NCBI GenBank assembly: GCA_963816715.1
Contig: CAWFMJ010000023.1
Coordinates: 332,213-396,212, forward strand
DNA from: an uncultured delta proteobacterium
Lineage (GTDB): Bacteria > Desulfobacterota > Syntrophorhabdia > Syntrophorhabdales > WCHB1-27
Reading direction: 5' to 3'
DNA: 64,000 bases
Shown here: positions 1 through 64,000 of the stretch, piece by piece
How positions within the stretch are numbered: position 1 is the first letter of the stretch
How the letters are laid out: each line of letters starts with the position of its first letter
Position numbers and translations under genes: made by a program
The notes under the pieces: model-generated
The model's database searches: none
What the model was told of the DNA's origin: nothing
Seen by the model: only the letters and a program-made list of their open reading frames with translations

Positions 1-189
1 GTATTCTTCGGGCACCGCCGCCGCGAAGACGCCGAGGTCTTTGATCTTTTTCCACATTGCGTCGTCAATGAACATCTTCCCGGGGTCCTCGTCCAAGTCT
101 CGCGCGTACTCCCCTCGTATGTTCTTGTCGACGAACTTTCTGATGTTCTGCCTCAGCATTTCCTGTTCTTTGGTAAACGTGAAATCCAT
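1..189 (-). CDS. acyl-CoA dehydrogenase, N-terminal part (gene runs off the left edge)
   Basis: Reverse-strand ATG at 187-189 with GGAGG just upstream. It reads MDFTFTKEQEMLRQNIRKFVDKNIRGEYARDLDEDPGKMFIDDAMWKKIKDLGVFAAAVPEEY to the window edge, a typical ACAD N-terminus. It is absent from the ORF track because no stop lies in the window. Confidence 0.75.
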   Translation of the reverse strand, partial: MDFTFTKEQEMLRQNIRKFVDKNIRGEYARDLDEDPGKMFIDDAMWKKIKDLGVFAAAVPEEY

Positions 190-253
190 GTCCGCCTCCA
201 AAATCGATTGTGCTGCCCTCTATGATGTCAGAAAGCTTACGGGCAAAACGAGG

Positions 254-1054
254 CTACCTGAAGTTGGGCGGTCGCTTCTCCAAAAAAGCTTTTACGCCTT
301 CTTCGAAACCATCGCCGGCCGAAGCGATGCTTGCCGCCCCTCTTTCGATGAAAAGAGCGGCATCCATTCCCGAGGCCTCGAGCCCGTACGTCAGCGCCTT
401 TTTCGCCAGCCTCAATGTATAGGAAGATTTGGTCGCGATCTTCTTGGCAATTTCCAGCGCAGCTTCGTATGCTTGGCCTTTGGGAACAACTTTGTTGACG
501 AGGCCGAGCTTTTCTGCTTCCGAGGCGCCGATGCGTTCGGCGGTGTATATCATCTGCCTTGCTTTCCGAACGGGTATCGCCCTCAGGAGACGGGTTGTGC
601 CGCCCCATCCGGGAATGAGGCCGATATCGATCTCAGCGAGGGCAAAGGTTGCATTCTCGGCCGCGATAATGAAGTCACAAGCCAACGACAGCTCCAGCCC
701 GCCGGCCAGGCAGTGTCCGTTGACTGCTGCGATGATCGGCTTATCTAGCCGCTCCATCATCAGCCTCGTGATCTCTTCGCCCGTAATGAGCCAGTTGTAC
801 TGCGCCATTCGGTCTTTGGTGAGCCGATCGAAGAACATCTCGATGTCTCCGCCGGCACAAAAAACTTTCTCGCCTACCGCAGTAAGAACGGCAACCTTGA
901 CGCCGGAATCTGCCTTGAAGTCCTGGAGCGCGTCCAGCAGTTCTGCCGCCATCTTTTCGTTGATGGCATTCATTACGGCGGGGCGGTTCAGGATAATCGT
1001 GGCGACCCCTTCCTCTTTCTTATAGGAAATGGTTTGATAGCCATGCTCTTTCAT
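254..1054 (-). CDS. enoyl-CoA hydratase/isomerase (crotonase family)
   Basis: ORF 254..1153 trimmed to the internal ATG at 1052-1054 (MKEHGYQTISYKKEEGVATIILNRP), which has AGGAGA upstream. Crotonase hallmarks are VFCAGGDI, AAVNGHCLAGGLELSLACD and EGVKAFLEKRPP. Confidence 0.9.
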   Translation of the reverse strand: MKEHGYQTISYKKEEGVATIILNRPAVMNAINEKMAAELLDALQDFKADSGVKVAVLTAVGEKVFCAGGDIEMFFDRLTKDRMAQYNWLITGEEITRLMMERLDKPIIAAVNGHCLAGGLELSLACDFIIAAENATFALAEIDIGLIPGWGGTTRLLRAIPVRKARQMIYTAERIGASEAEKLGLVNKVVPKGQAYEAALEIAKKIATKSSYTLRLAKKALTYGLEASGMDAALFIERGAASIASAGDGFEEGVKAFLEKRPPNFR

Positions 1055-1149
1055 GTCCTTTTCTCCTTGGCTATTATTGTTGAGACCTGCATTATCCAAA
1101 CCGACTCCTTTTTTCTTCCGTCCCCGCTCCTGGTAGGCGGTTCTTTCTC

Positions 1150-2142
1150 TCAAACGTGCCCTGTCCTGCCCGGCCCGGTCTCGTTGCCAACACCTACAGC
1201 AGAAATGCGGTTAACCTGACGTACCTCGATTTGGTACTTTCCAAACTCTGTCTCACCCGCGAGACTGGCGTCGCCGCTTATGGTGAGAGTGACCGTTTTT
1301 CCGCTCATCATGACAACCTCAGCCGTCAATCTGCCATCGGCATCGCTGAAAGCCAAAGACGCCACGTTCTGCAAGGGAACCTGAAGATCGCCCCTTCCCA
1401 GCTCGCCCGAGAGATAGCTTTTCCCATCCGCGCAGAGGCCGCGTACACGGATTGCGTTGCCGTCCCCATCCAGAAGATCCCAGCAAAGAGAACCCGCCTC
1501 ATCTGGTTTTACATTCTCTGAGGCTCCTATTCCGTTGATGACAAAATCCCAACTGATCTCTGTCACCTTCTCGATGCTGTACCGGGGATCCATTTTCATC
1601 ATGTTAGCCAGCCCTTCCCCTGTAGCGAGCAGCATGCAAGCTATGACTTGTTCGTCGATCTCTCTCGCCCATCCATGGCTGACAGCCCATCGGAGATCCT
1701 TCATGAGCGGGCCTGTGAGCATTTTGTATGCTTCGCCGGCCTTCCTGGCCAGCTCCGGATCGCTGCTTGCAATGCTCTGGTTAACCAGGCTAAGGATGCC
1801 GCAGAAGGTCGGATAGGCCTTCAAAAAAGCGCTCTGTCTCTTTTGCCACCTCAGTTTGTAGTTTGTTTCCCCCCGTATGTCGAGCCAGGCTTCTTTCGGC
1901 ACGATGATTGTTGCAAGCCGGTCGATGCAGTTCAGAAGCAAATCTTTTTTGCCCTTGAAGTACAGATAAAGGGTACCCTTGCCGATGCCAAGGGCATTGG
2001 TAATATCCTCTATCTTCGTGTCTGCTATGCCGTTCTTGGAGAAAAACTCGATAGCTTTGTCGATGATCTGTTGTTTTTTGTCGGATGACTGTTCGTTCAC
2101 GTGTGGGACCTCCATGTTCGTTGGCGCGTTCTTACTCTTCAT
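1150..2142 (-). CDS. TetR-family transcriptional regulator with ~120-aa extra C-terminal beta-rich domain
   Basis: N-terminal HTH IIDKAIEFFSKNGIADTKIEDITNALGIGKGTLYLYFKGK. At 330 aa it is much longer than a typical TetR. The tail (SENVKPDEAG...QIEVRQVNRISAVG) matches no domain I recognise. Confidence 0.85.
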   Translation of the reverse strand: MKSKNAPTNMEVPHVNEQSSDKKQQIIDKAIEFFSKNGIADTKIEDITNALGIGKGTLYLYFKGKKDLLLNCIDRLATIIVPKEAWLDIRGETNYKLRWQKRQSAFLKAYPTFCGILSLVNQSIASSDPELARKAGEAYKMLTGPLMKDLRWAVSHGWAREIDEQVIACMLLATGEGLANMMKMDPRYSIEKVTEISWDFVINGIGASENVKPDEAGSLCWDLLDGDGNAIRVRGLCADGKSYLSGELGRGDLQVPLQNVASLAFSDADGRLTAEVVMMSGKTVTLTISGDASLAGETEFGKYQIEVRQVNRISAVGVGNETGPGRTGHV

Positions 2143-2210
2143 GGTCCCACGAAACCAAGGTTAAGTTCAACAAGGACGAGTCCTGAAAAGCACTCCGTCG
2201 CTGTGGGTAC

Positions 2211-2226
2211 TGACTGACTGGTCATG
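2211..2226. promoter_or_regulatory. putative TetR operator 1 (TGACTGACTGGTCATG)
   Basis: Its reverse complement CATGACCAGTCAGTCA matches the site at 2406-2422 in 14 of 16 positions. It lies 69 nt upstream of the tetR start. Confidence 0.45.
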
Positions 2227-2362
2227 CTACACTTATACACGACCTCTTTAGATCGTGTCAAGAGAAAAAAACAGAACCGCTCACTTTTTCATGGGTACTT
2301 AAAAAAAGCTAAGTAATAATGGGGAACTACGCGCTGTAAGGTGCGGGAAGAAAAAAATGTTC

Positions 2363-2392
2363 TTGACATAAGGTCAGGGGGTTGTGTATGCT
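2363..2392 (+). promoter_or_regulatory. sigma70-like promoter for the rightward operon
   Basis: TTGACA (2363-2368), 18-nt spacer, TATGCT (2387-2392). Operator 2 sits immediately downstream. Confidence 0.4.
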
Positions 2393-2405
2393 TCGCCTAT
2401 AGATA

Positions 2406-2422
2406 CATGACTGGTCAGTCAT
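2406..2422. promoter_or_regulatory. putative TetR operator 2 (CATGACTGGTCAGTCAT)
   Basis: Internal inverted repeat ATGACTG-GT-CAGTCAT. It lies 70 nt upstream of the 2492 start codon, in mirror position to operator 1. Confidence 0.45.
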
Positions 2423-2491
2423 ATAGAGACTTGCTCAGTAAGGCGAGCCAAAAACGGCGCCGAAGAAAATACGGAATGGCGGAGGACCTTC

Positions 2492-3691
2492 ATGGCTAAA
2501 GGCGATTTTGCAATCATAGGCACGGGCGAGGCGCCTTGCGGAACATATCCGGAGCGCTCAGAGTACGAGATAGCCTACACCGTCGCAAGGATGGCGGTGA
2601 AGGACGCCGGCATCGAAATGAAGGATGTCGGCGCCGTTCTGACTGCCGCCCATATTATGGGAAGCGAGTATAACACCGAAATGTTCTTCGGCCATCTGCC
2701 GGAGGCAATCGGGGCAAAGAACTGCAGGAATGTTGCAACGGTGGTAGCAGGAGGAGGCTCCAGCTTTGCCATCAGGAGGCAGGCCGAGGGCATCCTTGCT
2801 TCCGGCCAGACCGATACGGTTCTTGTGGTTCATGCTCAAAGATTTTCTCAGTTCAGCGCGAACGAGCAGATCAAGTATTTCGCTCACGCAGGCTCGAACC
2901 TCGAATGGGAGATCCCCTACGGAATGACGTACAACGCCCTTGCTGCCATGATGAGTCAGGCCTACATGGCGTACACGGGCACGACAATCGAGCAGGTTGC
3001 GGCCCACGTCGTGGCCTGCCGCAAGTGGGCAAACCTTCAGCCGAACGCAATGTTCTACACGAAGAGTGTGACGGCAGAGCAGGTGCTGAAGAGCAGGATG
3101 GTCGCCTACCCGCTCACTGCGCTGATGTGCAATGTCCTGGCCGACGGCGGCTGCGCGTTTGTGATGACGACCGCAGAAAAAGCGCGCAAGGTGTGCAGCA
3201 AGCCGGTTTATCTTCTCGGGGAGGGGTCGGACTATTCCCATCGCAACATCTTCAACCCCAAAGCAACCTTCAAAGATATGACCAAGAACCACGAGTTCTA
3301 TGCACCCATAGCAAAAAGGGCGTTCGAAGAGGCGGGCCTCGGGCCTGCGGACATGGACATCTTTGAAGTCTACGCGGCTTATCCGGCGTTGGCTCTATCG
3401 ATGATGGACGCCCTTGGTTTCGTTGAGCCGGGAAGGTCCGGCGCCCTGGTGGAGTCGGGAGCGACAAGTCCCGGGGGGAAGTACCCCTGCACGACAAACG
3501 GAGAAGCGCTCGGGTTCGGACATACGGGAACCGGCGTTGGCTTTGCCCTTTTCGTCGAAAGCGTGCGCCAGCTTCAGGACAAGGCGGGGAAAGCTCAGGT
3601 CGCGGGCGCGAGATTCCTGATCGAGAACTGCGGCGGCGGGGCGTGGATGGACTGCCATTTTAGTGTGTTGGGAACCGAAATCCCGTCCTAG
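2492..3691 (+). CDS. thiolase-fold protein (SCP-x / DUF35-associated type), nucleophilic Cys not evident
   Basis: 399 aa. C-terminal thiolase motifs are NGEALGFGHTGTGVG and ENCGGGAWMD. Where thiolases carry CxSG the sequence reads ATVVAGGGSSFAIRR. It is followed by a DUF35 gene. Confidence 0.8.
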   Translation: MAKGDFAIIGTGEAPCGTYPERSEYEIAYTVARMAVKDAGIEMKDVGAVLTAAHIMGSEYNTEMFFGHLPEAIGAKNCRNVATVVAGGGSSFAIRRQAEGILASGQTDTVLVVHAQRFSQFSANEQIKYFAHAGSNLEWEIPYGMTYNALAAMMSQAYMAYTGTTIEQVAAHVVACRKWANLQPNAMFYTKSVTAEQVLKSRMVAYPLTALMCNVLADGGCAFVMTTAEKARKVCSKPVYLLGEGSDYSHRNIFNPKATFKDMTKNHEFYAPIAKRAFEEAGLGPADMDIFEVYAAYPALALSMMDALGFVEPGRSGALVESGATSPGGKYPCTTNGEALGFGHTGTGVGFALFVESVRQLQDKAGKAQVAGARFLIENCGGGAWMDCHFSVLGTEIPS

Positions 3692-3751
3692 AATGAATGG
3701 ACAAGCACGCAGGCCCGTAGAACAACCGGGATAGAGCTAAGGAGCGAGCAT

Positions 3752-4201
3752 ATGGACGTCAAAGAACTGAAAGAGAAATTCCACCTTTCCGATGAGGATG
3801 TCACAAAACCTTTGCCCAAGCCTGCAAAATGGTCAAAGGATTTCTGGGAGGGGACGAAGCAGCACAAGCTTCTCTTGAAAAGGTGCAAGGATTGCGGCAC
3901 GATAGACCACCCCCCGTATCTCTATTGCACCGGATGCCAGAGCGACAACAGCGAGTGGATTGAGGCGTCCGGCAAGGCTGCCCTGTACGCTTTCGCAATT
4001 AACGAATATGGGGTCCCTTTTGCATTCATGCCCGATTTGCCGTACGTTACCGCACTCGTGGACCTGCCCGAAGGGCCCCGAATGCTTTCCAATATCGTGG
4101 AATGCGACGTCAAAGAGCTGAAGAATGGGATGGAGTTGGAGGTGGTGTTCGAACAAGTTTCTCCGGAAATCACCCTTCCAAAATGGAGACCGGTGAGATG
4201 A
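3752..4201 (+). CDS. DUF35 OB-fold / zinc-ribbon protein (thiolase partner)
   Basis: 149 aa with the Cys4 ribbon CKDCGTIDHPPYLYCTGC followed by an OB-fold-like C-terminus. The position after a thiolase-fold gene is the classic arrangement. Confidence 0.85.
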   Translation: MDVKELKEKFHLSDEDVTKPLPKPAKWSKDFWEGTKQHKLLLKRCKDCGTIDHPPYLYCTGCQSDNSEWIEASGKAALYAFAINEYGVPFAFMPDLPYVTALVDLPEGPRMLSNIVECDVKELKNGMELEVVFEQVSPEITLPKWRPVR

Positions 4202-4297
4202 TCCTCACGATGGGATCGCTCTGCTCTTTAGGAAATTGGGCAAGAGCGTTCAATCCTGACGTAGATCGGCGTTTACTCTGTTGAGGGGCGAGAACGT

Positions 4298-6304
4298 ATG
4301 GAATTTGCGGGACTCTTTGAACCACTAGGCATCAACGGCATAACGTTGCGGAACAGAATCGTTATGCCCGCCATGGCCCTCTTCTATGCCGATCATTACG
4401 CGTTTACCGACCGTTTCAAGGACTTTTACCGGGAAAGGGCTCGGGGCGGCGTCGGGCTTATGATTATGGGCCCGATGGCGATAGACGAGCAGGGCAGCAC
4501 GCCCCTCATGCCCGGCCTTTTTCATGACGGTCATGTAGCGCCTATTAAAGCGTTCGTCCGGGAACTTCATCAGGACGCGACAACCCGGCTCGGAATGCAA
4601 CTCATGCATCTCGGCAGGTACGCCTCTTCAAGTGTTACCGGGACGCAGCCCATCGCCCCCTCCCCCGTGGCAAGCCCCATCACGGGGGAGGTCCCCCGGG
4701 AAATGAGGGACGAAGACATAGAGAACGCGCAACACGCTTTTGTCGCTGCTGCGGTTCGGGCAAAAGAAACGGGTCTCGACTACGTCGAAATCATGGCTGC
4801 GGGAGGTTACCTGATCGGTGAATTCCTGTCTGAAGTGAGCAATCGGCGGACGGACGACTATGGCGGGTCTTTGGAAAACAGAATGCGCTTTGGCCTGGAG
4901 GCGATCAGAGCGGTGAGGCGGGCGCTCGGCAAGGATTTTGCGTTGGGAATGAGAGTCTCCGGGCACGATTTTGTGAGCGGCGGCAACACGATGGTAGAGT
5001 CTGCGGCCTTTTGCATAGAGGCGGAAAAAGCCGGCATCGACTGCATCAACGTGACCGGGGGATGGCACGAGACCAATGTGCCTCAAATAACGAGCGATGT
5101 TCCTGTAGGAACGTATGTACATCTCGCTCGCTCTATCAAGGAAAAGGTGACGGTTCCCGTTTTCGCTTCCAACCGCCTCGGCGATCCGAATGTTGCCGAA
5201 AAAGTCTTACGCTCCGGCGCTGCCGATGCAGTCTGCTGGGGCAGACCCCTCATCGCTGATCCCGATCTTCCCATGAAGGCGAAAGAAGGACGGATCGACG
5301 AGGCCGCGCCGTGCATAGCCTGCAATCAGGGCTGTCTCGATTCAATTTTTTCCGGTCGCCCCGTCTGGTGCACGGTGAATCCGCGGGCCGGCCGCGAGGC
5401 AAATACAGAAACCAAGCCGGCGCGGCTAAAGAAGAGGATCTACGTTGCCGGGGGCGGGCCGGCTGGGCTCCAGTTCGCCCTAACGGCATGCCAAAGGGGA
5501 CACCGCGTCGTGCTCTATGAAAAGGAGAGCAAGGCTGGCGGGCAGGTCAATCTCGTTGCCGCTGTGCCGGGAAAAGAGGAGTTCCACGGCGCGGTCCAGA
5601 GTCTTGAGAGCCGCGCGAAATCGGCAGGAGTCGACATTGCCCTTGGAAATGAACTGACTTCGGAAATGCTGCGCAACGATCCACCGGACCTGCTCGTTGT
5701 CGCGTCCGGCGCCAAGCAAAGTGGGCTCGAGATTCCGGGGATCGAGAAATCACCTGTGGTGAGCGCCTGGGATATTCTGAGCGGCGCAGTCTCACCTATT
5801 GGCCGCAACATCGTAGTTGTGGGAGGAGGCGCCACAGGATGCGAAACCGCCCTCTACCTGGCGCACCTATCCGTTCCGACGGCGGAAACGATTGCCTTCC
5901 TTGCCTTTCACGACGTTCACCATCCTGACGTTCTTCGGAAGCTTCTCCACGATAGTGGAAGAAAGATCACCATCATCGAGATGGCCGACCGGCCGGCACG
6001 AACCATGGGCGCCAGCACGCGGTGGAGCGCGCTAAAAAAACTCAAGCTCATGGGGGTTGCATTGAAGCTGGGAGTTGAGATCGTTGGCTTTGAAAAAGAG
6101 TCTGTATCGATCCGGGGCCGTGCAGGAGTTGAGTCCATTCACGCCGACATGGTTGTCATTGCTGCAGGCTCTCAGTCGGTGAATGATCTTGTGCAATCCG
6201 CGCAAGAACTCGGGATAGAAACGATCACCATAGGCGACGCGAAGGAACCGAAGAAGATCGGCGATGCCGTGAGGGAAGGGTTTGACGCCGCCTTGACGGC
6301 GTAG
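4298..6304 (+). CDS. Old-Yellow-Enzyme family FMN/[4Fe-4S]/FAD oxidoreductase (2,4-dienoyl-CoA reductase-like)
   Basis: 668 aa. It has an N-terminal OYE TIM-barrel (LRNRIVMPAM), the Cys cluster PCIACNQGC and two Rossmann GxGxxG motifs (IYVAGGGPAGLQ, VVVGGGATGCE). Confidence 0.9.
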   Translation: MEFAGLFEPLGINGITLRNRIVMPAMALFYADHYAFTDRFKDFYRERARGGVGLMIMGPMAIDEQGSTPLMPGLFHDGHVAPIKAFVRELHQDATTRLGMQLMHLGRYASSSVTGTQPIAPSPVASPITGEVPREMRDEDIENAQHAFVAAAVRAKETGLDYVEIMAAGGYLIGEFLSEVSNRRTDDYGGSLENRMRFGLEAIRAVRRALGKDFALGMRVSGHDFVSGGNTMVESAAFCIEAEKAGIDCINVTGGWHETNVPQITSDVPVGTYVHLARSIKEKVTVPVFASNRLGDPNVAEKVLRSGAADAVCWGRPLIADPDLPMKAKEGRIDEAAPCIACNQGCLDSIFSGRPVWCTVNPRAGREANTETKPARLKKRIYVAGGGPAGLQFALTACQRGHRVVLYEKESKAGGQVNLVAAVPGKEEFHGAVQSLESRAKSAGVDIALGNELTSEMLRNDPPDLLVVASGAKQSGLEIPGIEKSPVVSAWDILSGAVSPIGRNIVVVGGGATGCETALYLAHLSVPTAETIAFLAFHDVHHPDVLRKLLHDSGRKITIIEMADRPARTMGASTRWSALKKLKLMGVALKLGVEIVGFEKESVSIRGRAGVESIHADMVVIAAGSQSVNDLVQSAQELGIETITIGDAKEPKKIGDAVREGFDAALTA

Positions 6305-6339
6305 CAACGAACCAAACGACTCGAACAGGAGCGGATGCT

Positions 6340-7518
6340 ATGAACGAAGTGGTATTCGTCAGCGCGATGAGGACGCCCATAGGGGACCTCTTGGGCGCCC
6401 TTAAGGACTTGAACTGCGTAGAGCTGGGCGTCATCGCCCTCAAAGCCGCCATTGAGAAGGCTGCCATTGATCCGAAGCTTATCGAAGAAGTTGTCTGCGG
6501 CAACCCGGATATGGCAGGTGCAAAATCGAACCCGGGAAGGCAGGTTGCCGTTTACTCGGGATGCACCTGGGAGACCGTGGCCTGCACGGTGAATCAACAA
6601 TGCGTCTCATCGCTGAGGGCAGCGGAGATCATGTATCAGGAGGTCTTGTTGGGCAAAGTGGATATTGGAGCCGCGGTGGGCTGCGAAAGCAGTTCGTCCG
6701 TTCCGTATTTGCTCATGGGCGCTCGCACCGGCTTCAAAATGGGCCATCAAAAACTGATCGACGGCATGTATAACGACGGCATGATGGACGCTTTCTACAA
6801 TATCCTCATGGGAGAAACGGCGGAGAATGTCGCTGCCATGTACACCATTTCCCGACAGGAGCAGGATGAGTTCGCTCTCATGAGCCACCATCGGGCCTGC
6901 GCCTCCATCAGCAACCAGACCCAGGTGGAGGAGATTGTCCCTGTGCCGGTTCAAGTCAAGAAGGAGACGAAACCTTTTGCAATAGACGAGCATCCGAGGC
7001 AGGGCCTGAAGATGGAGGACCTCGCTCGGCTGAAGCCCGTCTTCGTGAAGGACGGTACCGTTACCGCCGGCAATTCATCGGGCATCAATGACGGGGCAGC
7101 CGCCCTTGTCATGATGACCCTTGACAAAGCGAGAGAGCTGGGGATAAAACCTCTCGCCCGGGTGGTTGCCACCGCATCGGCCGCAGTAAACGCGAAAATA
7201 ATGGGGCTGGGCGTGGTGCCCGCGGTGAGAAAGGCCCTTCGCTTTGCCGACCTTCCCTTGGAGGCCGTCGACTACTGGGAAATCAATGAAGCCTTTGCCG
7301 CCCAGATCATCGGGTGCAATCGCGAGCTGAAGATCCCCCTCGACAGAATGAATGCCAACGGCGGCGGCATATCTTTAGGTCATCCCGTGGGAATGACCGG
7401 CGCACGGCTTCTGGTTTCGCTCATCCATGAGATGAAAAGACGCGGGTACCGGTACGGAGGGGCTTCGCTGTGCGGCGGTGGAGGACCTTCCACGGCAATG
7501 ATTGTGGAGGCTATGTAA
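6340..7518 (+). CDS. acetyl-CoA C-acetyltransferase (thiolase II type)
   Basis: 392 aa with NQQCVSSLRAAE (nucleophile Cys), NANGGGISLGHPVGMTGARL and CGGGGPSTAMIVE. Confidence 0.9.
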   Translation: MNEVVFVSAMRTPIGDLLGALKDLNCVELGVIALKAAIEKAAIDPKLIEEVVCGNPDMAGAKSNPGRQVAVYSGCTWETVACTVNQQCVSSLRAAEIMYQEVLLGKVDIGAAVGCESSSSVPYLLMGARTGFKMGHQKLIDGMYNDGMMDAFYNILMGETAENVAAMYTISRQEQDEFALMSHHRACASISNQTQVEEIVPVPVQVKKETKPFAIDEHPRQGLKMEDLARLKPVFVKDGTVTAGNSSGINDGAAALVMMTLDKARELGIKPLARVVATASAAVNAKIMGLGVVPAVRKALRFADLPLEAVDYWEINEAFAAQIIGCNRELKIPLDRMNANGGGISLGHPVGMTGARLLVSLIHEMKRRGYRYGGASLCGGGGPSTAMIVEAM

Positions 7519-7665
7519 GGCTGAAGACACACTCGCCCGCCTTTATACGGCTCTGCCGGAAGCGGTTCATCAGTATGGGGCTTGGCGGGGGGAGCGCCCG
7601 TTGGGCTGAGGCGGTCCGATTTATGTTTGCCGGCCCGGCATAACAAAAAAAGGGGAGGAACAAAA

Positions 7666-8844
7666 ATGGCTACAAAACGGCTCTCAATTTTGCTGGTCGC
7701 ACTGGTCGTCGCCTGTACGGTCGGCTGGACTGCGACCGCATCTGCCGATGAGACTCTGAAGATCGGCTCCATCTGGGGTCTGAGCGGGCCGCTCTCGCAA
7801 CTCGGCGTGGTCTGCAGGGACGGGGCCGTTCTTGCAACAGAGTGGATCAACGGAAAGGGAGGCATCACTGTTCAGGGGAAGAAATACAAGATACAACTCG
7901 TCGTCGAGGACAACAAGAACAGCGCTCCGGGCTCGGTGAACGCGGCGACGAAGCTCATCCACCTGGAGAAGGTCAAGTTCATCACGGGCATGAACATCCC
8001 CTTCCAGATCGAAGCGGCACAGACCGTCACCGAGCCGGCAAAGGTGATTCTCGCCACAGCCAAGGCAAGCAACCTGGTTGCCAAGAACCGTTACAGCTTC
8101 TCGGCGACCCAAAGCTTCACGGCGCCGCTCCCCAACCTCTACGACTTCCTCAAAACGGTTTATCCCGATGTGAAGATCGTTTCCTTCATGGCCAACGATG
8201 AGGCGGGGGCGAAGATCACAACCGGGGTGGCGCGCAATGTCGCGAGCGGACACGGATACAAGCTCCAGGATACCAACATCGTGCAGTGGGACGCTAAGGA
8301 CTTCTATCCGGTCTGGACAAAGCTCGTCAAGGATAAACCGGATGCGGCGGACATCGGCATCGGCACCCCTGACGAGCAGGCCGCCAAGACGCGACAAGGT
8401 CGGGAGGTGGGATTCACGGGTCCCATACTCACCTGCAACACGGGGGACCCCACTACATTCATTCATCTGATCGGGAAAGACGCGACTGATTTTATCTTTG
8501 CCGGCTACGACCCTGCCGCGACCGATACGCCGGCGATGGTAAAGACCATCGCGAAGCTCTGGGACCAGAAGTACCACAAACCTTTCAGCATCGACGGAGT
8601 CGATGGCTTCAGCAGCGTCTGGGCGGTCGCGCAGGCGATAGAAAAGGCGCAGAGCCTCGACGTGGAAGCCGTGGTTGCTGCGTGGGAAAAAATGACGACT
8701 ATTGAGACGCCGACCGGCACGGGGAAGATGGGCGGCCTGAAGGTCTTCGGGATCAACCACATGGTCATCGGCCCTTCACCGGTTTCATTGCTGAAAAATG
8801 GAAAGGTGGGAAAAACGATTTGGTACAAACCGGTTGACATGTAG
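7666..8844 (+). CDS. ABC transporter substrate-binding protein, LivK/Leu-Ile-Val type fold (copy 1)
   Basis: ORF 7582..8844 trimmed to the ATG at 7666, which has AGGGGAGGA upstream. It has the signal peptide MATKRLSILLVALVVACTVGWTATASA followed by a periplasmic-binding-protein type I sequence. Confidence 0.9.
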   Translation: MATKRLSILLVALVVACTVGWTATASADETLKIGSIWGLSGPLSQLGVVCRDGAVLATEWINGKGGITVQGKKYKIQLVVEDNKNSAPGSVNAATKLIHLEKVKFITGMNIPFQIEAAQTVTEPAKVILATAKASNLVAKNRYSFSATQSFTAPLPNLYDFLKTVYPDVKIVSFMANDEAGAKITTGVARNVASGHGYKLQDTNIVQWDAKDFYPVWTKLVKDKPDAADIGIGTPDEQAAKTRQGREVGFTGPILTCNTGDPTTFIHLIGKDATDFIFAGYDPAATDTPAMVKTIAKLWDQKYHKPFSIDGVDGFSSVWAVAQAIEKAQSLDVEAVVAAWEKMTTIETPTGTGKMGGLKVFGINHMVIGPSPVSLLKNGKVGKTIWYKPVDM

Positions 8845-8984
8845 GACGCGTCCGGCCGCCCATGGGCCCGGCTGAAAATAAACCGGGTTCAAGGGCGTCA
8901 GAACCCGCAAAGGCAGGGATGATATCCCGCGGATGCGCGGATGGACGGATTTCGAAAACCAAAAAAACGGGGGGGGGTACTGAA

Positions 8985-10169
8985 ATGGCAAGGAGACTGT
9001 GTGTTTCTCTGGCTTGCCTGTTTGTCGGAGCTCTGTGGCTGTCGTTCATGCCCACATCTTCAGCCGCGGAGGAAACGTTGAAGATCGGGTCCATTTGGGG
9101 CCTCAGCGGTCCGATGTCTCAACTCGGCGTTGTCTGCAGAGACGGGGCTCTGCTGGCTGTCGATTGGATCAACGCGACAGGCGGGATCGCCGTCCAGGGG
9201 AAGAAATACAAGGTGCAACTTCTCGTGGAGGATAACAAGAATACGGCTCCGGGCTCCGTAAATGCCGCCACGAAGCTCGTCCACCTGGAGAAGGTCAAAT
9301 TCGTCACCGGCATGAACATACCCTTCGAGATTGAAGCGGTGGAGACCGTCACCGAGCCTGCCGACGTGATCTTGAGCACCGCCAAAGCGAGCAATCTGGT
9401 CCCCAAAAACCGCCACAGCTTCTCTGCCACGCAGGGATTCACGGCGCCGATCCCCAATATTTACGAATTCTTGAAGAGAACGTATCCCGATGTAAAAACC
9501 GTTGGCTTCATTGCAAACGATGAGGCAGGCGCGTTGATCACGTCAAAAATCGCTCGCTCCATCGCCGAAACGGCTTTTGGCTACAAGCTCCAGGAGACGA
9601 ACCTCGTGCAGTTTGGCGCGCATGATTTCTACCCGACTTGGACGAAGATCATGAAAGAGAAGCCTGACGCGGTCGACCTCGTTATCAGCGCTCCCGACGA
9701 TCTGGCTTCGAAAGCGCGACAAGGGAGAGAAGTAGGCTTCAAAGGACCGATACTTACCTGCAACACGGGCGACGCTAACACATTTCTTCATCTCATTGGA
9801 AAGGACGCCACCGATTTCATCTTCGCAGGCTACGATCCTGGCGCCGCCGACACTCCATCCATGGTGAAGATGATTGCCAAGCTGTGGGACCAGAAGTACA
9901 AGAAGCCTTTCAGCCTGGACGGAGTCGACGGCTTCAGCAGCGTTTGGGCCTTGACGCAGGCGATTGAGAAGGCCCAGAGTCTCGATCCTGAGAAGGTAGT
10001 CGCAACATGGGAGAAGATGGAAACCATCGAGACCCCCACGGGCACAGGAAAAATGGGCGGCCTCAAGGCCTTCGGGATCAACCACATGGTCTTTGGCCCT
10101 TCCCCGGTTTCAGTGCTGAAGAATGAAAAGGTGGAAAAGACGATTTGGTACAAACCGGCTGATATGTAG
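8985..10169 (+). CDS. ABC transporter substrate-binding protein (copy 2, tandem paralogue)
   Basis: ORF 8862..10169 trimmed to the ATG at 8985 (MARRLCVSLACLFVGALWLSFMPTSSA). By eye roughly three quarters to four fifths of residues are identical to copy 1. Confidence 0.9.
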   Translation: MARRLCVSLACLFVGALWLSFMPTSSAAEETLKIGSIWGLSGPMSQLGVVCRDGALLAVDWINATGGIAVQGKKYKVQLLVEDNKNTAPGSVNAATKLVHLEKVKFVTGMNIPFEIEAVETVTEPADVILSTAKASNLVPKNRHSFSATQGFTAPIPNIYEFLKRTYPDVKTVGFIANDEAGALITSKIARSIAETAFGYKLQETNLVQFGAHDFYPTWTKIMKEKPDAVDLVISAPDDLASKARQGREVGFKGPILTCNTGDANTFLHLIGKDATDFIFAGYDPGAADTPSMVKMIAKLWDQKYKKPFSLDGVDGFSSVWALTQAIEKAQSLDPEKVVATWEKMETIETPTGTGKMGGLKAFGINHMVFGPSPVSVLKNEKVEKTIWYKPADM

Positions 10170-10177
10170 GACGCGTT

Positions 10178-10226
10178 CGGCCGCGCATGGGCCTGGTCGT
10201 TTTTTCAGCGGGCCCATGGGCGGCCG
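10178..10226 (+). other. intercistronic stem-loop between binding-protein and permease genes
   Basis: CGGCCGCGCATGGGCC (10178-10193) pairs with GGCCCATGGGCGGCCG (10211-10226). The stem is 16 bp with one mismatch, has a 17-nt U-rich loop and no trailing T-run. Confidence 0.45.
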
Positions 10227-10248
10227 AAGGCGCAAAGGCAAGGATGAT

Positions 10249-11091
10249 ATGTTCTGGCAAGGAGTCATAAACGGCTTATCGGCCGGGTGGATATACGTTC
10301 TGGTCGCGCTCGGCCTCACCCTTGTATTCGGCATCATGCGCACGGTGCAGTTCTCGCACGGCGAGGTCTACATGCTTGGCGCTCACACCGTCTACTATTC
10401 CAGCGTGGCTCTCGGCATGAACATGATCGCATCTTTTGGGGTCGCGGCCGTGGCTTTGTTTCTCCTCGGGATCGTCATGGAGAGATTGCTCTTCCGCCGG
10501 TTCAGGGGGCAGATCGAGCCGAGCATCGTCGTTGCCATCGGGCTCGTTCTGCTGTTCCAGGCCTTTGCGGCCGTAGCCTTCGGGGCCAACGAAAAGACGG
10601 TTCCCCGGATCATCCCCGGCGTTCTTACCATATGGGATATCAGGATAGCCTGGGACAGGGTTCTGACCATGTGCGTCGGGGCGGGGGCAATGATAGTGCT
10701 GTTTGCCTTTGTCAAGGGTACGAAGATGGGTCAGGCCATGCTTGCGACCTCGCAGGATCCCGACGCCGCGACCCTTCAAGGCGTCAATATCAATCGCGTA
10801 TCGGCAATTGCCATGGGAACCGGGTCAGCCCTCGCTGCGGTGGCCGGCGGCCTTATGGGATCGATCTTCACGGTTGAGCCGTTCATGGGCTCTTTTGCAA
10901 TTACGAAAGGTCTCGCCGTGATTATCCTTGGAGGATTGGGAAGCATCGCCGGGGCCGTTGTCGGAGGTCTTCTTCTCGGGCTGGTGGACGGGATAGTCTC
11001 TCTCTATTTGAGTACGACCATGGCCTACATAGTGGGCTTTTGCCTTATCGTTCTTGTTCTGATAATTCGACCTAAAGGGCTTATGGGCTAA
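10249..11091 (+). CDS. ABC transporter permease, LivH family
   Basis: ORF 10123..11091 trimmed to the ATG at 10249 (MFWQGVINGLSAGWIYVLVALGLTLVFG). The sequence is polytopic and hydrophobic and matches a typical LivH N-terminus. Confidence 0.9.
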   Translation: MFWQGVINGLSAGWIYVLVALGLTLVFGIMRTVQFSHGEVYMLGAHTVYYSSVALGMNMIASFGVAAVALFLLGIVMERLLFRRFRGQIEPSIVVAIGLVLLFQAFAAVAFGANEKTVPRIIPGVLTIWDIRIAWDRVLTMCVGAGAMIVLFAFVKGTKMGQAMLATSQDPDAATLQGVNINRVSAIAMGTGSALAAVAGGLMGSIFTVEPFMGSFAITKGLAVIILGGLGSIAGAVVGGLLLGLVDGIVSLYLSTTMAYIVGFCLIVLVLIIRPKGLMG

Positions 11092-11119
11092 AGACCAGGA
11101 CCACTGGACGGGGTGAGCA

Positions 11120-12094
11120 GTGATATCAAGGAGATCAATAACAAACACCGTGCTCGTGATCGGCGCCCTTCTCATTCCTTTTGCTATAGGAGGCAACGAT
11201 TACTACCTGCATGTCTACATGATGTGCGTCATCAACACGATCGTCGCCGCAAGCCTTCGCTCGATCGGGAAGACCGGTCAGATGTCCATCGGTCAGGCGG
11301 GGTTCATGGCCGTCGGCGCCTATACGTCCGCAATACTATCGACGCGGCTCAACGTTCCGGTCTATTGGGCAATGTTGGCCGGAGCAGTTGCATCGATGAT
11401 CGTGGCGGGGCTGATCGGCTTCCCTCTGTCGAGGATCAAGTCGGTTTACTTCGTCACCGTCACGATGTTCCTCGGCGAGATAATACGGCTCGTGGGTCTC
11501 GAATGGAGCAACGTCACGGGAGGGTCTGCCGGAATGGCGAACATTCTGCGACCCGCTTCGTTTTCCGTTCTCGGGACTCTTCGCGTGGACTTTACGAACA
11601 AGATGTACTTCTGCTACCTCGCTTTGTTCGTCCTCCTGGTCGTTCTCCTCATACTCTACAACCTGGAAAGATCGCACGCCGGCACGGTTCTCTCCGCCAT
11701 CGGCCAGGAGGAAGCGCTATCGGCGAGCATAGGCATCAACGTCGCGAGCTACAAGGTGTTGGTTCTCTGCGTCGGCTGTTTCTTCACCGGTCTTGCGGGA
11801 AGCCTCTATGCCCACTACATGACCATGCTGAATCCCGACGCCTTCAGCATCTTTACCAGCCTCTACGTCCTCATTTACGTCGTCGTCGGCGGCAAAACAT
11901 TCGCCGGTCCCATCGTGGGCGCCGTCCTTCTCACGCTCGTTCCCGAGCTCTTCGCTGGCCTGAAAGAATATCAACCCTTTGTTTTTGTTCTCATACTGTT
12001 CTTAGTGGTGTTCCTGCTGCCCGGAGGTCTGACGGACTTGCCGAGACGACTCAGGGAAAGCGGCGGCAAGACGCCGGCCGGGGAGGCTTCATGA
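11120..12094 (+). CDS. ABC transporter permease, LivM family
   Basis: 324 aa with a GTG start. It contains the LivM signature SIGQAGFMAVGAYTSA. Confidence 0.9.
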   Translation: MISRRSITNTVLVIGALLIPFAIGGNDYYLHVYMMCVINTIVAASLRSIGKTGQMSIGQAGFMAVGAYTSAILSTRLNVPVYWAMLAGAVASMIVAGLIGFPLSRIKSVYFVTVTMFLGEIIRLVGLEWSNVTGGSAGMANILRPASFSVLGTLRVDFTNKMYFCYLALFVLLVVLLILYNLERSHAGTVLSAIGQEEALSASIGINVASYKVLVLCVGCFFTGLAGSLYAHYMTMLNPDAFSIFTSLYVLIYVVVGGKTFAGPIVGAVLLTLVPELFAGLKEYQPFVFVLILFLVVFLLPGGLTDLPRRLRESGGKTPAGEAS

Positions 12095-12921
12095 GTGCAG
12101 AGGAGAGTTCCCTCTCAAGCGTTGAGTCGGAGTTTCAACTCTACAAGCCGACGGCCATGTTCGAGGCGAGGAAGCTGACGAAGTACTTCGGTGGAGTCTG
12201 TGCCGTTAATGCGGTCGATCTTGTCATCGGGGAGAAAGAGATCATCGGCCTCATCGGACCGAACGGCGCGGGCAAGACGACGGTATTCAACCTTATCACC
12301 GGATTTCTTCGCCCGTCGAACGGGGTGGTCATTCTGAACGGTGAAAACCTCGTCGGGAAAAGGCCCCATAAGATAGCGGAACGGGGAATTGCGAGGACAT
12401 TCCAGATAGCGAAGTCTTTCCCTCAATTTACCGTGCTCCAAAACATGACCGCGGCCGGACATCTTTTCGGGAGGGCAGGATTCTGGGAAGGAATAGTCCG
12501 ATCTGCGCCGTACCGCCGGAAGGAAAGGGGAATTCTCGATCACGCGGTGAAAACGCTCAGTCTGGTCGGTTTGGAAGCCTGGAAGGATGCGATTGCCGGG
12601 ACCCTGCCCCACGCTCACCAGAAGCTCCTCGGCATAGCCATGGCCCTGGCCACGGCGCCCAAGCTCCTCCTCCTTGACGAACCACTGGAAGGAATGAGCG
12701 CGGAAGAGGTCGAACAGGCGCTGGAGATCATCTCAGCCATCAGGACGCGAGGCATCGCCGTTTTGTTGATCGAGCACAATATGAGGGCAGTCATGAGGAT
12801 ATGCGACAAAATCGTCGTAATCAGCTTCGGGGAGGAGATAGCGCGAGGAACGCCCGAAGAAGTCAAACAGAATCGGGAAGTGATCAAAGCCTATCTCGGA
12901 GCAGCGTCTTATGGCGACTAA
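12091..12921 (+). CDS. ABC transporter ATP-binding protein, LivG family
   Basis: The ATG at 12091 overlaps the livM-type stop (ATGA). It has Walker A GPNGAGKTT and Walker B LLLLDEP. It is the C-terminal third of the artefactual 602-aa ORF 11113..12921. Confidence 0.9.
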   Translation: MSAEESSLSSVESEFQLYKPTAMFEARKLTKYFGGVCAVNAVDLVIGEKEIIGLIGPNGAGKTTVFNLITGFLRPSNGVVILNGENLVGKRPHKIAERGIARTFQIAKSFPQFTVLQNMTAAGHLFGRAGFWEGIVRSAPYRRKERGILDHAVKTLSLVGLEAWKDAIAGTLPHAHQKLLGIAMALATAPKLLLLDEPLEGMSAEEVEQALEIISAIRTRGIAVLLIEHNMRAVMRICDKIVVISFGEEIARGTPEEVKQNREVIKAYLGAASYGD

Positions 12922-13620
12922 CCTCAGTCTGCGAGGTCTTCAGGTGCGTTATGGCAAAGCCAAGGCGGTCAAGGACGTCACCGTCGAAGTTGCCGAGGGT
13001 TCCGTGACAGGGATCATCGGCGCCAACGGCGCCGGCAAGAGCACCATTATGCGAGCCGTGTGCGGCCTGGCCCCGCTGACTAAAGGAGAGATATGGTTTG
13101 GCGACAAGCGGATCGATCGAATCGAGGCCTACAAGAGAGTAGAAGCGGGCATTGTTATGGTGCCGGAAGGAAGAAGGCTTTTTCCTCAAATGAGCGTTCT
13201 GGCTAACATAAGAATGGGGGCATACCTAAGGAAGGATAGGAACGCCGTAAAGGATGAAATCGAAGCTGTTTTTGAGCGGTTTCCGGCGTTGAGATCAAGA
13301 CGCGGTCAGCGGGCCGAAACACTGAGCGGCGGCGAGCAGCAGATGCTTGCCGTGGCGCGGGCGCTGATGGCGAAGCCAAGAATCCTTCTCATGGACGAGC
13401 CCTCCTGGGGGCTGGCGCCCTAGTGGTCGACGAAATTGCGAAGATCATTGCGCAAATCAACAGGCAAGGCATCACGGTCCTCCTGGTGGAGCAGAATGCG
13501 GACCTCACCTCCAAAGTTACGCAGTACGTCTATGTACTGGAGGTCGGCTCAGTCGTGCTTGAGGGCAATATGAAACAAGTAATGGCCAACGAGAACGTGC
13601 GCCGGGCGTTTCTGGGGTGA
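12911..13620 (+). pseudogene. ABC transporter ATP-binding protein, LivF family, split by a 1-nt frameshift (or sequencing error)
   Basis: ORFs 12911..13423 and 13423..13620 together make one LivF (GANGAGKST, LSGGEQQML, LLMDEPS / VLLVEQN). The junction reads GCGCCCTAGTGGTCGAC; one extra C would give APLVVDEI. Confidence 0.7.
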
Positions 13621-13793
13621 AGGCTTAAAGGCAGCCGACAAGGCGAGCGGCGAAAAGGCATGGCGAACGGCCGGGCAAAACAGTTGGCTTCAGAAAAAGG
13701 CCTATCCATTCGAACAAGGCGCATCCCCGCTATTCTCTGGCTTTGGCTTGAGGTGCGATTGTGTAGGACCGGCGTCTTCATTTCGGGAATTCC

Positions 13794-14888
13794 ATGGGTA
13801 GATTCTTCTCCCTGAACAGTGATCCCAGACTTCGAAATGTCACTTCCCGTGAAATAGATCTTCTCTTCGCCATCTCACAGAAATTGTCTGACGGGACAGA
13901 CTGGGATGCCATTCGAAAGAATATCTCAGGCGATCTCTTGTCTCTTTTTAAAGCGGACTCTTTCATTTTGTCGATAGTGAACGACAACGCTGAGTCCTAC
14001 GGTCTGACCGTAGCTGAGAATGTCGACCCCAAAAATGTGCACGCCTGGCAGACCTACTACCAGTTCCACGATCCCATAAAATCCGCCCTCTTGAAGGCTC
14101 CTCCGCCAATGAGAAGGAGGGCCTGTCGCATATCCGAAGTCATTTCTTACGAGAGGCTGCGGAGGACAGAATTGTTCAACGATCTTCTTATGAAAGATCA
14201 AATGCGCTATGGCATGTTCCTTATCGCGCACGAAGCCGATTCTGAGATTGGGAACCTAATGGTCCAGAGGCACAAAAGCAAGGATGATTTCAATGAGCAG
14301 GAGTCAGCGTTCCTCGATTTAATGTTGCCCCATCTTCGCAACGCTCTTAGGAACGTCCGCTTAATAGCGAAACTGCGGGAAACCGAGAACTTCTGGAAGG
14401 ATTTGCTCGAGAAGACGAAGATGCCCCTTTTCCTCCTGAAGGACGATGGTCACGTCGTGTACCGAAACAGCCATGCAGGCGCTCTCGAAAAAGAGCTGTC
14501 GCCAGAGAATTTTGCGTCTTTCATGGAATGTGTGAGAAGGCTCATCCGCGGCGATTCTGTGGACGGCAAGTGGGGAAAGTATGCACTCTCGGCAATGACC
14601 GCCTCTGTGCCGGCAGAGCCGAAGTCGGTGACTGCGGTGATGGTTGACGGTTTGGCACGAAGAGAGGTTGATGGCATTACGCTAAGAGACATGTGGAATC
14701 TCACGTCGCGGGAAACGGAAATCTGCCTGCTTATGTTCAAAGGCCTGTCCGGTCCCGAGATCGCAGCTATCCTTACCATCGCCCCTTCCACCGCACACAC
14801 CCACATGAAACACATATTTGCCAAAATGGATGTCTCTTCCCGTTCGGAGCTTGTCTACACGCTGCTCTCGAAGTACCTTGAAGCCTGA
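13794..14888 (+). CDS. LuxR-family transcriptional regulator with N-terminal sensory region
   Basis: C-terminal HTH LTSRETEICLLMFKGLSGPEIAAILTIAPSTAHTHMKHIFAKM. The ~290-aa N-terminal part is unassigned. Confidence 0.8.
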   Translation: MGRFFSLNSDPRLRNVTSREIDLLFAISQKLSDGTDWDAIRKNISGDLLSLFKADSFILSIVNDNAESYGLTVAENVDPKNVHAWQTYYQFHDPIKSALLKAPPPMRRRACRISEVISYERLRRTELFNDLLMKDQMRYGMFLIAHEADSEIGNLMVQRHKSKDDFNEQESAFLDLMLPHLRNALRNVRLIAKLRETENFWKDLLEKTKMPLFLLKDDGHVVYRNSHAGALEKELSPENFASFMECVRRLIRGDSVDGKWGKYALSAMTASVPAEPKSVTAVMVDGLARREVDGITLRDMWNLTSRETEICLLMFKGLSGPEIAAILTIAPSTAHTHMKHIFAKMDVSSRSELVYTLLSKYLEA

Positions 14889-14957
14889 TAGGTTGTCACT
14901 TTGCCTGCCTGCATCCCCTAATCGGGGGATTTACAGCCTGCTTAGCTTTATTTTAGT

Positions 14958-15234
14958 CTGACTATACCTATAACAAGCCTCGTCGCAGTTGCGACCGTCT
15001 TCTATCCCATTGATGCGAGAAGTACCGGCGTCGGCTGGGCATACGCGATAGGCAGGGCGGGTGCGACGGTAGCGCCGGCGATCGGCGGCCTCCTCATCTC
15101 GTTCAACTGGGGGGGTGGCGCAGATCTGCAGTTCGAACGCCCTCTTGGCCCTCGTTGCGGCACTAATGATGGTAATCCTTCACAGACACAGGGCCGGGCT
15201 TGCCAGAACCAAAACGAGCGGTCTGGCCATTTAG
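14958..15234 (+). pseudogene. remnant of the C-terminus of an MFS transporter (aromatic-acid transporter-like)
   Basis: No start codon. It reads ...VATVFYPIDARSTGVGWAYAIGRAGATVAPAIGGLLISFNWGG. After the G7 run (15109-15115) the plausible continuation VAQICSSNALLALVAALMMVILHRHRAGLARTKTSGLAI* is in another frame. Confidence 0.5.
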
Positions 15235-15357
15235 CCGGTCTTCAGGCGAAGGGTTCGAGGAGTTCAGGAAAACACCGATGGAACCGCCCGGTGGGCAGCT
15301 TGAGGGGAAGGACGGCAAAGAGAGGGTGGGAACCACGACAAACATGAGGAGGATTCT

Positions 15358-16122
15358 ATGTCGCTTGCAGGAAAACTGGCGCTGGTAACAGGGGCCTCCA
15401 TGCCCCAGGGCATCGGGAAAGCTACTGCCCTCGCTCTCGCCCGGGACGGGGCCGATGTGGTCGTCACAGGCTACAACAACATGAACCTGACGGAATCGAT
15501 CGCCGGCGAGATAAGCTCCATGGGCCGCAGGTCGTTGGCGGTAAAGCTCGACGGCAGGAGCTACGCGAGCGTTCAGGAGGCTTTCGACAAGATCAAGGTA
15601 GAGATGGGTCCTGTCGAGATCCTTATCAACAATGCCGCCCAGATGCGTCATATGGTGAGCATCGCCAAGACCACGATCGAGGAATGGGAGGCGGAGGTGA
15701 AGCTGTGCCTCAACTCAGCTTTCTATTGCATCAAAGAAGCCTGGCCGGACATGTGCGCCCGGAAGTTCGGTCGCATCGTCAACATGACGTCGGTTGCCGG
15801 GGTCATGGGGGGTTCCGGCCAGACGAGCTACGGAGCGGCCAAGGCGGGGCTCATCGGCCTCGCGAAGTCGACCGCTTTGGAGGGGGCTCGGTTCAATATT
15901 ACCGCCAACTGCGTGCTCGTAGGGGTTGCAAACACCGAAGCCTATTATGAGCCGATCGCTCCTGAGTTCCGCGAGCGCTTTGAGAAGAGGATCGCCTTGA
16001 GGCGACCGGCCACCGCACAAGAGATTGCCGACGCCATCGCCTTTACCGTTTCAGACAAGGCTGCATACATGACAGGGGCCATCGTGAACATGATGGGCGG
16101 CCTCGACTTGTTTGTGTTCTAA
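15358..16122 (+). CDS. short-chain dehydrogenase/reductase (3-oxoacyl reductase-like)
   Basis: 254 aa with GAGGAGG upstream, TGASMPQGIG, NNAA and YGAAKAG (YxxxK). Confidence 0.9.
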   Translation: MSLAGKLALVTGASMPQGIGKATALALARDGADVVVTGYNNMNLTESIAGEISSMGRRSLAVKLDGRSYASVQEAFDKIKVEMGPVEILINNAAQMRHMVSIAKTTIEEWEAEVKLCLNSAFYCIKEAWPDMCARKFGRIVNMTSVAGVMGGSGQTSYGAAKAGLIGLAKSTALEGARFNITANCVLVGVANTEAYYEPIAPEFRERFEKRIALRRPATAQEIADAIAFTVSDKAAYMTGAIVNMMGGLDLFVF

Positions 16123-16149
16123 CACGGCGAGACCGTTCAAGGAGGACCA

Positions 16150-17352
16150 ATGAATACCTTTACCAAAGCGTATATTCCATTCAAAGGCTATTACTCCACC
16201 CCCTTCTGTCGCTGGCAGGGGAGCATGCAAAATGACAACGCCGTCATGTTGGCTGCGAATACGGCCAGACGGTGGTTCCTGGAAAAGGGGATCAGCCCCA
16301 CCATCATCGACTACCTTTTCTTCGGGTCGACCGTGGCCCAGAAGCATTGGTTCGTCTCCCACAATCTTGCTGCAGCCATCCTGACGGACGATGAAAAGTT
16401 CGTGCCCGGTCTCTTCGTGAATCAGGCGTGCGCAACGTCGACCACTATCCTCAACCTTTGCGCCATGAATCTGGAACTGGGCTCGTACGAAGTTGCCTAC
16501 GCCCTCATGGCCGACCGCTGCTCGAACGGTCCCCACACCGTCTGGCCTGATCCGTTGGGACCTGGCGGACAGCCGGACAGGGAGGACTGGAACATGGATA
16601 ATTTCGCCGGGACTCCGCGCCATAAGGCTTACATGGCAGAAACGGCGGAGAACGTGGCCAAAGATTTCGGCATCACGAAAGAAGAGTGTGATGCGGTCGT
16701 ACTCCGTCGGTTCGAGCAGTACCAGGAGGCACTGGCAAAGGAGAGCGCTTTTCAGAAGAGGTATATGTTTGCCCCGGAAGTGACGGTAAATAAGAAGAAG
16801 ACCAAACTTATGGAAGAGGACGAAGGCTGGACTCCATCTACCGCAGAGGGACTAGCCAAGTTGAAACCTCAATTCCCGGGAGGGGTCTTGAGCTTCGGCG
16901 CCCAAACCTTTCCTGCCGACGGCAACGCAGGGGTTATCGTCACTACCCGCGACAAGGCAAAAGAATTGAGCGCCGACCCGTCTCTCGAAATTCAAATCGT
17001 CTCCTATGGTTTCGCCCGGGTGAAACCGAAGTACATGCCTGCTGCACCTATTCCCGCCGCAGAGATGGCCCTCTCAAAAGCGGGCGTTCGTCTTCCAGAC
17101 GTCAAAGCCGTGAAGACCCATAACCCCTTCGCCGTGAACGACCTCGCCTTCGCGAAGAAGAACGGCTACGATGTAATGAAGATGAACAATTACGGCTCCT
17201 CACTCATCTACGGCCATCCCCAGGGACCGACCGCAGGAAGGGCAATTATCGAGCTGATAGAAGAACTGGCAATCCTCGGTGGTGGATATGGGCTGTTTAC
17301 CGGCTGTTCTGCGGGCGACACTGCCGCGGCATTGATAGTGAAGGTGGGATAG
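16150..17352 (+). CDS. thiolase family protein (canonical catalytic residues)
   Basis: 400 aa with VNQACATSTT, YGHPQGPTAGRA and FTGCSAGDTAAALIV. Confidence 0.85.
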   Translation: MNTFTKAYIPFKGYYSTPFCRWQGSMQNDNAVMLAANTARRWFLEKGISPTIIDYLFFGSTVAQKHWFVSHNLAAAILTDDEKFVPGLFVNQACATSTTILNLCAMNLELGSYEVAYALMADRCSNGPHTVWPDPLGPGGQPDREDWNMDNFAGTPRHKAYMAETAENVAKDFGITKEECDAVVLRRFEQYQEALAKESAFQKRYMFAPEVTVNKKKTKLMEEDEGWTPSTAEGLAKLKPQFPGGVLSFGAQTFPADGNAGVIVTTRDKAKELSADPSLEIQIVSYGFARVKPKYMPAAPIPAAEMALSKAGVRLPDVKAVKTHNPFAVNDLAFAKKNGYDVMKMNNYGSSLIYGHPQGPTAGRAIIELIEELAILGGGYGLFTGCSAGDTAAALIVKVG

Positions 17353-17576
17353 GATCTACAACGTCCGGGGCCCCTGATGAGCGACCCCACATCGAAGGCC
17401 TCTGCGGGACGTTGATGGGAGAGACGTGCCAATCAGAAGCGGCTGACCAGATAGGGTTCTCGCAACATTATCATTACGTCGTAAGCCCGCGCCGGAGAGA
17501 AAAAAGCTCTCTTCCGGCGCGGCTGCCTGGGCCTCCCGCATGTCGGCGTCGACCTGCCCGGGGCGAATGGAGTGCT

Positions 17577-17618
17577 CCGCCCTGCTTCATGACGATCAGA
17601 AGCAGGGCGGTTTAAATT
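17577..17618 (+). terminator. rho-independent-type terminator closing block 1
   Basis: A perfect 12-bp stem, CCGCCCTGCTTC (17577-17588) / GAAGCAGGGCGG (17599-17610), followed by TTTAAATT. Confidence 0.5.
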
Positions 17619-18265
17619 CGGCCTTGCCGTCCCGAAAGCGCTGCCGGTAGATAGACATCATAATATGTTGTGCGAAGGCAAGGAAAAGCTCGTGGGCTCA
17701 GGTATTGCAATCATACATTTTGTCCTAACATTATGTAATAATTGCATATTTTAGCGTACGGATGACTCCCGTAACATCAGATTTTGAAGTGGAAGGGACA
17801 TCTTCGCTCCCTTCATTTGCCAAGCTGACCAATTTCCTCCCACCTTACCACTTGTATTCAAGCGACGCAAGCGAAACTTGCGTATTATCGAGTACAGGAA
17901 GCGAGGCCAGCGCAACGAACCGGCGCCGGGAGTGAAGATTACGCTCTTGTCAGAATTTGTGGTCTGCGCACAAGCAACAGACTGAAAATCGGGAACCGGT
18001 GATCACCATGCGAACGTGGAGACAAGCCGCCTGGGCGGCAAGGCAGTGCATGTGGCGAGGCCTTCTCGAACGCAAAACGCCCTTGTTGTCGCCAGCGCGA
18101 CATCGTTAAGCAGTCATGGTCGCTATTCAGGAGTGTCACCCCAATAGCCACACCATTTCTGTGCGTGGTGTGTGTGAAGACCATTGCCAGAACCAGATGC
18201 CCAGGGCAGTCAAGAAAAGAACGTCTGCTCTTTGGTGTGCCTCAGCCCCATGCGAAAGACATCCA

Positions 18266-19963
18266 TCATCCCGCTCGCTCATAGCTGCCGGCAACAGGTC
18301 TCACTGAAACGACGGTCTTCAGGTAATCCCTCTTCCGTTCCTCGATCTCCGACGGTTTTGCCTGGAAAAGCCCAATCTTCACCGGGATGGCCCACAACTC
18401 CGGCTGGCGCATGTCGGGAATGCTCGACTGGAAGAGGAACTTCAGGCCGAAGTAGGCCTCATTGATGTCGTATGCGAGATAGCCGTGTTTCCTCAGTATT
18501 GCGGAGAACTCGGTGAGCACCGCCCGGTTGTCCCTTTTGAAGGACTGACGGAGAAGCCGATAGTCCAGGACCTTCTTCTCGAAGGAGAGGACCTTCAGGA
18601 TGTCGCGGACGTAATCAGGCGTGCAGTAGACAATGCCGTCGAACGACATGACTTTCCAGACGGCCCTCCGGTTCTTGACGACGAGTTCGTTGATGTGCGG
18701 CAGGGTAATTTCGGCGAATCTCGGTAAATCCAGCCATTCGGTCATGGGCTTTATGATGAAACCAGGATCGACCGAGGTGATCTCGTGTTCTCTCGCCCTG
18801 GCGTCGGCGTCCATGACGATCTTCGCGACGGTCTCATCTTTGGAAAGAGTGTGGTGGCGGCTGACTGCGGCAACAACCGTCTCAGTGAAGACTTTGTTTC
18901 CATGGGACGCGAGCATCTCTTCCAGCTTGACCTCTCCAACGTATTCGTGGGTATGTTTCCGGCCGGGGGAAGAACCCCACAGAGATTCGATCTTCCCTAT
19001 GTCGTGAGCGAGAGCTGCCGTGATGATGGCGGGGAGAAGGAAGTCGTGCTTCTGTCGCAGCTCTTCCCGGGCAATGTCGAGGGCGGCCTTCAGAACGTTG
19101 TACGTGTGGTCGTAGAGGGAGACGCCTCGGAGAATCTGGTGGAAATGCTCATGCCCCTTCAGGTTCCTGTACTCGCAATCCGACATTTTGCCGGGCCAGC
19201 CGACCACCGAGGGGGCGTCGCCGCCTTCATAGAGCATCCTAAGCAGCTCATCGAGGACCTCCATCGAGGCGACCTCAGCGAGGAGGGACCGGCGCGGCGT
19301 GATGAGGGCCTCGAAGTCTTCTATTCTCCTCTCGGAGTCCAGCGAGGGAGGCTCAGCGAGGACGCCGGGGAGGAGCGGCTGAACAATGGAGTGGCCAGCC
19401 CCGTGTGTTTCAGCGAGGGAAAGATTCAGCGAGTAAGTGCCTTCAGCGAGGAGGCTTTCCGTCACCGAGGAACGGCATTCCGAAGAGGACGCATCTGAAT
19501 TCTTCCTCCGCCGAAGTCGTATCCTCTCCTTGATCTTCCGCGCGAGCCTCTTCAGAAAGGGGAGCATCGTCTCCGGCATATGGAAGTTGTTCTTCGCCAT
19601 GTTCGCAACCACGCCCGGCGTCAACGTCATATCGCGCTCGAACGCCTTCGTCATCCAGTTCTCGATCTTCGACGCATTGGCGCGGGCAAACCCCTTCGTC
19701 ACATAGACGGCCGACGCCTTGACGCAGATGTCCTTGAGGAACTTCTCATTGCTCCTTTCCGCCGTCATCCATGCGACGAAGAGGGTCCTTTTCAGCTTCA
19801 TATCTCCCTCGGAGTTCATCCACTCGGTAAACATCGCAACCTTCCGGCGAGGGTCCACTCCTTCCATCCAGCGAGGGAGAAGCACCATACTCTCCTCGAG
19901 AGGCAGACCTATGAGGCTGCCCAGTATCCTCTCTACCATGCCCGTTCCTCTGCCCTTAGTCAT
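18266..19963 (-). CDS. HD-domain protein with large unassigned N- and C-terminal regions
   Basis: ORF 18266..20125. The preferred start is the ATG at 19961-19963 (MTKGRGTGMVERILG), which has AAGGAG upstream. HD superfamily residues are LYDHTYN, ALAHDIGK, SRHH and MDADARA. Confidence 0.7.
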   Translation of the reverse strand: MTKGRGTGMVERILGSLIGLPLEESMVLLPRWMEGVDPRRKVAMFTEWMNSEGDMKLKRTLFVAWMTAERSNEKFLKDICVKASAVYVTKGFARANASKIENWMTKAFERDMTLTPGVVANMAKNNFHMPETMLPFLKRLARKIKERIRLRRRKNSDASSSECRSSVTESLLAEGTYSLNLSLAETHGAGHSIVQPLLPGVLAEPPSLDSERRIEDFEALITPRRSLLAEVASMEVLDELLRMLYEGGDAPSVVGWPGKMSDCEYRNLKGHEHFHQILRGVSLYDHTYNVLKAALDIAREELRQKHDFLLPAIITAALAHDIGKIESLWGSSPGRKHTHEYVGEVKLEEMLASHGNKVFTETVVAAVSRHHTLSKDETVAKIVMDADARAREHEITSVDPGFIIKPMTEWLDLPRFAEITLPHINELVVKNRRAVWKVMSFDGIVYCTPDYVRDILKVLSFEKKVLDYRLLRQSFKRDNRAVLTEFSAILRKHGYLAYDINEAYFGLKFLFQSSIPDMRQPELWAIPVKIGLFQAKPSEIEERKRDYLKTVVSVRPVAGSYERAG

Positions 19964-20150
19964 CTCTCTTCTCCTTTCCGTCGAAGTGATATGAATTAAT
20001 GAATTCATATTGTGTGCGTAACTTTTGCGTATCTCGGATTCCGACAGCAGAAAACCCGTGCTCACGCCCGGGCCGATTTCGCTGCTCGGCAAACCGCCTA
20101 ATGAAGATATTCCGGACGTACCCATGACGTTCTCTGGGTTTGTCCCACTC

Positions 20151-20867
20151 TTATATTACTTTCTTGGCTGAAGCGGAGAGGCGTGCGTTAATCTTCTCGA
20201 TCTGCCCGGCGGAAAGAACCGTTCTTTTGGAAAGGATCTGCTCCAAGTCCTTCACGGCTATGGCCCTGACCCATCGGAGCCCCTCGACGTTGAGGACGGC
20301 CCGCGGGTTCGTGAAGACGATGGCGCCGTTGAGCCAGAGGCCATCTGTGCGCCCGAGCAGCTCCTTAAGCCTTCTGATGTTCCGGTATAGCTGGCCGGAA
20401 GGATCTCCGAGTCGGCCCCGGTAAAGGGTGCCCATTCGACCCGCCTTGATTTGCGCCCAAATACCGTTCCGGTAGAGAACGAACCCGTGATGGTGTTTTA
20501 CCTCGAAGACGAAAAGGCCGGAAGGACCGACGAGGATGCAGTCGATGTCAGAGACCTTGCCCTTGCCGTTCAAGGGGAGGTTGTAATAGGCGGTGTAATC
20601 GTCGCCCAACCCCCACGCGAGAAGATGGGCCCGGAGGATCTGCTCGCCTCGGATTCCGCACCGGTAGGCAACATAGGTGGGACCGGCTGATGCCGCGACG
20701 AAAAGGGTGACCGTGGTGGCGGCCATACCAGATACGACAATCAAGACGATGCCTGTGGCAATACCGGCGGCCAGAAGGGTTATGACGACTATGGCCCAGG
20801 CAAGGCAGGCCAGGAGGCTCTTTTTCGCTTTTTTCTCAAGATAATCAGAAAAGAACACCTCTTTCAC
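20151..20867 (-). CDS. membrane-anchored NERD (nuclease-related) domain protein
   Basis: 238 aa. Two N-terminal hydrophobic helices are followed by the NERD core YYNLPLNGKGKVSDIDCILVGPSGLFVFEVKHHHG...GDPSGQLYRNIRRLKELL. Confidence 0.8.
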   Translation of the reverse strand: MKEVFFSDYLEKKAKKSLLACLAWAIVVITLLAAGIATGIVLIVVSGMAATTVTLFVAASAGPTYVAYRCGIRGEQILRAHLLAWGLGDDYTAYYNLPLNGKGKVSDIDCILVGPSGLFVFEVKHHHGFVLYRNGIWAQIKAGRMGTLYRGRLGDPSGQLYRNIRRLKELLGRTDGLWLNGAIVFTNPRAVLNVEGLRWVRAIAVKDLEQILSKRTVLSAGQIEKINARLSASAKKVI

Positions 20868-21229
20868 GGGTTTCTCCCGGTCATACGCTACGTGGAGGTG
20901 TCACAAAGGTCAATAAAAGCCGGAAAAACCCATTAAAGTCATCTCGAAGCTTGACTTTAGCGGCTTAACCGGCACCTTCCGGCTTTGCCGCCGCTTCCGA
21001 CGGTCGCCGGCGCCCCACACGGAACAAACCGGGGAACGGAGCGCATGACGATCGAGGTGAGCCGAGGTGTATCGTTACGGAACCGACGGCTCATATGTCG
21101 GACCGAAGGCGGCGATCCAAGATTAAGAAAAACGGGAACCGGAGGAACGTGTTTTTCGAGCTGTCAGGTGAGGGCGGCGACGCTCATTTTGTACAAAGAT
21201 AAAGCCAGAAAAAAACATTAATATAATCG

Positions 21230-21251
21230 CCAACGTACACCTTACGTACAC
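21230..21251 (+). repeat. tandem 11-bp repeat (CCAACGTACAC CTTACGTACAC), divergent arm-type-like site
   Basis: Two units with 11-bp periodicity sharing an ACGT core with the sites at 21386 and 33510. They lie 50 nt left of the tRNA-like core at 21302. Confidence 0.4.
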
Positions 21252-21301
21252 CCTTTTGAAAAATGCAAATGGCGTATTTACTGGGGAAAATGGGGCAAAT
21301 A

Positions 21302-21325
21302 TGGCGGAGGGAGAGGGATTCGAAC
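21302..21325 (-). repeat. tRNA 3-prime-end fragment (att core, left copy)
   Basis: The reverse complement GTTCGAATCCCTCTCCCTCCGCCA is a T-loop, T-stem 3-prime strand, 7-nt acceptor strand, discriminator G and CCA (tRNA-Ser-like). No tRNA body follows. Confidence 0.6.
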
Positions 21326-21385
21326 AGTCTCCCCACTTTTTAAGGTATTGAAAAGTATAGGATAGTTTGTCTTCATTTTCCCGTT

Positions 21386-21407
21386 ACCTACGTCTCGCCT
21401 ACGTCTT
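21386..21407 (+). repeat. tandem 11-bp arm-type site (ACCTACGTCTC GCCTACGTCTT)
   Basis: Two units one helical turn apart, 60 nt inside the left att core on the integrase side. The GCCTACGT core is the same as at 33510-33531. Confidence 0.5.
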
Positions 21408-21453
21408 TGCCGGCTTGTTTACTCATCTGCAGGTTTCTTCCCGTTGACAAGAG

Positions 21454-21846
21454 ATGAATACGTGTTACAGTTTCTTCAAAAAGGGTGGAAGTGAGAGTAT
21501 GAAACGTACATCCAAAAAAACTTCTAGAGCCGGAAGACCCCTAGCTGATGCGGCTACGGGAATGAAACTACTTCAGGAGCAGATCGACACGGGGCGCGAT
21601 TTGCCAACCAGCCCGATAGACGAAAGTGCCCTTAAATTGTGGGACGGTCAGACTAGGCGTCGCCTCGAATCAGCATTTGGTCTTAACTCGTCGGAGGTCA
21701 GACAGTATATGGATATTGGAAAGGGTTTTTTCCTACCTGAGCCGGATCCTTGCGCTTGGGAAAAACACCTGCTTGAAAACCTACAGGAAAAGTTGAGACT
21801 ATTGGAACGTCTTGTGTATCTCTTCAGACTTCAGGCTGGTTCATAG
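21454..21846 (+). CDS. hypothetical protein
   Basis: 130-aa ORF between the att core and the integrase. No recognisable motif, and the start is uncertain (an internal MKRTSKK is possible). Confidence 0.35.
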   Translation: MNTCYSFFKKGGSESMKRTSKKTSRAGRPLADAATGMKLLQEQIDTGRDLPTSPIDESALKLWDGQTRRRLESAFGLNSSEVRQYMDIGKGFFLPEPDPCAWEKHLLENLQEKLRLLERLVYLFRLQAGS

Positions 21847-21859
21847 CGACACAATAGCC

Positions 21860-23092
21860 CTAACCAGACAATTCTTTTTTCAAATCGATCACGTTGCTCT
21901 TGCTGCGCCTGTTCAAAGCCTGGCGGGTGTTCTCGTCCCCAGGGTGTTGGTACTTCAGGGTGGTCCTTGGGTCCGCGTGGCGCATTACGCCCTGCACTCT
22001 CTTGAGCGGTTCACCGGCGTCCATCAACTGGGTGGCCAGAGAATGACGCGTTGCCTCGTACAGCTCGACGGGGGAGCCGGTTTTCTTCCAGACCTTGTTG
22101 AGCACCTTGTATTTGTACCCGCGCTTGTACGGCGCATTCCAGAAGACGAACGGGGTGGGGTTGGCGATGTTCTTCTTCACGAGCTCCCACGCCCGGTCGG
22201 AGAAGACTATCCAGTACTCTTTTTTCTGCTTCGGCCGTTCGGTGAGTTCGGCCTCAGAATAATTGTGGCGGATAAGGGCCTTTCGCTCCGACATTTTGAC
22301 GTCGACCTTCATCAACGCGCAGCCTTCGGCCGGCCGCAATCCTGTCTCCATGAGGAATTCAATAACATCCCGGTGGACCTCGGGGATCTTCTGCAGCGTC
22401 GCCTGCTGCTCTTCGTACGTCAGCGTCCAGCATTCGCGCTCAATGATCGGGTCCATCTCGGGCCATTTGGGAATGCGCTTTATCTCCTCGAGATCGAGCA
22501 TCCAGCGAAAGAAATTTCTCAGGGCGTCCATGATGTTCTTCTTCTGCTTTGGCTTGCCCTGGAGGTTGTCATAGAAATCCTGGAGGTCCCCGGCCTTTAT
22601 CTTCGTCGTGTCCAGAGGGAACAGGACGGGGAAGTGGACCTTCACGTAGGTCGCGTAGTTGCCGTAAGTCGACGGAGCTATCCTGTGATTCTTCCTGTCC
22701 TTGTCCTTCTTTTCGAGCCATGCCTTGATGCGGTTCTCGAACAGGCGGCTCTCGATCCCTTTCTTGGTCCATTTCTCCCGGTTGTAAGTACCCTCGGCCT
22801 TCTCCTGGCTGATCGTTCTGAGGGCTTCGACGGCACCTTCATAGGAATAGGGTTCAGGGAAGCCGTAAAAAACATCATCGCCGAGACGGACGGCCATGTG
22901 AGGATGATGGCAGTGGGGACACGACGTGGTTTTTTTCTTGCCTGACGTAAGAGGTAGAACGACTTTTCTACCGCAGCTCGCGCAGATCGGATAGCCTTTC
23001 ATGATACCCAGCGCTCCTAGAATGTTTAGGGCTACGCTGGTATCGTAGTATACGTTTGCCTTTGTCGTCAAGCCTACGTCCTCAAAGACCAA
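21860..23092 (-). CDS. tyrosine-type site-specific integrase
   Basis: 410 aa. It has an N-terminal Cys4 ribbon (CASCGRKV...CPHCHHPH) and the catalytic set TGLRPAEG, ATRHSLATQL and MRHADPRTTLKYQH. Confidence 0.9.
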   Translation of the reverse strand: MVFEDVGLTTKANVYYDTSVALNILGALGIMKGYPICASCGRKVVLPLTSGKKKTTSCPHCHHPHMAVRLGDDVFYGFPEPYSYEGAVEALRTISQEKAEGTYNREKWTKKGIESRLFENRIKAWLEKKDKDRKNHRIAPSTYGNYATYVKVHFPVLFPLDTTKIKAGDLQDFYDNLQGKPKQKKNIMDALRNFFRWMLDLEEIKRIPKWPEMDPIIERECWTLTYEEQQATLQKIPEVHRDVIEFLMETGLRPAEGCALMKVDVKMSERKALIRHNYSEAELTERPKQKKEYWIVFSDRAWELVKKNIANPTPFVFWNAPYKRGYKYKVLNKVWKKTGSPVELYEATRHSLATQLMDAGEPLKRVQGVMRHADPRTTLKYQHPGDENTRQALNRRSKSNVIDLKKELSG

Positions 23093-23289
23093 TCCTCTTT
23101 ATGTTCTCCGTTGAGAAAGCCCCCCCATCTTCTGTTCCCCCTTGCTCGTCAAACTCCTTTGAGGATCACGTACCACGGTGGATCATCCTCGATCCCAAAA
23201 GCCTCATCTCCTTTGTCGGCGTGTTCCCGTTCCAATTCCCGTTCTTCCTTGCCGTCTGTCGGGATTTCATCGTGTATATCCTATCAGCT

Positions 23290-23745
23290 TCAGAAGAAGT
23301 CGCACGTCGGGATCACCCTGCCTAAGATGCTCGCGACGATCCTGCAAGATCGTTTGTCCAACTCCTCTCCGTTGTGGTCGGTGAACTCCATGGAAAGCAG
23401 GTGGTTCTTGTCCTGCCTTACGATGCTCAGTTCCGCAGTGCCCACCTGATACGTTGCGTTGACGTCGAGAAGATTGCCGGTGAACGCATTTAAGGTCTCC
23501 ATGAACCGGATCACGTCCACCAGGTCGGAAAGCACCACATATCCCCAGTGGGACAGACACCGGAACCGGTTGCGGAGCTGCACGACCCGCACATCGATCG
23601 TGCGCGCGGACTCGATTGTTTCCACCCGGTGACAGATGGTGACGCTCAGCCTGCCTTCCAGGGGAATGGTCCGTTCTATTTCCTCGATGGTCCGTTTTGA
23701 CCGGGGGTTCCGGTAGAGCAGGTCGTCAAGGGTCGACATGTTCAC
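23290..23745 (-). CDS. hypothetical protein
   Basis: 151 aa. It overlaps the upstream ORF by 20 nt, so it is operonic. No recognised motif. Confidence 0.45.
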   Translation of the reverse strand: MNMSTLDDLLYRNPRSKRTIEEIERTIPLEGRLSVTICHRVETIESARTIDVRVVQLRNRFRCLSHWGYVVLSDLVDVIRFMETLNAFTGNLLDVNATYQVGTAELSIVRQDKNHLLSMEFTDHNGEELDKRSCRIVASILGRVIPTCDFF

Positions 23746-24214
23746 CCTTAAGCTCCGCCCAGATGTTGCGGATGTGGATGTAGCTGATCTCGAAGTGCTT
23801 ATACCGCTTGAGGAAGCCTGATATCTCCCGGAAGCTCAGATGTTCCTGTGTTCGGAGTTGTTCCACAAGCCCCCACATGTCCATGAGCCGCTTCCGCTTC
23901 GGGCTTGATTTCCTGGTCCTCTGGGCGCGTATCCGCGCGGCCTGGATCTTTGTGATCTTGGCGACGGCCTTGAGGTCATGGTCGGGTGATTTGCGGGAAA
24001 GTCCTTTCTCTGCCTGCCGCATGCCCTTCAGGGCGGTACACAATGCGGCGTAGTACCTCTCCGCCTGATTCAGGTGTTCCTCTTTGATCTGATGGTAGCT
24101 TGCGACCATCAATCCCATCGCCTCGATGCGTATGGGGTGTGGTTGCTTTGCCAGCCACTTGAGGAGCCTTTGCCGTGATACCTCATCCGTTTTCGTCAGC
24201 GTAGACACCGTCAT
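23726..24214 (-). CDS. hypothetical protein, possible C-terminal HTH
   Basis: 162 aa with a basic central stretch and a C-terminal LSFREISGFLKRYKHFEISYIHIRNIW reminiscent of resolvase-type HTHs. It starts 3 nt after the recombinase-like ORF. Confidence 0.45.
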   Translation of the reverse strand: MTVSTLTKTDEVSRQRLLKWLAKQPHPIRIEAMGLMVASYHQIKEEHLNQAERYYAALCTALKGMRQAEKGLSRKSPDHDLKAVAKITKIQAARIRAQRTRKSSPKRKRLMDMWGLVEQLRTQEHLSFREISGFLKRYKHFEISYIHIRNIWAELKGEHVDP

Positions 24215-24217
24215 CGC

Positions 24218-25036
24218 TTAGCTTCCGAATAGATAGTGATCGGTAATGGAACCCCGCTCGTGCTTCATCTCCCAGCTTACCTCCTGCCGCGCCTCTTCGT
24301 GGGTCAACTTGTGGGCCTGGAGTTCTTCTACCCGCTCCTGGGCGAAGTTCCACCTGAACCCGTGGGTGCCTTCGGGCTCCTCCCCTGCGGCTCTGGCCGC
24401 CTGCTCCACGTCGCGCTGATATTCCCGTTCGTCCAGAGAGAACTTGCCGTGCTCCTCGATGTAGCCTTTCAGGCTGGCATAGGTCTCTGGAGACATCATC
24501 ACCGTTCCGCCCTTGCCGCCTTTTTCCTCGGTGTAGATGACGCCGACGGTCTTGCCGGTGAACCGATCCGTGCTTAACCCTTTGAGCTGGTGCGGTTTGA
24601 TGAGCGAGACCCCTTCGAGCCTGGCCCCGCCTTCTGTTTGAATCCTGGCGCCGATCCGGTGTTCCTCTTCCCGGAGATTGCTGATAACCCCGTGGGGATC
24701 GTTGTAGGCCCGGTCGTGCTACCCGTCCCGGCGTTGTCCAAGTTCCTTTGCCTGATGAAGAACGTCAAGTCGGGCGGAGAAATCGCGCTCTTCCGTCTTC
24801 CCGTAGGAGTTGAGGGCCCTTTCGAGCGCCCCCACGCCGCTGCATATCTTCTTGTCGGTCCGCCACTGTATGAACCCTTTTGTCGTAATCCGCATACTGG
24901 CCGCGCAGCGCCGACAGTTCTGTGTCTTCCTCAAAGAAACACCCCTCCGTCTCTTGACATTATTGAACCCTTCAAACCGTAATATTTGCCGGAAACATGT
25001 TGTTGCGGTTTCAACGGATGGGGAGTAAGATGTCAA
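24218..25036 (-). pseudogene. small tyrosine recombinase-like gene interrupted by an in-frame TAG
   Basis: ORFs 24719..25036 and 24218..24502 are in the same frame, and the stretch between them is open except for the TAG at 24719-24721. The joined product carries GARLEGVSL (box I Arg), EEKGGKGG, THGFRWNFA (HxxR) and KHERGSITDHYL (H..Y). Confidence 0.55.
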
Positions 25037-25070
25037 AAAAATACGACACCGTTTTGCATAAGGAGATCAA

Positions 25071-26172
25071 ATGCCGACGGTCTTCAGTCATATCGTTCAA
25101 AAGCGCCTCTCGCAGGAAAGCGAGAACATAGCCACCGAAGCCCTTGCTTTCATCCTGCGATCAAGCGAAGCGGCGCAGGGCGGCATGATGAAGCTGCTGC
25201 GCGGAATCATCCCGGACCTGCCCAACCTCTGGTTTCGCGCGCAGCAAATGGAAGGGAATTCTCGGCCCGACATGTGGGGACTGGACGAGACAGGATCGGC
25301 CCATGTTTTCGTCGAAAATAAGTTTTGGGCCGGACTCACCGACAACCAACCCGTCTCGTATCTAAAGGCGTTGGGCGAGCGCCCTGACTCAAGCCTCCTT
25401 CTAGTGATCGTGCCGGCTGCGCGTGAGAAAGCGGTATGGCGGGAGCTCACCAGGCGACTGGCGGAGTCGGGGATGTCAGCCGACATGCGCCCTACAACGC
25501 CAGCGTCCAAGTTTGTCGTCAAAACCGAGGCCGGGCCGATCATGGCACTCACCACTTGGGTTACGCTCCTTGCGTTTTTGGACGCGGAAACGGCCGAAGA
25601 CTTTCCCGCGAAAAATGACATTGCTCAGATGAAGGCGCTGTGCGAGCAGGCCGACTGCGATGCGTTCCTCCCATTTTCACGAGAACAGATGTCAAACCAA
25701 CAGACTCCCTCGCTCCTGCTCCAGCTCACGGGTCTGGTCCAGGAAGTCTCGGATCGTAGCGTTTCATGAAGACGTTCTTTTCAAAGGTCGGTATACGCCC
25801 CAGGCAAGCGCGGAACGCATCGGCCGTTATGCCGGCATCCCTTCCCGAGAGCTGTGTGGGGTATGGTTTGGCGTTCACTTAAAGCTCTGGAAAGAGCACG
25901 GGCAATTCCCCTTCTGGATGGTTTTCTCTACATCGGATTGGGGGCGGGCACATGAAGTCCGCGCCCTCCTGGAGCCATGGGCAGCGCAAAGGGGGGTGTT
26001 TGTCGCCGCTCAGCCGGAAGGCAGCTTCGCGGTCGCCGTCGATATCCCAGCGGGGGAGGAGAAAGCATCGGTCGTACGGAGGATCGTCGATCAATTTGCG
26101 GAAGTCGGCAGAGCTCTCAAGCCCTTGCCTCCCCGTAAATCGAAGGCCGAGCCGGACCTCAAGGAGGAATAG
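25071..26172 (+). pseudogene. PD-(D/E)XK-like nuclease family protein, apparently frameshifted
   Basis: ORF 25071..25769 carries RPDMWGLDETGSAHVFVENKFWAGL (D...ExK). A protein-like continuation (VAFHEDVLFKGRYTPQASAERIGRYAG...) runs in the +1 frame to 26172. The junction is near 25750-25765. Confidence 0.5.
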
Positions 26173-26187
26173 ATCAAAGGAATTGAC

Positions 26188-26520
26188 ATGCGCTTCTCGC
26201 GGGCGATCAAAGATTTTATCCAAGCCGAGGCATGGACGTTCGCGAAGACGATGCCGGAATGGCCGCACGAGTATTTGGTTAAGGGCCAGGTCGATCCCGA
26301 CTTGTTCGAGGCAGCGGTCCGGCATATCCGGCAACACGGGTTCAAGGGCCGGTTCTACGAGCAGGTGATCACGTATTTTGCCGAGGACGGGATGCTCTAC
26401 TGGACCATGGGGGTGCCTCTGGAAAAAACGATTATCATCAATCGCTGCAAAGAGGAAGATTCGTACGAGAACCGTCGGAGGAATGGAACGCTCCCCCAGC
26501 GCAAGCGTCGACAAGATTAA
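26188..26520 (+). CDS. conserved small hypothetical protein
   Basis: 110 aa. The motif string WTFAKTMPEWPHEY...YFAEDGMLYWTMG...IINR is one I recognise as a recurrent uncharacterised family, recalled from memory only. Confidence 0.55.
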   Translation: MRFSRAIKDFIQAEAWTFAKTMPEWPHEYLVKGQVDPDLFEAAVRHIRQHGFKGRFYEQVITYFAEDGMLYWTMGVPLEKTIIINRCKEEDSYENRRRNGTLPQRKRRQD

Positions 26521-26609
26521 GACCCAAAACAAGGCTGGACGAAACAATTCGATGGGTACATAGCGCGAAAGAGAAAAAGCATGACGCGTCCCGTAATTGT
26601 TGAAGTAAC

Positions 26610-27518
26610 TTGCGGACAGAAATGAAGTGCATGTTTACCGGACAAGACACCGACTCATATGAGCACGTAATGCCTAGATGGCTTCAAAGGCGTTTCCACC
26701 TTGAGGAGCAAACAGTTATCATTCCAAACGGTTCTGCTCTGCCGTACAAGTATGTCAAGGTCCCAGTTGCTTCCGAACCTAACGGTAGATTTGGGCAGAT
26801 CGAGAACAGAATCGCCCAAGGAATTCTCGACCCTTCTGAGCTTTATCTTTGGGCGTTGAAGTTGCACATCGGCTTCATCTATAGAGATAGCACGCTTAAG
26901 TACGATAGAAGAAAATCGGAAGGACCCTTCGTTCTCAGTGTAAACGCGTTTGCACAGGAAATCTGGTTATTTCAGCAACTCTACGAGAACTGGGCCAACG
27001 GCGGAGGCACCATTCCATCGCCGTTTGGTAGTGTATTCGTGGTCGACTCTCTTAATCCAACACCGAGGTTTGATTTTCTGCATTGCCTGATTACGGGAAC
27101 CGTCCTGATTGACATAGGTGGCAAGCTGATTCTTGTATTTCTATGGGACCAGGGTGATGGGGCAAAGACGAATATTCTTGAACAGTGGACAAGCTTTCAC
27201 GAGCCGAGAGTGAAAGCCAAGGCTGGTGACCCTAGCGAAAGAGCCAACTGTTACCTTGCTCCACACGTGTGGGCTTGCGAAGCCGCATATTTTCTTTATC
27301 GCAATCGCCGACCCTACACTATGGTCAAGACCACAAACCAGATAACTTTGGTTCCACCGTTAGTTCGTACACCAGGAAAAGAACCAAACGAACAGGAGTA
27401 TCGACAGATATGCAGGAACTTCGCTCTTGATCTCGTGCAGTACAACGGCGAGACCAGAAATGTATACTCTAATTTCGATTCGGGAACACTAACAACCAAC
27501 AATGCTGGCGGACTGTAA
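26610..27518 (+). CDS. hypothetical protein with N-terminal C-x11-EHVxPxWL motif (weakly HNH/Abi-like)
   Basis: 302 aa; the likely start is MKCMFTG at 26622. The segment is visibly more AT-rich than its surroundings. Confidence 0.5.
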   Translation: MRTEMKCMFTGQDTDSYEHVMPRWLQRRFHLEEQTVIIPNGSALPYKYVKVPVASEPNGRFGQIENRIAQGILDPSELYLWALKLHIGFIYRDSTLKYDRRKSEGPFVLSVNAFAQEIWLFQQLYENWANGGGTIPSPFGSVFVVDSLNPTPRFDFLHCLITGTVLIDIGGKLILVFLWDQGDGAKTNILEQWTSFHEPRVKAKAGDPSERANCYLAPHVWACEAAYFLYRNRRPYTMVKTTNQITLVPPLVRTPGKEPNEQEYRQICRNFALDLVQYNGETRNVYSNFDSGTLTTNNAGGL

Positions 27519-27999
27519 TTCCTCTTGCAGCTCACAAAGAGCCAGCAGGGGGGGTGAGCGACATCCATTGAATTATCAAATTGACACGAGGAGCCAGGTA
27601 GAAGAGCGCGAAGAGGAAGGCCGTCCTGCCATCACGGGTACCCGATCAACGAAACAGCCTGCTCCAGGTGAGCTCTGTTGCCTTCACATGGCATTCCGTG
27701 ATTTCCCATTCTCGCCCCTATCAACGAGTTGACATCGTCATTGGTGCCGTGAGCGTCGGGACAAGGAACGCCACGACGAATACTGACATGGGGAAACCAT
27801 GGCCTCCGGAGGCGTAATCTTCATTCGCTTACCCACGGCCGGCGGCGAGGGCCACCTCCTGGAAGGCTATATTTGGCCCATCCCGCCATGGGTAGAAGTT
27901 TCCAACTGGCATTCGATAACATCCAAGCGTCATTGTTTTGTCTAGTGATGCGGGTCCCTCCTTGGGGCAGTGCAAGGGGTTTTGGGTCCCCGTCACACG

Positions 28000-28034
28000 A
28001 AAACGCGACAAAATGACATATTTTGTCGCGTTTT
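28000..28034. terminator. perfect 15-bp hairpin, bidirectional terminator-like
   Basis: AAAACGCGACAAAAT (28000-28014), a 5-nt loop, then ATTTTGTCGCGTTTT (28020-28034). A/T runs flank both sides. Confidence 0.5.
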
Positions 28035-28716
28035 GAAATTGATAAAAAAGTGGGACTGGCGTATCGTATGTTGGCGGCCATCAAATCGCCCTCATATCCA
28101 GCCACGGACCTGCCTCCAAATCGGGCCAATTGACAGACCTCACCTGTGTGGAAAAGGGTGTTTCCCCACTTCTTCATCTGAAGTGACCGTCCGCTACCCG
28201 CACGCTCTTCGGCTTGCTATAGAGAACCTCCTCGGCAAGAGAGACTGCTTTGCATCTCACGACATTCTGCCTGACTACACGCGGCATTGCAACTGTTCCC
28301 TTCGCCCGGCGATTCGGCGTGAAGTACCGTCCGCAGAAAAAGCACCGCTTGACCATCGCTCCCCCCTTTCGGCAAAATGCCGTCACGAGGTCCTCCGGCC
28401 GCGACGCTCAAAAACTCAAAGGAGAGAAGCGTGCAGGGGGAAAACAGCAAAAGTCTGCCGGAGGACGGGCGCGGCGGCCGGCGCGCGCCGAGGCGCCAAT
28501 GCCTACTCTATCTCCCAATCACGGATTGCTGCAAGGAACAGAGACTTACGAAAAGCCTTCTGGGGGGTGAGGGTGTGGGCGGGCTGTCTATGAGGGCATT
28601 CTGGTGGCTGCTAACATCGTATTCGCAGAAAGGCTGTAAGAAACTTATCCGAAGGGGGGTTTTATGCCATCGACTGGGAAAATATATCAAACACCTGGAG
28701 ACTACAAGAGCCATCA

Positions 28717-28968
28717 ATGGATCTGAAAAATGTATTTAAACGTATGAGCGAGCGGTTGATGGCGGAATTTCGCCTCTCTGCTGAGATCAATCACGCTGTC
28801 GGTAAGGGGACGTTTAGAGAAGATGCCTTCAAAACTTTTCTCAAGGAATATTTGCCGGACCGATATGCGGTCGGTAGTGGCGAAGTCATCTCCTCACAAA
28901 ACCGCATTAGCGGGCAACTTGACGTTGTTAGGAGTTATGCTGCGTTCAGCCCGACGCGCCACTCGTAG
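28717..28968 (+). pseudogene. N-terminal fragment of a DUF6602-like (nuclease-like) gene
   Basis: MDLKNVFKRMSERLMAEFRLSAEINHAVGKGTFREDAFKTFLKEYLPDRYAVGSGEVISSQNRISGQLDVV matches my memory of that family up to the Q-x-D-hydrophobic motif. It then runs into unrelated sequence and a stop. Confidence 0.35.
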
Positions 28969-29180
28969 GTGGAAGCACCACCGATACGGTCGAGCATGAT
29001 CTGGTGCTCTCTAAGGACGTCCGGCGCGACCAGTGGCGGATGAAGTTGTCGATCAAGACCGGCACCAGGAGCGCATACCCATAGGCATCTACCAATTTGG
29101 CTGGACCTTGAGGTAGGTTCGTGGCCGAATACGACAGGCGATTTGCTTGCCGCCTCCAGCAATTCTTGGGGGCAAAGAGG

Positions 29181-29405
29181 TTAGGAACGCGACTGTTTAT
29201 CGCCCGCTTTGCCCTTCTGCTTTGCCTTCTCTATGAAACCATCCAAGTCATTCTTATCAAATAGCAGCTTGCCGTAAATTGTTATTGCCGCCAGTTCTCC
29301 GTCCTTCATCAAACGGTAGAGCGTCGTGCGGGAGATGCCTAGATAGCTGCACGTCTGCTTGACACTATAGAGGCGCTCCGGCATTTCCTCTTTCGTTCCT
29401 TTCAT
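29181..29405 (-). CDS. excisionase-family / MerR-like helix-turn-helix DNA-binding protein
   Basis: ORF 29181..29480 trimmed to the ATG at 29403-29405 (MKGTKEEMPERLYSVKQTCSYLGISRTTLYRLMKDGEL). Confidence 0.75.
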   Translation of the reverse strand: MKGTKEEMPERLYSVKQTCSYLGISRTTLYRLMKDGELAAITIYGKLLFDKNDLDGFIEKAKQKGKAGDKQSRS

Positions 29406-29473
29406 GGTGCTTAAGCATACCGTGTGCGATTGCCTGTGACAATGCCTATTTGCGCTTGCCCGTGCGAATTGTC

Positions 29474-29501
29474 TTGACAATTGAGAGCATATAGGTACAA
29501 T
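29474..29501 (+). promoter_or_regulatory. near-consensus sigma70 promoter
   Basis: TTGACA (29474-29479), 16-nt spacer, TACAAT (29496-29501). It is divergent from the excisionase gene, and GACAAT-containing repeats lie just upstream. Confidence 0.5.
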
Positions 29502-29798
29502 TAAGTATGTATAGTAACGAGTACAAAAAACAGTGATCGAAGAGAAAAAAAAGGGGGGGTCGCGGCGAAGACTGTAGGTCCATCAGACTCTCAACCGCTG
29601 AGTCTTTGGGCCGAGAATTAGAAGACGAACGGAAAAGCCCGCTACGAACGGAGCTCTGCTCATTCGCATCATGAGAACGCAAGTAAGAGCGCGGGCGCGA
29701 AGGGATGAGCGGTGCCTGAGGGACGAATTAGCCAAGAGGCCCAGCCTGGAGAAAAGAAACCGCAAGAAAAGAGGTAAAAACCCTGGCGAGGTTATGAG

Positions 29799-30044
29799 AT
29801 GGTAGGGAATAGAAAGTCGCTTGAACAACTGACTAAGGAAGACTATCAAAAAGCCCTCAGCGAGATTCAAGGGGCGCTGGCGGCGTGTGTGGGCGAGCTC
29901 ATCATTCTCGGAGGCTTTTTAGATTCGGACCTTTCGCTCGATCCTGAGAACACGCACTACGTGCTGATAGCGGCAAAGGACATTGTGCAAGCCGCCTGCC
30001 AGTCTGTGAAGACGGCGCTGAGCTACACGTATCCGATGGTGTAG
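29799..30044 (+). CDS. hypothetical protein
   Basis: 81-aa ORF and the first ORF downstream of the 29474 promoter. No motif recognised. Confidence 0.3.
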   Translation: MVGNRKSLEQLTKEDYQKALSEIQGALAACVGELIILGGFLDSDLSLDPENTHYVLIAAKDIVQAACQSVKTALSYTYPMV

Positions 30045-30197
30045 AACGTGACGACATCCCGAAAGATGGAGGCAACGGTTCCCGGCCACAATTTATTGGC
30101 CATAACAACAGGTGTTTGTGAGGCTATTCAAGATTCTTTTTCGCGATGAGCAAGAAAATCGCTTGTGCGCTTGTGAAAACTAGACATTCTGGCTGCA

Positions 30198-31520
30198 ATG
30201 CAGTATGGTCTTCCCGTGAGGACGACTCTGCATCTGCGATTCCCCGGAATGCGAAAAGCGCTGCTCAAGCGCTTCTCCCGCATCGCCGACCATCGGGACA
30301 GGGAGAAGGTGGACCACGAGCTGAAGGACGTGTGCATGAGCGCCCTGGCGATGTTCTGCTTTCAGGACCCCTCGCTGCTCCAGTTCCAGAAGCGTCTGAA
30401 AGCCCCCACATTGACCGCTAATCTCAAAAACCTGTGGTCTATCGAGTCCGTCCCTTCGGATACGCAGATGAGAGCCGTCATGGACGAAATCGACTCCGGG
30501 GAGTTCGAAAGCCTCTTCACGACCTTCTTTCGTCTCTTGCAGCGGGGCAAGCATCTTGAACAATATCGGGCGCTCGGCAACTATTATCTCTGCGTCGTGG
30601 ATGGGAGCGAATACTTCAGCTCCGACCATATCGGCTGTCCCTCTTGTCTGCGGCGGAAGACAAAAAAGAAACGGGGAGACATCCTCCAGTTCTCCCACCA
30701 GATCGTCCAGGCAGCGCTCGTCCATCCGAAGCTTTCCCAGGTCATCCCGTTGTGTCCGGAACAAGTGCGCAACGCCGACGGGACGGAGAAGCAGGACTGC
30801 GAAACAAATGCGGCAAAGCGGCTTCTCGGGAAGATCAGGAAGAGCCATCCGAAGCTCCCCCTCGTCATTGTCGCCGACAGCCTTTATTCGAAGCAGCCCA
30901 TGATCGAGGCCGTCGTTTCGCACGGCATGCATTATGTGCTTACGGCCAAGCCGGAGGACCACAAGTTCCTCGTGGAATGGGTCGACGGTCTGCGTCCGCT
31001 CAATGAGGTCATGCATATGGAATACGCAGACCAGAAGGGCAGGACTCACGTCTATGAGTGGGTCAACGAGGTTCCGTTGAACGGCAACAAGGATGGGCTG
31101 TTGGTCAACTATTTTGAGTACTGGATGAAAGACGGCGAAAGGACGGCGTACCACAACAGCTGGGTCTCCGACTTCCCAATAGACGACGAGAACGTAGAGG
31201 AGTTGGTCAGGATCGGACGAAGCAGATGGATGATCGAGAACGAGGTCTTCAACACCGTCAAGAACCACGGCTATCACATCGAGCACAACTGCGGCCACGG
31301 GGTGAAGAACCTCTCCTTCAACTTCTTCCTCCTCAACCTGATCGCCTTCTTCCTGCGCCAGATCTTCGAGCTGACCGACCGGACCTATCAATGGCTCAGG
31401 AAGAAGCTGGGGAGCAAGAAGAATCTGTGGGATCACTTGCGCGTGTACTGTCACGCGATCGTCTCCCCGGACTGGGAGGATCTGCTGCTCCGAATTGCGC
31501 GCGATTACGGGCACGGCTGA
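30198..31520 (+). CDS. DDE transposase (IS4/ISNCY-like; family uncertain)
   Basis: 440 aa with VVDGSEY, IVADSLYS and GRSRWMIENEVFNTVKNHGYHIEHNCGHG. I could not define the terminal inverted repeats. Confidence 0.85.
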   Translation: MQYGLPVRTTLHLRFPGMRKALLKRFSRIADHRDREKVDHELKDVCMSALAMFCFQDPSLLQFQKRLKAPTLTANLKNLWSIESVPSDTQMRAVMDEIDSGEFESLFTTFFRLLQRGKHLEQYRALGNYYLCVVDGSEYFSSDHIGCPSCLRRKTKKKRGDILQFSHQIVQAALVHPKLSQVIPLCPEQVRNADGTEKQDCETNAAKRLLGKIRKSHPKLPLVIVADSLYSKQPMIEAVVSHGMHYVLTAKPEDHKFLVEWVDGLRPLNEVMHMEYADQKGRTHVYEWVNEVPLNGNKDGLLVNYFEYWMKDGERTAYHNSWVSDFPIDDENVEELVRIGRSRWMIENEVFNTVKNHGYHIEHNCGHGVKNLSFNFFLLNLIAFFLRQIFELTDRTYQWLRKKLGSKKNLWDHLRVYCHAIVSPDWEDLLLRIARDYGHG

Positions 31521-31812
31521 CGATGACGGCAGCGATCGTCCCCCTATTATGGCTCTATCATTCCATTGCCGACGGGGAAGGCGCGCTTTTGACTCCGATT
31601 TCCTGTATGTTCTTGGGTCTTTTGCCCTGGACGAGAGAGGCGACGGCGACCATGCGAGAGACGAGTGGAACTCGGACAGCGGTCGAAAGCAGGATAGGCG
31701 GCATGATCCGATAGAAGAAAAGGGTTCACCGGGATTTGCTGTGAGATGGAGGTGAGCGGCTTGACTTTCTTGAAGACACGGATGTGTCGAAGCGAGTGTG
31801 CCATGGAAGGCC

Positions 31813-31879
31813 GTGAGCCCTGTGAGCCCTTTCTGAGCCCTTCGTCCTTATGAGCCCTGTGAGCCCTTTCTCAGCCCTT
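31813..31879 (+). repeat. 30-nt direct repeat, two copies 7 nt apart
   Basis: GTGAGCCCTGTGAGCCCTTTCTGAGCCCTT (31813-31842) versus ATGAGCCCTGTGAGCCCTTTCTCAGCCCTT (31850-31879). The second copy encodes the C-terminus and stop of the 31848..33311 gene. Confidence 0.7.
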
Positions 31880-33311
31880 TCCTTGATAGTACGTAGTAGG
31901 TTCCTTTTCCGGTAGTGCCGATCTTCTCTAGAACGCCTTTAACCAAGAGTGTATCAAGATCCCTGCTTGCGGTCGGTTTGGAGACCCCCATAAACGCCCG
32001 GTATTCGCTATTGGAGATCCTATTCTGGGTCTTTAAGAGCATGATGGCTTTCCTCTGCCGCTCGTTCAACTCGAGTCCCGCTACGACGGTGTCGGTCAGC
32101 CAATCCCGCCAGATGGTCACAACGAAGAAGCCGCCGCGCTGCTCGAACTGCGGCTCAGGCAGCCCTGCATCTTTGCATAGAGAGATCATGGCTTGAGTGC
32201 CGGAGCCGACCCCCTCTATGTAGCGCGTCAGATACAGGGAGTGTGCGACGAGTGGGTTGTATGGCACCGAAGGATGGTCACGCCGCAGGCTCTCGAAGGT
32301 CAGGGTATCCGGTAGTTTGCCCGGATTCCAAACTTCAAGACGGTCGCTGAATAGGCGTACTTCTACCGAGGATTTGCTGTAGTAATCACGGTGAGCAATC
32401 GCGTTGACGACGGCCTCTCCCACTGCATCCGGCGGAAGCTCATAAGAGGCCGGGGCGGTGATGGCGTCAGCTCGGGTCCCGACGGAACGGCCGATCTTGC
32501 CAAGCACAAAATCGCGGGCGTTATCAGCCTGACTGAAGAGATCCCCCTCGTATACCTGCAACGAGGCGAACGGGCGCAGGTACTCGGTGCCGTGACAGGA
32601 GACGCACTTGGTCTGGGCGGATTGGTGAAATTGCTGGGGATTACTTCCGAAAAGGAGGACGGCCGCATGTGTTGGCTTGCCACGTTCTAGCAGATTGAGG
32701 TGGGTTAGAAGCGCTCGCGTGGATGTATTCTGCTTGAGAGGAAAACCACGCGTACTACGGGCCCTGTCAAGAAACCAGTCGACACGCTTACGTGACAAAT
32801 GGCCAAGGGTGGCATCGTCACAAGGCGACGTGTCGAAGGGCGGGGAGATAAGCGTCCCCTTTTCGTCAAGGTATTCAACAAAGCTGTTGTAGACCTCCGC
32901 CGTCAAGGCGCTCATGTCGTCGACCCTGCGGCGAATAAGCTCGTTGCCGGCTTTGCGAATTAAGATCTTCATTTTTCCGGCGCGCCGCGAGTCATCCGAC
33001 CCCCAGACGTAGATGAGCCTGGTCTTCCCCAGCTTGCTGGCATAATCATATTCATGCTCGGTTGGAGAGATGCCCTTATTGTCTTCGGCGCCATACTCGT
33101 ATCCGAAGATGCCCAAGTAAATATGGCAGCGTTTCACCTCTTCGAGATAGACCTCATCGGAGCGACGGTCCTTGGCGGGGAGATCCTCAAAGAGAAAGAC
33201 CTCCGAAATGAAGCGACGGAGGACCGCATCACCCAGGAGAAAGGCCTTCAAATCCTTGCGGACTTGTTGAAATTCTTTTTGAACGCTGCTGACAAATACC
33301 TTGAGTTTCAT
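31848..33311 (-). CDS. DUF4062 (TIR-like) domain fused to a Schlafen/AlbA_2-associated HATPase_c_4 + wHTH module
   Basis: 487 aa. The N-terminus KVFVSSVQKEF...IYLGIFGYEYG...SPTEHEYDYA is DUF4062-like. The middle ELPPDAVGEAVVNAIAHRDYYSKSSVEVRLFSDRLEVWNPG is HATPase_c_4-like. The C-terminus is a winged helix. Confidence 0.75.
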   Translation of the reverse strand: MKLKVFVSSVQKEFQQVRKDLKAFLLGDAVLRRFISEVFLFEDLPAKDRRSDEVYLEEVKRCHIYLGIFGYEYGAEDNKGISPTEHEYDYASKLGKTRLIYVWGSDDSRRAGKMKILIRKAGNELIRRRVDDMSALTAEVYNSFVEYLDEKGTLISPPFDTSPCDDATLGHLSRKRVDWFLDRARSTRGFPLKQNTSTRALLTHLNLLERGKPTHAAVLLFGSNPQQFHQSAQTKCVSCHGTEYLRPFASLQVYEGDLFSQADNARDFVLGKIGRSVGTRADAITAPASYELPPDAVGEAVVNAIAHRDYYSKSSVEVRLFSDRLEVWNPGKLPDTLTFESLRRDHPSVPYNPLVAHSLYLTRYIEGVGSGTQAMISLCKDAGLPEPQFEQRGGFFVVTIWRDWLTDTVVAGLELNERQRKAIMLLKTQNRISNSEYRAFMGVSKPTASRDLDTLLVKGVLEKIGTTGKGTYYVLSRKGLRKGSQGS

Positions 33312-33509
33312 GCCTTTTCCATCATCCTACGCAGCGGCTCCGGTGCTCCCTGCACCATAATGTCGCATTTTACCGCGTAAGTATGAAGGAAATCAACGCG
33401 ACACACATCATACCCAAGTTCAGGCAGTGTGCCCATCATGCTTGAAGGTGTGCCGGATCGTCGGAAGTGAAGTTGATCAATTCCCGAGTCGACTGTGGTC
33501 CTTTGGTTC

Positions 33510-33531
33510 GCCTACGTTTCGCCTACGTGTT
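33510..33531 (+). repeat. tandem 11-bp arm-type site (GCCTACGTTTC GCCTACGTGTT)
   Basis: Same core and orientation as 21386-21407. It lies 27 nt inside the right att core. Confidence 0.5.
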
Positions 33532-33557
33532 TTTTTGAACGGATTCCCTTGAAAATA

Positions 33558-33580
33558 TGGCGGGGGAGAGGGATTCGAAC
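33558..33580 (-). repeat. tRNA 3-prime-end fragment (att core, right copy, 1-nt shorter)
   Basis: TGGCGGGGGAGAGGGATTCGAAC equals the left copy minus one A. The shared AAATATGG extends the repeat leftwards. I could not fold the adjacent 70 nt into a cloverleaf. Confidence 0.55.
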
Positions 33581-33952
33581 CCTAGCCCTTAACTCCCGTC
33601 AACCGCAAATAGAACCACCTACTCCGCCGTCATCGCTGACCTCATAGAGACGACATCAAACGCTATCAAGGACATCTTCACCAATCCGGCGAGCCAACGG
33701 AGCGTCGAGGACACCATAACGGCCCGACCCCCCCATGGGGGTTAGTTGGCTTTTTTTGGGGCTTTTCTCGGGGCATATAAGTTTTTGTGACATTACATAA
33801 GGCTGTTAAAACAATATCTTACACGCGTAATGTGATGGCCGCCGCCACCATAAGTATTTAATATCATCGGTGGTTTTTGTCAGCCTTTTGAACTGGTGAC
33901 AGTCTGGTGACAGTCGCCGATTTCCTGAGGCTCAATTTTAACAGCTGGACCT

Positions 33953-34168
33953 TCAAGTTCTCAAGGTCGGCATGAGGTATTTCTCGGTCGGCTTGTATCT
34001 CCTTGGCGCTTCGCAGTGATCGAAGGCCGCCTTGTAGACGCCGTCGCCCGGAAGCTTCTTGAGGTTCTCAACTTCAGAGAGATAGGGCCTCAGTATCTCG
34101 TCTCGCGGCGGTCTTACCCGCTTCTGGAGATCGAAGAAAAGGGAGGCGTTCTCGCTTCCATCCTTCAT
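33953..34168 (-). CDS. small hypothetical protein
   Basis: ORF 33953..34405 trimmed to MKDGSENASLFFDLQKRVRPPRDEILRPYLSEVENLKKLPG.... The upstream part of the ORF looks non-coding. Confidence 0.3.
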   Translation of the reverse strand: MKDGSENASLFFDLQKRVRPPRDEILRPYLSEVENLKKLPGDGVYKAAFDHCEAPRRYKPTEKYLMPTLRT

Positions 34169-34427
34169 TGCCTTTTTTTCGGCTGATGAGTGGTTTCGGT
34201 TTTGCCATGCCTGGGAGTTCGCCTCCTGTTTCTTCAACTGCGGGCAGCGTTGATCGCAGGCTTGGCGGCAGCGCACGGGTGAGTTCCTACGTAGAAATAT
34301 CGATAGGCTTGTCGATGGCGACAAAACAGATCCCGGTCGATTCTCTACGCAACGCGTAGAGTTCTCGACACGTGAGAAGACGAGGTAGGACTGCCTGAAG
34401 TTCAAGAAGATTTGCCTCCGACACTAT

Positions 34428-35432
34428 TCAATTCCTTCTGTTTATAAGGTTCACAATGACCTTGATCATCACATCCTTTTCTTCGGGCCTGCTTTCGGCG
34501 ATCATGAGCGTCAGGGCCACAAGGGCGTTGTCCCCGATACGCTTTGTCCCGTCCTGCCGGTAGAGGACCCCGTTGGTGTCGAGAAACCAGAGGAAGAGCG
34601 ATGCCGCGATGCGCTTGTTGCCATCCACAAAGGAGTGGTTTTTCACGACAAAATAGAGAAGGTGCGCGGCTTTTTCCTCGATGCTTGGATAGAGCTCCTT
34701 GCCCCCGGAAGTCTGATAGATTGCCCCAAGAGAGCTCTTGAAGGAATCGTCCTTTTCCCGTCCGAAAAGATTGCTGGCGACTCCCGATTTGATTGCAAGC
34801 CGTTCTATGGCTTTGCTGGCAGTCTCATAGGTGATGACGAACCATGCCCGCTCCGTCGTATCATCAATGACAAGCCTGTTGTAGTCGTAGTCATCGAGGA
34901 GTTTGAGCGCCATGGAATAATCGGCGATGACTTTTAGCAGACCTTCCGCCTCCTGCCCCGCCAGTTGGCGCTCATCAACTATCCTTCCAAGGAGGTCGAC
35001 CGTCCGCTGCAACTCGCGGAGGCGCTCGTTTTGTTCTCTCAAACGTTTTTCGTTGACCGTATATCCTTTTAGAATATGGTCTTTCAGGACCTGTGTTGCC
35101 CAGATGCGGAACTGGGCGCCCCGGAGCGACTTTACCCTGTAGCCCGTTGAGATGATGACGTCCAGGTTGTAGAACTCAATGTCACGCGTAACCGCCCGCC
35201 CCCCTTCCGTTTGAACTGTTGCATATTTTGCAACAGTTGCCCCTTCTGTCAGCTCTCCTTCTCTGTAAATATTCCTAATGTGCTTGGATATGACTGATTT
35301 GTCGCGCTGAAAAAGGGCGGCGATTTGGTTGAGGTTCAGCCAAATCGCCTCCTTTTCGAGCCTGACGTCGAGCCTTGTATGGCCGTCTTCTGTCTGATAA
35401 ATGAGGATTTCCCCCGTCGGAGCGTCGGTCAT
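34428..35432 (-). CDS. RhuM-family protein fused to a Fic/Doc domain
   Basis: 334 aa. The N-terminus IYQTEDGHTRLDVRLEKEAIWLNLNQIAALFQRDKSVISKHIRNI is RhuM-like. The C-terminus carries the Fic motif HSFVDGNKRIAA. Confidence 0.85.
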   Translation of the reverse strand: MTDAPTGEILIYQTEDGHTRLDVRLEKEAIWLNLNQIAALFQRDKSVISKHIRNIYREGELTEGATVAKYATVQTEGGRAVTRDIEFYNLDVIISTGYRVKSLRGAQFRIWATQVLKDHILKGYTVNEKRLREQNERLRELQRTVDLLGRIVDERQLAGQEAEGLLKVIADYSMALKLLDDYDYNRLVIDDTTERAWFVITYETASKAIERLAIKSGVASNLFGREKDDSFKSSLGAIYQTSGGKELYPSIEEKAAHLLYFVVKNHSFVDGNKRIAASLFLWFLDTNGVLYRQDGTKRIGDNALVALTLMIAESRPEEKDVMIKVIVNLINRRN

Positions 35433-35788
35433 TTTTCTCCATCTCCAAGAGGGAAGCCGAGGGAGGTAAGGCTCTTCCTTATTTCGCTTTCTGTCCGCGC
35501 CGACTTGGCGAATTGATCCCTGAGAGCGGCCTCAAGGCGGGTCATTTCCTCGTGAAGGGGCTCGCCGTCATCCTCGGTTGCGGTTGCCCCCACGTAGCGG
35601 CCGGGCGTGAGCGCGTGGCCCTGTACGCGTATACCATCGAGTGCAGCTGGCTTGCAAAAGCCCGGTATATCGGCGAAGGTAAAATCCCGGAGGCCTGGAT
35701 CGACACGCCATGCATGATAAGTTGCGGCGATCTTCCAGATATCTTCGTCTGTCAGTTCTCGATACATCCGGTCGATCATGGCGCCCAT
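35429..35788 (-). pseudogene. C-terminal fragment of a type I restriction-modification methylase (HsdM)
   Basis: 119 aa, ...LTDEDIWKIAATYHAWR...GFCKPAALDGIRVQGHALTPGRYVG...DDGEPLHEEM. The upstream frames (35789-35950) show only broken HsdM-like pieces with stops. Confidence 0.65.
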
Positions 35789-36296
35789 CCTACCGGCATC
35801 GATCCTTCATTTGTCCCTTGGCGGTTGTTCGCTATCCATGCCTCGCGATGTGGCCCGCGTTTGCTTTCCCTCCTTCTACCTCGATCAACGTGCTTTTGCA
35901 AGCAAAAATATGGGAAGGAATGGAGGAGACGATAGAAGGGTGTGGCAGCAACCGATTCAGGACGGGTTCACAAAACCGGCCACGCGATTCCAACCCGGAC
36001 CGGTTGACCTTGCTACGGTTGTTGGAGCGCGAACGCCAGAGCCTTAACGAGGATGACCATGACAAAGAGGATGACGGCCAGGTAGATCGCCATTTTCTCC
36101 TTGATCTGGATAAGCGCCAACTGGATCTCCCGTCTCGTATCCATTATGCGCATAGCGATGTCGTCCGTGGAATCATGAATCTCCCATCCCCGCTCTGGGG
36201 ATCGTTTTTAAGATCCCCTACAAAACGGACCGCGATGCCTCGGCCGGTAGATATGTCAAGCGCGGCCACAAACGCATCTCCAAGTACTACGAATAG

Positions 36297-36454
36297 CCTG
36301 CACGTGGTCTCCCGGGCGACGGGGACGTTCGTAGAATAGCCTCCTTGAAACGCGTTAACACACGTGTTAACCTTTTCCACGAGAGCCGGAAGACCCACCC
36401 ACGGCCGAGATAGAGCGGGCGGAAAGCTACAAGGGACCGCATGAGGGGGCATAA
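36297..36454 (+). pseudogene. degraded HigB/RelE (Gp49-like) toxin remnant
   Basis: GDVRRIASLKRVNTRVNLFHESRKTHPRPR* then, one frame over, EIERAESYKGPHEGA* ending 3 nt before the XRE start. There is no start codon, and a stop lies at 36294. Confidence 0.4.
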
Positions 36455-36457
36455 TCC

Positions 36458-36721
36458 ATGAGCGACCTTGACAGCTACATCGACGAGAGGAAAAGGACAG
36501 ACAAAGGGTTCGCCGAGGGATTCGAGGAGTTCAAGATCGGTGAAATCCTTCGCCAGGCCCGGGAGGCCGCGGGTCTGACCCAGGAGGAGCTGGCCGACCG
36601 CCTTCACACCAAGAAGACGGCCATATCGAGGATCGAGAACCACGCGGAGGACATTAAGATCTCGACCCTGAAGCGTGTTGCCAAGGCGCTGGGCAAACGG
36701 ATTCAGATCAATCTGGTATAG
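36458..36721 (+). CDS. XRE-family HTH protein (HigA-type antitoxin-like)
   Basis: 87 aa with LRQAREAAGLTQEELADRLHTKKTAISRIENHAEDIKISTLKRVAKALG. Confidence 0.8.
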   Translation: MSDLDSYIDERKRTDKGFAEGFEEFKIGEILRQAREAAGLTQEELADRLHTKKTAISRIENHAEDIKISTLKRVAKALGKRIQINLV

Positions 36722-36785
36722 CCAGTGGAGAATCCCCGCATCGAAGCCATAAAGGCTCGCCTCGCCGAGCTCGAACTGGAAAGAG

Positions 36786-39124
36786 ATGGAGGACCTTTCG
36801 GCTCCATGCCCGTCGCCTGCCGTGCTCGGAGCCCCGGCCTCCAACAGGCCTCTTTCGACCCCTGAGGAGCGCATCGCGCTTTTCATACGGCTGTTCCGCT
36901 GCCGCGAGGACGTATTTCCGAAAATGTGGGAGAACCAGAAGAAGGGGACGAGAGGCTATTCGCCGGCGTGCGCGTCAGAGTGGGTTCGAGGCATCTGCGA
37001 CAAGCCGAGAATCAAGTGCAGCGCGTGTCCGAACCGCGCGTTCGTGCCCTTCGACGAGACGATTGCCCGCGGCCATCTGGAAGGAACCTTCACGGTCGGC
37101 AGCTATACTATTCGCGAAGACGACACCTGCACATTCCTCGCAGCCGACTTCGACAAAGAGCGATGGGGCGTCGATGCACTGACATACAAGGCTGCGACGA
37201 GGGACATGGGTATCGAGGCTTACATAGAGCGGTCGCGGTCGGGGAGCGGAGGCCATACCTGGATATTCTTCCAGGAACCGATCAAGGTTCGCCTCGCCCG
37301 ACAAATGGGAACGCTCATCCTCACCCACGCCATGGAGCGGCAACACCGCATCGGGTTCGACAGCTACGACAGGTTCTTTCCCAGCCAGGACACCATGCCG
37401 AGCGGAGGCTTCGGGAACCTCATCGCCCTCCCCCTGCAAAGGATTCCCCGGAGGGCCGGGAACAGCGTTTTCGTGGACGACGACCTTACCCCTTACCCGG
37501 ATCAATGGGAATTTCTGAGCCGTGTGCGGCTTCTTTCCGCCGAGGACGTCGCCGCCGTGCTCCACGACAACGCGCCGGCGCCAAGACGCAAGTCCGACCA
37601 GGCGGATGCCGACATCATGGATGCCGAAGCATCGATCGATACCGCAGACGAAAAGAGCAGGGGTACCTACTCGGGGGCCATCTCCTTCCGCTATTCCCGA
37701 CATCTCGAGATCGGAATTCGTAGGTTGCCTTCGAGCCTTATCTCGGCATTCAAACGGGCCGCGACCTTCGCAAACCCCAAATTCTTCGAACTGCAACGGA
37801 TGCGCTTCTCCACCTGGAATACTCCCCGTTACATCTGCTCCGCAGAGCTTTCCGATAACGGCGAGGCGATGATAGTGCCGCGGGGACTTCTTCCACGCTG
37901 CATGCAGCTTGCCGAGGTGGCGGGTGCGAGCGTGGACTTCGAGGATCTTCGCACCGTAACGAAACGTGTTCCCATCGGGTTCACGGGGAGCCTTCTGCCC
38001 CTCCAGAAAAGAGCCTTACGCGCCCTTGCGTCTCAGGAGTCCGGGGTGCTCGTCGCCCCGCCTGGCTCCGGGAAAACTGTCATCGCCTGTGCCCTGATTG
38101 CCAAGAGGAAGCTTCCCACCCTCGTGCTCGTCCACCGCAAGCAGCTTGCCGACCAGTGGAAGGAACAGTTGCTCCAGTTTACTGACATTAGCAAAGGACA
38201 GATCGGAACTTTCGATGCCAAGGAGACCAGGCGCAAGGGCATCGTGGACGTGGGGATGCTCCAGACCCTTACCAGAGATCACGATCCTGATCGGCTGATG
38301 GACGGCTACGGCCACATCGTGATCTACGAATGCCACCACGCCCCGGCCGTGTCCTTCGAATCGGTGCTCAAGCGCATCCAGGCACGCCACTTTCTCGGTT
38401 TCACCGCCACCCGGTACCGTAAGGACGGGTTGGAGAAGATCATTACCATGCAATGCGGACCCGTGCTCCACACAATGGAAAAAACGAAAGCTCAATCGCA
38501 ACTTTCCCGCTAGGTCTTCGTGGGTGAAACAGGATTCCGGATGGGTCCCGAGGCGAGCGCGCAGCCGGCGCTCCACGAAATCTGGCAGGCCCTCGTGACC
38601 GACGCCGAACGTCTCCGGCTCGTAGCGTCCGACGCCATAGCGGCTCTTGAGGAAGAAAGGTTCCCGCTCGTTCTTTCCGATAGAAAGGACCATCTCGAAC
38701 TGCTTCTGGCCGAGATTGCCGCCGCGAGCAAGCACGCCGCGGGCTTTCTCTTTACCAGCGACATCGGAAAGCGCCAGAGAAACCGAATGATGGATGAGAT
38801 CAGGGCGATGAGGAAAAGGGGTGAGTTCCCTTTCTTGCTTTCGACCGGCTCTCTCATCGGCGAAGGGTTCGACCTGCCTGAGCTGTGTACGTTGGTCCTC
38901 GCCATGCCGCTGTCTTCAAGGGTCGCCTCGTACAGTACGCCGGGCGTCTTCACCGCGAAAGCGCCGGCAAGCAGGACGTTCGCATCTACGACTACGTCGA
39001 AGCCAATCTTGGCCTTTGCATCACGATGTTCAGAAAGAGGATGACCACCTACCGGAAGATGGGGTACACCGTCGAGATTCCTCCCGGCTCACACCTCAAC
39101 GAGGTGGTGGGACGGAAACAGTAG
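36786..39124 (+). pseudogene. archaeo-eukaryotic-primase (PrimPol-like) domain fused to SF2 DExH helicase, disrupted
   Basis: N-terminus FRCREDVFPKMWEN...GYSPAC...FLAADFDKERW...ERSRSGSGGHTWIFF...SYDRFFPSQDTMPSGGFGNLIALPLQ. Helicase motifs are APPGSGKTV, IYECHHAP, TATRYR and QYAGRLHR. There is an in-frame TAG at 38511-38513 and a 1-nt frameshift near 38912-38916. A further frameshift near 36785 is possible. Confidence 0.75.
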
Positions 39125-39266
39125 GAGGGAGTTTTTTGGCGAGGAAATCAGTCGCTGCGATGACGCGAAAGAAAAACCGTCGGATTCCGGCCTTCTGTGG
39201 GCCTTTTCGTGACCTCTAGTGCGAAAGCTCTTTTCGCGCTACGTAAATACGCGGTAAAATGGGGGA

Positions 39267-39287
39267 GTTCGATTCCCGCCTCCACCA
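39267..39287 (+). other. tmRNA / tRNA-Ala-like 3-prime-end fragment
   Basis: GTTCGATTCCCGCCTCCACCA is a T-loop, CCCGC and the CTCCACCA end typical of tRNA-Ala and tmRNA, but 3 nt short in the acceptor strand. There is no matching T-stem 5-prime strand or body upstream. Confidence 0.45.
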
Positions 39288-39664
39288 TTTTATAATCCGA
39301 CAAAATCCAATGAAGTACACAAACTTGTCAGAAATGGGGGGGTTGCTCTCCGGACTCGCCTTCATCTTGCAGGAGAGCGCCTTTCACGGCGCTCGCTCTA
39401 TTTTGTTGTCCGCTTCCCAACCGGCGAACATCGCACATTCTCCCCTACCTGGAACAGTTTAAGGACGCTCGCCATGGATGCATATTGAACAGGGGCATTT
39501 CGACCCGGCAGGCTTCCGAACGTCTCGCGCCTTTTATTCCCAGGTCGACAACTGCCTCGTAGGTGCACTTGGGCGGCAACTCTCTGTCAGGAAGATGAAG
39601 ATAATGCCGGGGCGGCCGTCGGATGCGCAATGCCTCTGCCGGCCGCTGCTTCTCCTTGCCGCGC

Positions 39665-40111
39665 TTATCTCGAAAACTCCTCGTAGTTCTGCATCTTGTA
39701 TTGTCCCTCGGTCACCGTCGAAAAGTGAAAGATCGGCCGGTCGATGCGCCTCATGATCAGGGGACAATGAGTCATGCCGCCGGGGACGAATATGAGGCTG
39801 CTGCTCGTGATGATATGCTGCTCGTCCTCGAGCCAGAACTCGATCTCCGCGCCGAGATCGTAGGGGGCTTGCGAATTGCTGCCGAAAAAGCCGATGATCT
39901 CGTCTTCGGCGTGGGAATGGGCGTGGGCCATGGGCGTGTCTTCCTGCGGCGGCCGCAGGTACCAGGAGACGTTCATTTGAAAGGCGCCGTCGACCACCTG
40001 GTTGTCCATCCACAACACCCGCGTTGCCCACTTCGCGTACTCCGCCGCATACTCGGGCGAGAATCTGTTGGTCTTCAACTCACTCACGATGTGCTTCCCG
40101 TACTTCGACAT
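39665..40111 (-). CDS. cupin-fold protein
   Basis: 148 aa with a His-rich cupin motif (PMAHAHSHAEDEIIGFFG...IFVPGGMTHCP). It is the last gene of the leftward operon. Confidence 0.6.
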   Translation of the reverse strand: MSKYGKHIVSELKTNRFSPEYAAEYAKWATRVLWMDNQVVDGAFQMNVSWYLRPPQEDTPMAHAHSHAEDEIIGFFGSNSQAPYDLGAEIEFWLEDEQHIITSSSLIFVPGGMTHCPLIMRRIDRPIFHFSTVTEGQYKMQNYEEFSR

Positions 40112-40302
40112 GTCGCGTACCTCCGCGTTTTAATGTCTCCCTCGGGGAGAAAGCCCCTCGCCTTCCAGGCGGAGGCTTGAGTCCCCGAAGGAGACCTGAT
40201 CGCAGGAAATCCCCCGACTAAAGTCGGCGTCCGGTTTTCACCCGGCCATGCCAAACCTGTGGAAGATAATCAATTTCATGGGGAATTGCCGGTTCCCTTT
40301 CG

Positions 40303-41523
40303 TTATCGCTGGCCCCAACCCGGCGCCAGCTTGAGCTTATAGCCGCCGGCGACGGCAGGGTAAAAGAGCATCTGCTTTCCATCCCACCATTGATTGGCGG
40401 TGCTGGAAAAGAGGGCCAGGCCGGTCTCGTCGAATTTCAGATCGCCCATGACCGTTTGTTTGTACTCGGCGTTGCGGAACGCGTTCCTCACCGCGGTTTT
40501 GTCATAGGACTGAGCCCTTTCGATCGCCATGAACAGGGTTTGAGCCGTGCCGTAGAAGGCGCCAATGCTGACGGAGCGCTTGCCGAACTTGGCGGTATAG
40601 CGCTGTCCAAGCTCTTTGCAGAGCGGATAAGGAAAGTCTTCGGACCAGAATCCGTCGCATATGACGTAGTTGGCGTCTTTCCCCAGGGCGTTGGCAACTT
40701 CGATGGCCCAGGTTCCCTTCCAGCCGTGCAGGTACTTGACGTTAAGTTTCGATTCCTTTATTTGGCGGACGAGCGTAATGGCGTCCGTGGGGGCGCCGTA
40801 GAGCAGGATGGCATCCACGTTTTTCGCCTTCATTTTGAGGATCTGCGAGGAATAGTCCTTCGCGCCGATGGCCCACGGCTCATCAACGGCAAAAGTGTAG
40901 CCGTGTTCCTTCGCATGAGCCCGGAAACCCCCTGCAAAGGCAGCGCCGTCGGGGCTGTCTTCCATCAGCAGGGCGACATTCTTCGGTCTTTCCTCTTTCT
41001 TCAGCATTGTCTCCCAGACCACAAAGGGGACGTCTGAAGCGCCTCCCGCGGAAAAGAACATGAGGGAGGACCATTGGTACTTCTGGGGAACCCACATCTC
41101 CGGCCAGCACGTGCTCGTATGGTAAAACATCTGGTACTTCTCCGCCGTGTTGCAGGCAGGAATGCTCATCGTCGCCGAGTGGGTGCCGAGCATCAAGTCG
41201 ACCTTGTCTATCTTGGCCAGCTTTTCTATGGCCGCAGCCACCTTAGCCGGCTCGCTCTCGTCGTCCGCGGTGACCAGCTTTATGGGCAGTTTCTTCCCGG
41301 CCGACTTGATGAAAATGCCGCCCTTTTTGTTCCAGTCCGCCACCGCCTGCTCGTAGGCCCATTTCAACTCCAGCCCGTCCGGCGCAAGAGGTCCGGTCAT
41401 AGAGATAGGAGCGCCGATGAGAATCTCGTTCTTCGCGGCCCCCGCCGGCCCCGAAAACAGCAAGCACACCATGAGAACGGAAAAACAGAACCCAAGCCAC
41501 AACAAAACTTTCTTCCCCTTCAT
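40303..41523 (-). CDS. ABC transporter substrate-binding protein (LivK-type fold)
   Basis: ORF 40303..41574 trimmed to the ATG at 41521-41523 (MKGKKVLLWLGFCFSVLMVCLLFSGPAGA, a signal peptide). Confidence 0.9.
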   Translation of the reverse strand: MKGKKVLLWLGFCFSVLMVCLLFSGPAGAAKNEILIGAPISMTGPLAPDGLELKWAYEQAVADWNKKGGIFIKSAGKKLPIKLVTADDESEPAKVAAAIEKLAKIDKVDLMLGTHSATMSIPACNTAEKYQMFYHTSTCWPEMWVPQKYQWSSLMFFSAGGASDVPFVVWETMLKKEERPKNVALLMEDSPDGAAFAGGFRAHAKEHGYTFAVDEPWAIGAKDYSSQILKMKAKNVDAILLYGAPTDAITLVRQIKESKLNVKYLHGWKGTWAIEVANALGKDANYVICDGFWSEDFPYPLCKELGQRYTAKFGKRSVSIGAFYGTAQTLFMAIERAQSYDKTAVRNAFRNAEYKQTVMGDLKFDETGLALFSSTANQWWDGKQMLFYPAVAGGYKLKLAPGWGQR

Positions 41524-41583
41524 TCTCGTACCCCCCTTTGTTTGTTGATCGTACTCGTGGCGCCATCGCTCCACCTGTCTCTC

Positions 41584-42534
41584 CTAGCCCGCGACGGCCT
41601 CCTTCTTCCACAGCCTCACTATGCCGTTCGGCATGAAAAGCATGACAAGAATGATGATGATGCCGGAAAAAACGGGGTGGACTGAGGGGAAATAGATATT
41701 CGCCGCAGTAAAGACGCCCGTCATCATCAGCCCTCCTATAATCGGACCGACCACCGTTCCGCTTCCTCCGATCACGCACATGAGCACCGGATAGAGGGTC
41801 CATCTCAGGATGAGGAAGGCATCCGGGCTGACGTTAAAGAGGTAGTAGGCGTAGAGGCTTCCGCACATGCCGAAAAGGAAAGCGCTTATCGCGAAAGCGA
41901 GGACCTTGTACTTAAGGATGTGGATTCCGCTCGAGGCCGCCGCAGTCTCGTCCTCCCTGACTGCCACAAGGGCGAGGCCGACCCTTGACCTTGTCATGAA
42001 ATAGACCACCACTGTCGAGAGGAGAGCGAGGAAGAGGGCGGTCCAATAATGGGGTCTCATGGTCTTGTACGAGGTCGATGGCAGGATGATGCCGACGGGC
42101 CCGCCGGTGAACTGGCCTCCCTTGATGCACGCGACCTTCAGGATTTCCCCGAATCCGAGGGTCCCGAGGGCGAAGTAGTCGCCGTGGAGCTTGGAGAGCA
42201 GGGGTATGCCGATGCCGATGGCGAAGACCGCCGGGACGATGCCGCTCAGAGCCATCGTGACCGGGTCGAAGTAATAATGTCCCGTCCCGAACAGGTCCGA
42301 GCGCCAGATCATGGCCGTCGTATAGGCCCCAAGCGCGAAAAAGGCATGGGTGCCAAGGCTGATCTGGCCCGTGTACCCTGCGACGAGGTTCCATCCCTGC
42401 GCCAGCGTGATGTGGCAGAAAGTGAGGAACAGGAAATAAACAAGGTACGATTTCTCCGAGTCGGAGACGAACGGCACGAAGACGAGAAGCAGGACAACAA
42501 GAAGAAAGACGCCTATCGATCTCATATCGCGCAT
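41584..42534 (-). CDS. ABC transporter permease, LivM family
   Basis: 316 aa, polytopic, with GQISLGTHAFFALGAYT. Confidence 0.9.
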   Translation of the reverse strand: MRDMRSIGVFLLVVLLLVFVPFVSDSEKSYLVYFLFLTFCHITLAQGWNLVAGYTGQISLGTHAFFALGAYTTAMIWRSDLFGTGHYYFDPVTMALSGIVPAVFAIGIGIPLLSKLHGDYFALGTLGFGEILKVACIKGGQFTGGPVGIILPSTSYKTMRPHYWTALFLALLSTVVVYFMTRSRVGLALVAVREDETAAASSGIHILKYKVLAFAISAFLFGMCGSLYAYYLFNVSPDAFLILRWTLYPVLMCVIGGSGTVVGPIIGGLMMTGVFTAANIYFPSVHPVFSGIIIILVMLFMPNGIVRLWKKEAVAG

Positions 42535-42537
42535 GCC

Positions 42538-43431
42538 TTAAACCTTCTTGATTGACCGGACAAAGAGTCCCTCCGGCTTGAACAGCAACACGAGGAGAAA
42601 TATCGCATAGCCGACGGCGTCGGCCCACCCGCCGCTCACAAAAAAAGCCGCCCAACTCTCAAGCAGACCGAGGATGATGCCGCCGAGCAAGGCGCCGGAG
42701 ACGCTCCCCAAGCCTCCGAGGGCAAGAGCGATCATTGCCTTCAGACTAAAGATGAAGCCAAAATACGGATCGAAAGGATAAGTAGTCGAGAGCGCGATCC
42801 CCGCTATTCCCGACAAACCGATCCCGATGGCGAAGGTGACCATATTGACCCAATGGGGACCGATGCCCACGAGACTTGCCGCTCCCATGTCCTCTGAGGC
42901 CGCCCGCACGGCCTTCCCTATGAGAGTTTTTTTCAAGAAAAGCGTCACGCCCACGGTGGCGAGCATCGCCATTACGAATCCCATGAGGCGGGTAAACGAG
43001 ATATCGAGATTTCCCAAAGAGAGGGACGAAGAGGTGTACCCTGTGGATACCGACCTCGGATTCGGCGTCCACGCGACCGACATCAGATTTTCGAGAAGGA
43101 ACATAAGCCCCACGGCGATGAGGAGGCTGATGTTTTTGTCCTCCATTCTGATTGCCCTTCTGAAGAGCGTCTGGTACAAGCCGGCGCCGAGCGCCAGGGC
43201 GAAGGGAGCGAGGATAATCGTCGATAGGTAGGGGTCGATCTTGAGCAGCGTAAAGAGCCAGAAGCACAAATAGGCCATAAAGATGATGACGGCGCCCTGG
43301 GAGAGAAAAATGATGTGCATCGTCCCGAAGATAAGGCTGAGACCTATGGCGGCAAGGCCGTACATAGTGCCGAAGAGGATGCCGTTGACAAAGAGTTGAG
43401 AGAGGAGTCCGAAGGTCAGATAATCGAGCAT
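42538..43431 (-). CDS. ABC transporter permease, LivH family
   Basis: 297 aa with the N-terminus LSQLFVNGILFGTMYGLAAIGLSLIFG. Confidence 0.9.
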   Translation of the reverse strand: MLDYLTFGLLSQLFVNGILFGTMYGLAAIGLSLIFGTMHIIFLSQGAVIIFMAYLCFWLFTLLKIDPYLSTIILAPFALALGAGLYQTLFRRAIRMEDKNISLLIAVGLMFLLENLMSVAWTPNPRSVSTGYTSSSLSLGNLDISFTRLMGFVMAMLATVGVTLFLKKTLIGKAVRAASEDMGAASLVGIGPHWVNMVTFAIGIGLSGIAGIALSTTYPFDPYFGFIFSLKAMIALALGGLGSVSGALLGGIILGLLESWAAFFVSGGWADAVGYAIFLLVLLFKPEGLFVRSIKKV

Positions 43432-43436
43432 TAGTC

Positions 43437-44159
43437 TTACTCCAGTGTCCCCAGGTAGGCGTTCTGCACTTCAGGGTCGGCGAGGAGCTGTTCTCCGGGA
43501 CCCTCGAGAGCGATCTCTCCGGTCTTCATGACGTAGGCGTGATGAGAGACTTTCAAAGCCTGGTAAATGTTCTGTTCCACAAGAAGAATGGTCGTTCCTT
43601 TCCGGTTCAGCTCCTCGATCAACTCGAACATCGCGTTGACGACAAGGGGGCTTAAGCCCAGGGAAGGCTCGTCGAGCATCAGGATCTCCGGCTTGCTCAT
43701 CATCGACCGGCCGATTGCGAGCATCTGCTGTTCCCCTCCGCTGAGGGAGCCTGCAATCTGGCCATGTCTATTCTTGAGGATGGGGAACAGGTCGTAAACC
43801 TTATTCAGAGATTCCTGCAGGAATGGCCTGGCCCGGGAGACGTAAGCGCCCAGTTCGAGGTTCTCTTGCACGGTCAGCCGGCCAAAGAGCCTCCGGCCCT
43901 CGGGAACGAGGGAGATGCCCGCGTTCACCACCGCCTCCGGCTTAAGACCTAACAGATCCTTGCCGGCAAAGAAGATGCTGCCGCTCCCGGGACGCTTCAT
44001 TCCGGATACGGCCTTGAGGAGGGTCGACTTGCCGGCGCCGTTCGCGCCCACCAGGGCGACGATCGAGCCTTCGTCCACAGAGAGGGAGACGCCCCACAAG
44101 GCCTGAACGGCGCCGTAGGATACGGTTAAATTCCTAATTTCGAGCAAGGGTTTTTCCAA
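43437..44159 (-). CDS. ABC transporter ATP-binding protein, LivF family
   Basis: 240 aa with GANGAGKST, LSGGEQQML and LMLDEPS. Confidence 0.9.
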   Translation of the reverse strand: MEKPLLEIRNLTVSYGAVQALWGVSLSVDEGSIVALVGANGAGKSTLLKAVSGMKRPGSGSIFFAGKDLLGLKPEAVVNAGISLVPEGRRLFGRLTVQENLELGAYVSRARPFLQESLNKVYDLFPILKNRHGQIAGSLSGGEQQMLAIGRSMMSKPEILMLDEPSLGLSPLVVNAMFELIEELNRKGTTILLVEQNIYQALKVSHHAYVMKTGEIALEGPGEQLLADPEVQNAYLGTLE

Positions 44160-44877
44160 GATATGCCTCTATGACCTTCGCATCTTTCGCTATTTCTTCA
44201 GGCTTCCCATCGGCTATTTTCACCCCGTAATTAAGAACGGCAACCCTGTCGCAGGCGCGAAAGACGGCGTCGACCTTATGCTCGACCCACAGGATGGAGA
44301 TCCCTCTCTCTTCCCGGGCCCGCGTGATGACGTTGAGCAGCTTTTTGATCTCGGCCGCGTTCAATCCAGCCATCGGCTCATCGAGGAGCGTCACCGTAGG
44401 CGACGAGGCGAGGGCCCGTGCGACTTCGACTAACCGACGGTCCGACAAGGTCAGGTTGGAGGCGAGAACGTTCTTCTTCTCCTCTATTTCCACGATCTTC
44501 AAGGCAGCCATCGCCCTCGCCCTCGCACCCTTGGCGCCGCCGCCGCAGCCGTACACGGCGCCGACCATCACATTGTCGAAGGCCGTCATCTTGTTGAAAG
44601 TCTTCACGAGTTGATAGGTCCTGGAAATTCCCATATGGCACAGAGTGTGAGGCGGCGCGCCCGTAACCTTTTTCCCGTTGAGAAATACATCGCCCCGCTG
44701 CGGTCGGCACAGCGAGCTGATCACGTTGAAAAGGGTAGATTTGCCGGCGCCGTTGGGACCGATGAGACCGACCAGTTCTCCCTTGTTCAGCGACAGGCTC
44801 ACATCGGTGAGTACCATAAGCCCGCCGAAGGACATGTAAATCCCTTCTACCCTCATTAACGCGGCATCATCGGCCAT
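44134..44877 (-). CDS. ABC transporter ATP-binding protein, LivG family
   Basis: ORF 44134..45090 trimmed to the ATG at 44875-44877 (MADDAALMRVEGIYMSFGG), which has GAGGG upstream. It has GPNGAGKST and LLDEP. Confidence 0.9.
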   Translation of the reverse strand: MADDAALMRVEGIYMSFGGLMVLTDVSLSLNKGELVGLIGPNGAGKSTLFNVISSLCRPQRGDVFLNGKKVTGAPPHTLCHMGISRTYQLVKTFNKMTAFDNVMVGAVYGCGGGAKGARARAMAALKIVEIEEKKNVLASNLTLSDRRLVEVARALASSPTVTLLDEPMAGLNAAEIKKLLNVITRAREERGISILWVEHKVDAVFRACDRVAVLNYGVKIADGKPEEIAKDAKVIEAYLGKTLARN

Positions 44878-44891
44878 ACGAACCCTCGCGG

Positions 44892-45677
44892 TTACTTTGC
44901 ACAGATCCCTCCATCGGTCACGAGCACCTGGCCGCACATGTAGTTCGAGCCGGCGGAAGCGAGGAAAACAGCGGCGGCCTTCAATTCCTCCGGTTGCGCT
45001 TCCCGTCCTATCGGTATCCAGGCGCGAATCGTCTTCATGAACTCGGGATCGTCGTAGCCTCCCAATTTTGTCACGTAAAACCCCGGGCAAAGGGCGTTGA
45101 CGTTGATGCCATAGGGCGCATATTCCAGCCCCAGCTCACGGGTAAGGTTCACTACGGCGCCTTTTGCGCTGCAATAGGCAGGGGCGGGTATCACCGCCGA
45201 AGAACCGCTCAGTCCCCAGATGGAGGCGACATTGATTATCTTTCCGCTCTTTTGCTGCACCATCACTTTGAGCGCCTCTCTTGCACAGTAGAACGCGCCC
45301 TGGAGATCCACCGAGATAACCCTGTTCCACCACTCTGTCGTGTATTCGTGCAGGGGTTTCGGGACGTCGTTGGTATTGTCGGAAACGCCCGCGTTATTGA
45401 AGAGGACGTCGAGCCGGCCGAATTCGTCGACCGTCTTTCTCACCATGGCGACGACGTTCTCCTCATCTGTCACGTCGCAGAAGACCACGAGGGCCTTTCT
45501 TCCCATTTGCCTGACCTTCCGGGCAGTTTCTTCGAGGGCGGGCAGATTCCTGGCGGCACAGACGACATTGGCGCCGGCTTCTGCCATGGCCTCGGCAAAG
45601 GCTGCGCCCAGGCCGCTGGATGCGCCGGTGACCAGCGCCGTCTTATCGGTTAGATCAAACATGTGCGGATATTTCAT
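44892..45677 (-). CDS. short-chain dehydrogenase/reductase
   Basis: ORF trimmed to MKYPHMFDLTDK (GGAGGG upstream). It has TGASSGLG, NNAG and YCSAKGA. Confidence 0.9.
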   Translation of the reverse strand: MKYPHMFDLTDKTALVTGASSGLGAAFAEAMAEAGANVVCAARNLPALEETARKVRQMGRKALVVFCDVTDEENVVAMVRKTVDEFGRLDVLFNNAGVSDNTNDVPKPLHEYTTEWWNRVISVDLQGAFYCAREALKVMVQQKSGKIINVASIWGLSGSSAVIPAPAYCSAKGAVVNLTRELGLEYAPYGINVNALCPGFYVTKLGGYDDPEFMKTIRAWIPIGREAQPEELKAAAVFLASAGSNYMCGQVLVTDGGICAK

Positions 45678-45773
45678 GTTCCCTCCGTGCGGCATCGCCA
45701 ATTACCGGGGCTCAGCGCCCCCTCCCGGTGGAACGAGAGACCGCCGTACTGAACGGAAAGGCTCTGACAGGTT

Positions 45774-47459
45774 TTACTTGTCGACCACATAGACGACCCC
45801 CTGGTTCCCGTCCACGAGTATCCACTGGCCTGTCTTGATTTTCTGGGTGGCCTCGACAGTCCCGGAGACCGCCGGAACTCCGAATTCTCTAGCCATGATG
45901 ACCGGGTGGGAAAGAGCGCCGCCGCCGTCGGTCACAAGACCCCTTATGAGGCTGAAGACGACCGTCCAGGCAGCCGAGGTGCCGGGAGCGACGAGTATCT
46001 CTCCCGGTTCTATCTGACCCAGGTCCTTCGCGCTCATGATCACCCGGGCCTTCCCTTCGGCAATCCCCGGCGCCGCCGCTGCGCCGTAGAGGTCGGCTCT
46101 GAGCTCTTTCCTCACGATGGGAACCTGCGTCGAAACGGAAAGGGTGGGGTCGCTCTTGAGCACGGCCTGCGCCTGGGATATGTCGCCGTAGAAGGGCGCC
46201 GGCTCGATTTCCAGGTATTTCTGCCAGAGGGTCTTTCGCTTTTCCACGTAGGGGCGGAGGTTGATCCGGCCCATCGGTATTGCGGCCTTTCTGATCTCGT
46301 TGGGATGGAGGAAAAAGACGTCGTCTGCTTCGTCAATGCATCCCGCTGCCGCAAAGCGCCGACCGAACTCGCCGATGATCCATCTTCCCAGGGCGCCTGC
46401 ATAGAAATCGCAGAAATAGGTATGGTCTTCGCTCCAAAACGCCGCGTTCTGACCCCCTTTGACAAGCAGCGCGAAGGCCTCTTTCTGGGCCTCCGGGCAT
46501 TTCGCCAGCACAGCTTTTTCTGCTTCTTCCCGCTCCTTAACCACCCGATCCCGCTCGGCATCAAAGGGAAAGACGTCGGACCTCATAAGAAATCGAATCC
46601 GTTCGAGGGCAAGCTCAGGCTTTTCGATCCAGGCCGGCGTGTCGTAGGCGTGCATTCTCTCACATCTCCAGCCGTGATCAATAAGAAAGGCGTCCAGCAA
46701 GTCGAGCCACTTCTTGCCTTGGGGCGTTTTTGTCAGCTCCTTCAAGCAATCGCCGTTTCCCTCATTTGCATCGAAGACCGGCTGAAGCCCGCAGTCGACG
46801 GCTTGTCTGCCCAATTCCCAGAGTCCTCGGACAACCGACACATCCTGGTTCTCGGTTCCGCCCATCAGGGCGGTGAAATTCGGATCGATGGCGGCGTCGA
46901 CGCCGAACAGATTGCGCCAGACCTGTTGCAGTATGCCGCTGATGTAGTAGACCGCCATCAGCATGATCATGTGGGTTTCGCCTACTTTTCTGCTGATTAC
47001 GTAAGCGAAATCGAGGAAGAAGGTGAGGAGCTCGTTGTTGCTTAAGTGCTCGATGTCCTTCCACTGCCTCAGTCCCCGGGATTCCTTCGCCTCCTTGTAC
47101 ATCTGGAGGAGGTCCGTCTTGAGGGGATCCCAAACGCCGTAAAAGTCTTCCAGGAACGGCTTGATCTTCTTCCGGAATACGGGCTCCCGGGCCTTGGCCT
47201 CCTCAGGCGTTGTCCTGATTCCGGATATATAGGGATATCCGTTGACGAATCGCGAATCCCATCCATGAGTGGTGGGAAGAGACAAGGTTTCGGCGGCCCA
47301 TCGGAAGCCATAATAGAACCATTGCCATCCAATGCCCATGTACGTCGGCTTAAGAGGGGGCCTGCCGTGGATTACGTCGCAGAGAAGCACGCCGTATTCC
47401 TGAGGGTCCTTCTCGTCGTCGAATTCATAGAAACTCAGGTCATACGCATCGTGTATCAT
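45774..47459 (-). CDS. PEP-utilising-enzyme family protein, phenylphosphate synthase alpha (PpsA)-like: unique N-domain + phospho-His swivel domain
   Basis: 561 aa. The C-terminal ~80 aa read ILVAPGTSAAWTVVFSLIRGLVTDGGGALSHPVIMAREFGVPAVSG, the mobile His domain. There is no ATP-grasp part. Confidence 0.75.
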   Translation of the reverse strand: MIHDAYDLSFYEFDDEKDPQEYGVLLCDVIHGRPPLKPTYMGIGWQWFYYGFRWAAETLSLPTTHGWDSRFVNGYPYISGIRTTPEEAKAREPVFRKKIKPFLEDFYGVWDPLKTDLLQMYKEAKESRGLRQWKDIEHLSNNELLTFFLDFAYVISRKVGETHMIMLMAVYYISGILQQVWRNLFGVDAAIDPNFTALMGGTENQDVSVVRGLWELGRQAVDCGLQPVFDANEGNGDCLKELTKTPQGKKWLDLLDAFLIDHGWRCERMHAYDTPAWIEKPELALERIRFLMRSDVFPFDAERDRVVKEREEAEKAVLAKCPEAQKEAFALLVKGGQNAAFWSEDHTYFCDFYAGALGRWIIGEFGRRFAAAGCIDEADDVFFLHPNEIRKAAIPMGRINLRPYVEKRKTLWQKYLEIEPAPFYGDISQAQAVLKSDPTLSVSTQVPIVRKELRADLYGAAAAPGIAEGKARVIMSAKDLGQIEPGEILVAPGTSAAWTVVFSLIRGLVTDGGGALSHPVIMAREFGVPAVSGTVEATQKIKTGQWILVDGNQGVVYVVDK

Positions 47460-47493
47460 CGCTCCTCCTTGGGATAGTCGGCGACTGGCCCCG

Positions 47494-48516
47494 CTACGAT
47501 ACCGTCAGGAAGCCCACCATCATGTCTACTATCTGATCTGACGCGCTCTTTTTCGCTATCACTACAGGCCTGGTCTGGAGTAGAACTACCGGAGGAAAGG
47601 CGGCATCGGAAGAAACCGCCCATTCAATATCCTGAGGAAGGCCGAAGTGGGACTCCAGGCGGATTGCAAAACCGGCAATCTTCCGGACCTCGTCGTCGGA
47701 GAGGCAGAACCGCCCCGATTTCTCTTCGGGGACTTTCTCTTCCACAACGCCGCGCGTTGCGCCCACAATGACCTTCTCTTTTTTCCCGAGCGTTCTTTCC
47801 AGGATCTTCAACGATTCTTTTTCGAGCACCCAACGGTCCGGCATCAGCTCGCCGCTCACCACACTCTCTCCCAGACCCCAGTTAGCTTCAACAATGACTT
47901 TTGCCAGGTCTCCGGTATTCGGGTCCGCGCTAAAGGCAATCCCCGCCGAACGGGCTTGCACCATCGCCAGCACCGCAACGCCTATCGGCTCTTCACGTAT
48001 TTCCATCCCCTTCTTCAACCGGAAGGCCAGCGATCTCGGGTTAAATGTGCTTGACCACACCTTTTTGATCTTGTCCAACAAGTCCGCGGGGCCTTTTACG
48101 TTGAGGTAGGTTTCATATTGTCCCGGATGGCTGACCGTTCCCGCAGACCGCGTCGAAACAGCGGCGTCGGCCATTCCGCATCGGCTGCACAGGGCCTGAT
48201 AATAGTCCAGGATTGAGCTCTTCATCTCGGCCGGCATCTTTTTGGATTCGATAATTTGGCGTACAGACTGGCTTAGTCGGCTAATGCCTGCGATATCGTC
48301 TACTGACGGCTTTCTGCTGCCCGCGTATTCGGAGATTTGCTCATCGGCGCCCGTAAGTTTGAGGAACATGTGGTAGGCATCTACGGAGAGGGCGAAGCCA
48401 CAGGGGACCGGAAGCCCTATCTTCGCCATCTCCCCCAGGTTGGCGCACTTCTTGCCGACAAGCTCGTTGCAATCGGCGCCAAGGTCGTCGAGCCAATGCA
48501 CCCAATTCTCTGGCAT
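47494..48516 (-). CDS. PEP synthase N-terminal (ATP-binding, PPDK_N) domain protein, PpsB-like
   Basis: 340 aa with LVGKKCANLGEMAKIGLPVPCGFALSVDAY. It lacks His and TIM-barrel domains and sits directly upstream of the PpsA-like gene. Confidence 0.75.
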   Translation of the reverse strand: MPENWVHWLDDLGADCNELVGKKCANLGEMAKIGLPVPCGFALSVDAYHMFLKLTGADEQISEYAGSRKPSVDDIAGISRLSQSVRQIIESKKMPAEMKSSILDYYQALCSRCGMADAAVSTRSAGTVSHPGQYETYLNVKGPADLLDKIKKVWSSTFNPRSLAFRLKKGMEIREEPIGVAVLAMVQARSAGIAFSADPNTGDLAKVIVEANWGLGESVVSGELMPDRWVLEKESLKILERTLGKKEKVIVGATRGVVEEKVPEEKSGRFCLSDDEVRKIAGFAIRLESHFGLPQDIEWAVSSDAAFPPVVLLQTRPVVIAKKSASDQIVDMMVGFLTVS

Positions 48517-48640
48517 CCCCGCCCCCCATTTTTTTTATGCCTCTTTCGCGTTTCCGGCTCGTCGTCCCCCGCGACGAACCGGCGCCTGGAACCCTCCGGT
48601 TGTTTCTCTTTTCGTCCATTTTAGAAAGCTCCGACAGGAC

Positions 48641-48675
48641 AGTCAACACAAAGTTTCTTATGACTTCATAAGGCT
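48641..48675 (+). promoter_or_regulatory. conserved palindromic box A (LysR-type T-N11-A site)
   Basis: AGTCAACACAAAGTTTCTTATGACTTCATAAGGCT. The core CTTATGA-C-TTCATAAG is at 48657-48672. It lies between the divergent genes 48516(-) and 48784(+). Confidence 0.55.
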
Positions 48676-48783
48676 AAGGCGCCGGGCATATCGCCTTAAG
48701 CCTCGATCGCCCGTTTTCGCTCCTTCTTGACAAGGGGACTCACGGAGTGCCACCATAAGGGAATCCTGCTAAGGCGAGGGACC

Positions 48784-49392
48784 ATGGACCTGGGGGCGCT
48801 GAAAACAAAAGTCGATCGGGATCGAACGGCCGTTGCGGTTATCGACATGCAGAGAGATTACTGCTGCGAAGGAGGAATCTTTCATCGAAGGGGGTTCGAC
48901 ATAATCCCGATTCGCGAGCTGGCGGACAGGCTGAGCCTTTTCTTGGACAGGGTCCGGCCGGCGCTCAAGTGCATCGTCCATCTGAAAATGACCAAGCTGG
49001 ACGAGCTTTCTTCTCCGGCGGCAAAGGAGCAGTACGACCGGCTGGGGATCGATAGGAAATACGATCCTGACTATGCCGGATTCTACGGAGTTTTTCCCCG
49101 CCGGGGCGACGTGGTGATCGCTAAATACAGCTACTCGGGCTTCGCCTCGACGTATCTCGATCGGTTTCTCCGCTCCAGGGGAATAAGGACCCTCGTCATC
49201 ACCGGGATCGCGACAAATGTGTGTGTGGAGTCGACGGCCCGCGACGCTTTCATGCGAGACTACTTTGTGGTCGTTCCCTCCGATCTCACCGAGGGGACAA
49301 GCGAGGAAGCCAAGAAGTGGTCGCTCTCAAACATCGACGGTTTCTTCGGCGAGGTCGTTGATTCCGAAGATTTGCTTCACTGTTGGCGTTGA
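48784..49392 (+). CDS. isochorismatase-family cysteine hydrolase
   Basis: ORF trimmed to the ATG at 48784 (MDLGALKTKVDRDRTAVAVIDMQRDY). It has ITGIATNVCVESTARDA (catalytic Cys). Confidence 0.85.
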   Translation: MDLGALKTKVDRDRTAVAVIDMQRDYCCEGGIFHRRGFDIIPIRELADRLSLFLDRVRPALKCIVHLKMTKLDELSSPAAKEQYDRLGIDRKYDPDYAGFYGVFPRRGDVVIAKYSYSGFASTYLDRFLRSRGIRTLVITGIATNVCVESTARDAFMRDYFVVVPSDLTEGTSEEAKKWSLSNIDGFFGEVVDSEDLLHCWR

Positions 49393-49431
49393 AGGGATGG
49401 CAACCTCTCCGACAATTGTCGACGGATTTTC

Positions 49432-50379
49432 TCACGCGGCGGGCGCCGTACTCGTCTGAACCTCCTCCACGCCGCATTTGAAGTGTTCCCTGAAGAGGCG
49501 AATGAATTCCTCCAGGGTCGGCGACATTACCCTGTCTCCCCGATTGACCAGTATATAGACGTCCAGCTTTACCTCGCCGTCTATCACCGGCACAACCTTC
49601 AGCTTCCCGCCGCCGAGGTCCGCTTCCACGTTGGGACGGAACATGAAGGCTACGCCTTTTTTCTGACGGGCGAGCTCTTTGGCGCACTCGATATGGTCCA
49701 CCTCGGCGCCGATCACGGGCTGCAAACCTCGCTCTCTGAAATGGGAAAAGGCAAAATCACGCGCGGCCGATCCCGCCGACTGCATGATCAGGGGGTGGCG
49801 CGAGAGATCTTCCCAGGTCAGCCCTGAGCCGTTTGCGCCTAAAACATACTCGGGGCTCGCAACGAAAACCATTTCATCAACCTGCGGCATCCGGTAGACA
49901 GTCAAATGCTCGGAGTTCTCCACGAGACCGCTCACGAAACAGATGTCATGCCTGAAGTTGAGGAGGTCCTTTATCAGATGCGACGAATGGCCTTCCCCTA
50001 CCGAGACTTGCACGGAAGGATAACGCTCCTTGAACTTGTCGATCAGACCCATCAGCAGCAGCATCAATGTTCGGGCCACGCCGATGTTGAGGTTGTTCAG
50101 TCGATAACTCTTCAGGAAGCTCTCCATCGACATCGCCTGTCGCACGAAGCCTTCCGCATACGCGAAGAATCTTTCTCCGGCGGTGGTGAGGTAGGCCCTT
50201 TGTTTCCTGATCGCAAAGAGCTTTATGCCGAATTGAGCTTCGAGAGATCGTACTTGTTGGGTTACGGCCGATTGGGTGATAAAGAGTCGCTCCGAAGCAG
50301 GGCCAAACCCCCCCTCCCTCGCCACGAAGTAGAACGTGACAATGTGCTGAAGGTTCACTTGCGGAGGTCTCATCCCCAA
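49432..50379 (-). CDS. LysR-family transcriptional regulator
   Basis: 315 aa with the HTH HIVTFYFVAREGGFGPASERLFITQSAVTQQVRSLE. It is divergent from the UPF0261 operon. Confidence 0.9.
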   Translation of the reverse strand: MGMRPPQVNLQHIVTFYFVAREGGFGPASERLFITQSAVTQQVRSLEAQFGIKLFAIRKQRAYLTTAGERFFAYAEGFVRQAMSMESFLKSYRLNNLNIGVARTLMLLLMGLIDKFKERYPSVQVSVGEGHSSHLIKDLLNFRHDICFVSGLVENSEHLTVYRMPQVDEMVFVASPEYVLGANGSGLTWEDLSRHPLIMQSAGSAARDFAFSHFRERGLQPVIGAEVDHIECAKELARQKKGVAFMFRPNVEADLGGGKLKVVPVIDGEVKLDVYILVNRGDRVMSPTLEEFIRLFREHFKCGVEEVQTSTAPAA

Positions 50380-50417
50380 TCCCCCCCTTTTTTCGAGGAT
50401 AGCACCTATCGTTTATT

Positions 50418-50455
50418 GAGTCAACACAATAAGCTTATGATTTCATTAGAAAGTC
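50418..50455 (+). promoter_or_regulatory. conserved palindromic box B
   Basis: GAGTCAACACAATAAGCTTATGATTTCATTAGAAAGTC. The core is at 50434-50449, 39 nt from the lysR-type start and 92 nt from the 50547 start. Confidence 0.55.
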
Positions 50456-50546
50456 TGAATTGATCTGAATTCCCAACCGTCTACAATATCGAACAGGGGT
50501 GTTTCCGCGCCCGATCCTCGACAATTGAACTGAAAAGGGGTGCGTC

Positions 50547-51809
50547 ATGCAAAAAACGATCGTCATCATTGGAACGGTGGACACGAAAGGCGAACAATTG
50601 CGGTTCCTCCGGAAGTGTATTGCTTCCCGGGGCCACCGGGCGATCATTATGGATGTCAGCAGCGGCGGGAAGCCCGGCTTCGAGGCGGATATTGCTCCGC
50701 GCGAGATTGCCGGCCTCATGGGCAAGGACATCGACCAATTGATCGCAGTCGGCGACCGATTTACCAACGGTGAAGTGATGACCGCAGGGGCGCGGCAGAA
50801 GCTGCTCGATCTTCTCGCGGCAAATCAGCTCGACGGCGCCGTGGCCCTCGGCGGCTCCACTATCGCCCTCCTCGCGGCCCGGGCCATGCAGGCCCTTCCT
50901 TTCGGCATCCCCAAAGTGCTCGTGGTGCCCGCGGCCATGCCGGTCTACCTCCATCAATGGTTCGACGCCTCGGACATTCTCGTGATGCAGATCATCATGG
51001 AAATGGCTGGAATGAACGATCTTCTCACCCATTCCATCGCCCAGGCGGCGGGCCTGATTTCGGGTATGGTGGAAGAAAGCAAGCCATACACGTCGCTCCA
51101 GCTGCCGCCCAACTCCGTCGCTATAACAGAAGTCGGCTTTTGCCCGAAATGCCCGGTGCAGGTCGAAAAACTCCTCGAGGCCGAAGGCTTCAACGTCTTC
51201 ACGTTCCACGCCCAGGGGGTGAGCGAGAGGGCGATGGACAGGCTGGTGGGGGAAGGCTTCCTCGACGGCGTCGTCGATATCGTGCCCACCGGAATAATAG
51301 AAGAGATGTTCGGCGGCAACAGAGCAGGGGGAATGGAGAGAATGGATGCCTTCGCGACGAGGGAAATACCGCTCGTGGTCTCCTTTTCCGTCGTTAACCT
51401 GACGGGTTGCGGACCCACCAGAAAAAACAGGGAGAAATACGCTTCCCGCGTCCAGGTGCCGATCGATGCCCTACGCTCGATGACGCGCTACGACGACGAC
51501 GAATTGAAAGAGGCGGCGCCGGTCTATGCCCGGAAACTCAACGCGGCCAAGGGACCCGTAACGATTGTTCTGCCCCTCCGGGGCTGGTCCGCTCTCGACA
51601 GAGAGGGATCCCTCCTTTACAACCCCGAGCAGGACCGGGTCTTCGTGGATGCCCTCAAGAAGGATCTGGATCCCCGCATTCCCATAGTCGAGGTGGACGC
51701 GAACCTTGAGGATATGGAATTCTCGAGGGCCCTGGTCGGCGCGTTTAAGGAGATCTGTGGGAAGCCCCGCATAGAGTCATCGGGAGGCGCGCAATGGCTA
51801 TCGCAATAG
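50547..51809 (+). CDS. UPF0261 (Tm-1-like ATP-binding) family protein
   Basis: 420 aa with the N-terminus MQKTIVIIGTVDTKGEQLRFL, the family hallmark GTxDTKG. Confidence 0.75.
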   Translation: MQKTIVIIGTVDTKGEQLRFLRKCIASRGHRAIIMDVSSGGKPGFEADIAPREIAGLMGKDIDQLIAVGDRFTNGEVMTAGARQKLLDLLAANQLDGAVALGGSTIALLAARAMQALPFGIPKVLVVPAAMPVYLHQWFDASDILVMQIIMEMAGMNDLLTHSIAQAAGLISGMVEESKPYTSLQLPPNSVAITEVGFCPKCPVQVEKLLEAEGFNVFTFHAQGVSERAMDRLVGEGFLDGVVDIVPTGIIEEMFGGNRAGGMERMDAFATREIPLVVSFSVVNLTGCGPTRKNREKYASRVQVPIDALRSMTRYDDDELKEAAPVYARKLNAAKGPVTIVLPLRGWSALDREGSLLYNPEQDRVFVDALKKDLDPRIPIVEVDANLEDMEFSRALVGAFKEICGKPRIESSGGAQWLSQ

Positions 51810-53074
51810 TTGGAATGCTCGACGAAAGAGAAGAAGCGCTCGCGCTCATTAAGGCGCAAATAGAAGAAAAAGCCTTCAGGGTCTGCCTCATCGACGTCAG
51901 CATCGGGGCGGGGGCGATAGCTCCCCGGCTCCGGCCGGACGTGAGCGCGGCCGAAGTGGCTGAATTGGGAAGGACATCCGGCGCCGACGCCGGGCCCGGC
52001 TCAACCCTGCAGACGATTGCCGCCCTCATGGGAATAGGACTGAAAAGGAAGGTTTCGGCCCTTTACGAGTCGGGAGACCTCGAGGGCATCATTGGCATCG
52101 CCGGGTTGACAGGCACGCTGATCACGCTCCAGGCGATGCAAGCGTTGCCCTTCGGGCTGCCGAAGCTCCTTCTCTCAAGTGCCGCGGCCATGCCTGCCCA
52201 TGCCGGTCGGCTTGCGGATTTCTTTGCCCTCAAGGATGTCACCGTCATGCACACGGTGGTCGATACGGTGGGCATGAACCACTTGGTGAAGGCTCTCGCA
52301 ATAAACGGCGCCAATGCAATAGCAGGCATGGCAAAAGCCTACAACCCATCGGCCGGCGCCGAAAAGCCCATGCTGGCCCTCACGGAATTCGGCTTCTGCG
52401 ACAAAGGCGCGCACTATGTTCGCGAGGCGTTGAAGAGCGAGTACGAAGTCGTTTCGCTCCTGGCCACGGGCTTGGGGGACAGGGCGCTTCTCGATCTCAC
52501 GAAACAAGGTTATTTCCGGGCCTTCATCGACCTCGTCCCCTGCTCGTTCAGCGAGTATCTCCTGGGTGGAAACAGAGCGTCGGGTCCCGACCGGCTGGAC
52601 GTCGCAAGAGACCAGCCTATCCCCTATGTTTTCTGCCCCGGTGGGTTCGACATGATCAGTTGCGGTCCGTTGGAGAGACGGGACGCCGGCGATCCACTTT
52701 GGGTCTCAAGGAAGCTCTCTCAGAGAAAGCTCAACGTGAAGGACAGCCTCAGGGCGGAGGCGAGGACGAGCGCTGACGAAATGAAGGGGCTGGGAGCGGC
52801 GGTGGCGGAAAAACTGAACCGTTATCCGCACAAGGAGCGCGTCAAGGTTGTCATCCCCGGAAAGGGATTTTCCAGCCTGAGCGTCGAAGGGGCCGATCTT
52901 TTTGATCCGGCCGCAGACAGCGCATTCACCGAGGCCCTCAAAGGGGCGCTCGACCCTTCGATTGCCCTCGCCGAGGTAGACGCCGATATCAACGATCCTG
53001 CGTTCGCCCGCGCTATAGCGGCGGTGTTGCGTGAGATTCCGGGGCGAGAGATAATTCGCCAGAGGCAACGATGA
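51794..53074 (+). CDS. UPF0261-family paralogue with degenerate N-terminal motif
   Basis: 426 aa. It is collinear with the previous protein (ALPFGLPKLLLSSAA versus ALPFGIPKVLVVPAA) but starts MAIAIVGMLDEREEAL. It overlaps the upstream gene by 16 nt. Confidence 0.7.
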   Translation: MAIAIVGMLDEREEALALIKAQIEEKAFRVCLIDVSIGAGAIAPRLRPDVSAAEVAELGRTSGADAGPGSTLQTIAALMGIGLKRKVSALYESGDLEGIIGIAGLTGTLITLQAMQALPFGLPKLLLSSAAAMPAHAGRLADFFALKDVTVMHTVVDTVGMNHLVKALAINGANAIAGMAKAYNPSAGAEKPMLALTEFGFCDKGAHYVREALKSEYEVVSLLATGLGDRALLDLTKQGYFRAFIDLVPCSFSEYLLGGNRASGPDRLDVARDQPIPYVFCPGGFDMISCGPLERRDAGDPLWVSRKLSQRKLNVKDSLRAEARTSADEMKGLGAAVAEKLNRYPHKERVKVVIPGKGFSSLSVEGADLFDPAADSAFTEALKGALDPSIALAEVDADINDPAFARAIAAVLREIPGREIIRQRQR

Positions 53075-53138
53075 GCAGAAAAAAAGCGGCCCGCGCACTT
53101 AGTCGGCGTTGAACCGCCAAAGCCAAGGGGAGGACAAA

Positions 53139-53934
53139 ATGGCGGAACAGACGTTGCTCGGGAAGACGGCAATAGTTACGGGAGGCGGCAAGGGTTTGGG
53201 GAAAGGCCATAGCCTTTGAGCTGGCCGCAAGGGGGGCGGCCCTTGTCTTAGCGGACGTGGATGCGGCTTCGGCGAAAGAGGTCGCCGGGGAAATCGGCGA
53301 GAAGGCCGGCAGGGCTATGGCTCTCGCGTGCGACCTTCGGAAGGAAGATGATGTGCGAGACATGGTGGAAAGGACGATGTCGACGTTTTCGAGGATCGAC
53401 GTGCTTGTCAACAACGCGGGGCTCGGAAAGGTCGCGCCTTTGTGGGAGACCCCCACGGAAGTCTGGGACAACACGATAGCCGTGAACCTGAGGGGCTCCT
53501 TCCTTTGTATTAAGCACGTCATTCCACACATGATCCAACAGAAGTCGGGGCGGGTCATCAACATCTCGTCCGCCGTCGGCAGACAGGCCCAGCCCCTTAT
53601 GGCAGCCTACGGCGTGTCAAAAGCAGGGCAGATCGCGATGACGGTGGCATTGGGAAAAGAGGTCGCGCCTTACGGCATCACGGTGAACGCCGTTTGCCCC
53701 GGACCCGTTGAGACCCCCTGGTGGGACGGCAATCGCGTGGCTCTTTCGTCGGTCCTGAACGTTCCGGAGAGCGACGTAACAAACTGGTTCATGGAGCAGA
53801 AGCAGGCAATCAAGGTTCCCTTGAAGCCCGAGGACATCGCGCGCGTAGTCGCCTGGTCGACGTCTGACGACGCGAGAATGATGACAGGACAGGCAATCGG
53901 CATCGATGGCGGCTACGCCTTTCCTACCTACTGA
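53139..53934 (+). pseudogene. short-chain dehydrogenase/reductase with apparent 1-nt insertion near the 5-prime end (or sequencing error)
   Basis: The ATG at 53139 (AAGGGGAGGA upstream) gives MAEQTLLGKTAIVTGGGKGLGK and then a stop. Removing one G at ~53205 restores AIAFELAARGAALVLADVDAAS, joining ORF 53257..53934 (NNAG, YGVSKAG). Confidence 0.7.
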
Positions 53935-54094
53935 TTGGGGCGGCGAGCAGTGCGCGCGCCGGGAATGAAAAGATCTGCAAACACGCCCTCAGAGCCAAGG
54001 TGAAACTTGCATCGACAACGCGAGCCAGGCGCTAAAGAAAGGCGGCCGGGGTCCGCACTGGCGTCCCGGCCGGCCGAATTCGTCGCCGAAAGGG

Positions 54095-54892
54095 TCAGAA
54101 GACGACGTGTTGATGACAGCTCACCGGCATCGTCACGCCGGTCACCCCGCTCGATTCGTCGGAAGCAAGAAAGAGAGCGACGGCCGCGCACTCCTCTTCG
54201 GTCACAATTCTCTTGAGCGAGTTGTTGACCGCAAGCATGTCGAGCCATTCTTGCAGGGTTTTGCCTGTCTCCGCGGCCCGTTTTGAGAGTATATTTTCGA
54301 TGCGTTCTCCCCGCACCGGGCCGGGACTAAGGGCATTGACCCGTATGCCGAAAGGACCGTTCTCGACGGCCAGGGTCTCGGTGAGACCGATAAGGCCCAT
54401 CTTGGAGCAGCAGTAGGCCGCTCGAAGGGGATACCCCGATCTGCCGTCTCCCGATCTGCCCCCTTCGGAAACGACGTTAATGATGGCGCCGCTCTTCTGG
54501 GGAATCATGTGTTTCAGGGCCTGGCGGGAGCAGAGCATGCTTCCAGTAAGATCGATGGCCAAGGTCTCCCCCCACTGGGCCAGATCCATGTCGACCACCC
54601 TGGAGGTCGGCCCCGAAACGCCGCTGTTGTTCACCAGGATGTCGACCTTGCCGAACTGTTTGACCGTCTCCGAGACAAGCCGCTCCACTTGCTTCTCGTC
54701 GGACACGTCCGTTTGCAGGTAGGCTGAAACGCCGCCTTTGCCCGCTATCTCTTTGCACGTCGCTTCCAGGGCCGATACCGTCCTCGACGCGATCATCACC
54801 TTTGCGCCTTCCCTCGCATAAGCGAGGGCGACGGCCCTGCCTATTCCTTTGCCTCCACCGGTAACGATGGCCACTTTTCCTTCCAGCCGCAT
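54095..54892 (-). CDS. short-chain dehydrogenase/reductase
   Basis: 265 aa with TGGGKGIGRA, NNSG and YCCSKMG. Confidence 0.9.
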   Translation of the reverse strand: MRLEGKVAIVTGGGKGIGRAVALAYAREGAKVMIASRTVSALEATCKEIAGKGGVSAYLQTDVSDEKQVERLVSETVKQFGKVDILVNNSGVSGPTSRVVDMDLAQWGETLAIDLTGSMLCSRQALKHMIPQKSGAIINVVSEGGRSGDGRSGYPLRAAYCCSKMGLIGLTETLAVENGPFGIRVNALSPGPVRGERIENILSKRAAETGKTLQEWLDMLAVNNSLKRIVTEEECAAVALFLASDESSGVTGVTMPVSCHQHVVF

Positions 54893-54951
54893 ACTTCCTC
54901 CTTGATTTGATGTGTGAAGAATTCCGCCCGGGCCCTCCGCGAAGCGACCGG

Positions 54952-56379
54952 CTAATGTCCGGCCGTCTTCCCCTTTGCCGCGAGCATCTCATCTATCTCC
55001 TTGTCTATCATGACGTACCTCAGTATGAACTCCTCGTCGGGGACGGAAGAGCCGATCCCCATGCTCTCTCTTATCTCTTTCGTGGTAAGCTCGGGGAACT
55101 CCCGGCTGAATACCTCTCTTGCCCGGGGACTTGCCGTGATCTTTTCCATCACGTCGGCCTTGATGGGTACGGGAGGCTGCCCGAACCATCCTGCCGCATA
55201 CTGGAGCACTCCTTCCGGCACCACCTTGTACCGCTGCCGGTTTATCACGTTCATCGTCGCCTGGGCGGCCACAAATTGCGACAACGGCGTCACCATGACG
55301 GGGTATCCCAACTCCTCCCGGACGCGAACGACCTCGTCCACGACCTCGGACAGGCGCATTTCCTGTTTCATTTCCATGAGCTGTCGCTTGAGAGTGGTCA
55401 TCATGCCGCCGGGGATTTGATGCTGATAGTAGTAAACGCTATGCTCGACCGGGGCGCCGATGGGATAGTTCCGGGAATGCGCGATGCCGCTCAGTTTTTC
55501 CGATATCTGTTCAAGGCATGAACGGTCTATGCGCGAGTAGGTCTTCTCTTTGCCCTGCGCCCATGAAGGCAGCAATTGGACCATCCTTCGGTCCGCTGAA
55601 GCTGCGTAGTCCATATGGGGAAGGTTGTCGAGGAGGTTGAGCGCCGAGGGAAGCGATGTCCCGTACGCAAGGGGCGGGATGGCCGTGTGGATTGTGTCGA
55701 CGCCCAATCGGATCGCTTCCAGGGCGCAGGCCGTCCCGAGCCCCGTGTTGCAGTGGGGGTGCAATTCGAGAGGCTTTCCGCCGGAGGCCTTCAAGAGTGC
55801 GGGCACGAGAGTGCGCACCCGCTCGGGCGTCAAGAGACCCCCCTGGTCCTTCAGATAAAGACCGTCCACATCGGGCGACGAGACGACGCCGGCGGCTATC
55901 TTGCCGTAATACTCGTCGGTGTGGACCGGGCTTATGGTGAAGCACAAGGCGCAGACCATCTCCTCTATTCCGGCGGCCTTGCACATTCTGGCCACCTTGT
56001 GGATCAAGGTCGCATCATGAGAGGCGTCAACGAGCCAGATCCGTCTTATGCCGTTTGCAGCGGCCCTTTCCACCACGAGGTTCAGCATGGAATCGGGCAG
56101 ACGCTTAAAACCGATGAAACGGCGTCCGCTCGTCCCCAGGCTGAGAGGCGTGTTCGGCATCGCCTTGACTCCCTGGCGGATTGCTTCCCACGGGTCTTCT
56201 TTATGGTAGCGCACATAAACGCCCATATGGGCGCTGCTCGTGAAGTCTATAGCCTTAAATCCCGCCGCGTCCAATGTCGGCGCCATCGATTTCATGTCCT
56301 CAGTGTTTACGCCTGTCGCCCCCCACAGACTCTGGTTGCCGTCCCTTAGACTGGTATCGATCAACCTTATTTCACCCAT
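54952..56379 (-). CDS. carboxyltransferase of the oxaloacetate decarboxylase alpha / transcarboxylase 5S type, no biotinyl domain
   Basis: ORF 54952..56412, likely starting at MGEIRLIDTSLRDGNQS. It has LYLKDQGGLLTP, LELHPHCNTGLG and the PYC_OADA-like part QHQIPGGMMTTLKRQL. It ends without an AMKM lipoyl-like domain. Confidence 0.8.
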   Translation of the reverse strand: MGEIRLIDTSLRDGNQSLWGATGVNTEDMKSMAPTLDAAGFKAIDFTSSAHMGVYVRYHKEDPWEAIRQGVKAMPNTPLSLGTSGRRFIGFKRLPDSMLNLVVERAAANGIRRIWLVDASHDATLIHKVARMCKAAGIEEMVCALCFTISPVHTDEYYGKIAAGVVSSPDVDGLYLKDQGGLLTPERVRTLVPALLKASGGKPLELHPHCNTGLGTACALEAIRLGVDTIHTAIPPLAYGTSLPSALNLLDNLPHMDYAASADRRMVQLLPSWAQGKEKTYSRIDRSCLEQISEKLSGIAHSRNYPIGAPVEHSVYYYQHQIPGGMMTTLKRQLMEMKQEMRLSEVVDEVVRVREELGYPVMVTPLSQFVAAQATMNVINRQRYKVVPEGVLQYAAGWFGQPPVPIKADVMEKITASPRAREVFSREFPELTTKEIRESMGIGSSVPDEEFILRYVMIDKEIDEMLAAKGKTAGH

Positions 56380-56458
56380 TGGCGCCCCCCCTTTGCCTAG
56401 CATTTCCTGCAATTGACAGAGAACCGTTTTTCACCATTATGACCGAGGCTTAGGGGAC

Positions 56459-56494
56459 GTTCAACTCAAAGTTTCTTATGAATTTATAAGGTTC
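56459..56494 (+). promoter_or_regulatory. conserved palindromic box C
   Basis: GTTCAACTCAAAGTTTCTTATGAATTTATAAGGTTC. The core is at 56475-56490, between the divergent carboxyltransferase and ubiX genes. Confidence 0.55.
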
Positions 56495-56705
56495 TCGACA
56501 TAATGCTTCACCGTTCCCTCATCCGGGATGCGCGCGGAGAAATGGAAGAATGGGAAGATTGGCCGGAGGGACGTGTTGATTGCAGGCAGGTTTTGTCTGA
56601 TAATAGCTGAATGGCCCAGAACACGGGGTAGGGCGGTCGGCATGCGAGAAGGCAGCGGAATGGGTCCTGGCACAGTCTCCCGTAAAGGGATAGAGGGGGC
56701 TAAGA

Positions 56706-57287
56706 TTGAAAAGAATGATCATTGGCATAACCGGGGCGTCAGGGGCGATATACGGCGTAAGAATCCTCGAGGTCCTCTCGGGGCTGGGTGTTGAGACGCA
56801 TGTGGCGGTAACGGCGCCCGCCGCGAAGACCCTGTCAATTGAAACGAAATACACGCTTTCGCACGTCGAGTCTTTCGCTTCATATACCTACGACGTTGCA
56901 GATGTCGGCGCCCCGATAGCCAGCGGTTCGTATCCGGTAGATGGTATGATCATAGCGCCTTGCTCGGTGAAGACCCTTTCGGCTATTGCCAATTCCTACG
57001 CCGACAACCTTCTCTCCCGTGCGGCGGACGTGACGCTCAAGGAAAGGCGAAGGCTTGTTCTTCTGGTGAGAGAGACGCCCCTGCACGAGGGGCATATTGA
57101 ATTGATGGCGAAAGTGACCCGGATGGGCGGCATAATCATGCCGCCCATCCCTGCATTCTACCATCTGCCCAAGACAATAGACGACCTCATTAACCACACC
57201 GTCGGCAAGGCTCTCGACCTCTTCGGAATTGATGCACGCCTGTTCAAAAGGTGGGGGGTCGAAGACAAAGGAGAGGGTTCCCCATAA
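56706..57287 (+). CDS. ubiX: flavin prenyltransferase UbiX
   Basis: 193 aa with MIIGITGASGAIYGVRILEVL, MIIAPCSVKTLSAIANSYADNLLSRAADV and LVLLVRETPLH. The real start may be the ATG at 56715. Confidence 0.9.
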   Translation: MKRMIIGITGASGAIYGVRILEVLSGLGVETHVAVTAPAAKTLSIETKYTLSHVESFASYTYDVADVGAPIASGSYPVDGMIIAPCSVKTLSAIANSYADNLLSRAADVTLKERRRLVLLVRETPLHEGHIELMAKVTRMGGIIMPPIPAFYHLPKTIDDLINHTVGKALDLFGIDARLFKRWGVEDKGEGSP

Positions 57288-57304
57288 AAGGGAGTGTTGC
57301 ATTT

Positions 57305-57348
57305 CAAGGGTTCCTCCAGGCGGTGCATAAAACCTGGAGGAACCCTTG
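57305..57348. terminator. perfect 16-bp hairpin between convergent genes
   Basis: CAAGGGTTCCTCCAGG (57305-57320), a 12-nt loop, then CCTGGAGGAACCCTTG (57333-57348). It lies between the ubiX stop and the 57452 stop. Confidence 0.6.
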
Positions 57349-57451
57349 TCATATCTGTTTAAACGAAACGGATGCCGCCGTTGTCGCCCCCCCCCGGCCG
57401 ACCCGGAACGCATTGTCAGGCAAACGCGCTTTCTGCAATGAATCTGCCCGC

Positions 57452-58648
57452 TCAGGGAATGCGCTCCACGTTCACCCATCCGCCATACTCCACCTTTCCT
57501 TTCACCAGTTTTTGATAGGGAAGAGGATGGGATATGGCGTGATGCTTCAGTCCGTACGTCACATCGCCGCCGAACTCGCACGTGCCGAACAGACAGTCAA
57601 CCTTGTCCATACTCTCCCACTTGGCCTTCACGACCGTTGGGTCGAGGCTGTTCGCCGCCTGGATGACCCGTGAAAGCACCCAGAGCCCGTTGGGGTTGAA
57701 CAGGAAGAAGGGGAGTTTTTTGCCGTTCTTGTCAAAGGCCTCGTCCATGAGCGCGGGATTTCCCTTTGCATGAGGCGTAAGACCCAGGCAGGTGATGTTG
57801 TCGGCCGCTGCTTTGCCGGAGACGGCCATAATCACTTGCGCCGGGGTAAGACATTGCAGGATGATTGGCTTGTGGTTCCCTAATTCCCTTAGGCCTTTCG
57901 CGATATTGCCGTGATGGACCGGCGTCCCATTGAGAATGAAAAGTGCATCGGCGCCCTTGATGGCGTTGATCTTTGCCGCTATGGGGCTGTAGTCTTCGGC
58001 CTCGCTGGGAAACGTGACGGTGTCGCCGACGATGGCGTAGCCGAGGTCCGCGATCATCTTCTTGACGATAGGCACGAGGTACGGCACTGACCCGTCGTCA
58101 GTGGCGGCCAGAGCCAACGTCTTCACCGTGGGATACTCCTTTTTCAGCACCTTCCAGGAGGCGATGCATGTTCCTATGCTGGCGTCGAAGCCGAGAAAGC
58201 CGTAAGGCGTGCTCTTGTCCACTTCTCCGGGCTGGTTGCTGCAGTAGCCCGAAACGTGGAGCACCTTATTCTGCTCGAAAATCGGGGAGGAGCCGGTGGA
58301 GAAGAAACCCGTCGGCCCGACCACGAATTTCACCTTGTGGTCGTAGACGAGCTTGTTGGCGCCTGCCGCAATGCCGTCCAGCGTGCTCTTTCCGTCTTCA
58401 CCCACCAGCTCTATGTTGTACCTCTGGCCCTGGACGGTAATGCCGCCTTTCTCGTTGATCATCTCGGCCACGGCTTTCACGTGGCCTTCTTCGACGGCGT
58501 CAAAAACGGAATACCACCCGCTCACGCATAGCAGATAGCCTATCTTCAACGTCTTTGGAGCGGCCTTCTGCTGCGCCGCTCCGAGAGGGGGCAACAGCAG
58601 AATAAGCGCAACAACCGCTGCTATGCCCAAAACGAGAACCGACGACAT
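57452..58648 (-). CDS. ABC transporter substrate-binding protein (LivK-type fold)
   Basis: ORF trimmed to MSSVLVLGIAAVVALILLLPPLGAAQQ (a signal peptide), followed by KIGYLLCVSGWYS...INEKGGITVQGQRY. Confidence 0.85.
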   Translation of the reverse strand: MSSVLVLGIAAVVALILLLPPLGAAQQKAAPKTLKIGYLLCVSGWYSVFDAVEEGHVKAVAEMINEKGGITVQGQRYNIELVGEDGKSTLDGIAAGANKLVYDHKVKFVVGPTGFFSTGSSPIFEQNKVLHVSGYCSNQPGEVDKSTPYGFLGFDASIGTCIASWKVLKKEYPTVKTLALAATDDGSVPYLVPIVKKMIADLGYAIVGDTVTFPSEAEDYSPIAAKINAIKGADALFILNGTPVHHGNIAKGLRELGNHKPIILQCLTPAQVIMAVSGKAAADNITCLGLTPHAKGNPALMDEAFDKNGKKLPFFLFNPNGLWVLSRVIQAANSLDPTVVKAKWESMDKVDCLFGTCEFGGDVTYGLKHHAISHPLPYQKLVKGKVEYGGWVNVERIP

Positions 58649-58897
58649 TGCCCGTACTTTGTCCCTGCCTTTTTCGCCTCTCATCCTCTTCCTCCTTTTT
58701 TGTGCACCTTCGATCTTTTCCCGCCTCCTTCATCCAATGACCCGGCGCTGCTCCTCAGCCTTGCCCTCCCTCCACAACTTGTATACAAGCAATGGCAGGC
58801 AAGCCGTTCTTTGCCCCAAAACGATACTCGAAAGGCCTTAGCGTCATTTCTTCACGTCACCGTGTCGGATCCCGGCGCGTCCGAAGGTATTGCCGGC

Positions 58898-59989
58898 CTA
58901 TCCCGGGAACATAACGACGTTCTTGAGCGCCTCCCCCTTTTCGGCAGAGGCAAAGGCTTCATTGATCTTTTCGAGAGGATAGCGGCCGGAAATAAGCTCG
59001 TCGAGTTTGATCCGTCCCGTTTTATAGAGGTTCACCATCTTCGGTATATCTACCTGCAGGTTGATGGAGCCGTTGAAAGCGCCGGTGATCACCCGTTCCG
59101 ACATCATGACGAGGTCGAATATGGAGATGGCTATGGTAGGGGTTGCCAGGGGCGGCAGTCCGAGAATGACGGTCATGCCGCGCCGCGCCGACATCTTGAA
59201 GGCGTTCTCTACGACTTCGGGGATGCCGACCGAGACAAAGACGTAATCGGCCCCGCGGCCATCCGTCAGCTCTTTCACCACGGCCGCCGGGTCTTCCTTG
59301 CTTGAATTGACAATATGGGTAGCGCCGAAGAGGCGGGCCGCTTCCAGTTTCTTATCGGCTATGTCGACGGCAATGATCGGGTCGGCGCCGACGAAGGCAG
59401 CGCCCTGAAGACAGTTGAGCCCGAGACCGCCGGCGCCGATCACTACGACGCTGCTCATGGGCTTCACCCGGGCGCGGTTCAGGACGGCGAGGAACCCCGT
59501 GGTGGCGCCGCAGGCCAGGAGCGCAGCCCGGTCAAAAGGCATATCCGGGGGGATGATGACCGCCTGCGATTCGTGAGCATTGATATATTCGGCAAAACCG
59601 GCATAGTTGGCCATTCTCGAAAACCGCTCGCCCGCTTTGTTGTAGAGAGGGCTCAACGCCGGCGGCTCTTGCGCGATGCACAGGTGGGGAAGCCCCGTTC
59701 TGCAATAGAAGCACTTCCCGCATGATTTTATGAGAGAGACGATCACGCGGTCTCCGGGCTTTATCGATTTGACCTGTTTCCCGACTTCTTCGACAATGCC
59801 GGCAGATTCGTGACCGGCGATGAGGGGAAGCGGGTCGAAGCAGATCTCGCCCTTGATCGTGTGGACATCGCTATGACAAATGGAGGTTGCCGCGACGCGG
59901 ACCCTTGCCTCCTGTTCCTTTGGAGGCTCCAATTCCACTTCTTCTATGGTCAAAGGTTTGCCGAATTCCCGAAGCACCGCAGCTTTCAT
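58898..59989 (-). CDS. zinc-dependent alcohol dehydrogenase (MDR family)
   Basis: 363 aa with ICHSDVH, GHESAGIVEEVG, the structural-zinc Cys cluster CGKCFYCRTGLPHLC and VIGAGGLG. Confidence 0.9.
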   Translation of the reverse strand: MKAAVLREFGKPLTIEEVELEPPKEQEARVRVAATSICHSDVHTIKGEICFDPLPLIAGHESAGIVEEVGKQVKSIKPGDRVIVSLIKSCGKCFYCRTGLPHLCIAQEPPALSPLYNKAGERFSRMANYAGFAEYINAHESQAVIIPPDMPFDRAALLACGATTGFLAVLNRARVKPMSSVVVIGAGGLGLNCLQGAAFVGADPIIAVDIADKKLEAARLFGATHIVNSSKEDPAAVVKELTDGRGADYVFVSVGIPEVVENAFKMSARRGMTVILGLPPLATPTIAISIFDLVMMSERVITGAFNGSINLQVDIPKMVNLYKTGRIKLDELISGRYPLEKINEAFASAEKGEALKNVVMFPG

Positions 59990-60011
59990 AGCAACCTCCC
60001 CGTTCGACCGA

Positions 60012-61997
60012 TCACAATTCCACGACGGCGTTGAAAGCCTCGTGGGTAGCAGCCGCCAGGCTTCGGGGACGCAAGCAATCGCCGACCACGAAGACCTCCG
60101 TTTCGGGGATGAGTCTCCTCAGCTCCGCTACTTTTTCTCTGCGGGCCCTCATGCCGGCAGCCAAGACGACGGTATCGGCCGGGTATTCCATTTCCCGGAA
60201 CGAGCTGGTGATGGTTTGCACGCCGGAGTCGGTGATCGCCTGCATCCTCGTATTGACGACGACCTTGACGCCATTCTCCTTGAGCAACTCGAACAAACCG
60301 GTCACCGCGATAGGCGAACCCTCTTTCCCGAGCGATTCGGCTGCCTGCATCTCCAGGATGGTCACCGTCTTCCCCTGGCGGGCGAGAGCCAGGGCCGATT
60401 CTCCGCCGGTAATGCCCGCGCCGATGACGACGACGTTCTTGCCCACCTCGACCTTTCCGCCGTCCACATCGCCTGCCCAGTGCACGTTCGGCCTGTCGAT
60501 GCCCGGCACTTTGGGGATGAAAGGAACAGCGCCGATGGCGATGATCAGGGCGTCGGGATTCACCTCGTTGACCGTCGCGGCGGTGACTTCCGTCCCGTAC
60601 GTGATCGTTGCCCCGCAGTTTTCCGTCTGGCCGACGAGCCAGTCGAGGAACTTCTTCAGGTCGCCCTTGAAGGGCAGCTTGGAGCCGATTTCGAGCATGC
60701 CGCCCAGATGGTCCGTCATTTCGTACAGGACAACGTCGTGCCCTCGTTTCATGCCGGTCAAAGCGGCCTGCATGCCTCCCGGACCTCCGCCGACGATCAT
60801 GATTCTTTTCTTTTTGTCGGCTTTGGCAATCGAATGCTCTGTCGGGTATTCTACCCCCCTTGCGGCAATGGGGTTAACGGAGCAGCGGGTAGGAAGGAAC
60901 GTGTGTCTGGGCCTGCCGGCGCACCAGTTGCACCGTATGCAAGGACGGACTTCTTTCTGTTGCCCGGCCAGGGATTTGCGCATGAGATCAGCATCGGCGA
61001 TGAAAGGACGGCCCAGGGCGACGAAGTCGGCCCATCCTTCGGCGAGGATCTTTTCGGCATTCTCCAGCGTCAATATCGATCCAACGGTGGTGACGAGGAG
61101 GTTCGTCTGCTTCTTTGCCATCTCCGCGTAGTGGACGTTGTACATATGCGGCATGTACAGGGGCTGGATCATATGATGGGCGAGGGAGGGAATGGACAGC
61201 AGGCCGGCGGAGACATGGACGATGTCGATCTTATCCTCGATCATTTTGAGGAATTCGATCACCTCGGCAGGCCGGAGACCCCCCTCGATTTTCTCGTCGA
61301 GGCTTATGCGGTACTCGATGATCAGATCGTTGCCGCACTTCTTGCGGATGGCTTCGAGCACGGCGAGGGGAAAACGCGCCCGTTTCTCGAGGCTGCCTCC
61401 CCACCGATCGGTCCTGTTATTCCACAGAGGAGAGAGAAACTGGGCGAGGATGTGGCCGTGGGCGCCGTGGAGCATAACCATTTTGAAGTTTGCCGACTTG
61501 CAGCGGCAGGCCGCCTCCGCAAAGGCCTCGATCGTTTCGGCGATGTCGTCCGGCGTCATCTCTTTCGCCTCGGTAGGCATCCTCCCTTCAAGGAGCGCTG
61601 CCTGCTCTTCGAGCCCGCTCGGTATGCGGGAAGCGCCGAGAGGCCGCTGACCCTTCACGAAGGTGTTGTGACCGCCGTGATTCAGCTCGATCGATGCAAC
61701 GGCGCCGTAGCGCGTGATTCCTTCGTAAAGTTTGTTGAGGCCGGGAATGGCGCCGTCCGTGGAGAGGTTCAACTGGCCTTCGTGGTTCTTGCCGGGGAGG
61801 TTGATCCCCGAGTCGCCCACGGTGACGATGGCCGGGCCTCCCCGGGCGAAGGCACGGTGATATGCTAAAAGCTCCGGCGTTGCCTGGCCATCCGCGCTGG
61901 CGAGAAAGGGAAGGGTAGGGGGGGTCTCGATGCGGTTCTTGAAGTCGATCCCCTTTATCGTGATGGGGGTGAATACGTGCTCGTAGCTGTGCGCCAT
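60012..61997 (-). CDS. Old-Yellow-Enzyme family FMN/[4Fe-4S]/FAD oxidoreductase (second copy)
   Basis: ORF 60012..62087 trimmed to the ATG at 61995-61997 (MAHSYEHVFTPITIKGIDFKNRI), which has GGAGGAG upstream. It has RPCIRCNWC, IMIVGGGPGGMQ and VVVIGAGITGGE. Confidence 0.9.
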   Translation of the reverse strand: MAHSYEHVFTPITIKGIDFKNRIETPPTLPFLASADGQATPELLAYHRAFARGGPAIVTVGDSGINLPGKNHEGQLNLSTDGAIPGLNKLYEGITRYGAVASIELNHGGHNTFVKGQRPLGASRIPSGLEEQAALLEGRMPTEAKEMTPDDIAETIEAFAEAACRCKSANFKMVMLHGAHGHILAQFLSPLWNNRTDRWGGSLEKRARFPLAVLEAIRKKCGNDLIIEYRISLDEKIEGGLRPAEVIEFLKMIEDKIDIVHVSAGLLSIPSLAHHMIQPLYMPHMYNVHYAEMAKKQTNLLVTTVGSILTLENAEKILAEGWADFVALGRPFIADADLMRKSLAGQQKEVRPCIRCNWCAGRPRHTFLPTRCSVNPIAARGVEYPTEHSIAKADKKKRIMIVGGGPGGMQAALTGMKRGHDVVLYEMTDHLGGMLEIGSKLPFKGDLKKFLDWLVGQTENCGATITYGTEVTAATVNEVNPDALIIAIGAVPFIPKVPGIDRPNVHWAGDVDGGKVEVGKNVVVIGAGITGGESALALARQGKTVTILEMQAAESLGKEGSPIAVTGLFELLKENGVKVVVNTRMQAITDSGVQTITSSFREMEYPADTVVLAAGMRARREKVAELRRLIPETEVFVVGDCLRPRSLAAATHEAFNAVVEL

Positions 61998-62043
61998 GGT
62001 GAAAAGCTCCTCCTTCGTCACTAACGGTTGGTGCGGTAGGAGA

Positions 62044-63948
62044 TCAGGAAATAAGGGTTCCTTCCCTGACGGCCCGGTCGGAACCAATGGCCCTCGTTTT
62101 TGACCGTCTCCAATGCGACCTGATCATTTCCGGGATGCCGACGAGGCCGTCGGGCATGCCATAAACGACGATAATGAGAATGATCGCCGAAATGTACGGA
62201 ACAAACTGCTTGAGGCCGCGGAAGATCTCGGGCACGACGATCAGCAGGGCCGTGCCGAGGATCGGGCCGACAAAACTGTTCAAACCTCCGATCAATACGT
62301 ACATGAAGAGCCACAGCGTTGCGTTGAGGTTGAAGCTCGTGTAGGAGATGGTGAGGTTGTAGTGCGCATAGAGCGCGCCGGCAATGCCGACAAAGAAACA
62401 ACCTATCGCGACGGCAAGGACCCGATACCGCGCTTCGTTGATGCCGACGCTCGACGCGAGGAGATGAGATTGGGAAACGGCCTTCAGGTTCGTCCCGATG
62501 CGGGAAAATTCGAACCGGTAAATCATGGCGAGGCAAAGGGCGGTTATCCCGAGAAAAAAGTAGTAGTAGACGCGCTTTGGAGCGAGCAGCAGGGGGGTGA
62601 CGCCGGAAAGGCCGCTGTAGCTTCCCGTCCATATGCCGAAAGTAAAAATGAAATAGAGAATGCCGGACCCGAAGAAAAGGCATACCATTGCGTAATAAAG
62701 CGCCCTCAGCCGGGCGAAGGGATAGCCTATCAGTACGCCGATCAACATCGAGACGACCCCGCCTAGGGGAACGGTGATCCAGACCGGCCAACCCAGCCAC
62801 TTTGCGGGTATGGCGGCGGCGTATGCCCCGATGCCCATGAAAGCGGCATGAGCGAGCGGCATCTGGCCCGAGGTTGTAACCAGGCGCAGGCTGGAGGTGG
62901 CGATCATATAGATCAGGGCCAGGATAAAGACGTGGAGCATATACGTTTTTTTCACGAGGAGCGGCAGAAATATAAGAAATGCGACCACAACCAAAACTCC
63001 GACGACCTTCTTGAGATTGATTTTCCCTTCCTTGGAGCTTGCTTCGCTGACGATGTGGCCGTGCCGTTCTTCCATCTGCAGCTCACGGCCGAAAAACCCT
63101 TGGGGTCTGAAGAGAAGAATGAGCACGATCAGGCCGAGCGTGATCGCCTCGCTGCCCGCGCCGCTGACGAACAGAGGCACCGTGGCGTCCAACGCGCCGA
63201 GGACCAGGCCGGAGAAGAAGACCCCCCCGATGCTGCCCAGGCCGCCCAGGATAACGATGACAATTGCTTTCAGGAGAATATAATCGCCCATGAAGGCGTT
63301 GAGGTTCAGGTAGGCCGCCATCAGACACCCGGCAACCGCCGCCAGCCCGCAGGCGATGACGGAAGCGAGGGCGGAAATGCGGTGAACGTGAATGCCTTGC
63401 AGGAGGGCGCCCACGCGGTTTTGACCGACAGCCATCATCTGTTGGCCGGGTTTCGTCTTGTTGATGAACAACAGGGTCGCGGCGAGGAGAGCCGCGCCGA
63501 TGGCGAAGGTGACCACCCGTTCGGCGCTCACCATGGTGAGGCCGAGGTTCACGGAGCCATCGGCCAACGTCGGCACTTTTTGGACGCTGATCCCTATGGC
63601 GAGATTCACCGAGGTCTGGATAATGACCGAGATGGCGATGCAGATCACGATGACCCGGTTCATGTCGTCCCGCAAAGGGCGAAAACAGAAGCGTTCGAGG
63701 ACTATGCCGAATGCCGCGACGATTGCCACGGAGAACAGCAGGGCCCACCAGACGTTGATTCCCCAAACGACCGCGATCTGGTAGGCTATGTAGCCTCCCA
63801 TCATGTAAATAACGCCGTGAGCCAGGTTGAGGATGCCGAGAATATTGACGAGAAAAGCAAAACCGAGGGCCACCAATATGTACATGGACGATATGGCAAG
63901 CCAGTTAACGATTGTTGTTGCGACTAGTTCCCATAACCCGCCTCTCAT
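62044..63948 (-). CDS. fused LivH-LivM type ABC transporter permease
   Basis: 634 aa. The first ~290 aa are LivH-like (ISSMYILVALGFAFLVNILGILNLAHG). After a charged linker (ELQMEERHGHIVSEASSKEGK) comes a LivM-like half (SGQMPLAHAAFMGIGAYAA). Confidence 0.85.
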   Translation of the reverse strand: MRGGLWELVATTIVNWLAISSMYILVALGFAFLVNILGILNLAHGVIYMMGGYIAYQIAVVWGINVWWALLFSVAIVAAFGIVLERFCFRPLRDDMNRVIVICIAISVIIQTSVNLAIGISVQKVPTLADGSVNLGLTMVSAERVVTFAIGAALLAATLLFINKTKPGQQMMAVGQNRVGALLQGIHVHRISALASVIACGLAAVAGCLMAAYLNLNAFMGDYILLKAIVIVILGGLGSIGGVFFSGLVLGALDATVPLFVSGAGSEAITLGLIVLILLFRPQGFFGRELQMEERHGHIVSEASSKEGKINLKKVVGVLVVVAFLIFLPLLVKKTYMLHVFILALIYMIATSSLRLVTTSGQMPLAHAAFMGIGAYAAAIPAKWLGWPVWITVPLGGVVSMLIGVLIGYPFARLRALYYAMVCLFFGSGILYFIFTFGIWTGSYSGLSGVTPLLLAPKRVYYYFFLGITALCLAMIYRFEFSRIGTNLKAVSQSHLLASSVGINEARYRVLAVAIGCFFVGIAGALYAHYNLTISYTSFNLNATLWLFMYVLIGGLNSFVGPILGTALLIVVPEIFRGLKQFVPYISAIILIIVVYGMPDGLVGIPEMIRSHWRRSKTRAIGSDRAVREGTLIS

Positions 63949-64000
63949 TACAGCGCTAAGACAACGGTCGGCGCACCTTGAAGCCCCCGGTTCGGCTCGT

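Follow-up and report, generated by a model that had tools for sequence, protein, structure and literature searches.

The 64-kb stretch of DNA analysed here (the window) encodes at 39.6-57.3 kb a set of genes that behaves as a single LysR-type regulon, judging from its sequence, with a core consisting of a two-component dikinase, one or two UPF0261 proteins, a RutB-like cysteine hydrolase and a PycB-type carboxyltransferase (CT). There is about an even chance that this LysR-controlled catabolic regulon is an anaerobe-type variant of the module by which the Hpe/Acv/Xcc hydroxyphenylethanone pathway phosphorylates and then carboxylates its substrate; a hydroxyaryl ketone or its alcohol would be the most likely class of substrate. 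In that pathway, 4-hydroxyacetophenone or acetovanillone is phosphorylated by HpeHI/AcvAB or by the UPF0261 kinase MarK, and the acetyl group is then carboxylated by a three-subunit biotin carboxylase with a PycB-like CT (PMC9618137; bioRxiv 10.1101/2022.04.28.489975; PMC12167813; PMC12624787). An earlier note on this DNA could not map the genes onto any described pathway, but a split dikinase, a UPF0261 kinase and a PycB-type CT make up the Hpe/Acv/Xcc component list, and the reference clusters that were fetched share the Hpe/Acv/Xcc layout; the outline that the note did propose, import and ATP-dependent phosphorylation followed by carboxylation, is still the best available. Like the Hpe/Acv/Xcc clusters, the window has the split dikinase, the UPF0261 kinase and a CT without a biotin domain. 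It differs from them in that its kinase falls in a different clade; the two types of kinase occur together; biotin carboxylase, biotin carrier, HAD phosphatase (NagD-type) and CoA ligase (for beta-ketoacids) were not found in the 64 kb; and the most constant partner of its kinase family is a cysteine hydrolase that plays no part in the known pathway.

The ORFs listed in the earlier note all exist where it placed them, with the domains it described (Pfam and NCBIfam), every motif string it quoted is found in the window, and the hydrolase, three SDRs, Zn-ADH, OYE/FeS/FAD reductase and two Liv-type systems are all there; corrected starts were assigned to the CT (56379; 475 aa), the hydrolase (48784; 202 aa), the LysR regulator (50373) and LivG (44877). 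The regulator (49432..50373, minus strand; HTH_1 and LysR_substrate domains) has counterparts that are 51-57% identical in six related loci (L010, L012, L027, L056, L057 and L070). The shared operator that had been claimed is borne out by the palindrome CTTATGA-N2-TCATAAG, a predicted operator with exactly three copies in the window where chance would give 0.14. Every divergent promoter region has one copy, always immediately 5' of a -35-like hexamer: copy 1 (CTTATGACTTCATAAG, 48657..48672) between the kinase operon and the hydrolase gene, ~10 bp upstream of the minus-strand promoter-like TTGACT-17-TAAAAT; copy 2 (CTTATGATTTCATTAG, 50434..50449) between the genes for LysR and UPF0261 protein 1, with promoter-like sites beside it on both strands; and copy 3 (CTTATGAATTTATAAG, 56475..56490) between the CT and UbiX genes, ~10 bp upstream of the minus-strand TTGAAC-17-CATAAT. 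The operator core TTATGANNTCATAA also lies close upstream of CT genes in related loci of several other metagenome-assembled genomes (L001-4, L011, L055, L057 and L070).

The proposal that the shared operator ties together ~24 kb holds for 39.6-57.3 kb but not for 57452-63948, where no copy of the operator was found, and the full 24 kb (39665-63948) was rejected as one unit since its right-hand operon lacks both the operator and co-conservation. That operon (57452..63948, minus strand) encodes a second substrate-binding protein, SBP2 (57452-58684), the Zn-ADH (58898-59989), the OYE/FeS/FAD reductase (60012-62087) and a fused LivHM permease (62044-63948). The OYE, ADH and second Liv genes, which the earlier note had counted as part of the set, lie beside the kinase in none of ~60 related loci, and the operon is probably separate from the regulon.

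By its domain content, the kinase encoded at 45774-48516 is a two-component PpsAB-like dikinase. As had been noted, a PEP-synthase-like enzyme is split in two, and the division equals that of the phenylphosphate synthase PpsAB: one ORF (47494..48516, minus strand) is an ATP-grasp subunit with PPDK_N alone (E=4.5e-85), and the other (45774..47459, minus strand) carries the phospho-His swivel domain. In the large subunit, a putative Rph-type substrate-binding region of ~480 aa, covered in homologues by PF27448 (Rph_4th), precedes the PEP-utilizers swivel domain at residues 483-554 (Pfam), in which the T-x-x-G-G-x-x-x-H motif reads TDGGGALSH. The small subunit is ~35% identical to PpsB, CreI and an AcvB-like protein and matches PDB chain 9goj (387 aa) with E=1e-49. 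The large subunit aligns throughout with PpsA, CreH and an AcvA-like protein at ~25% identity, whereas the characterised relatives are 43-46% identical to each other; these three pass the cutoffs of the NCBIfam model PRK08296, which the window protein fails (192 bits against a 578-bit cutoff). Because of this low identity and the failed cutoffs, a non-phenolic substrate is quite possible. That the enzyme is an ordinary PEP synthase, split by accident and situated among unrelated operons, is highly improbable and was rejected: the best NCBIfam names of the small subunit are indeed PEP synthase models and the OYE/ADH/Liv operon is indeed unrelated, but Pfam finds no PEP/pyruvate-binding TIM barrel in the dikinase subunits, the Rph-type domain is present in the large subunit, all scores fall far beneath the PEP synthase cutoffs, and both the shared operator and the synteny kept across phyla speak against this reading. 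By homology, the dikinase would transfer the beta-phosphate of ATP through the swivel histidine to a phenolic or enolic hydroxyl of the substrate, releasing AMP and Pi.

The core genes are found together in dozens of anaerobe metagenome-assembled genomes, in neighbourhoods kept across phyla. Among 54 loci related through the large kinase subunit, the companions are PPDK_N (45/54), the hydrolase (33/54), UPF0261 (29/54), the CT (25/54) and biotin carboxylase (20/54), and this co-occurrence is far above chance; these counts and the shared operator support the co-conservation and co-regulation of the core. Loci of 'type A' combine a fusion of CT and biotin carrier (CT-BCCP) adjoining biotin carboxylase with UPF0261, kinase and hydrolase, together with a DUF35/thiolase pair and a CoA ligase, to which some Syntrophorhabdales loci add a Mo enzyme resembling 4-hydroxybenzoyl-CoA reductase. 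In the many 'type C' loci, which lack a CT, kinase and hydrolase are accompanied by DUF2284, a radical-SAM-like gene and an enoyl-CoA hydratase. The closest relative of the window locus, L070, has an extra CoA ligase and a HAD-like hydrolase, and L069 has a Phenol_MetA_deg porin.

The split architecture shared with PpsAB also fits a route of the phenol/aniline type, in which the dikinase would make an aryl phosphate and a prFMN-dependent enzyme of the UbiD family, encoded elsewhere, would carboxylate its ring, with UbiX as the trace of that enzyme. The UbiX flavin prenyltransferase (56706..57287, plus strand; NF004685, 262 bits against a 188-bit cutoff) is encoded divergently from the CT in the third divergent promoter region of the regulon and shares 58% identity with the UbiX encoded in the canonical pps-ppc phenol cluster of Azoarcus KH32C. 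Nevertheless this route is quite improbable, since UbiD, PpcABCD and PpsC are absent from the window (tblastn and motif scans for UbiD/Ppc in the 64 kb) and from ~60 related loci, and the kinase is found with a biotin-type CT and biotin carboxylase instead. The reported presence of UbiX without UbiD is thus true of the window but does not extend to the conserved set: none of the ~60 related loci has either gene, and UbiX is peculiar to the window locus.

The CT (54952..56379, minus strand; 475 aa) contains HMGL-like and PYC_OADA domains only, and so ends, as claimed, without a biotinyl domain; its 120 best homologues all have the identical two domains in 445-488 aa. Such a CT is normal in the Hpe/Acv/Xcc pathway, where biotin is carried by a subunit of its own. 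The window CT shares 52-61% identity with CTs of 'type B' anaerobe loci, 41-44% with those from MarK/Acv-type clusters (covering 96-98% of the window protein), 37% with CT-BCCP fusions and 31-34% with PycB, OadA and the transcarboxylase 5S subunit. It has the signatures RDGNQSLWGATG and (I/L/V)KD(Q/P)(G/S)G in common with the MarK/Acv-type CTs, and a neighbour-joining tree with PycB and OadA as the outgroup places window-type CTs as sister to Acv-type CTs. By homology, the CT would transfer CO2 from carboxybiotin to the carbon adjoining the keto group, yielding a beta-keto acid, and the biotin carrier and biotin carboxylase would have to come from elsewhere in the genome.

The earlier note was also right that the window has no biotin carrier or biotin carboxylase (64 kb searched by tblastn and motif scans), and both are absent, within the available DNA, from 10 of the 12 loci with a window-type CT, many of which are short contigs. 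The characterised clusters and type A loci, by contrast, always have biotin carboxylase and BCCP adjacent, and in L031 and L046 UPF0261 is flanked by two CT paralogues, as a two-CT transcarboxylase would require. These observations could suggest that the CT works without an ATP-dependent biotin carboxylase of its own, either by direct carboxylation of the phosphorylated substrate, resembling that of PEP carboxylase, or as an ATP-saving transcarboxylase with a carboxyl donor, an economy that might favour energy-limited anaerobes. We regard this as distinctly unlikely, because the metal ligands and 38 positions invariant across biotin-dependent relatives (PycB, OadA, Acv-type CTs and CT-BCCP fusions), including the PGGM-x-T/S loop, are all kept; an 80-aa BCCP-like gene and a biotin carboxylase gene share a gene string with the window-type CT in two type B loci (L034 and L046); both biotin genes adjoin the kinase on a fragment that bears no CT (L058); and shared housekeeping AccB/AccC would be an ordinary alternative.

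The RutB-like hydrolase of the isochorismatase family (48784..49392, plus strand; 202 aa; Isochorismatase E=3.5e-33) has RutB as its best solved relative (E=1e-28), and under the preferred Hpe/Acv/Xcc-type reading this fixed partner of the kinase would occupy the place that the HAD phosphatase holds in the aerobic pathway. A competing reading makes dikinase and cysteine amidohydrolase the core for a non-phenolic, nitrogen-containing substrate, with CT and UPF0261 as add-on modules: an amide, ureido compound or amine would be phosphorylated, by analogy with the conversion of aniline to phenylphosphoamidate, and then hydrolysed. In its favour, the hydrolase is found beside the kinase more often than any other gene and is its best conserved partner (60-70% identical to its counterpart in Syntrophorhabdales-type clusters); its Asp (VIDMQ), Lys (IAKYSYSGF) and Cys (ATNVCVEST) triad motifs are intact, and its nearest relatives are RutB and biuret hydrolase; type C loci dispense with the CT; L007 has an additional amidohydrolase and a creatinase-like gene; and the aniline kinase Pas-alpha is likewise only ~27-28% identical to Pps-alpha. 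It is nonetheless an unlikely, though by no means negligible, explanation, given that the window CT is sister to aryl-ketone CTs, that type A clusters resemble a complete route from aryl ketone to aroyl-CoA, and that the UbiD-type carboxylases of the aniline system are absent from all loci examined.

The two UPF0261 (Tm-1/MarK family) proteins are full-length with both domains and, as noted before, lack their TIM-barrel partner in the 64 kb (tblastn and motif scans). They are 26-29% identical to MarK, and one or both of the histidines that bind substrate in MarK are missing from them. Protein 1 (50547..51809, plus strand), which matches the MarK structure 9mpy with E=5e-40 and is 52-66% identical to UPF0261 proteins of related clusters, retains the D-T-K ATP motif and the equivalent of His219; it is a probable ADP-forming kinase and may act as a second kinase on the same or a related compound. 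Protein 2 (51794..53074, plus strand) is a divergent paralogue with D-E-R in place of D-T-K, Leu for His219 and no equivalent of His304, and with the ATP lysine lost it is probably non-catalytic or differently specialised; L018 encodes a 49-51% identical counterpart in which the DERE motif is kept.

Substrate would enter by the Liv-type ABC system encoded in the kinase operon on the minus strand: a periplasmic substrate-binding protein, SBP1 (40303..41574; Peripla_BP_6 E=3e-43), two permeases (41584-42534 and 42538-43431; BPD_transp_2) and LivF-like (43437-44159) and LivG-like (44134-44877) ATPases (ABC_tran and BCA_ABC_TP_C), with a GAGGG ribosome-binding site preceding the LivG ATG at 44877. 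In ~12 related loci a protein 25-40% identical to SBP1 adjoins the kinase. The last gene of the operon (39665..40111, minus strand; 148 aa) has no homologue in the related loci; its description as a cupin is supported by motifs seen by eye (HAHSHAEDEIIGFFG and FVPGGMTHCP) but not by Pfam, where Cupin_2 reaches only E=0.11.

The SDRs may interconvert a secondary alcohol and the ketone or reduce the beta-keto product. SDRa (44892..45701, minus strand; adh_short_C2 E=3e-61), directly downstream of the kinase genes, is 63% identical to the SDR of the related locus L056. SDRc (54095..54892, minus strand; adh_short_C2) lies immediately downstream of the CT, and L069 and L070 keep this pair, with an SDR 78% identical to SDRc. 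SDRb (53140..53934, plus strand) contains a +1 frameshift near 53205: the ATG at 53140 encodes MAEQTLLGKTAIVTGGGKGLGK before the frame is lost, and the remaining SDR reads in the 53257 frame. The same sequence with the same frameshift is present in an independent assembly (L068).

The gene map of the earlier note was borne out by ORF listing and by Pfam and NCBIfam scans, and every motif string cited there was found in the window; the start codons of the carboxyltransferase (CT), hydrolase, LysR and LivG genes were corrected. A minus-strand kinase/transport operon spans 48516 to 39665. Its first gene encodes a 340-residue PPDK_N-only protein (small kinase subunit, 47494-48516), and the operon continues with a 561-residue protein ending in a PEP-utilizers swivel domain (large kinase subunit, 45774-47459), an SDR, LivG, LivF, LivH, LivM, a substrate-binding protein and a 148-residue cupin-like ORF, in which cupin motifs are visible by eye and the Pfam match reaches only E = 0.11. 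Divergent from this operon, on the plus strand, is the gene of an isochorismatase-family cysteine hydrolase (48784-49392), followed by a minus-strand LysR gene (49432-50373), two adjoining plus-strand UPF0261 genes (50547-51809 and 51794-53074) with an SDR gene (53140-53934), a minus-strand pair of SDR and CT genes (CT at 54952-56379, with HMGL-like and PYC_OADA domains), and ubiX, divergent from the CT gene. A right-hand operon on the minus strand encodes a fused LivHM, an OYE/FeS/FAD reductase, a Zn-ADH and a second binding protein. The plus-strand SDR gene contains a +1 frameshift near 53205 (one extra G, in GGG AAA G GCC ATA) that leaves its N-terminal 22 codons, including the nucleotide-binding motif TGGGKGLGK, out of frame with the remainder; because the frameshift is identical in an independent Logan assembly of the same organism (L068), it probably reflects either a genuine pseudogene or a read error common to both assemblies.

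A repeat search of the window revealed a 37-nt repeat containing the palindrome CTTATGA-N2-TCATAAG, which occurs at exactly three sites in 64 kb (0.14 expected, with up to 2 mismatches allowed): between the kinase operon and the hydrolase gene (48657-48672), between the LysR gene and the first UPF0261 gene (50434-50449), and between the CT gene and ubiX (56475-56490). By a consensus-match promoter scan only, every copy is followed some 10 bp downstream by the -35-like hexamer of a promoter-like site, an arrangement that would fit a LysR-type activator. The operator core TTATGANNTCATAA is also found directly upstream of the CT genes of related loci L001-4, L011, L055, L057 and L070, and chance would by our own estimate produce about 0.1 such matches in roughly 1 Mb; therefore, the regulatory link between CT and kinase is conserved across genomes. 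The proposal that the shared operator ties together the entire 24 kb did not hold, and the region is better described as two things: the OYE/ADH/Liv operon is preceded by no operator copy within the window and its genes do not co-occur with the kinase in the related loci, and 57.4-64 kb is accordingly treated as a neighbouring operon.

The gene association itself is genuine and conserved. Homologues of the large kinase subunit at 65-79% identity number more than 600, with many of the names pointing to Syntrophorhabdales, and a scan of one genome per species yielded 55 loci, all in metagenome-assembled genomes (MAGs) of anaerobes (Syntrophorhabdales, Desulfobacterales, Desulfatiglandales, Desulfomonilaceae, Syntrophaceae, Chloroflexota, Moorellales and Dethiobacter). 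After clustering of ORFs into families, the 54 loci with a large subunit were found to contain the PPDK_N subunit in at least 45 cases, the cysteine hydrolase in at least 33, UPF0261 in at least 29, CT in at least 25, biotin carboxylase (BC) in at least 20, DUF2284 in at least 19, an AMP-forming ligase in at least 15, and a DUF35 protein and a thiolase in at least 12 each, all of these being lower bounds because many contigs are short. Conservation of the gene neighbourhood, proposed as a check in the earlier note, is thus evident from these counts. Type A loci combine several SDRs, a fusion of CT with the biotin carrier (BCCP), BC, UPF0261, PPDK_N, the large subunit, DUF35, thiolase and hydrolase, with an additional 4-hydroxybenzoyl-CoA-reductase-like Mo enzyme in some Syntrophorhabdales; type B loci, including that of the window, combine hydrolase, PPDK_N, the large subunit, UPF0261, a PaaK-like/AMP-forming ligase, CT without a biotin domain, SDR and a Liv-type transporter; and type C loci combine kinase and hydrolase with DUF2284, a radical-SAM-like gene and enoyl-CoA hydratase (the last two assigned by eye), and possess no CT. 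In type C loci L035-L049 and L059, the isochorismatase-family hydrolase is more distant (~31%) and UPF0261 is absent as well; a CxxxCxxC motif can be seen by eye in the radical-SAM-like protein. Because type C retains kinase and hydrolase without CT or UPF0261, the kinase-hydrolase pair seems to be a portable core. The closest relative of the window locus, L070 (large subunit 78%, CT 68%, SDR 78% and LysR 57% identical), possesses an AMP-forming ligase and an HAD-like gene, and lacks BC.

In the small kinase subunit, PPDK_N (residues 18-331, E = 4.5e-85) is the sole domain, and identity to PpsB, CreI and an AcvB-like protein is about 35%. The large subunit matches only PEP-utilizers (residues 483-554); its homologues carry PF27448 (Rph_4th), and the swivel motif T/S-x-x-G-G-x-x-x-H (PMC12167813) is present as TDGGGALSH. 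An ordinary split PEP synthase, the prosaic explanation that the earlier note had allowed for, was rejected: there is no PEP-binding TIM barrel, and an Rph-type domain is present instead. Rifampin phosphotransferase (RPH) likewise consists of an ATP-grasp, a substrate-binding and a swivel-His module, and the large subunit aligns to its residues 551-867 (E = 1.7e-22); unlike RPH, an antibiotic-resistance enzyme made as a single polypeptide, the window kinase has its ATP-grasp module as a separate protein and is encoded in a catabolic operon. End-to-end alignment of the large subunit with PpsA (Azoarcus KH32C), CreH (Rhodococcus ruber) and an AcvA-like protein gives about 25% identity, whereas these three are about 43-46% identical to one another. 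Its best NCBIfam PRK08296 score of 192 bits is below the 578-bit cutoff, and the PRK08296 scores of PpsA (1300), CreH (1168) and the AcvA-like protein (772 bits) are all above their cutoffs; full-length matches in a tblastn search of plasmids were all at most 28% identical. The window kinase thus represents a clade of its own among the two-component dikinases, and its substrate should not be presumed to be phenolic.

The gene set had been considered unmappable onto any described pathway. Because its parts coincide with those of the Hpe, Acv and MarK systems, the trio of split dikinase, UPF0261 protein and biotin-less PycB-type CT proves to be the component list of the hydroxyphenylethanone (Hpe/Acv/Xcc) pathway (PMC9618137; bioRxiv 10.1101/2022.04.28.489975; PMC12167813; PMC12624787). 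Its members are HpeHI-HpeCBA-HpeD of Rhodococcus rhodochrous GD02, AcvAB-AcvCDE-AcvF of Sphingobium sp. SYK-6, MarK-AcvCDEF of Novosphingobium aromaticivorans, and the XccABC cluster of Aromatoleum aromaticum EbN1, whose genes belong to the anaerobic p-ethylphenol pathway and share their cluster with hpeHI homologues. In the Hpe/Acv route, the phenolic hydroxyl is first phosphorylated by a two-component dikinase (HpeHI or AcvAB, homologous to PpsAB/CreHI), after which a biotin carboxylase of three subunits, with separate BCCP, BC and CT (26% identical to PycB), adds a carboxyl group to the acetyl moiety; once a NagD-like HAD phosphatase has taken off the phosphate, the product undergoes CoA-dependent cleavage. 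MarK, encoded directly upstream of acvCDEF, is a UPF0261 protein that phosphorylates acetovanillone and related phenolic ketones with formation of ADP and has His219 and His304 (MarK numbering; PMC12624787) as substrate-binding residues. The two UPF0261 proteins of the window are 26-29% identical to MarK, possess both domains, and score 321 and 280 bits against NCBIfam NF002674 (cutoff 335 bits; MarK-like reference 469). The first has the D-T-K ATP motif and the His219 equivalent, and lacks His304; the second, with D-E-R instead of D-T-K, Leu at 219 and nothing equivalent to His304, represents a conserved subtype shared with related locus L018.

The window set resembles the Hpe/Acv/Xcc systems in having a two-component RPH-like dikinase and/or a putative UPF0261 kinase, a PycB-type CT of about 450-490 residues that lacks a biotin domain (41-44% identity, with RDGNQSLWGATG in both), SDRs and CoA-dependent follow-up genes in the related loci, and chemistry that does not require oxygen. 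It differs in that its kinase belongs to another clade (the two subunits being about 25% and 35% identical, with scores below the PRK08296 cutoffs); both kinase types occur within one regulon; BCCP, BC, a NagD-type HAD phosphatase and an acetoacetate-CoA-ligase-type enzyme are not adjacent; a RutB-like cysteine hydrolase without counterpart in the Hpe pathway is a constant partner; and LysR control, Liv-type uptake and strictly anaerobic host lineages are features of the window set. Three reference HADs (HpeD/AcvF type) and the HAD-like genes of L005, L069 and L070 gave no significant tblastn match in the window, which also contains no acetoacetate-CoA-ligase-like or AMP-binding gene; ligases are found in 15 or more related loci. 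The window's thiolase genes (2492-3691, with a DUF35 gene at 3752-4201; 6340-7518; 16150-17352) are all 30-50 kb away. Literature searches pairing Syntrophorhabdus with hydroxyacetophenone and Xcc with phosphorylation found nothing on an anaerobic cluster beyond the aerobic-pathway reports. On the basis of architecture, motifs, shared regulatory sites and synteny, we see roughly an even chance that the locus is an anaerobe-type variant of the Hpe/Acv/Xcc module for phosphorylation-dependent, biotin-type carboxylation, which would be LysR-controlled and served by BCCP and BC in trans.

The CT of the window (475 residues, HMGL-like and PYC_OADA, no biotin domain) shares its two-domain architecture with all of its 120 closest homologues (445-488 residues). 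Its best annotated relatives in a tblastn search of plasmids (41-44% identity, 96-98% coverage) are in three clusters: Sphingomonas bisphenolicum pBAR1 (MarK-like, BCCP, BC, CT, HAD), a Pseudomonas putida YC-AE1 plasmid with the same gene order, and a Rhizobium leguminosarum plasmid (AcvA-like, AcvB-like, BCCP, BC, CT, HAD, acetoacetate-CoA ligase). An alignment of 33 CTs indicates that the signature RDGNQSLWGATG is common to window-type and Acv-type enzymes, whereas PycB, OadA and 5S have RD(A/G)HQSL without the inserted residue and type A enzymes have RDAQQSLWG; a neighbour-joining tree without bootstrap places the window type as sister to the Acv type, with type A next and PycB/OadA as the outgroup. 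The CT resembles PycB, OadA and 5S in its HMGL-like TIM barrel and PYC_OADA domain, its metal ligands (Asp in RDGNQS, Lys in LKDQGG, HxH in HPH) and its PGGM loop, after which comes a Ser/Thr that we take to be the catalytic proton-transfer residue; like 5S, it lacks a C-terminal biotinyl domain. It differs from them in overall identity (only 31-34%), in Asn for His in RDxHQS, in a one-residue insertion after SLW, and in a catabolic rather than central metabolic context.

The absence of biotin partners could be taken to mean carboxylation without a dedicated biotin carboxylase. In the 64 kb, neither tblastn with five BCs and four BCCPs nor a motif scan detected BC or BCCP. A hidden biotin domain or small BCCP was rejected, as a six-frame [ACVSEQ]MK[MLT] scan and tblastn gave only a chance match inside a thiolase, and so was a biotinyl-domain remnant after the CT, the gap from its stop codon to the next gene being only 60 bp. 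Among the related loci, BC and BCCP are present in L034, L046 and all type A loci; in L034 (Dethiobacter) and L046 (Moorellales), an 80-residue BCCP-like gene and BC belong to the gene string of a window-type CT, and L058 has a BCCP-like gene and BC on a fragment that shows no CT. The window CT keeps all 38 residues that do not vary among PycB, OadA, Acv-type, type A and type B enzymes, and loss of biotin-related residues was rejected among the 33 sequences compared; the CT gives no sign of having abandoned biotin chemistry. Carboxylation without a dedicated BC is judged quite improbable, and BC and BCCP acting in trans is the preferred reading.

Several departures from canonical biotin enzymes were observed in the related loci. 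The biotinyl-domain-like proteins of 73-80 residues encoded directly upstream of BC in L034 (11691-11933), L046 (about 6526-6747) and L058 (1457-1696) have C-M-K-T in place of the canonical (A/V)-M-K-(M/L) biotinylation motif. In type A CT-BCCP fusions (e.g., L001 4377-6116), Glu (IEDASG) replaces the metal-binding, carbamylated Lys (xKDxxG) of PC, OadA and 5S, and the type B CT paralogues L046 11767-13188 and L031 3754-5196 have LEDQGG. The Bacillota loci L031 (16385-19139 and 3754-5196) and L046 (11767-15940) each encode two paralogous biotin-less CTs, 57-61% identical to that of the window, and those of L046 directly flank a UPF0261 gene.

The presence of UbiX, located at the third operator region, raises the alternative of a UbiD-type route. 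UbiX is genuine by NCBIfam and 58% identical to that of a canonical pps-ppc-ubiD-ubiX cluster, and its occurrence without UbiD was confirmed: tblastn with PpcA, PpcB, PpcD, UbiD and PpsC of Azoarcus KH32C found no match either in the 64 kb or among the related loci, and UbiD-type carboxylation encoded within these loci was rejected on that search. UbiX was found in no other related locus and is peculiar to that of the window, where it may serve a UbiD enzyme encoded elsewhere. The analogy with phenylphosphate synthase drawn in the earlier note stands as regards the subunit split, which is shared, along with the swivel motif and a nearby UbiX, with PpsABC + PpcABCD/UbiX of Thauera, Aromatoleum and Azoarcus KH32C; the phenylphosphoamidate synthase of Desulfatiglans anilini likewise has a large His-carrying and a small ATP-grasp subunit. 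The analogy fails beyond that, as PpsA identity is only 25%, PpsC, UbiD-family carboxylase subunits and the Ppc-delta phosphatase are lacking, and the carboxylation partner is a biotin-type CT. A UbiD-type route is judged very unlikely.

Among the related loci, the RutB-like hydrolase is the most constant partner of the kinase. Its triad, VIDMQ (Asp), IAKYSYSGF (Lys) and TGIATNVCVEST (Cys), aligns to that of RutB (8bkd), and it scores below the equivalog cutoffs of both RutB (126 versus 378) and BiuH (90 versus 370), indicating that it is neither. The hydrolase might stand in for the phosphatase or might indicate an amide-bearing substrate. A non-phenolic, possibly nitrogen-containing substrate processed by the kinase-hydrolase core would suit the latter option and the CT-free type C loci; a weak hint of a phenolic substrate comes from L069, the locus of a Syntrophus MAG with a CT 67% identical to that of the window, which encodes a Phenol_MetA_deg outer-membrane channel (5812-6810). 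We regard the non-phenolic explanation as unlikely. L069 also has an HAD gene, an AMP-forming ligase and a Liv-type transporter beside its CT-SDR pair. A further reading, less likely than not, is that kinase, cysteine hydrolase, UPF0261 and CT jointly constitute a widespread, new anaerobic activation pathway that is more than a transfer of Hpe to anaerobes: the substrate may be no 4-hydroxyphenyl ketone, being instead nitrogen-containing or a plain enolisable ketone; two kinases of different mechanism may act in sequence; and the RutB-fold hydrolase may carry out dephosphorylation or release, or the CT may operate without a dedicated ATP-dependent BC, in a transcarboxylase-like or phosphate-driven manner.

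Reports of phosphorylation-dependent aromatic-ketone carboxylation date only from 2022-2025 and concern no organisms other than aerobes and a single denitrifier. The window locus and its approximately 60 relatives show a distinct clade of that machinery to be widespread among strict anaerobes from mainly uncultured lineages (Syntrophorhabdales, Desulfobacterales, Desulfatiglandales, Chloroflexota and Moorellales/Dethiobacter), where it has a regulator and an operator of its own and a cysteine hydrolase partner foreign to the known pathway. Identification of the substrate would define a new anaerobic route of turnover, for lignin- or pollutant-derived phenolic ketones or for another compound class; would give functions to the many genes annotated in metagenomes as "PEP-utilizing enzyme", "Tm-1-like" and "oxaloacetate decarboxylase alpha"; and would test whether energy-limited anaerobes pay up to three ATP equivalents for this activation or carboxylate more cheaply.

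The window contains a second catabolic cluster (254-17352), which could be a source of CoA-dependent downstream steps. It encodes an enoyl-CoA hydratase, TetR and LuxR regulators, an SDR, an SCPx-type thiolase (2492-3691) adjoining the DUF35 Zn-ribbon/OB protein (3752-4201), a second OYE/FeS/FAD reductase (4298-6304), two further thiolases, and two Liv-type binding proteins with permease and ATPase genes, of which the ATPase ORF 12911-13423 appears short at its C-terminus. Between the two catabolic clusters is a mobile/defence island (18266-39044) that encodes an HD-domain protein, a NERD nuclease, a DUF4062/HATPase_c_4 protein, a phage-type integrase (21860-23092), a DDE transposase (30198-31520), a RhuM/Fic protein (34428-35432) and a TOTE-system AEP primase-helicase (36786-38513).

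Follow-up and report, generated by a model that had tools for sequence, protein, structure and literature searches.

Promoters of aromatic catabolism that are governed by LysR-type regulators, such as BenM/CatM, CbnR and ClcR, share a common layout: a T-N11-A recognition site, an activation site near -35, a divergent lysR gene, and autoregulation. The recognition site usually lies at about -65, and the half-site of BenM/CatM is ATAC/GTAT.

In the acetovanillone and 4-hydroxyacetophenone pathway, the kinase is AcvAB/HpeHI or the UPF0261 protein MarK, and it acts alongside the biotin carboxylase AcvCDE/HpeCBA and the phosphatase AcvF/HpeD (PMC12624787). In the literature that we searched, no LysR regulator was described for acetovanillone or phenylphosphate genes. 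We analyzed a 64-kb stretch of DNA (the window) in which three copies of a palindromic box accompany a lysR gene and operons with domains of these pathways. On a separate point, the region was found in soil and peat DNA metagenome runs only, with no RNA run containing it, and its first 38 kb yielded no marker genes for taxonomic placement.

Three copies of one element

An earlier reading of the sequence alone had placed box A at 48641-48675, box B at 50418-50455 and box C at 56459-56494, and an exact position check in the window confirmed all three. A 30-nt pattern, TCAACNCAANNNNNCTTATGANTTNATNAG, fits boxes A and C with 0 mismatches and had 0 matches in 100 dinucleotide shuffles; none of the three boxes is expected by chance. 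When a weight matrix derived from 11 sites was applied across the window, three places scored 45.7 to 47.6 bits while every other position stayed below 12 bits, which upholds the view of the boxes as one shared cis-regulatory element.

With up to two mismatches allowed, the 16-nt core gave eight matches in the window against 0.66 expected, and six of these are boxes A, B and C counted on both strands. Extra dyad-like matches at 666-681 and 59719-59734 lie inside ORFs, have neither linker nor -35 hexamer, score below 12 bits, and are attributed to chance. The inverted repeat is perfect in box A (CTTATGA-CT-TCATAAG; CTTATGACTTCATAAG, 48657..48672, minus strand), where the 7+2+7 dyad is the proposed LysR recognition site, and has one mismatch each in box B (CTTATGATTTCATTAG, 50434..50449, common to two divergent promoters) and box C (CTTATGAATTTATAAG, 56475..56490, minus strand). 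All three boxes contain TTATGAnnTCATAA, the T-N11-A form that the sequence-only reading had invoked; the rule fits, but it is too loose to serve as evidence by itself.

Predicted promoter modules and target operons

Judged by its sequence, each box is a one-directional module. The 16-bp palindrome CTTATGA-NN-TCATAAG is followed by a 10-nt linker (AAAnTnTGnn), a sigma-70-like -35 hexamer (TTGnnn), about 17 nt, and a -10 hexamer, and information content peaks at the dyad, the AAA, the T.TG and the TTG, then at the -10. The predicted -35 starts 10 nt from the dyad, which puts the dyad center at about -53, closer to the promoter than is typical of LysR recognition sites. Promoter assignments throughout are consensus matches.

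For box A, the predicted promoter part (48618..48656, minus strand, 10 of 12 consensus matches) consists of the linker AAACTTTGTG (48656..48647), a -35 TTGACT (48646..48641), a 17-nt spacer and a -10 TAAAAT (48623..48618), with the dyad center at about -53.5 from the predicted minus-strand start. It faces a Pps-like/SDR/LIV-type ABC unit (40303..48516, minus strand) made up of a PPDK_N subunit (47494-48516), a PEP-utilisers mobile-domain subunit (45774-47459), an SDR (44892-45701) and five LIV-type ABC transporter genes (40303-45090, minus strand); because the genes are tightly spaced, we infer that they form a single operon. The 'cupin' said to end this operon (39665-40111, minus strand) has His-rich cupin-like motifs but no Pfam match.

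The promoter part of box C (56436..56474, minus strand), predicted for the carboxyltransferase/SDR operon, has the linker AAACTTTGAG, a -35 TTGAAC (56464..56459), a 17-nt spacer and a -10 CATAAT (56441..56436). Its target unit (54095..56379, minus strand) comprises a carboxyltransferase with HMGL-like and PYC_OADA domains (54952-56379, ATG at 56379) and an SDR (54095-54892). A phylogenetic footprint is seen here: the carboxyltransferase is 67% identical to that of one related locus (L010), and the 30-nt box differs at one or two positions while the flanks are unalignable.

Box B has a predicted promoter on either side. The canonical part (50450..50487, plus strand) has the linker AAAGTCTGAA, a -35 TTGATC (50460-50465), a 16-nt spacer and a -10 TACAAT (50482-50487), and is predicted to serve the UPF0261 operon (50547..53934, plus strand), in which two MarK/Tm-1-like UPF0261 genes (50547-51809 and 51794-53074) precede a frameshifted SDR (53139-53934). 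UPF0261 E-values are 5e-40 to PDB 9mpy, a 'UPF0261 domain-containing protein', and 7e-42 to Tm-1. The predicted lysR promoter on the other flank (50396..50433, minus strand) has a -35 TTGACT (50424..50419), a 17-nt spacer and an extended -10 TGcTATCCT (50401..50396), and its distance from the palindrome is 1 nt shorter than that of the canonical module. With fixed spacing, the pattern matches box B on the minus strand only (50463->50434, TCAATTCAGACTTTCTAATGAAATCATAAG, 46.4 bits). The earlier plus-strand alignment requires a 1-nt deletion, since its TCAACACAA block is 1 nt nearer the palindrome, and it coincides with the lysR promoter. Canonical box B is inverted relative to A and C, contrary to the description of all three boxes as having the same orientation. 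Similarly, the 'TCAAC' end does not belong to a symmetric operator; it corresponds to a -35 hexamer in reverse complement, so that each box would serve one promoter.

The polarity is evident among 60 distinct sites. A mirror-side TTG occurs at just one of them, namely box B. A -10-like hexamer at a spacer of 16-18 is present at 35 of the 60 on the box side versus 10 of the 60 on the mirror side, and mean matches are 4.43 versus 2.57.

These counts bear on the proposal that each divergent region holds a symmetric operator controlling both flanks, which would bring six transcription units, including an isochorismatase-family ('cysteine hydrolase') gene and ubiX, under one regulator. The dyad itself is symmetric, box B does have promoters on both flanks, and a plus-strand promoter-like site, TTGACA-16-CATTAT (56413-56440), would read through box C toward ubiX, so that a protein bound there could block ubiX transcription. 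We nevertheless consider the symmetric arrangement rather unlikely, because conservation of the module is confined to one side. Both the isochorismatase-family gene and ubiX are located on that flank of the palindrome where the promoter module is missing; relative to their best candidate promoters (TTGACA at 48728 and 56576-56604, respectively) the dyad would lie near -99 and -128; and among related loci no box is aimed at a homologue of either gene. Since no box in the window points at them either, six units are too many, and what stands of that claim is the three operons and the autoregulation of lysR.

As short palindromic repeats in intergenic DNA, the boxes might instead be copies of a small repeat, mobile or REP-like, or just a strong promoter plus an UP-like element, in either case with no dedicated regulator. 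At about -45, the AAA tract looks like a proximal UP subsite. We give this explanation very little credence: the window has three copies only, every one in a promoter region; similarity ends at the module edges, and the flanks are unrelated; position and polarity toward lysR and the target genes are kept across distant lineages; and conservation of both halves of the 7+7 dyad is no property of UP elements. An RNA element was also rejected, as the window has no Rfam match at gathering thresholds and the dyad lies upstream of the accompanying promoter, so that it would be untranscribed in that promoter's direction.

The proposed regulator and its conservation with the element

The proposed palindrome binder is a LysR-type regulator of 313 aa from the ATG at 50373 (49432..50373, minus strand), with HTH_1 (PF00126, 2.5e-16) and LysR_substrate (PF03466, 1.2e-35) domains; 61-76 nt separate its gene from the box B dyad. 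It meets no NCBIfam family cut-off. Among PDB entries, the best E-values are 6.5e-21 (3fzv) and 7.6e-21 (6m5f), followed by 3.8e-16 for the Rubisco-operon regulator 5y2v and approximately 1e-11 to 1e-12 for CatM/BenM.

A single-protein search for relatives returned one orthologue and an alignment-based search returned 30. Across orthologues the N-terminal DNA-binding region is nearly invariant. At 28 orthologous loci, where LysR identity is 45-56%, the presence of the box could be assessed. A motif scan of orthologous loci, as the sequence-only reading had suggested, found the box in front of lysR at 17 of the 28, always in the same polarity, no more than about 150 nt upstream and with its promoter end directed away from lysR. 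Three more have the palindrome alone, and the element is absent upstream of lysR in eight of the 28. Matches of at least 18 bits number 25 in 290 kb of orthologue loci versus 1 in 496 kb of paralogue LysR loci, which strengthens the earlier choice of the neighboring LysR as the best candidate binder.

Searches by the motif only gave a consistent picture. In GTDB representative genomes (596 Gb, with the window's own genome outside the set), nine loci were found against approximately 0.3 expected for 21 specified bases, and seven of the nine carry a LysR orthologue or homologues of the window's target genes. Among 29 metagenome loci, 18 have a LysR orthologue directly behind the box, and recognized homologues of window genes beside the box are always ahead of it, on the promoter side. 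The position of box B between lysR and a divergent target, noted earlier as classic, is thus seen again at 17-20 of the 28 orthologue loci and at 18 of the 29 motif-only loci. The same gene families as those of the Pps-like, UPF0261 and carboxyltransferase units follow the box in other genomes, in keeping with the earlier claim that these units form one system. Box hosts are uncultured anaerobes, with MAGs of Syntrophorhabdales, Syntrophus-like organisms, Desulfomonilaceae and Syntrophobacteraceae, and in many of them the module is conserved ahead of genes that, from their sequences, encode aromatic-compound kinases and carboxylases.

It could be argued that a different factor, for example one of GntR/FCD or TetR type encoded elsewhere, uses the dyad as its operator, and that the association of the dyad with lysR is merely synteny. 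A GntR/FCD gene is directly ahead of one box (locus L032), and several boxes are far from any lysR. However, no regulator other than LysR recurs beside the box, whereas a LysR orthologue adjoins it at the frequencies given above; paralogous LysR loci are without the box; and the dyad has the LysR T-N11-A form. The chance that another factor is responsible seems slim.

Proposed mechanism and significance

We consider it very likely that the boxes are operators of the LysR encoded at 49432-50373, each joined to a predicted promoter, and that they control three operons along with lysR itself. The regulator would recognize the 16-bp dyad CTTATGA-NN-TCATAAG, and at the linker and -35 region (the activation site) RNA polymerase would meet the second dimer of the LysR tetramer. 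Both the linker, AAAnTnTG, and the -35 show conservation, but inspection by eye and of the information content revealed no second (ABS) dyad. In response to an inducer that is probably an aromatic substrate or a pathway intermediate, LysR would control P(A), for the Pps-like dikinase/SDR/LIV-ABC operon; P(B), for the UPF0261 pair/SDR operon; and P(C), for the carboxyltransferase/SDR operon. Bound at box B it would stand immediately upstream of its own -35, and would therefore be autoregulatory. Activation is favored by the geometry, and repression without inducer is equally possible; the promoters have fairly good -35 and -10 hexamers and so may not depend strictly on an activator.

The regulatory design is that of an ordinary textbook LysR system. 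The novelty lies in the regulator subfamily, for which there is neither an NCBIfam name nor a close solved structure, and in its operator and regulon. Conservation of the operator is strong enough that a DNA pattern by itself can locate regulon members in MAGs of uncultured anaerobes that degrade aromatics. The operator joins UPF0261 (MarK-like) kinases, Pps-like dikinases, carboxylases, CoA ligases and transporters as one co-regulated set, yielding testable pathway hypotheses for organisms beyond cultivation, and the regulator with its promoter is a candidate biosensor part for an aromatic inducer.

More tentatively, and with a good deal less confidence than we place in the operators, these loci may be an undescribed multi-lineage regulon in which phenolics are handled by an anaerobic 'phosphorylate, then carboxylate' route that a LysR subfamily of its own turns on. 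The lineage of the window would have a variant of this route, with a UPF0261 kinase that is paired and may be heteromeric, along with a Pps-like dikinase and a carboxyltransferase without a biotin domain. If so, the near-invariant 32-nt block would be a sequence tag for pathway genes in uncultured syntrophs, and the variant would represent biochemistry outside the Acv/Hpe/MarK and phenylphosphate paradigms.

Comparison with known systems

Compared at the level of domains, the Pps-like enzyme resembles PpsAB, the phenylphosphate synthase of anaerobic phenol degradation: both are split PEP-synthase-like enzymes with a PPDK_N subunit and a mobile PEP-utilisers subunit, and the box-associated enzyme, too, occurs in anaerobic aromatic degraders. 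Unlike the phenylphosphate pathway, the window has, among the ORFs scanned, ubiX alone and no recognized UbiD-type phenylphosphate carboxylase.

Like the Acv/Hpe/MarK systems, the window and the loci related to it bring together a PEP-synthase-like dikinase of two subunits, UPF0261 proteins and a pyruvate-carboxylase-type carboxyltransferase; the aromatic-kinase feature is present in the window at domain level only, as the PPDK_N and PEP-utilisers subunits and two UPF0261 proteins. Unlike those systems, the window carboxyltransferase has no biotinyl domain, no biotin carboxylase is found in the 64 kb, the UPF0261 genes are paired, and there are SDRs, a LIV-type ABC transporter and ubiX in addition. 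In Syntrophorhabdales loci a biotinyl domain is part of the carboxyltransferase, and a biotin carboxylase comes after it, as in the Acv/Hpe pathway.

The closest regulatory parallel is with BenM/CatM, CbnR and ClcR, whose genes, like the window lysR, are divergent from a catabolic operon. As in BenM/CatM-type systems, an A/T-rich T-N11-A dyad lies in the shared intergenic region upstream of the predicted -35, the site overlaps the regulator's own promoter region, and further copies occur at other operons of the same pathway. The window LysR is only distantly related to the solved regulators, however, and its half-site, ATGA/TCAT, differs from theirs in BenM/CatM. The predicted dyad center is at about -53 rather than about -65, and, unlike in the known systems, the dyad, linker and -35 form a rigid conserved block of 32 nt.

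Three conserved boxes

The three palindromic boxes of about 35 bp at 48641-48675 (box A), 50418-50455 (box B) and 56459-56494 (box C) are a real, conserved cis-element. When read off the sequence, the coordinates originally proposed for all three were exact. The 30-nt pattern TCAACNCAANNNNNCTTATGANTTNATNAG matches boxes A and C with 0 mismatches, and it had 0 matches in 100 dinucleotide-preserving shuffles of the window. A weight matrix derived from 11 sites gave scores of 45.7, 46.4 and 47.6 bits at three places and 12 bits or less in the rest of the window. The 16-nt core alone gave two extra weak matches (666-681 and 59719-59734), both within ORFs and inside chance expectation.

Polarity of the box

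In the direction of transcription, 31 distinct sites, taken from the window and from genome loci related to it, have the consensus CTTATGAATTCATTAG-AAAnTnTGnn-TTGAAn-(about 17 nt)-tAtAAt. Its information content is high at the dyad, AAA, T.TG and TTG, drops to zero, and climbs once more at the -10. In its TCAAC end the box carries the -35 hexamer in reverse complement. In a set of 60 distinct sites that takes in the metagenome loci, a -10-like hexamer with a spacer of 16-18 occurs on the box side in 35 and on the mirror side in 10; a mirror-side TTG is found at only one, window box B. The identity of the TCAAC end and the bias of the -10 and TTG to one side make each box a polar operator-promoter module, with promoters that are predicted. 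Between the centre of the dyad and the -35 hexamer are 18.5 nt, with that centre at about -53 relative to the predicted start. Starts are predicted near 48611 (minus strand), 50389 (minus), 50494 (plus) and 56429 (minus).

A promoter scan found six promoter-like sites in 48400-56800, compared with 2.5 ± 1.6 in shuffles. Those at boxes A and C are on the minus strand (TTGACT-17-TAAAAT, 48646..48618, and TTGAAC-17-CATAAT, 56464..56436, respectively), and the one leading from box B toward the UPF0261 genes is on the plus strand (TTGATC-16-TACAAT, 50460..50487). The sequence-only reading had aligned all three boxes in the same orientation, which fails for box B: the region fits the fixed-spacing pattern on the minus strand, from 50463 to 50434, and not on the plus strand. 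The mirror-side TTG of box B belongs to the predicted lysR promoter on its other flank (TTGACT-17-TGcTATCCT, minus strand, 50424..50396), 1 nt nearer the dyad, and this -35 may mean that a lysR promoter coupled to the regulator was gained in one lineage. Box A (at 48641-48651) and the lysR flank of box B (at 50419-50429) have exactly the same 11-mer, AGTCAACACAA. On the isochorismatase side, an imperfect inverted repeat, GGCTAAGGCG ... CGCCTTAAGCC (48672-48681 / 48692-48702), abuts the box A palindrome and might act as a second operator or form a hairpin; no repeat like it was seen at boxes B or C.

Predicted target genes of the boxes

Box A, through its predicted promoter, serves the minus-strand Pps-like operon. 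Its PPDK_N domain protein (47494-48516) and PEP-utilisers mobile domain protein (45774-47459) together resemble a split PEP-synthase-like dikinase, and they are followed on the same strand by an SDR (44892-45701) and a LIV-type ABC transporter (40303-45090). At the distal end lies a 148-aa ORF (39665-40111, minus strand) previously called a cupin; it has no Pfam match at E 1e-3, and its His-rich motifs (HAHSHAEDE ... GGMTHCP) are compatible with a divergent cupin. Box B likewise serves, from a predicted promoter, the plus-strand UPF0261 operon (UPF0261 genes at 50547-51809 and 51794-53074), with lysR (49432-50373, minus strand) on its other flank. On the 3' side of the UPF0261 pair, an SDR (53139-53934, plus strand) is split over two frames, with the N-terminus MAEQTLLGKTAIVTGGGKGLGK in one and the remainder (AIAFELAARGAALVLAD...) in the next; the frameshift, near 53200-53210, apparently results from one extra G in AAAGGCC, so that the gene is a pseudogene or else the assembly is wrong here. 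The predicted promoter of box C serves a minus-strand operon of a carboxyltransferase (HMGL-like and PYC_OADA domains without a biotinyl domain, 54952-56379) and an SDR (54095-54892). Start codons were revised to 50373 for lysR and 56379 for the carboxyltransferase on the basis of the sequence, the 313-aa protein P0001 and G-rich ribosome-binding sites. Upstream of the catabolic block are defence-type genes, one for a DUF4062 and HATPase_c_4 protein (31848-33311, minus strand) and one combining a TOTE conflict-system AEP primase domain with ResIII/DEAD helicase domains (36786-38513, plus strand).

The isochorismatase family gene (48784-49392, plus strand; the "cysteine hydrolase" of the sequence-only reading) and ubiX (56706-57287, plus strand) had also been counted among up to six units under box control. 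No box in the window points at either gene, their candidate promoters would put the dyad near -99 and -128, and no box was found ahead of a homologue of either in any related locus. A strong plus-strand promoter-like site, TTGACA-16-CATTAT (56413-56440, 10/12), lies on the opposite strand within the carboxyltransferase 5' UTR region, about 260 nt from ubiX, and would read through box C toward it. If ubiX is read from this site, a bound regulator would hinder rather than activate its transcription. What survives of the original proposal is a real conserved cis-element and a probable LysR regulon, without its alignment of box B and without these two targets.

The box in related loci

Alignment searches for LysR homologues yielded 30 orthologous loci (45-56% identity) and 50 paralogous loci (22-32%), the former in MAGs labelled Syntrophorhabdales, Syntrophus, Desulfomonilaceae, Syntrophobacteraceae, Desulfatiglandales and Nitrospiraceae. 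The suggested check of a motif model on orthologous loci agreed with a link to this regulator: 290 kb around the orthologues contained 25 matrix sites of at least 18 bits, and 496 kb around the paralogues contained 1. At 17 orthologue loci a box stands upstream of lysR, no more than about 150 nt from it, and its promoter end faces away from that gene, as at window box B, and 3 more keep the dyad alone; 2 loci cut within lysR were left out of this assessment.

Searching by motif alone, a pattern with 21 specified bases found 9 genome loci, where by our calculation about 0.3 would be expected by chance in 596 Gb; in 7 of the 9 there is either the LysR orthologue or a set of homologues of genes targeted in the window. 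With a second pattern, 29 loci came from metagenomes; in 18 the orthologue stands immediately behind the box, and recognised homologues of window genes adjoining the box are always ahead of it, on the promoter side. The usual divergent operon elsewhere encodes a carboxyltransferase with a biotinyl domain, biotin carboxylase, UPF0261, PpsB-like and PpsA-like proteins. Other boxes precede CoA ligases, MFS and LIV transporters, an acyl-CoA dehydrogenase, a GntR gene and close homologues of the window SDR at 54095. When window box C is aligned with three related loci, conservation is limited to the dyad, linker, -35 and -10; the adjacent carboxyltransferases of the window and of one related locus, L010, are 67% identical.

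Two contigs of one Syntrophus-labelled MAG carry back-to-back boxes about 100 nt apart with promoters outward. In L010 the pair (3460-3489, plus, and 3587-3616, minus) is flanked by a CoA ligase and by carboxyltransferase/SDR genes; in L032 (4410-4439, plus, and 4535-4564, minus) one flank has a 148-aa ORF and then a UPF0261 gene, and the other has a gene of the GntR family. These pairs are the true bidirectional form of the module.

Proposed regulation

The best-supported reading of these sequences is a regulon of a LysR-type transcriptional regulator (LTTR), for which we infer the regulator's binding, its inducer, whether it activates or represses, and where transcription begins. The regulator (49432-50373) would bind the dyad, a second dimer and RNA polymerase would meet over the linker and -35, the three catabolic promoters would respond together, and lysR would be autoregulated via box B. 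The geometry favours activation; the core hexamers are of fairly good quality, so repression in the absence of inducer is also possible.

Comparison with known systems

UPF0261 recently gained its first catalytic function with MarK, a kinase that depends on ATP and has acetovanillone and further aromatics as substrates; the MarK operon also encodes a biotin-dependent carboxylase (PMC12624787). Of the two window proteins in this family, the first has matches to PDB 9mpy ("UPF0261 domain-containing protein"; 5e-40) and to Tm-1 (7e-42), and in their domains the presumed target genes of the boxes are similar to the Acv/Hpe/MarK kinase-carboxylase pathway. However, the biotin machinery of that pathway is absent: there is no biotin carboxylase in the 64-kb window and no biotinyl domain in the carboxyltransferase (54952-56379, minus strand), and we therefore do not claim membership in the pathway. 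Box-controlled carboxyltransferases of the related Syntrophorhabdales loci (for example, in L014 at 2430-5658), to which that of the window is 36-38% identical, differ in having a biotinyl domain, and a biotin carboxylase comes after them.

Classical operons for aromatic catabolism under LTTR control have the same architecture. No description of this regulator or its site was found in the literature searched; it reaches no NCBIfam cut-off, and the solved LTTRs are all distant relatives of it.
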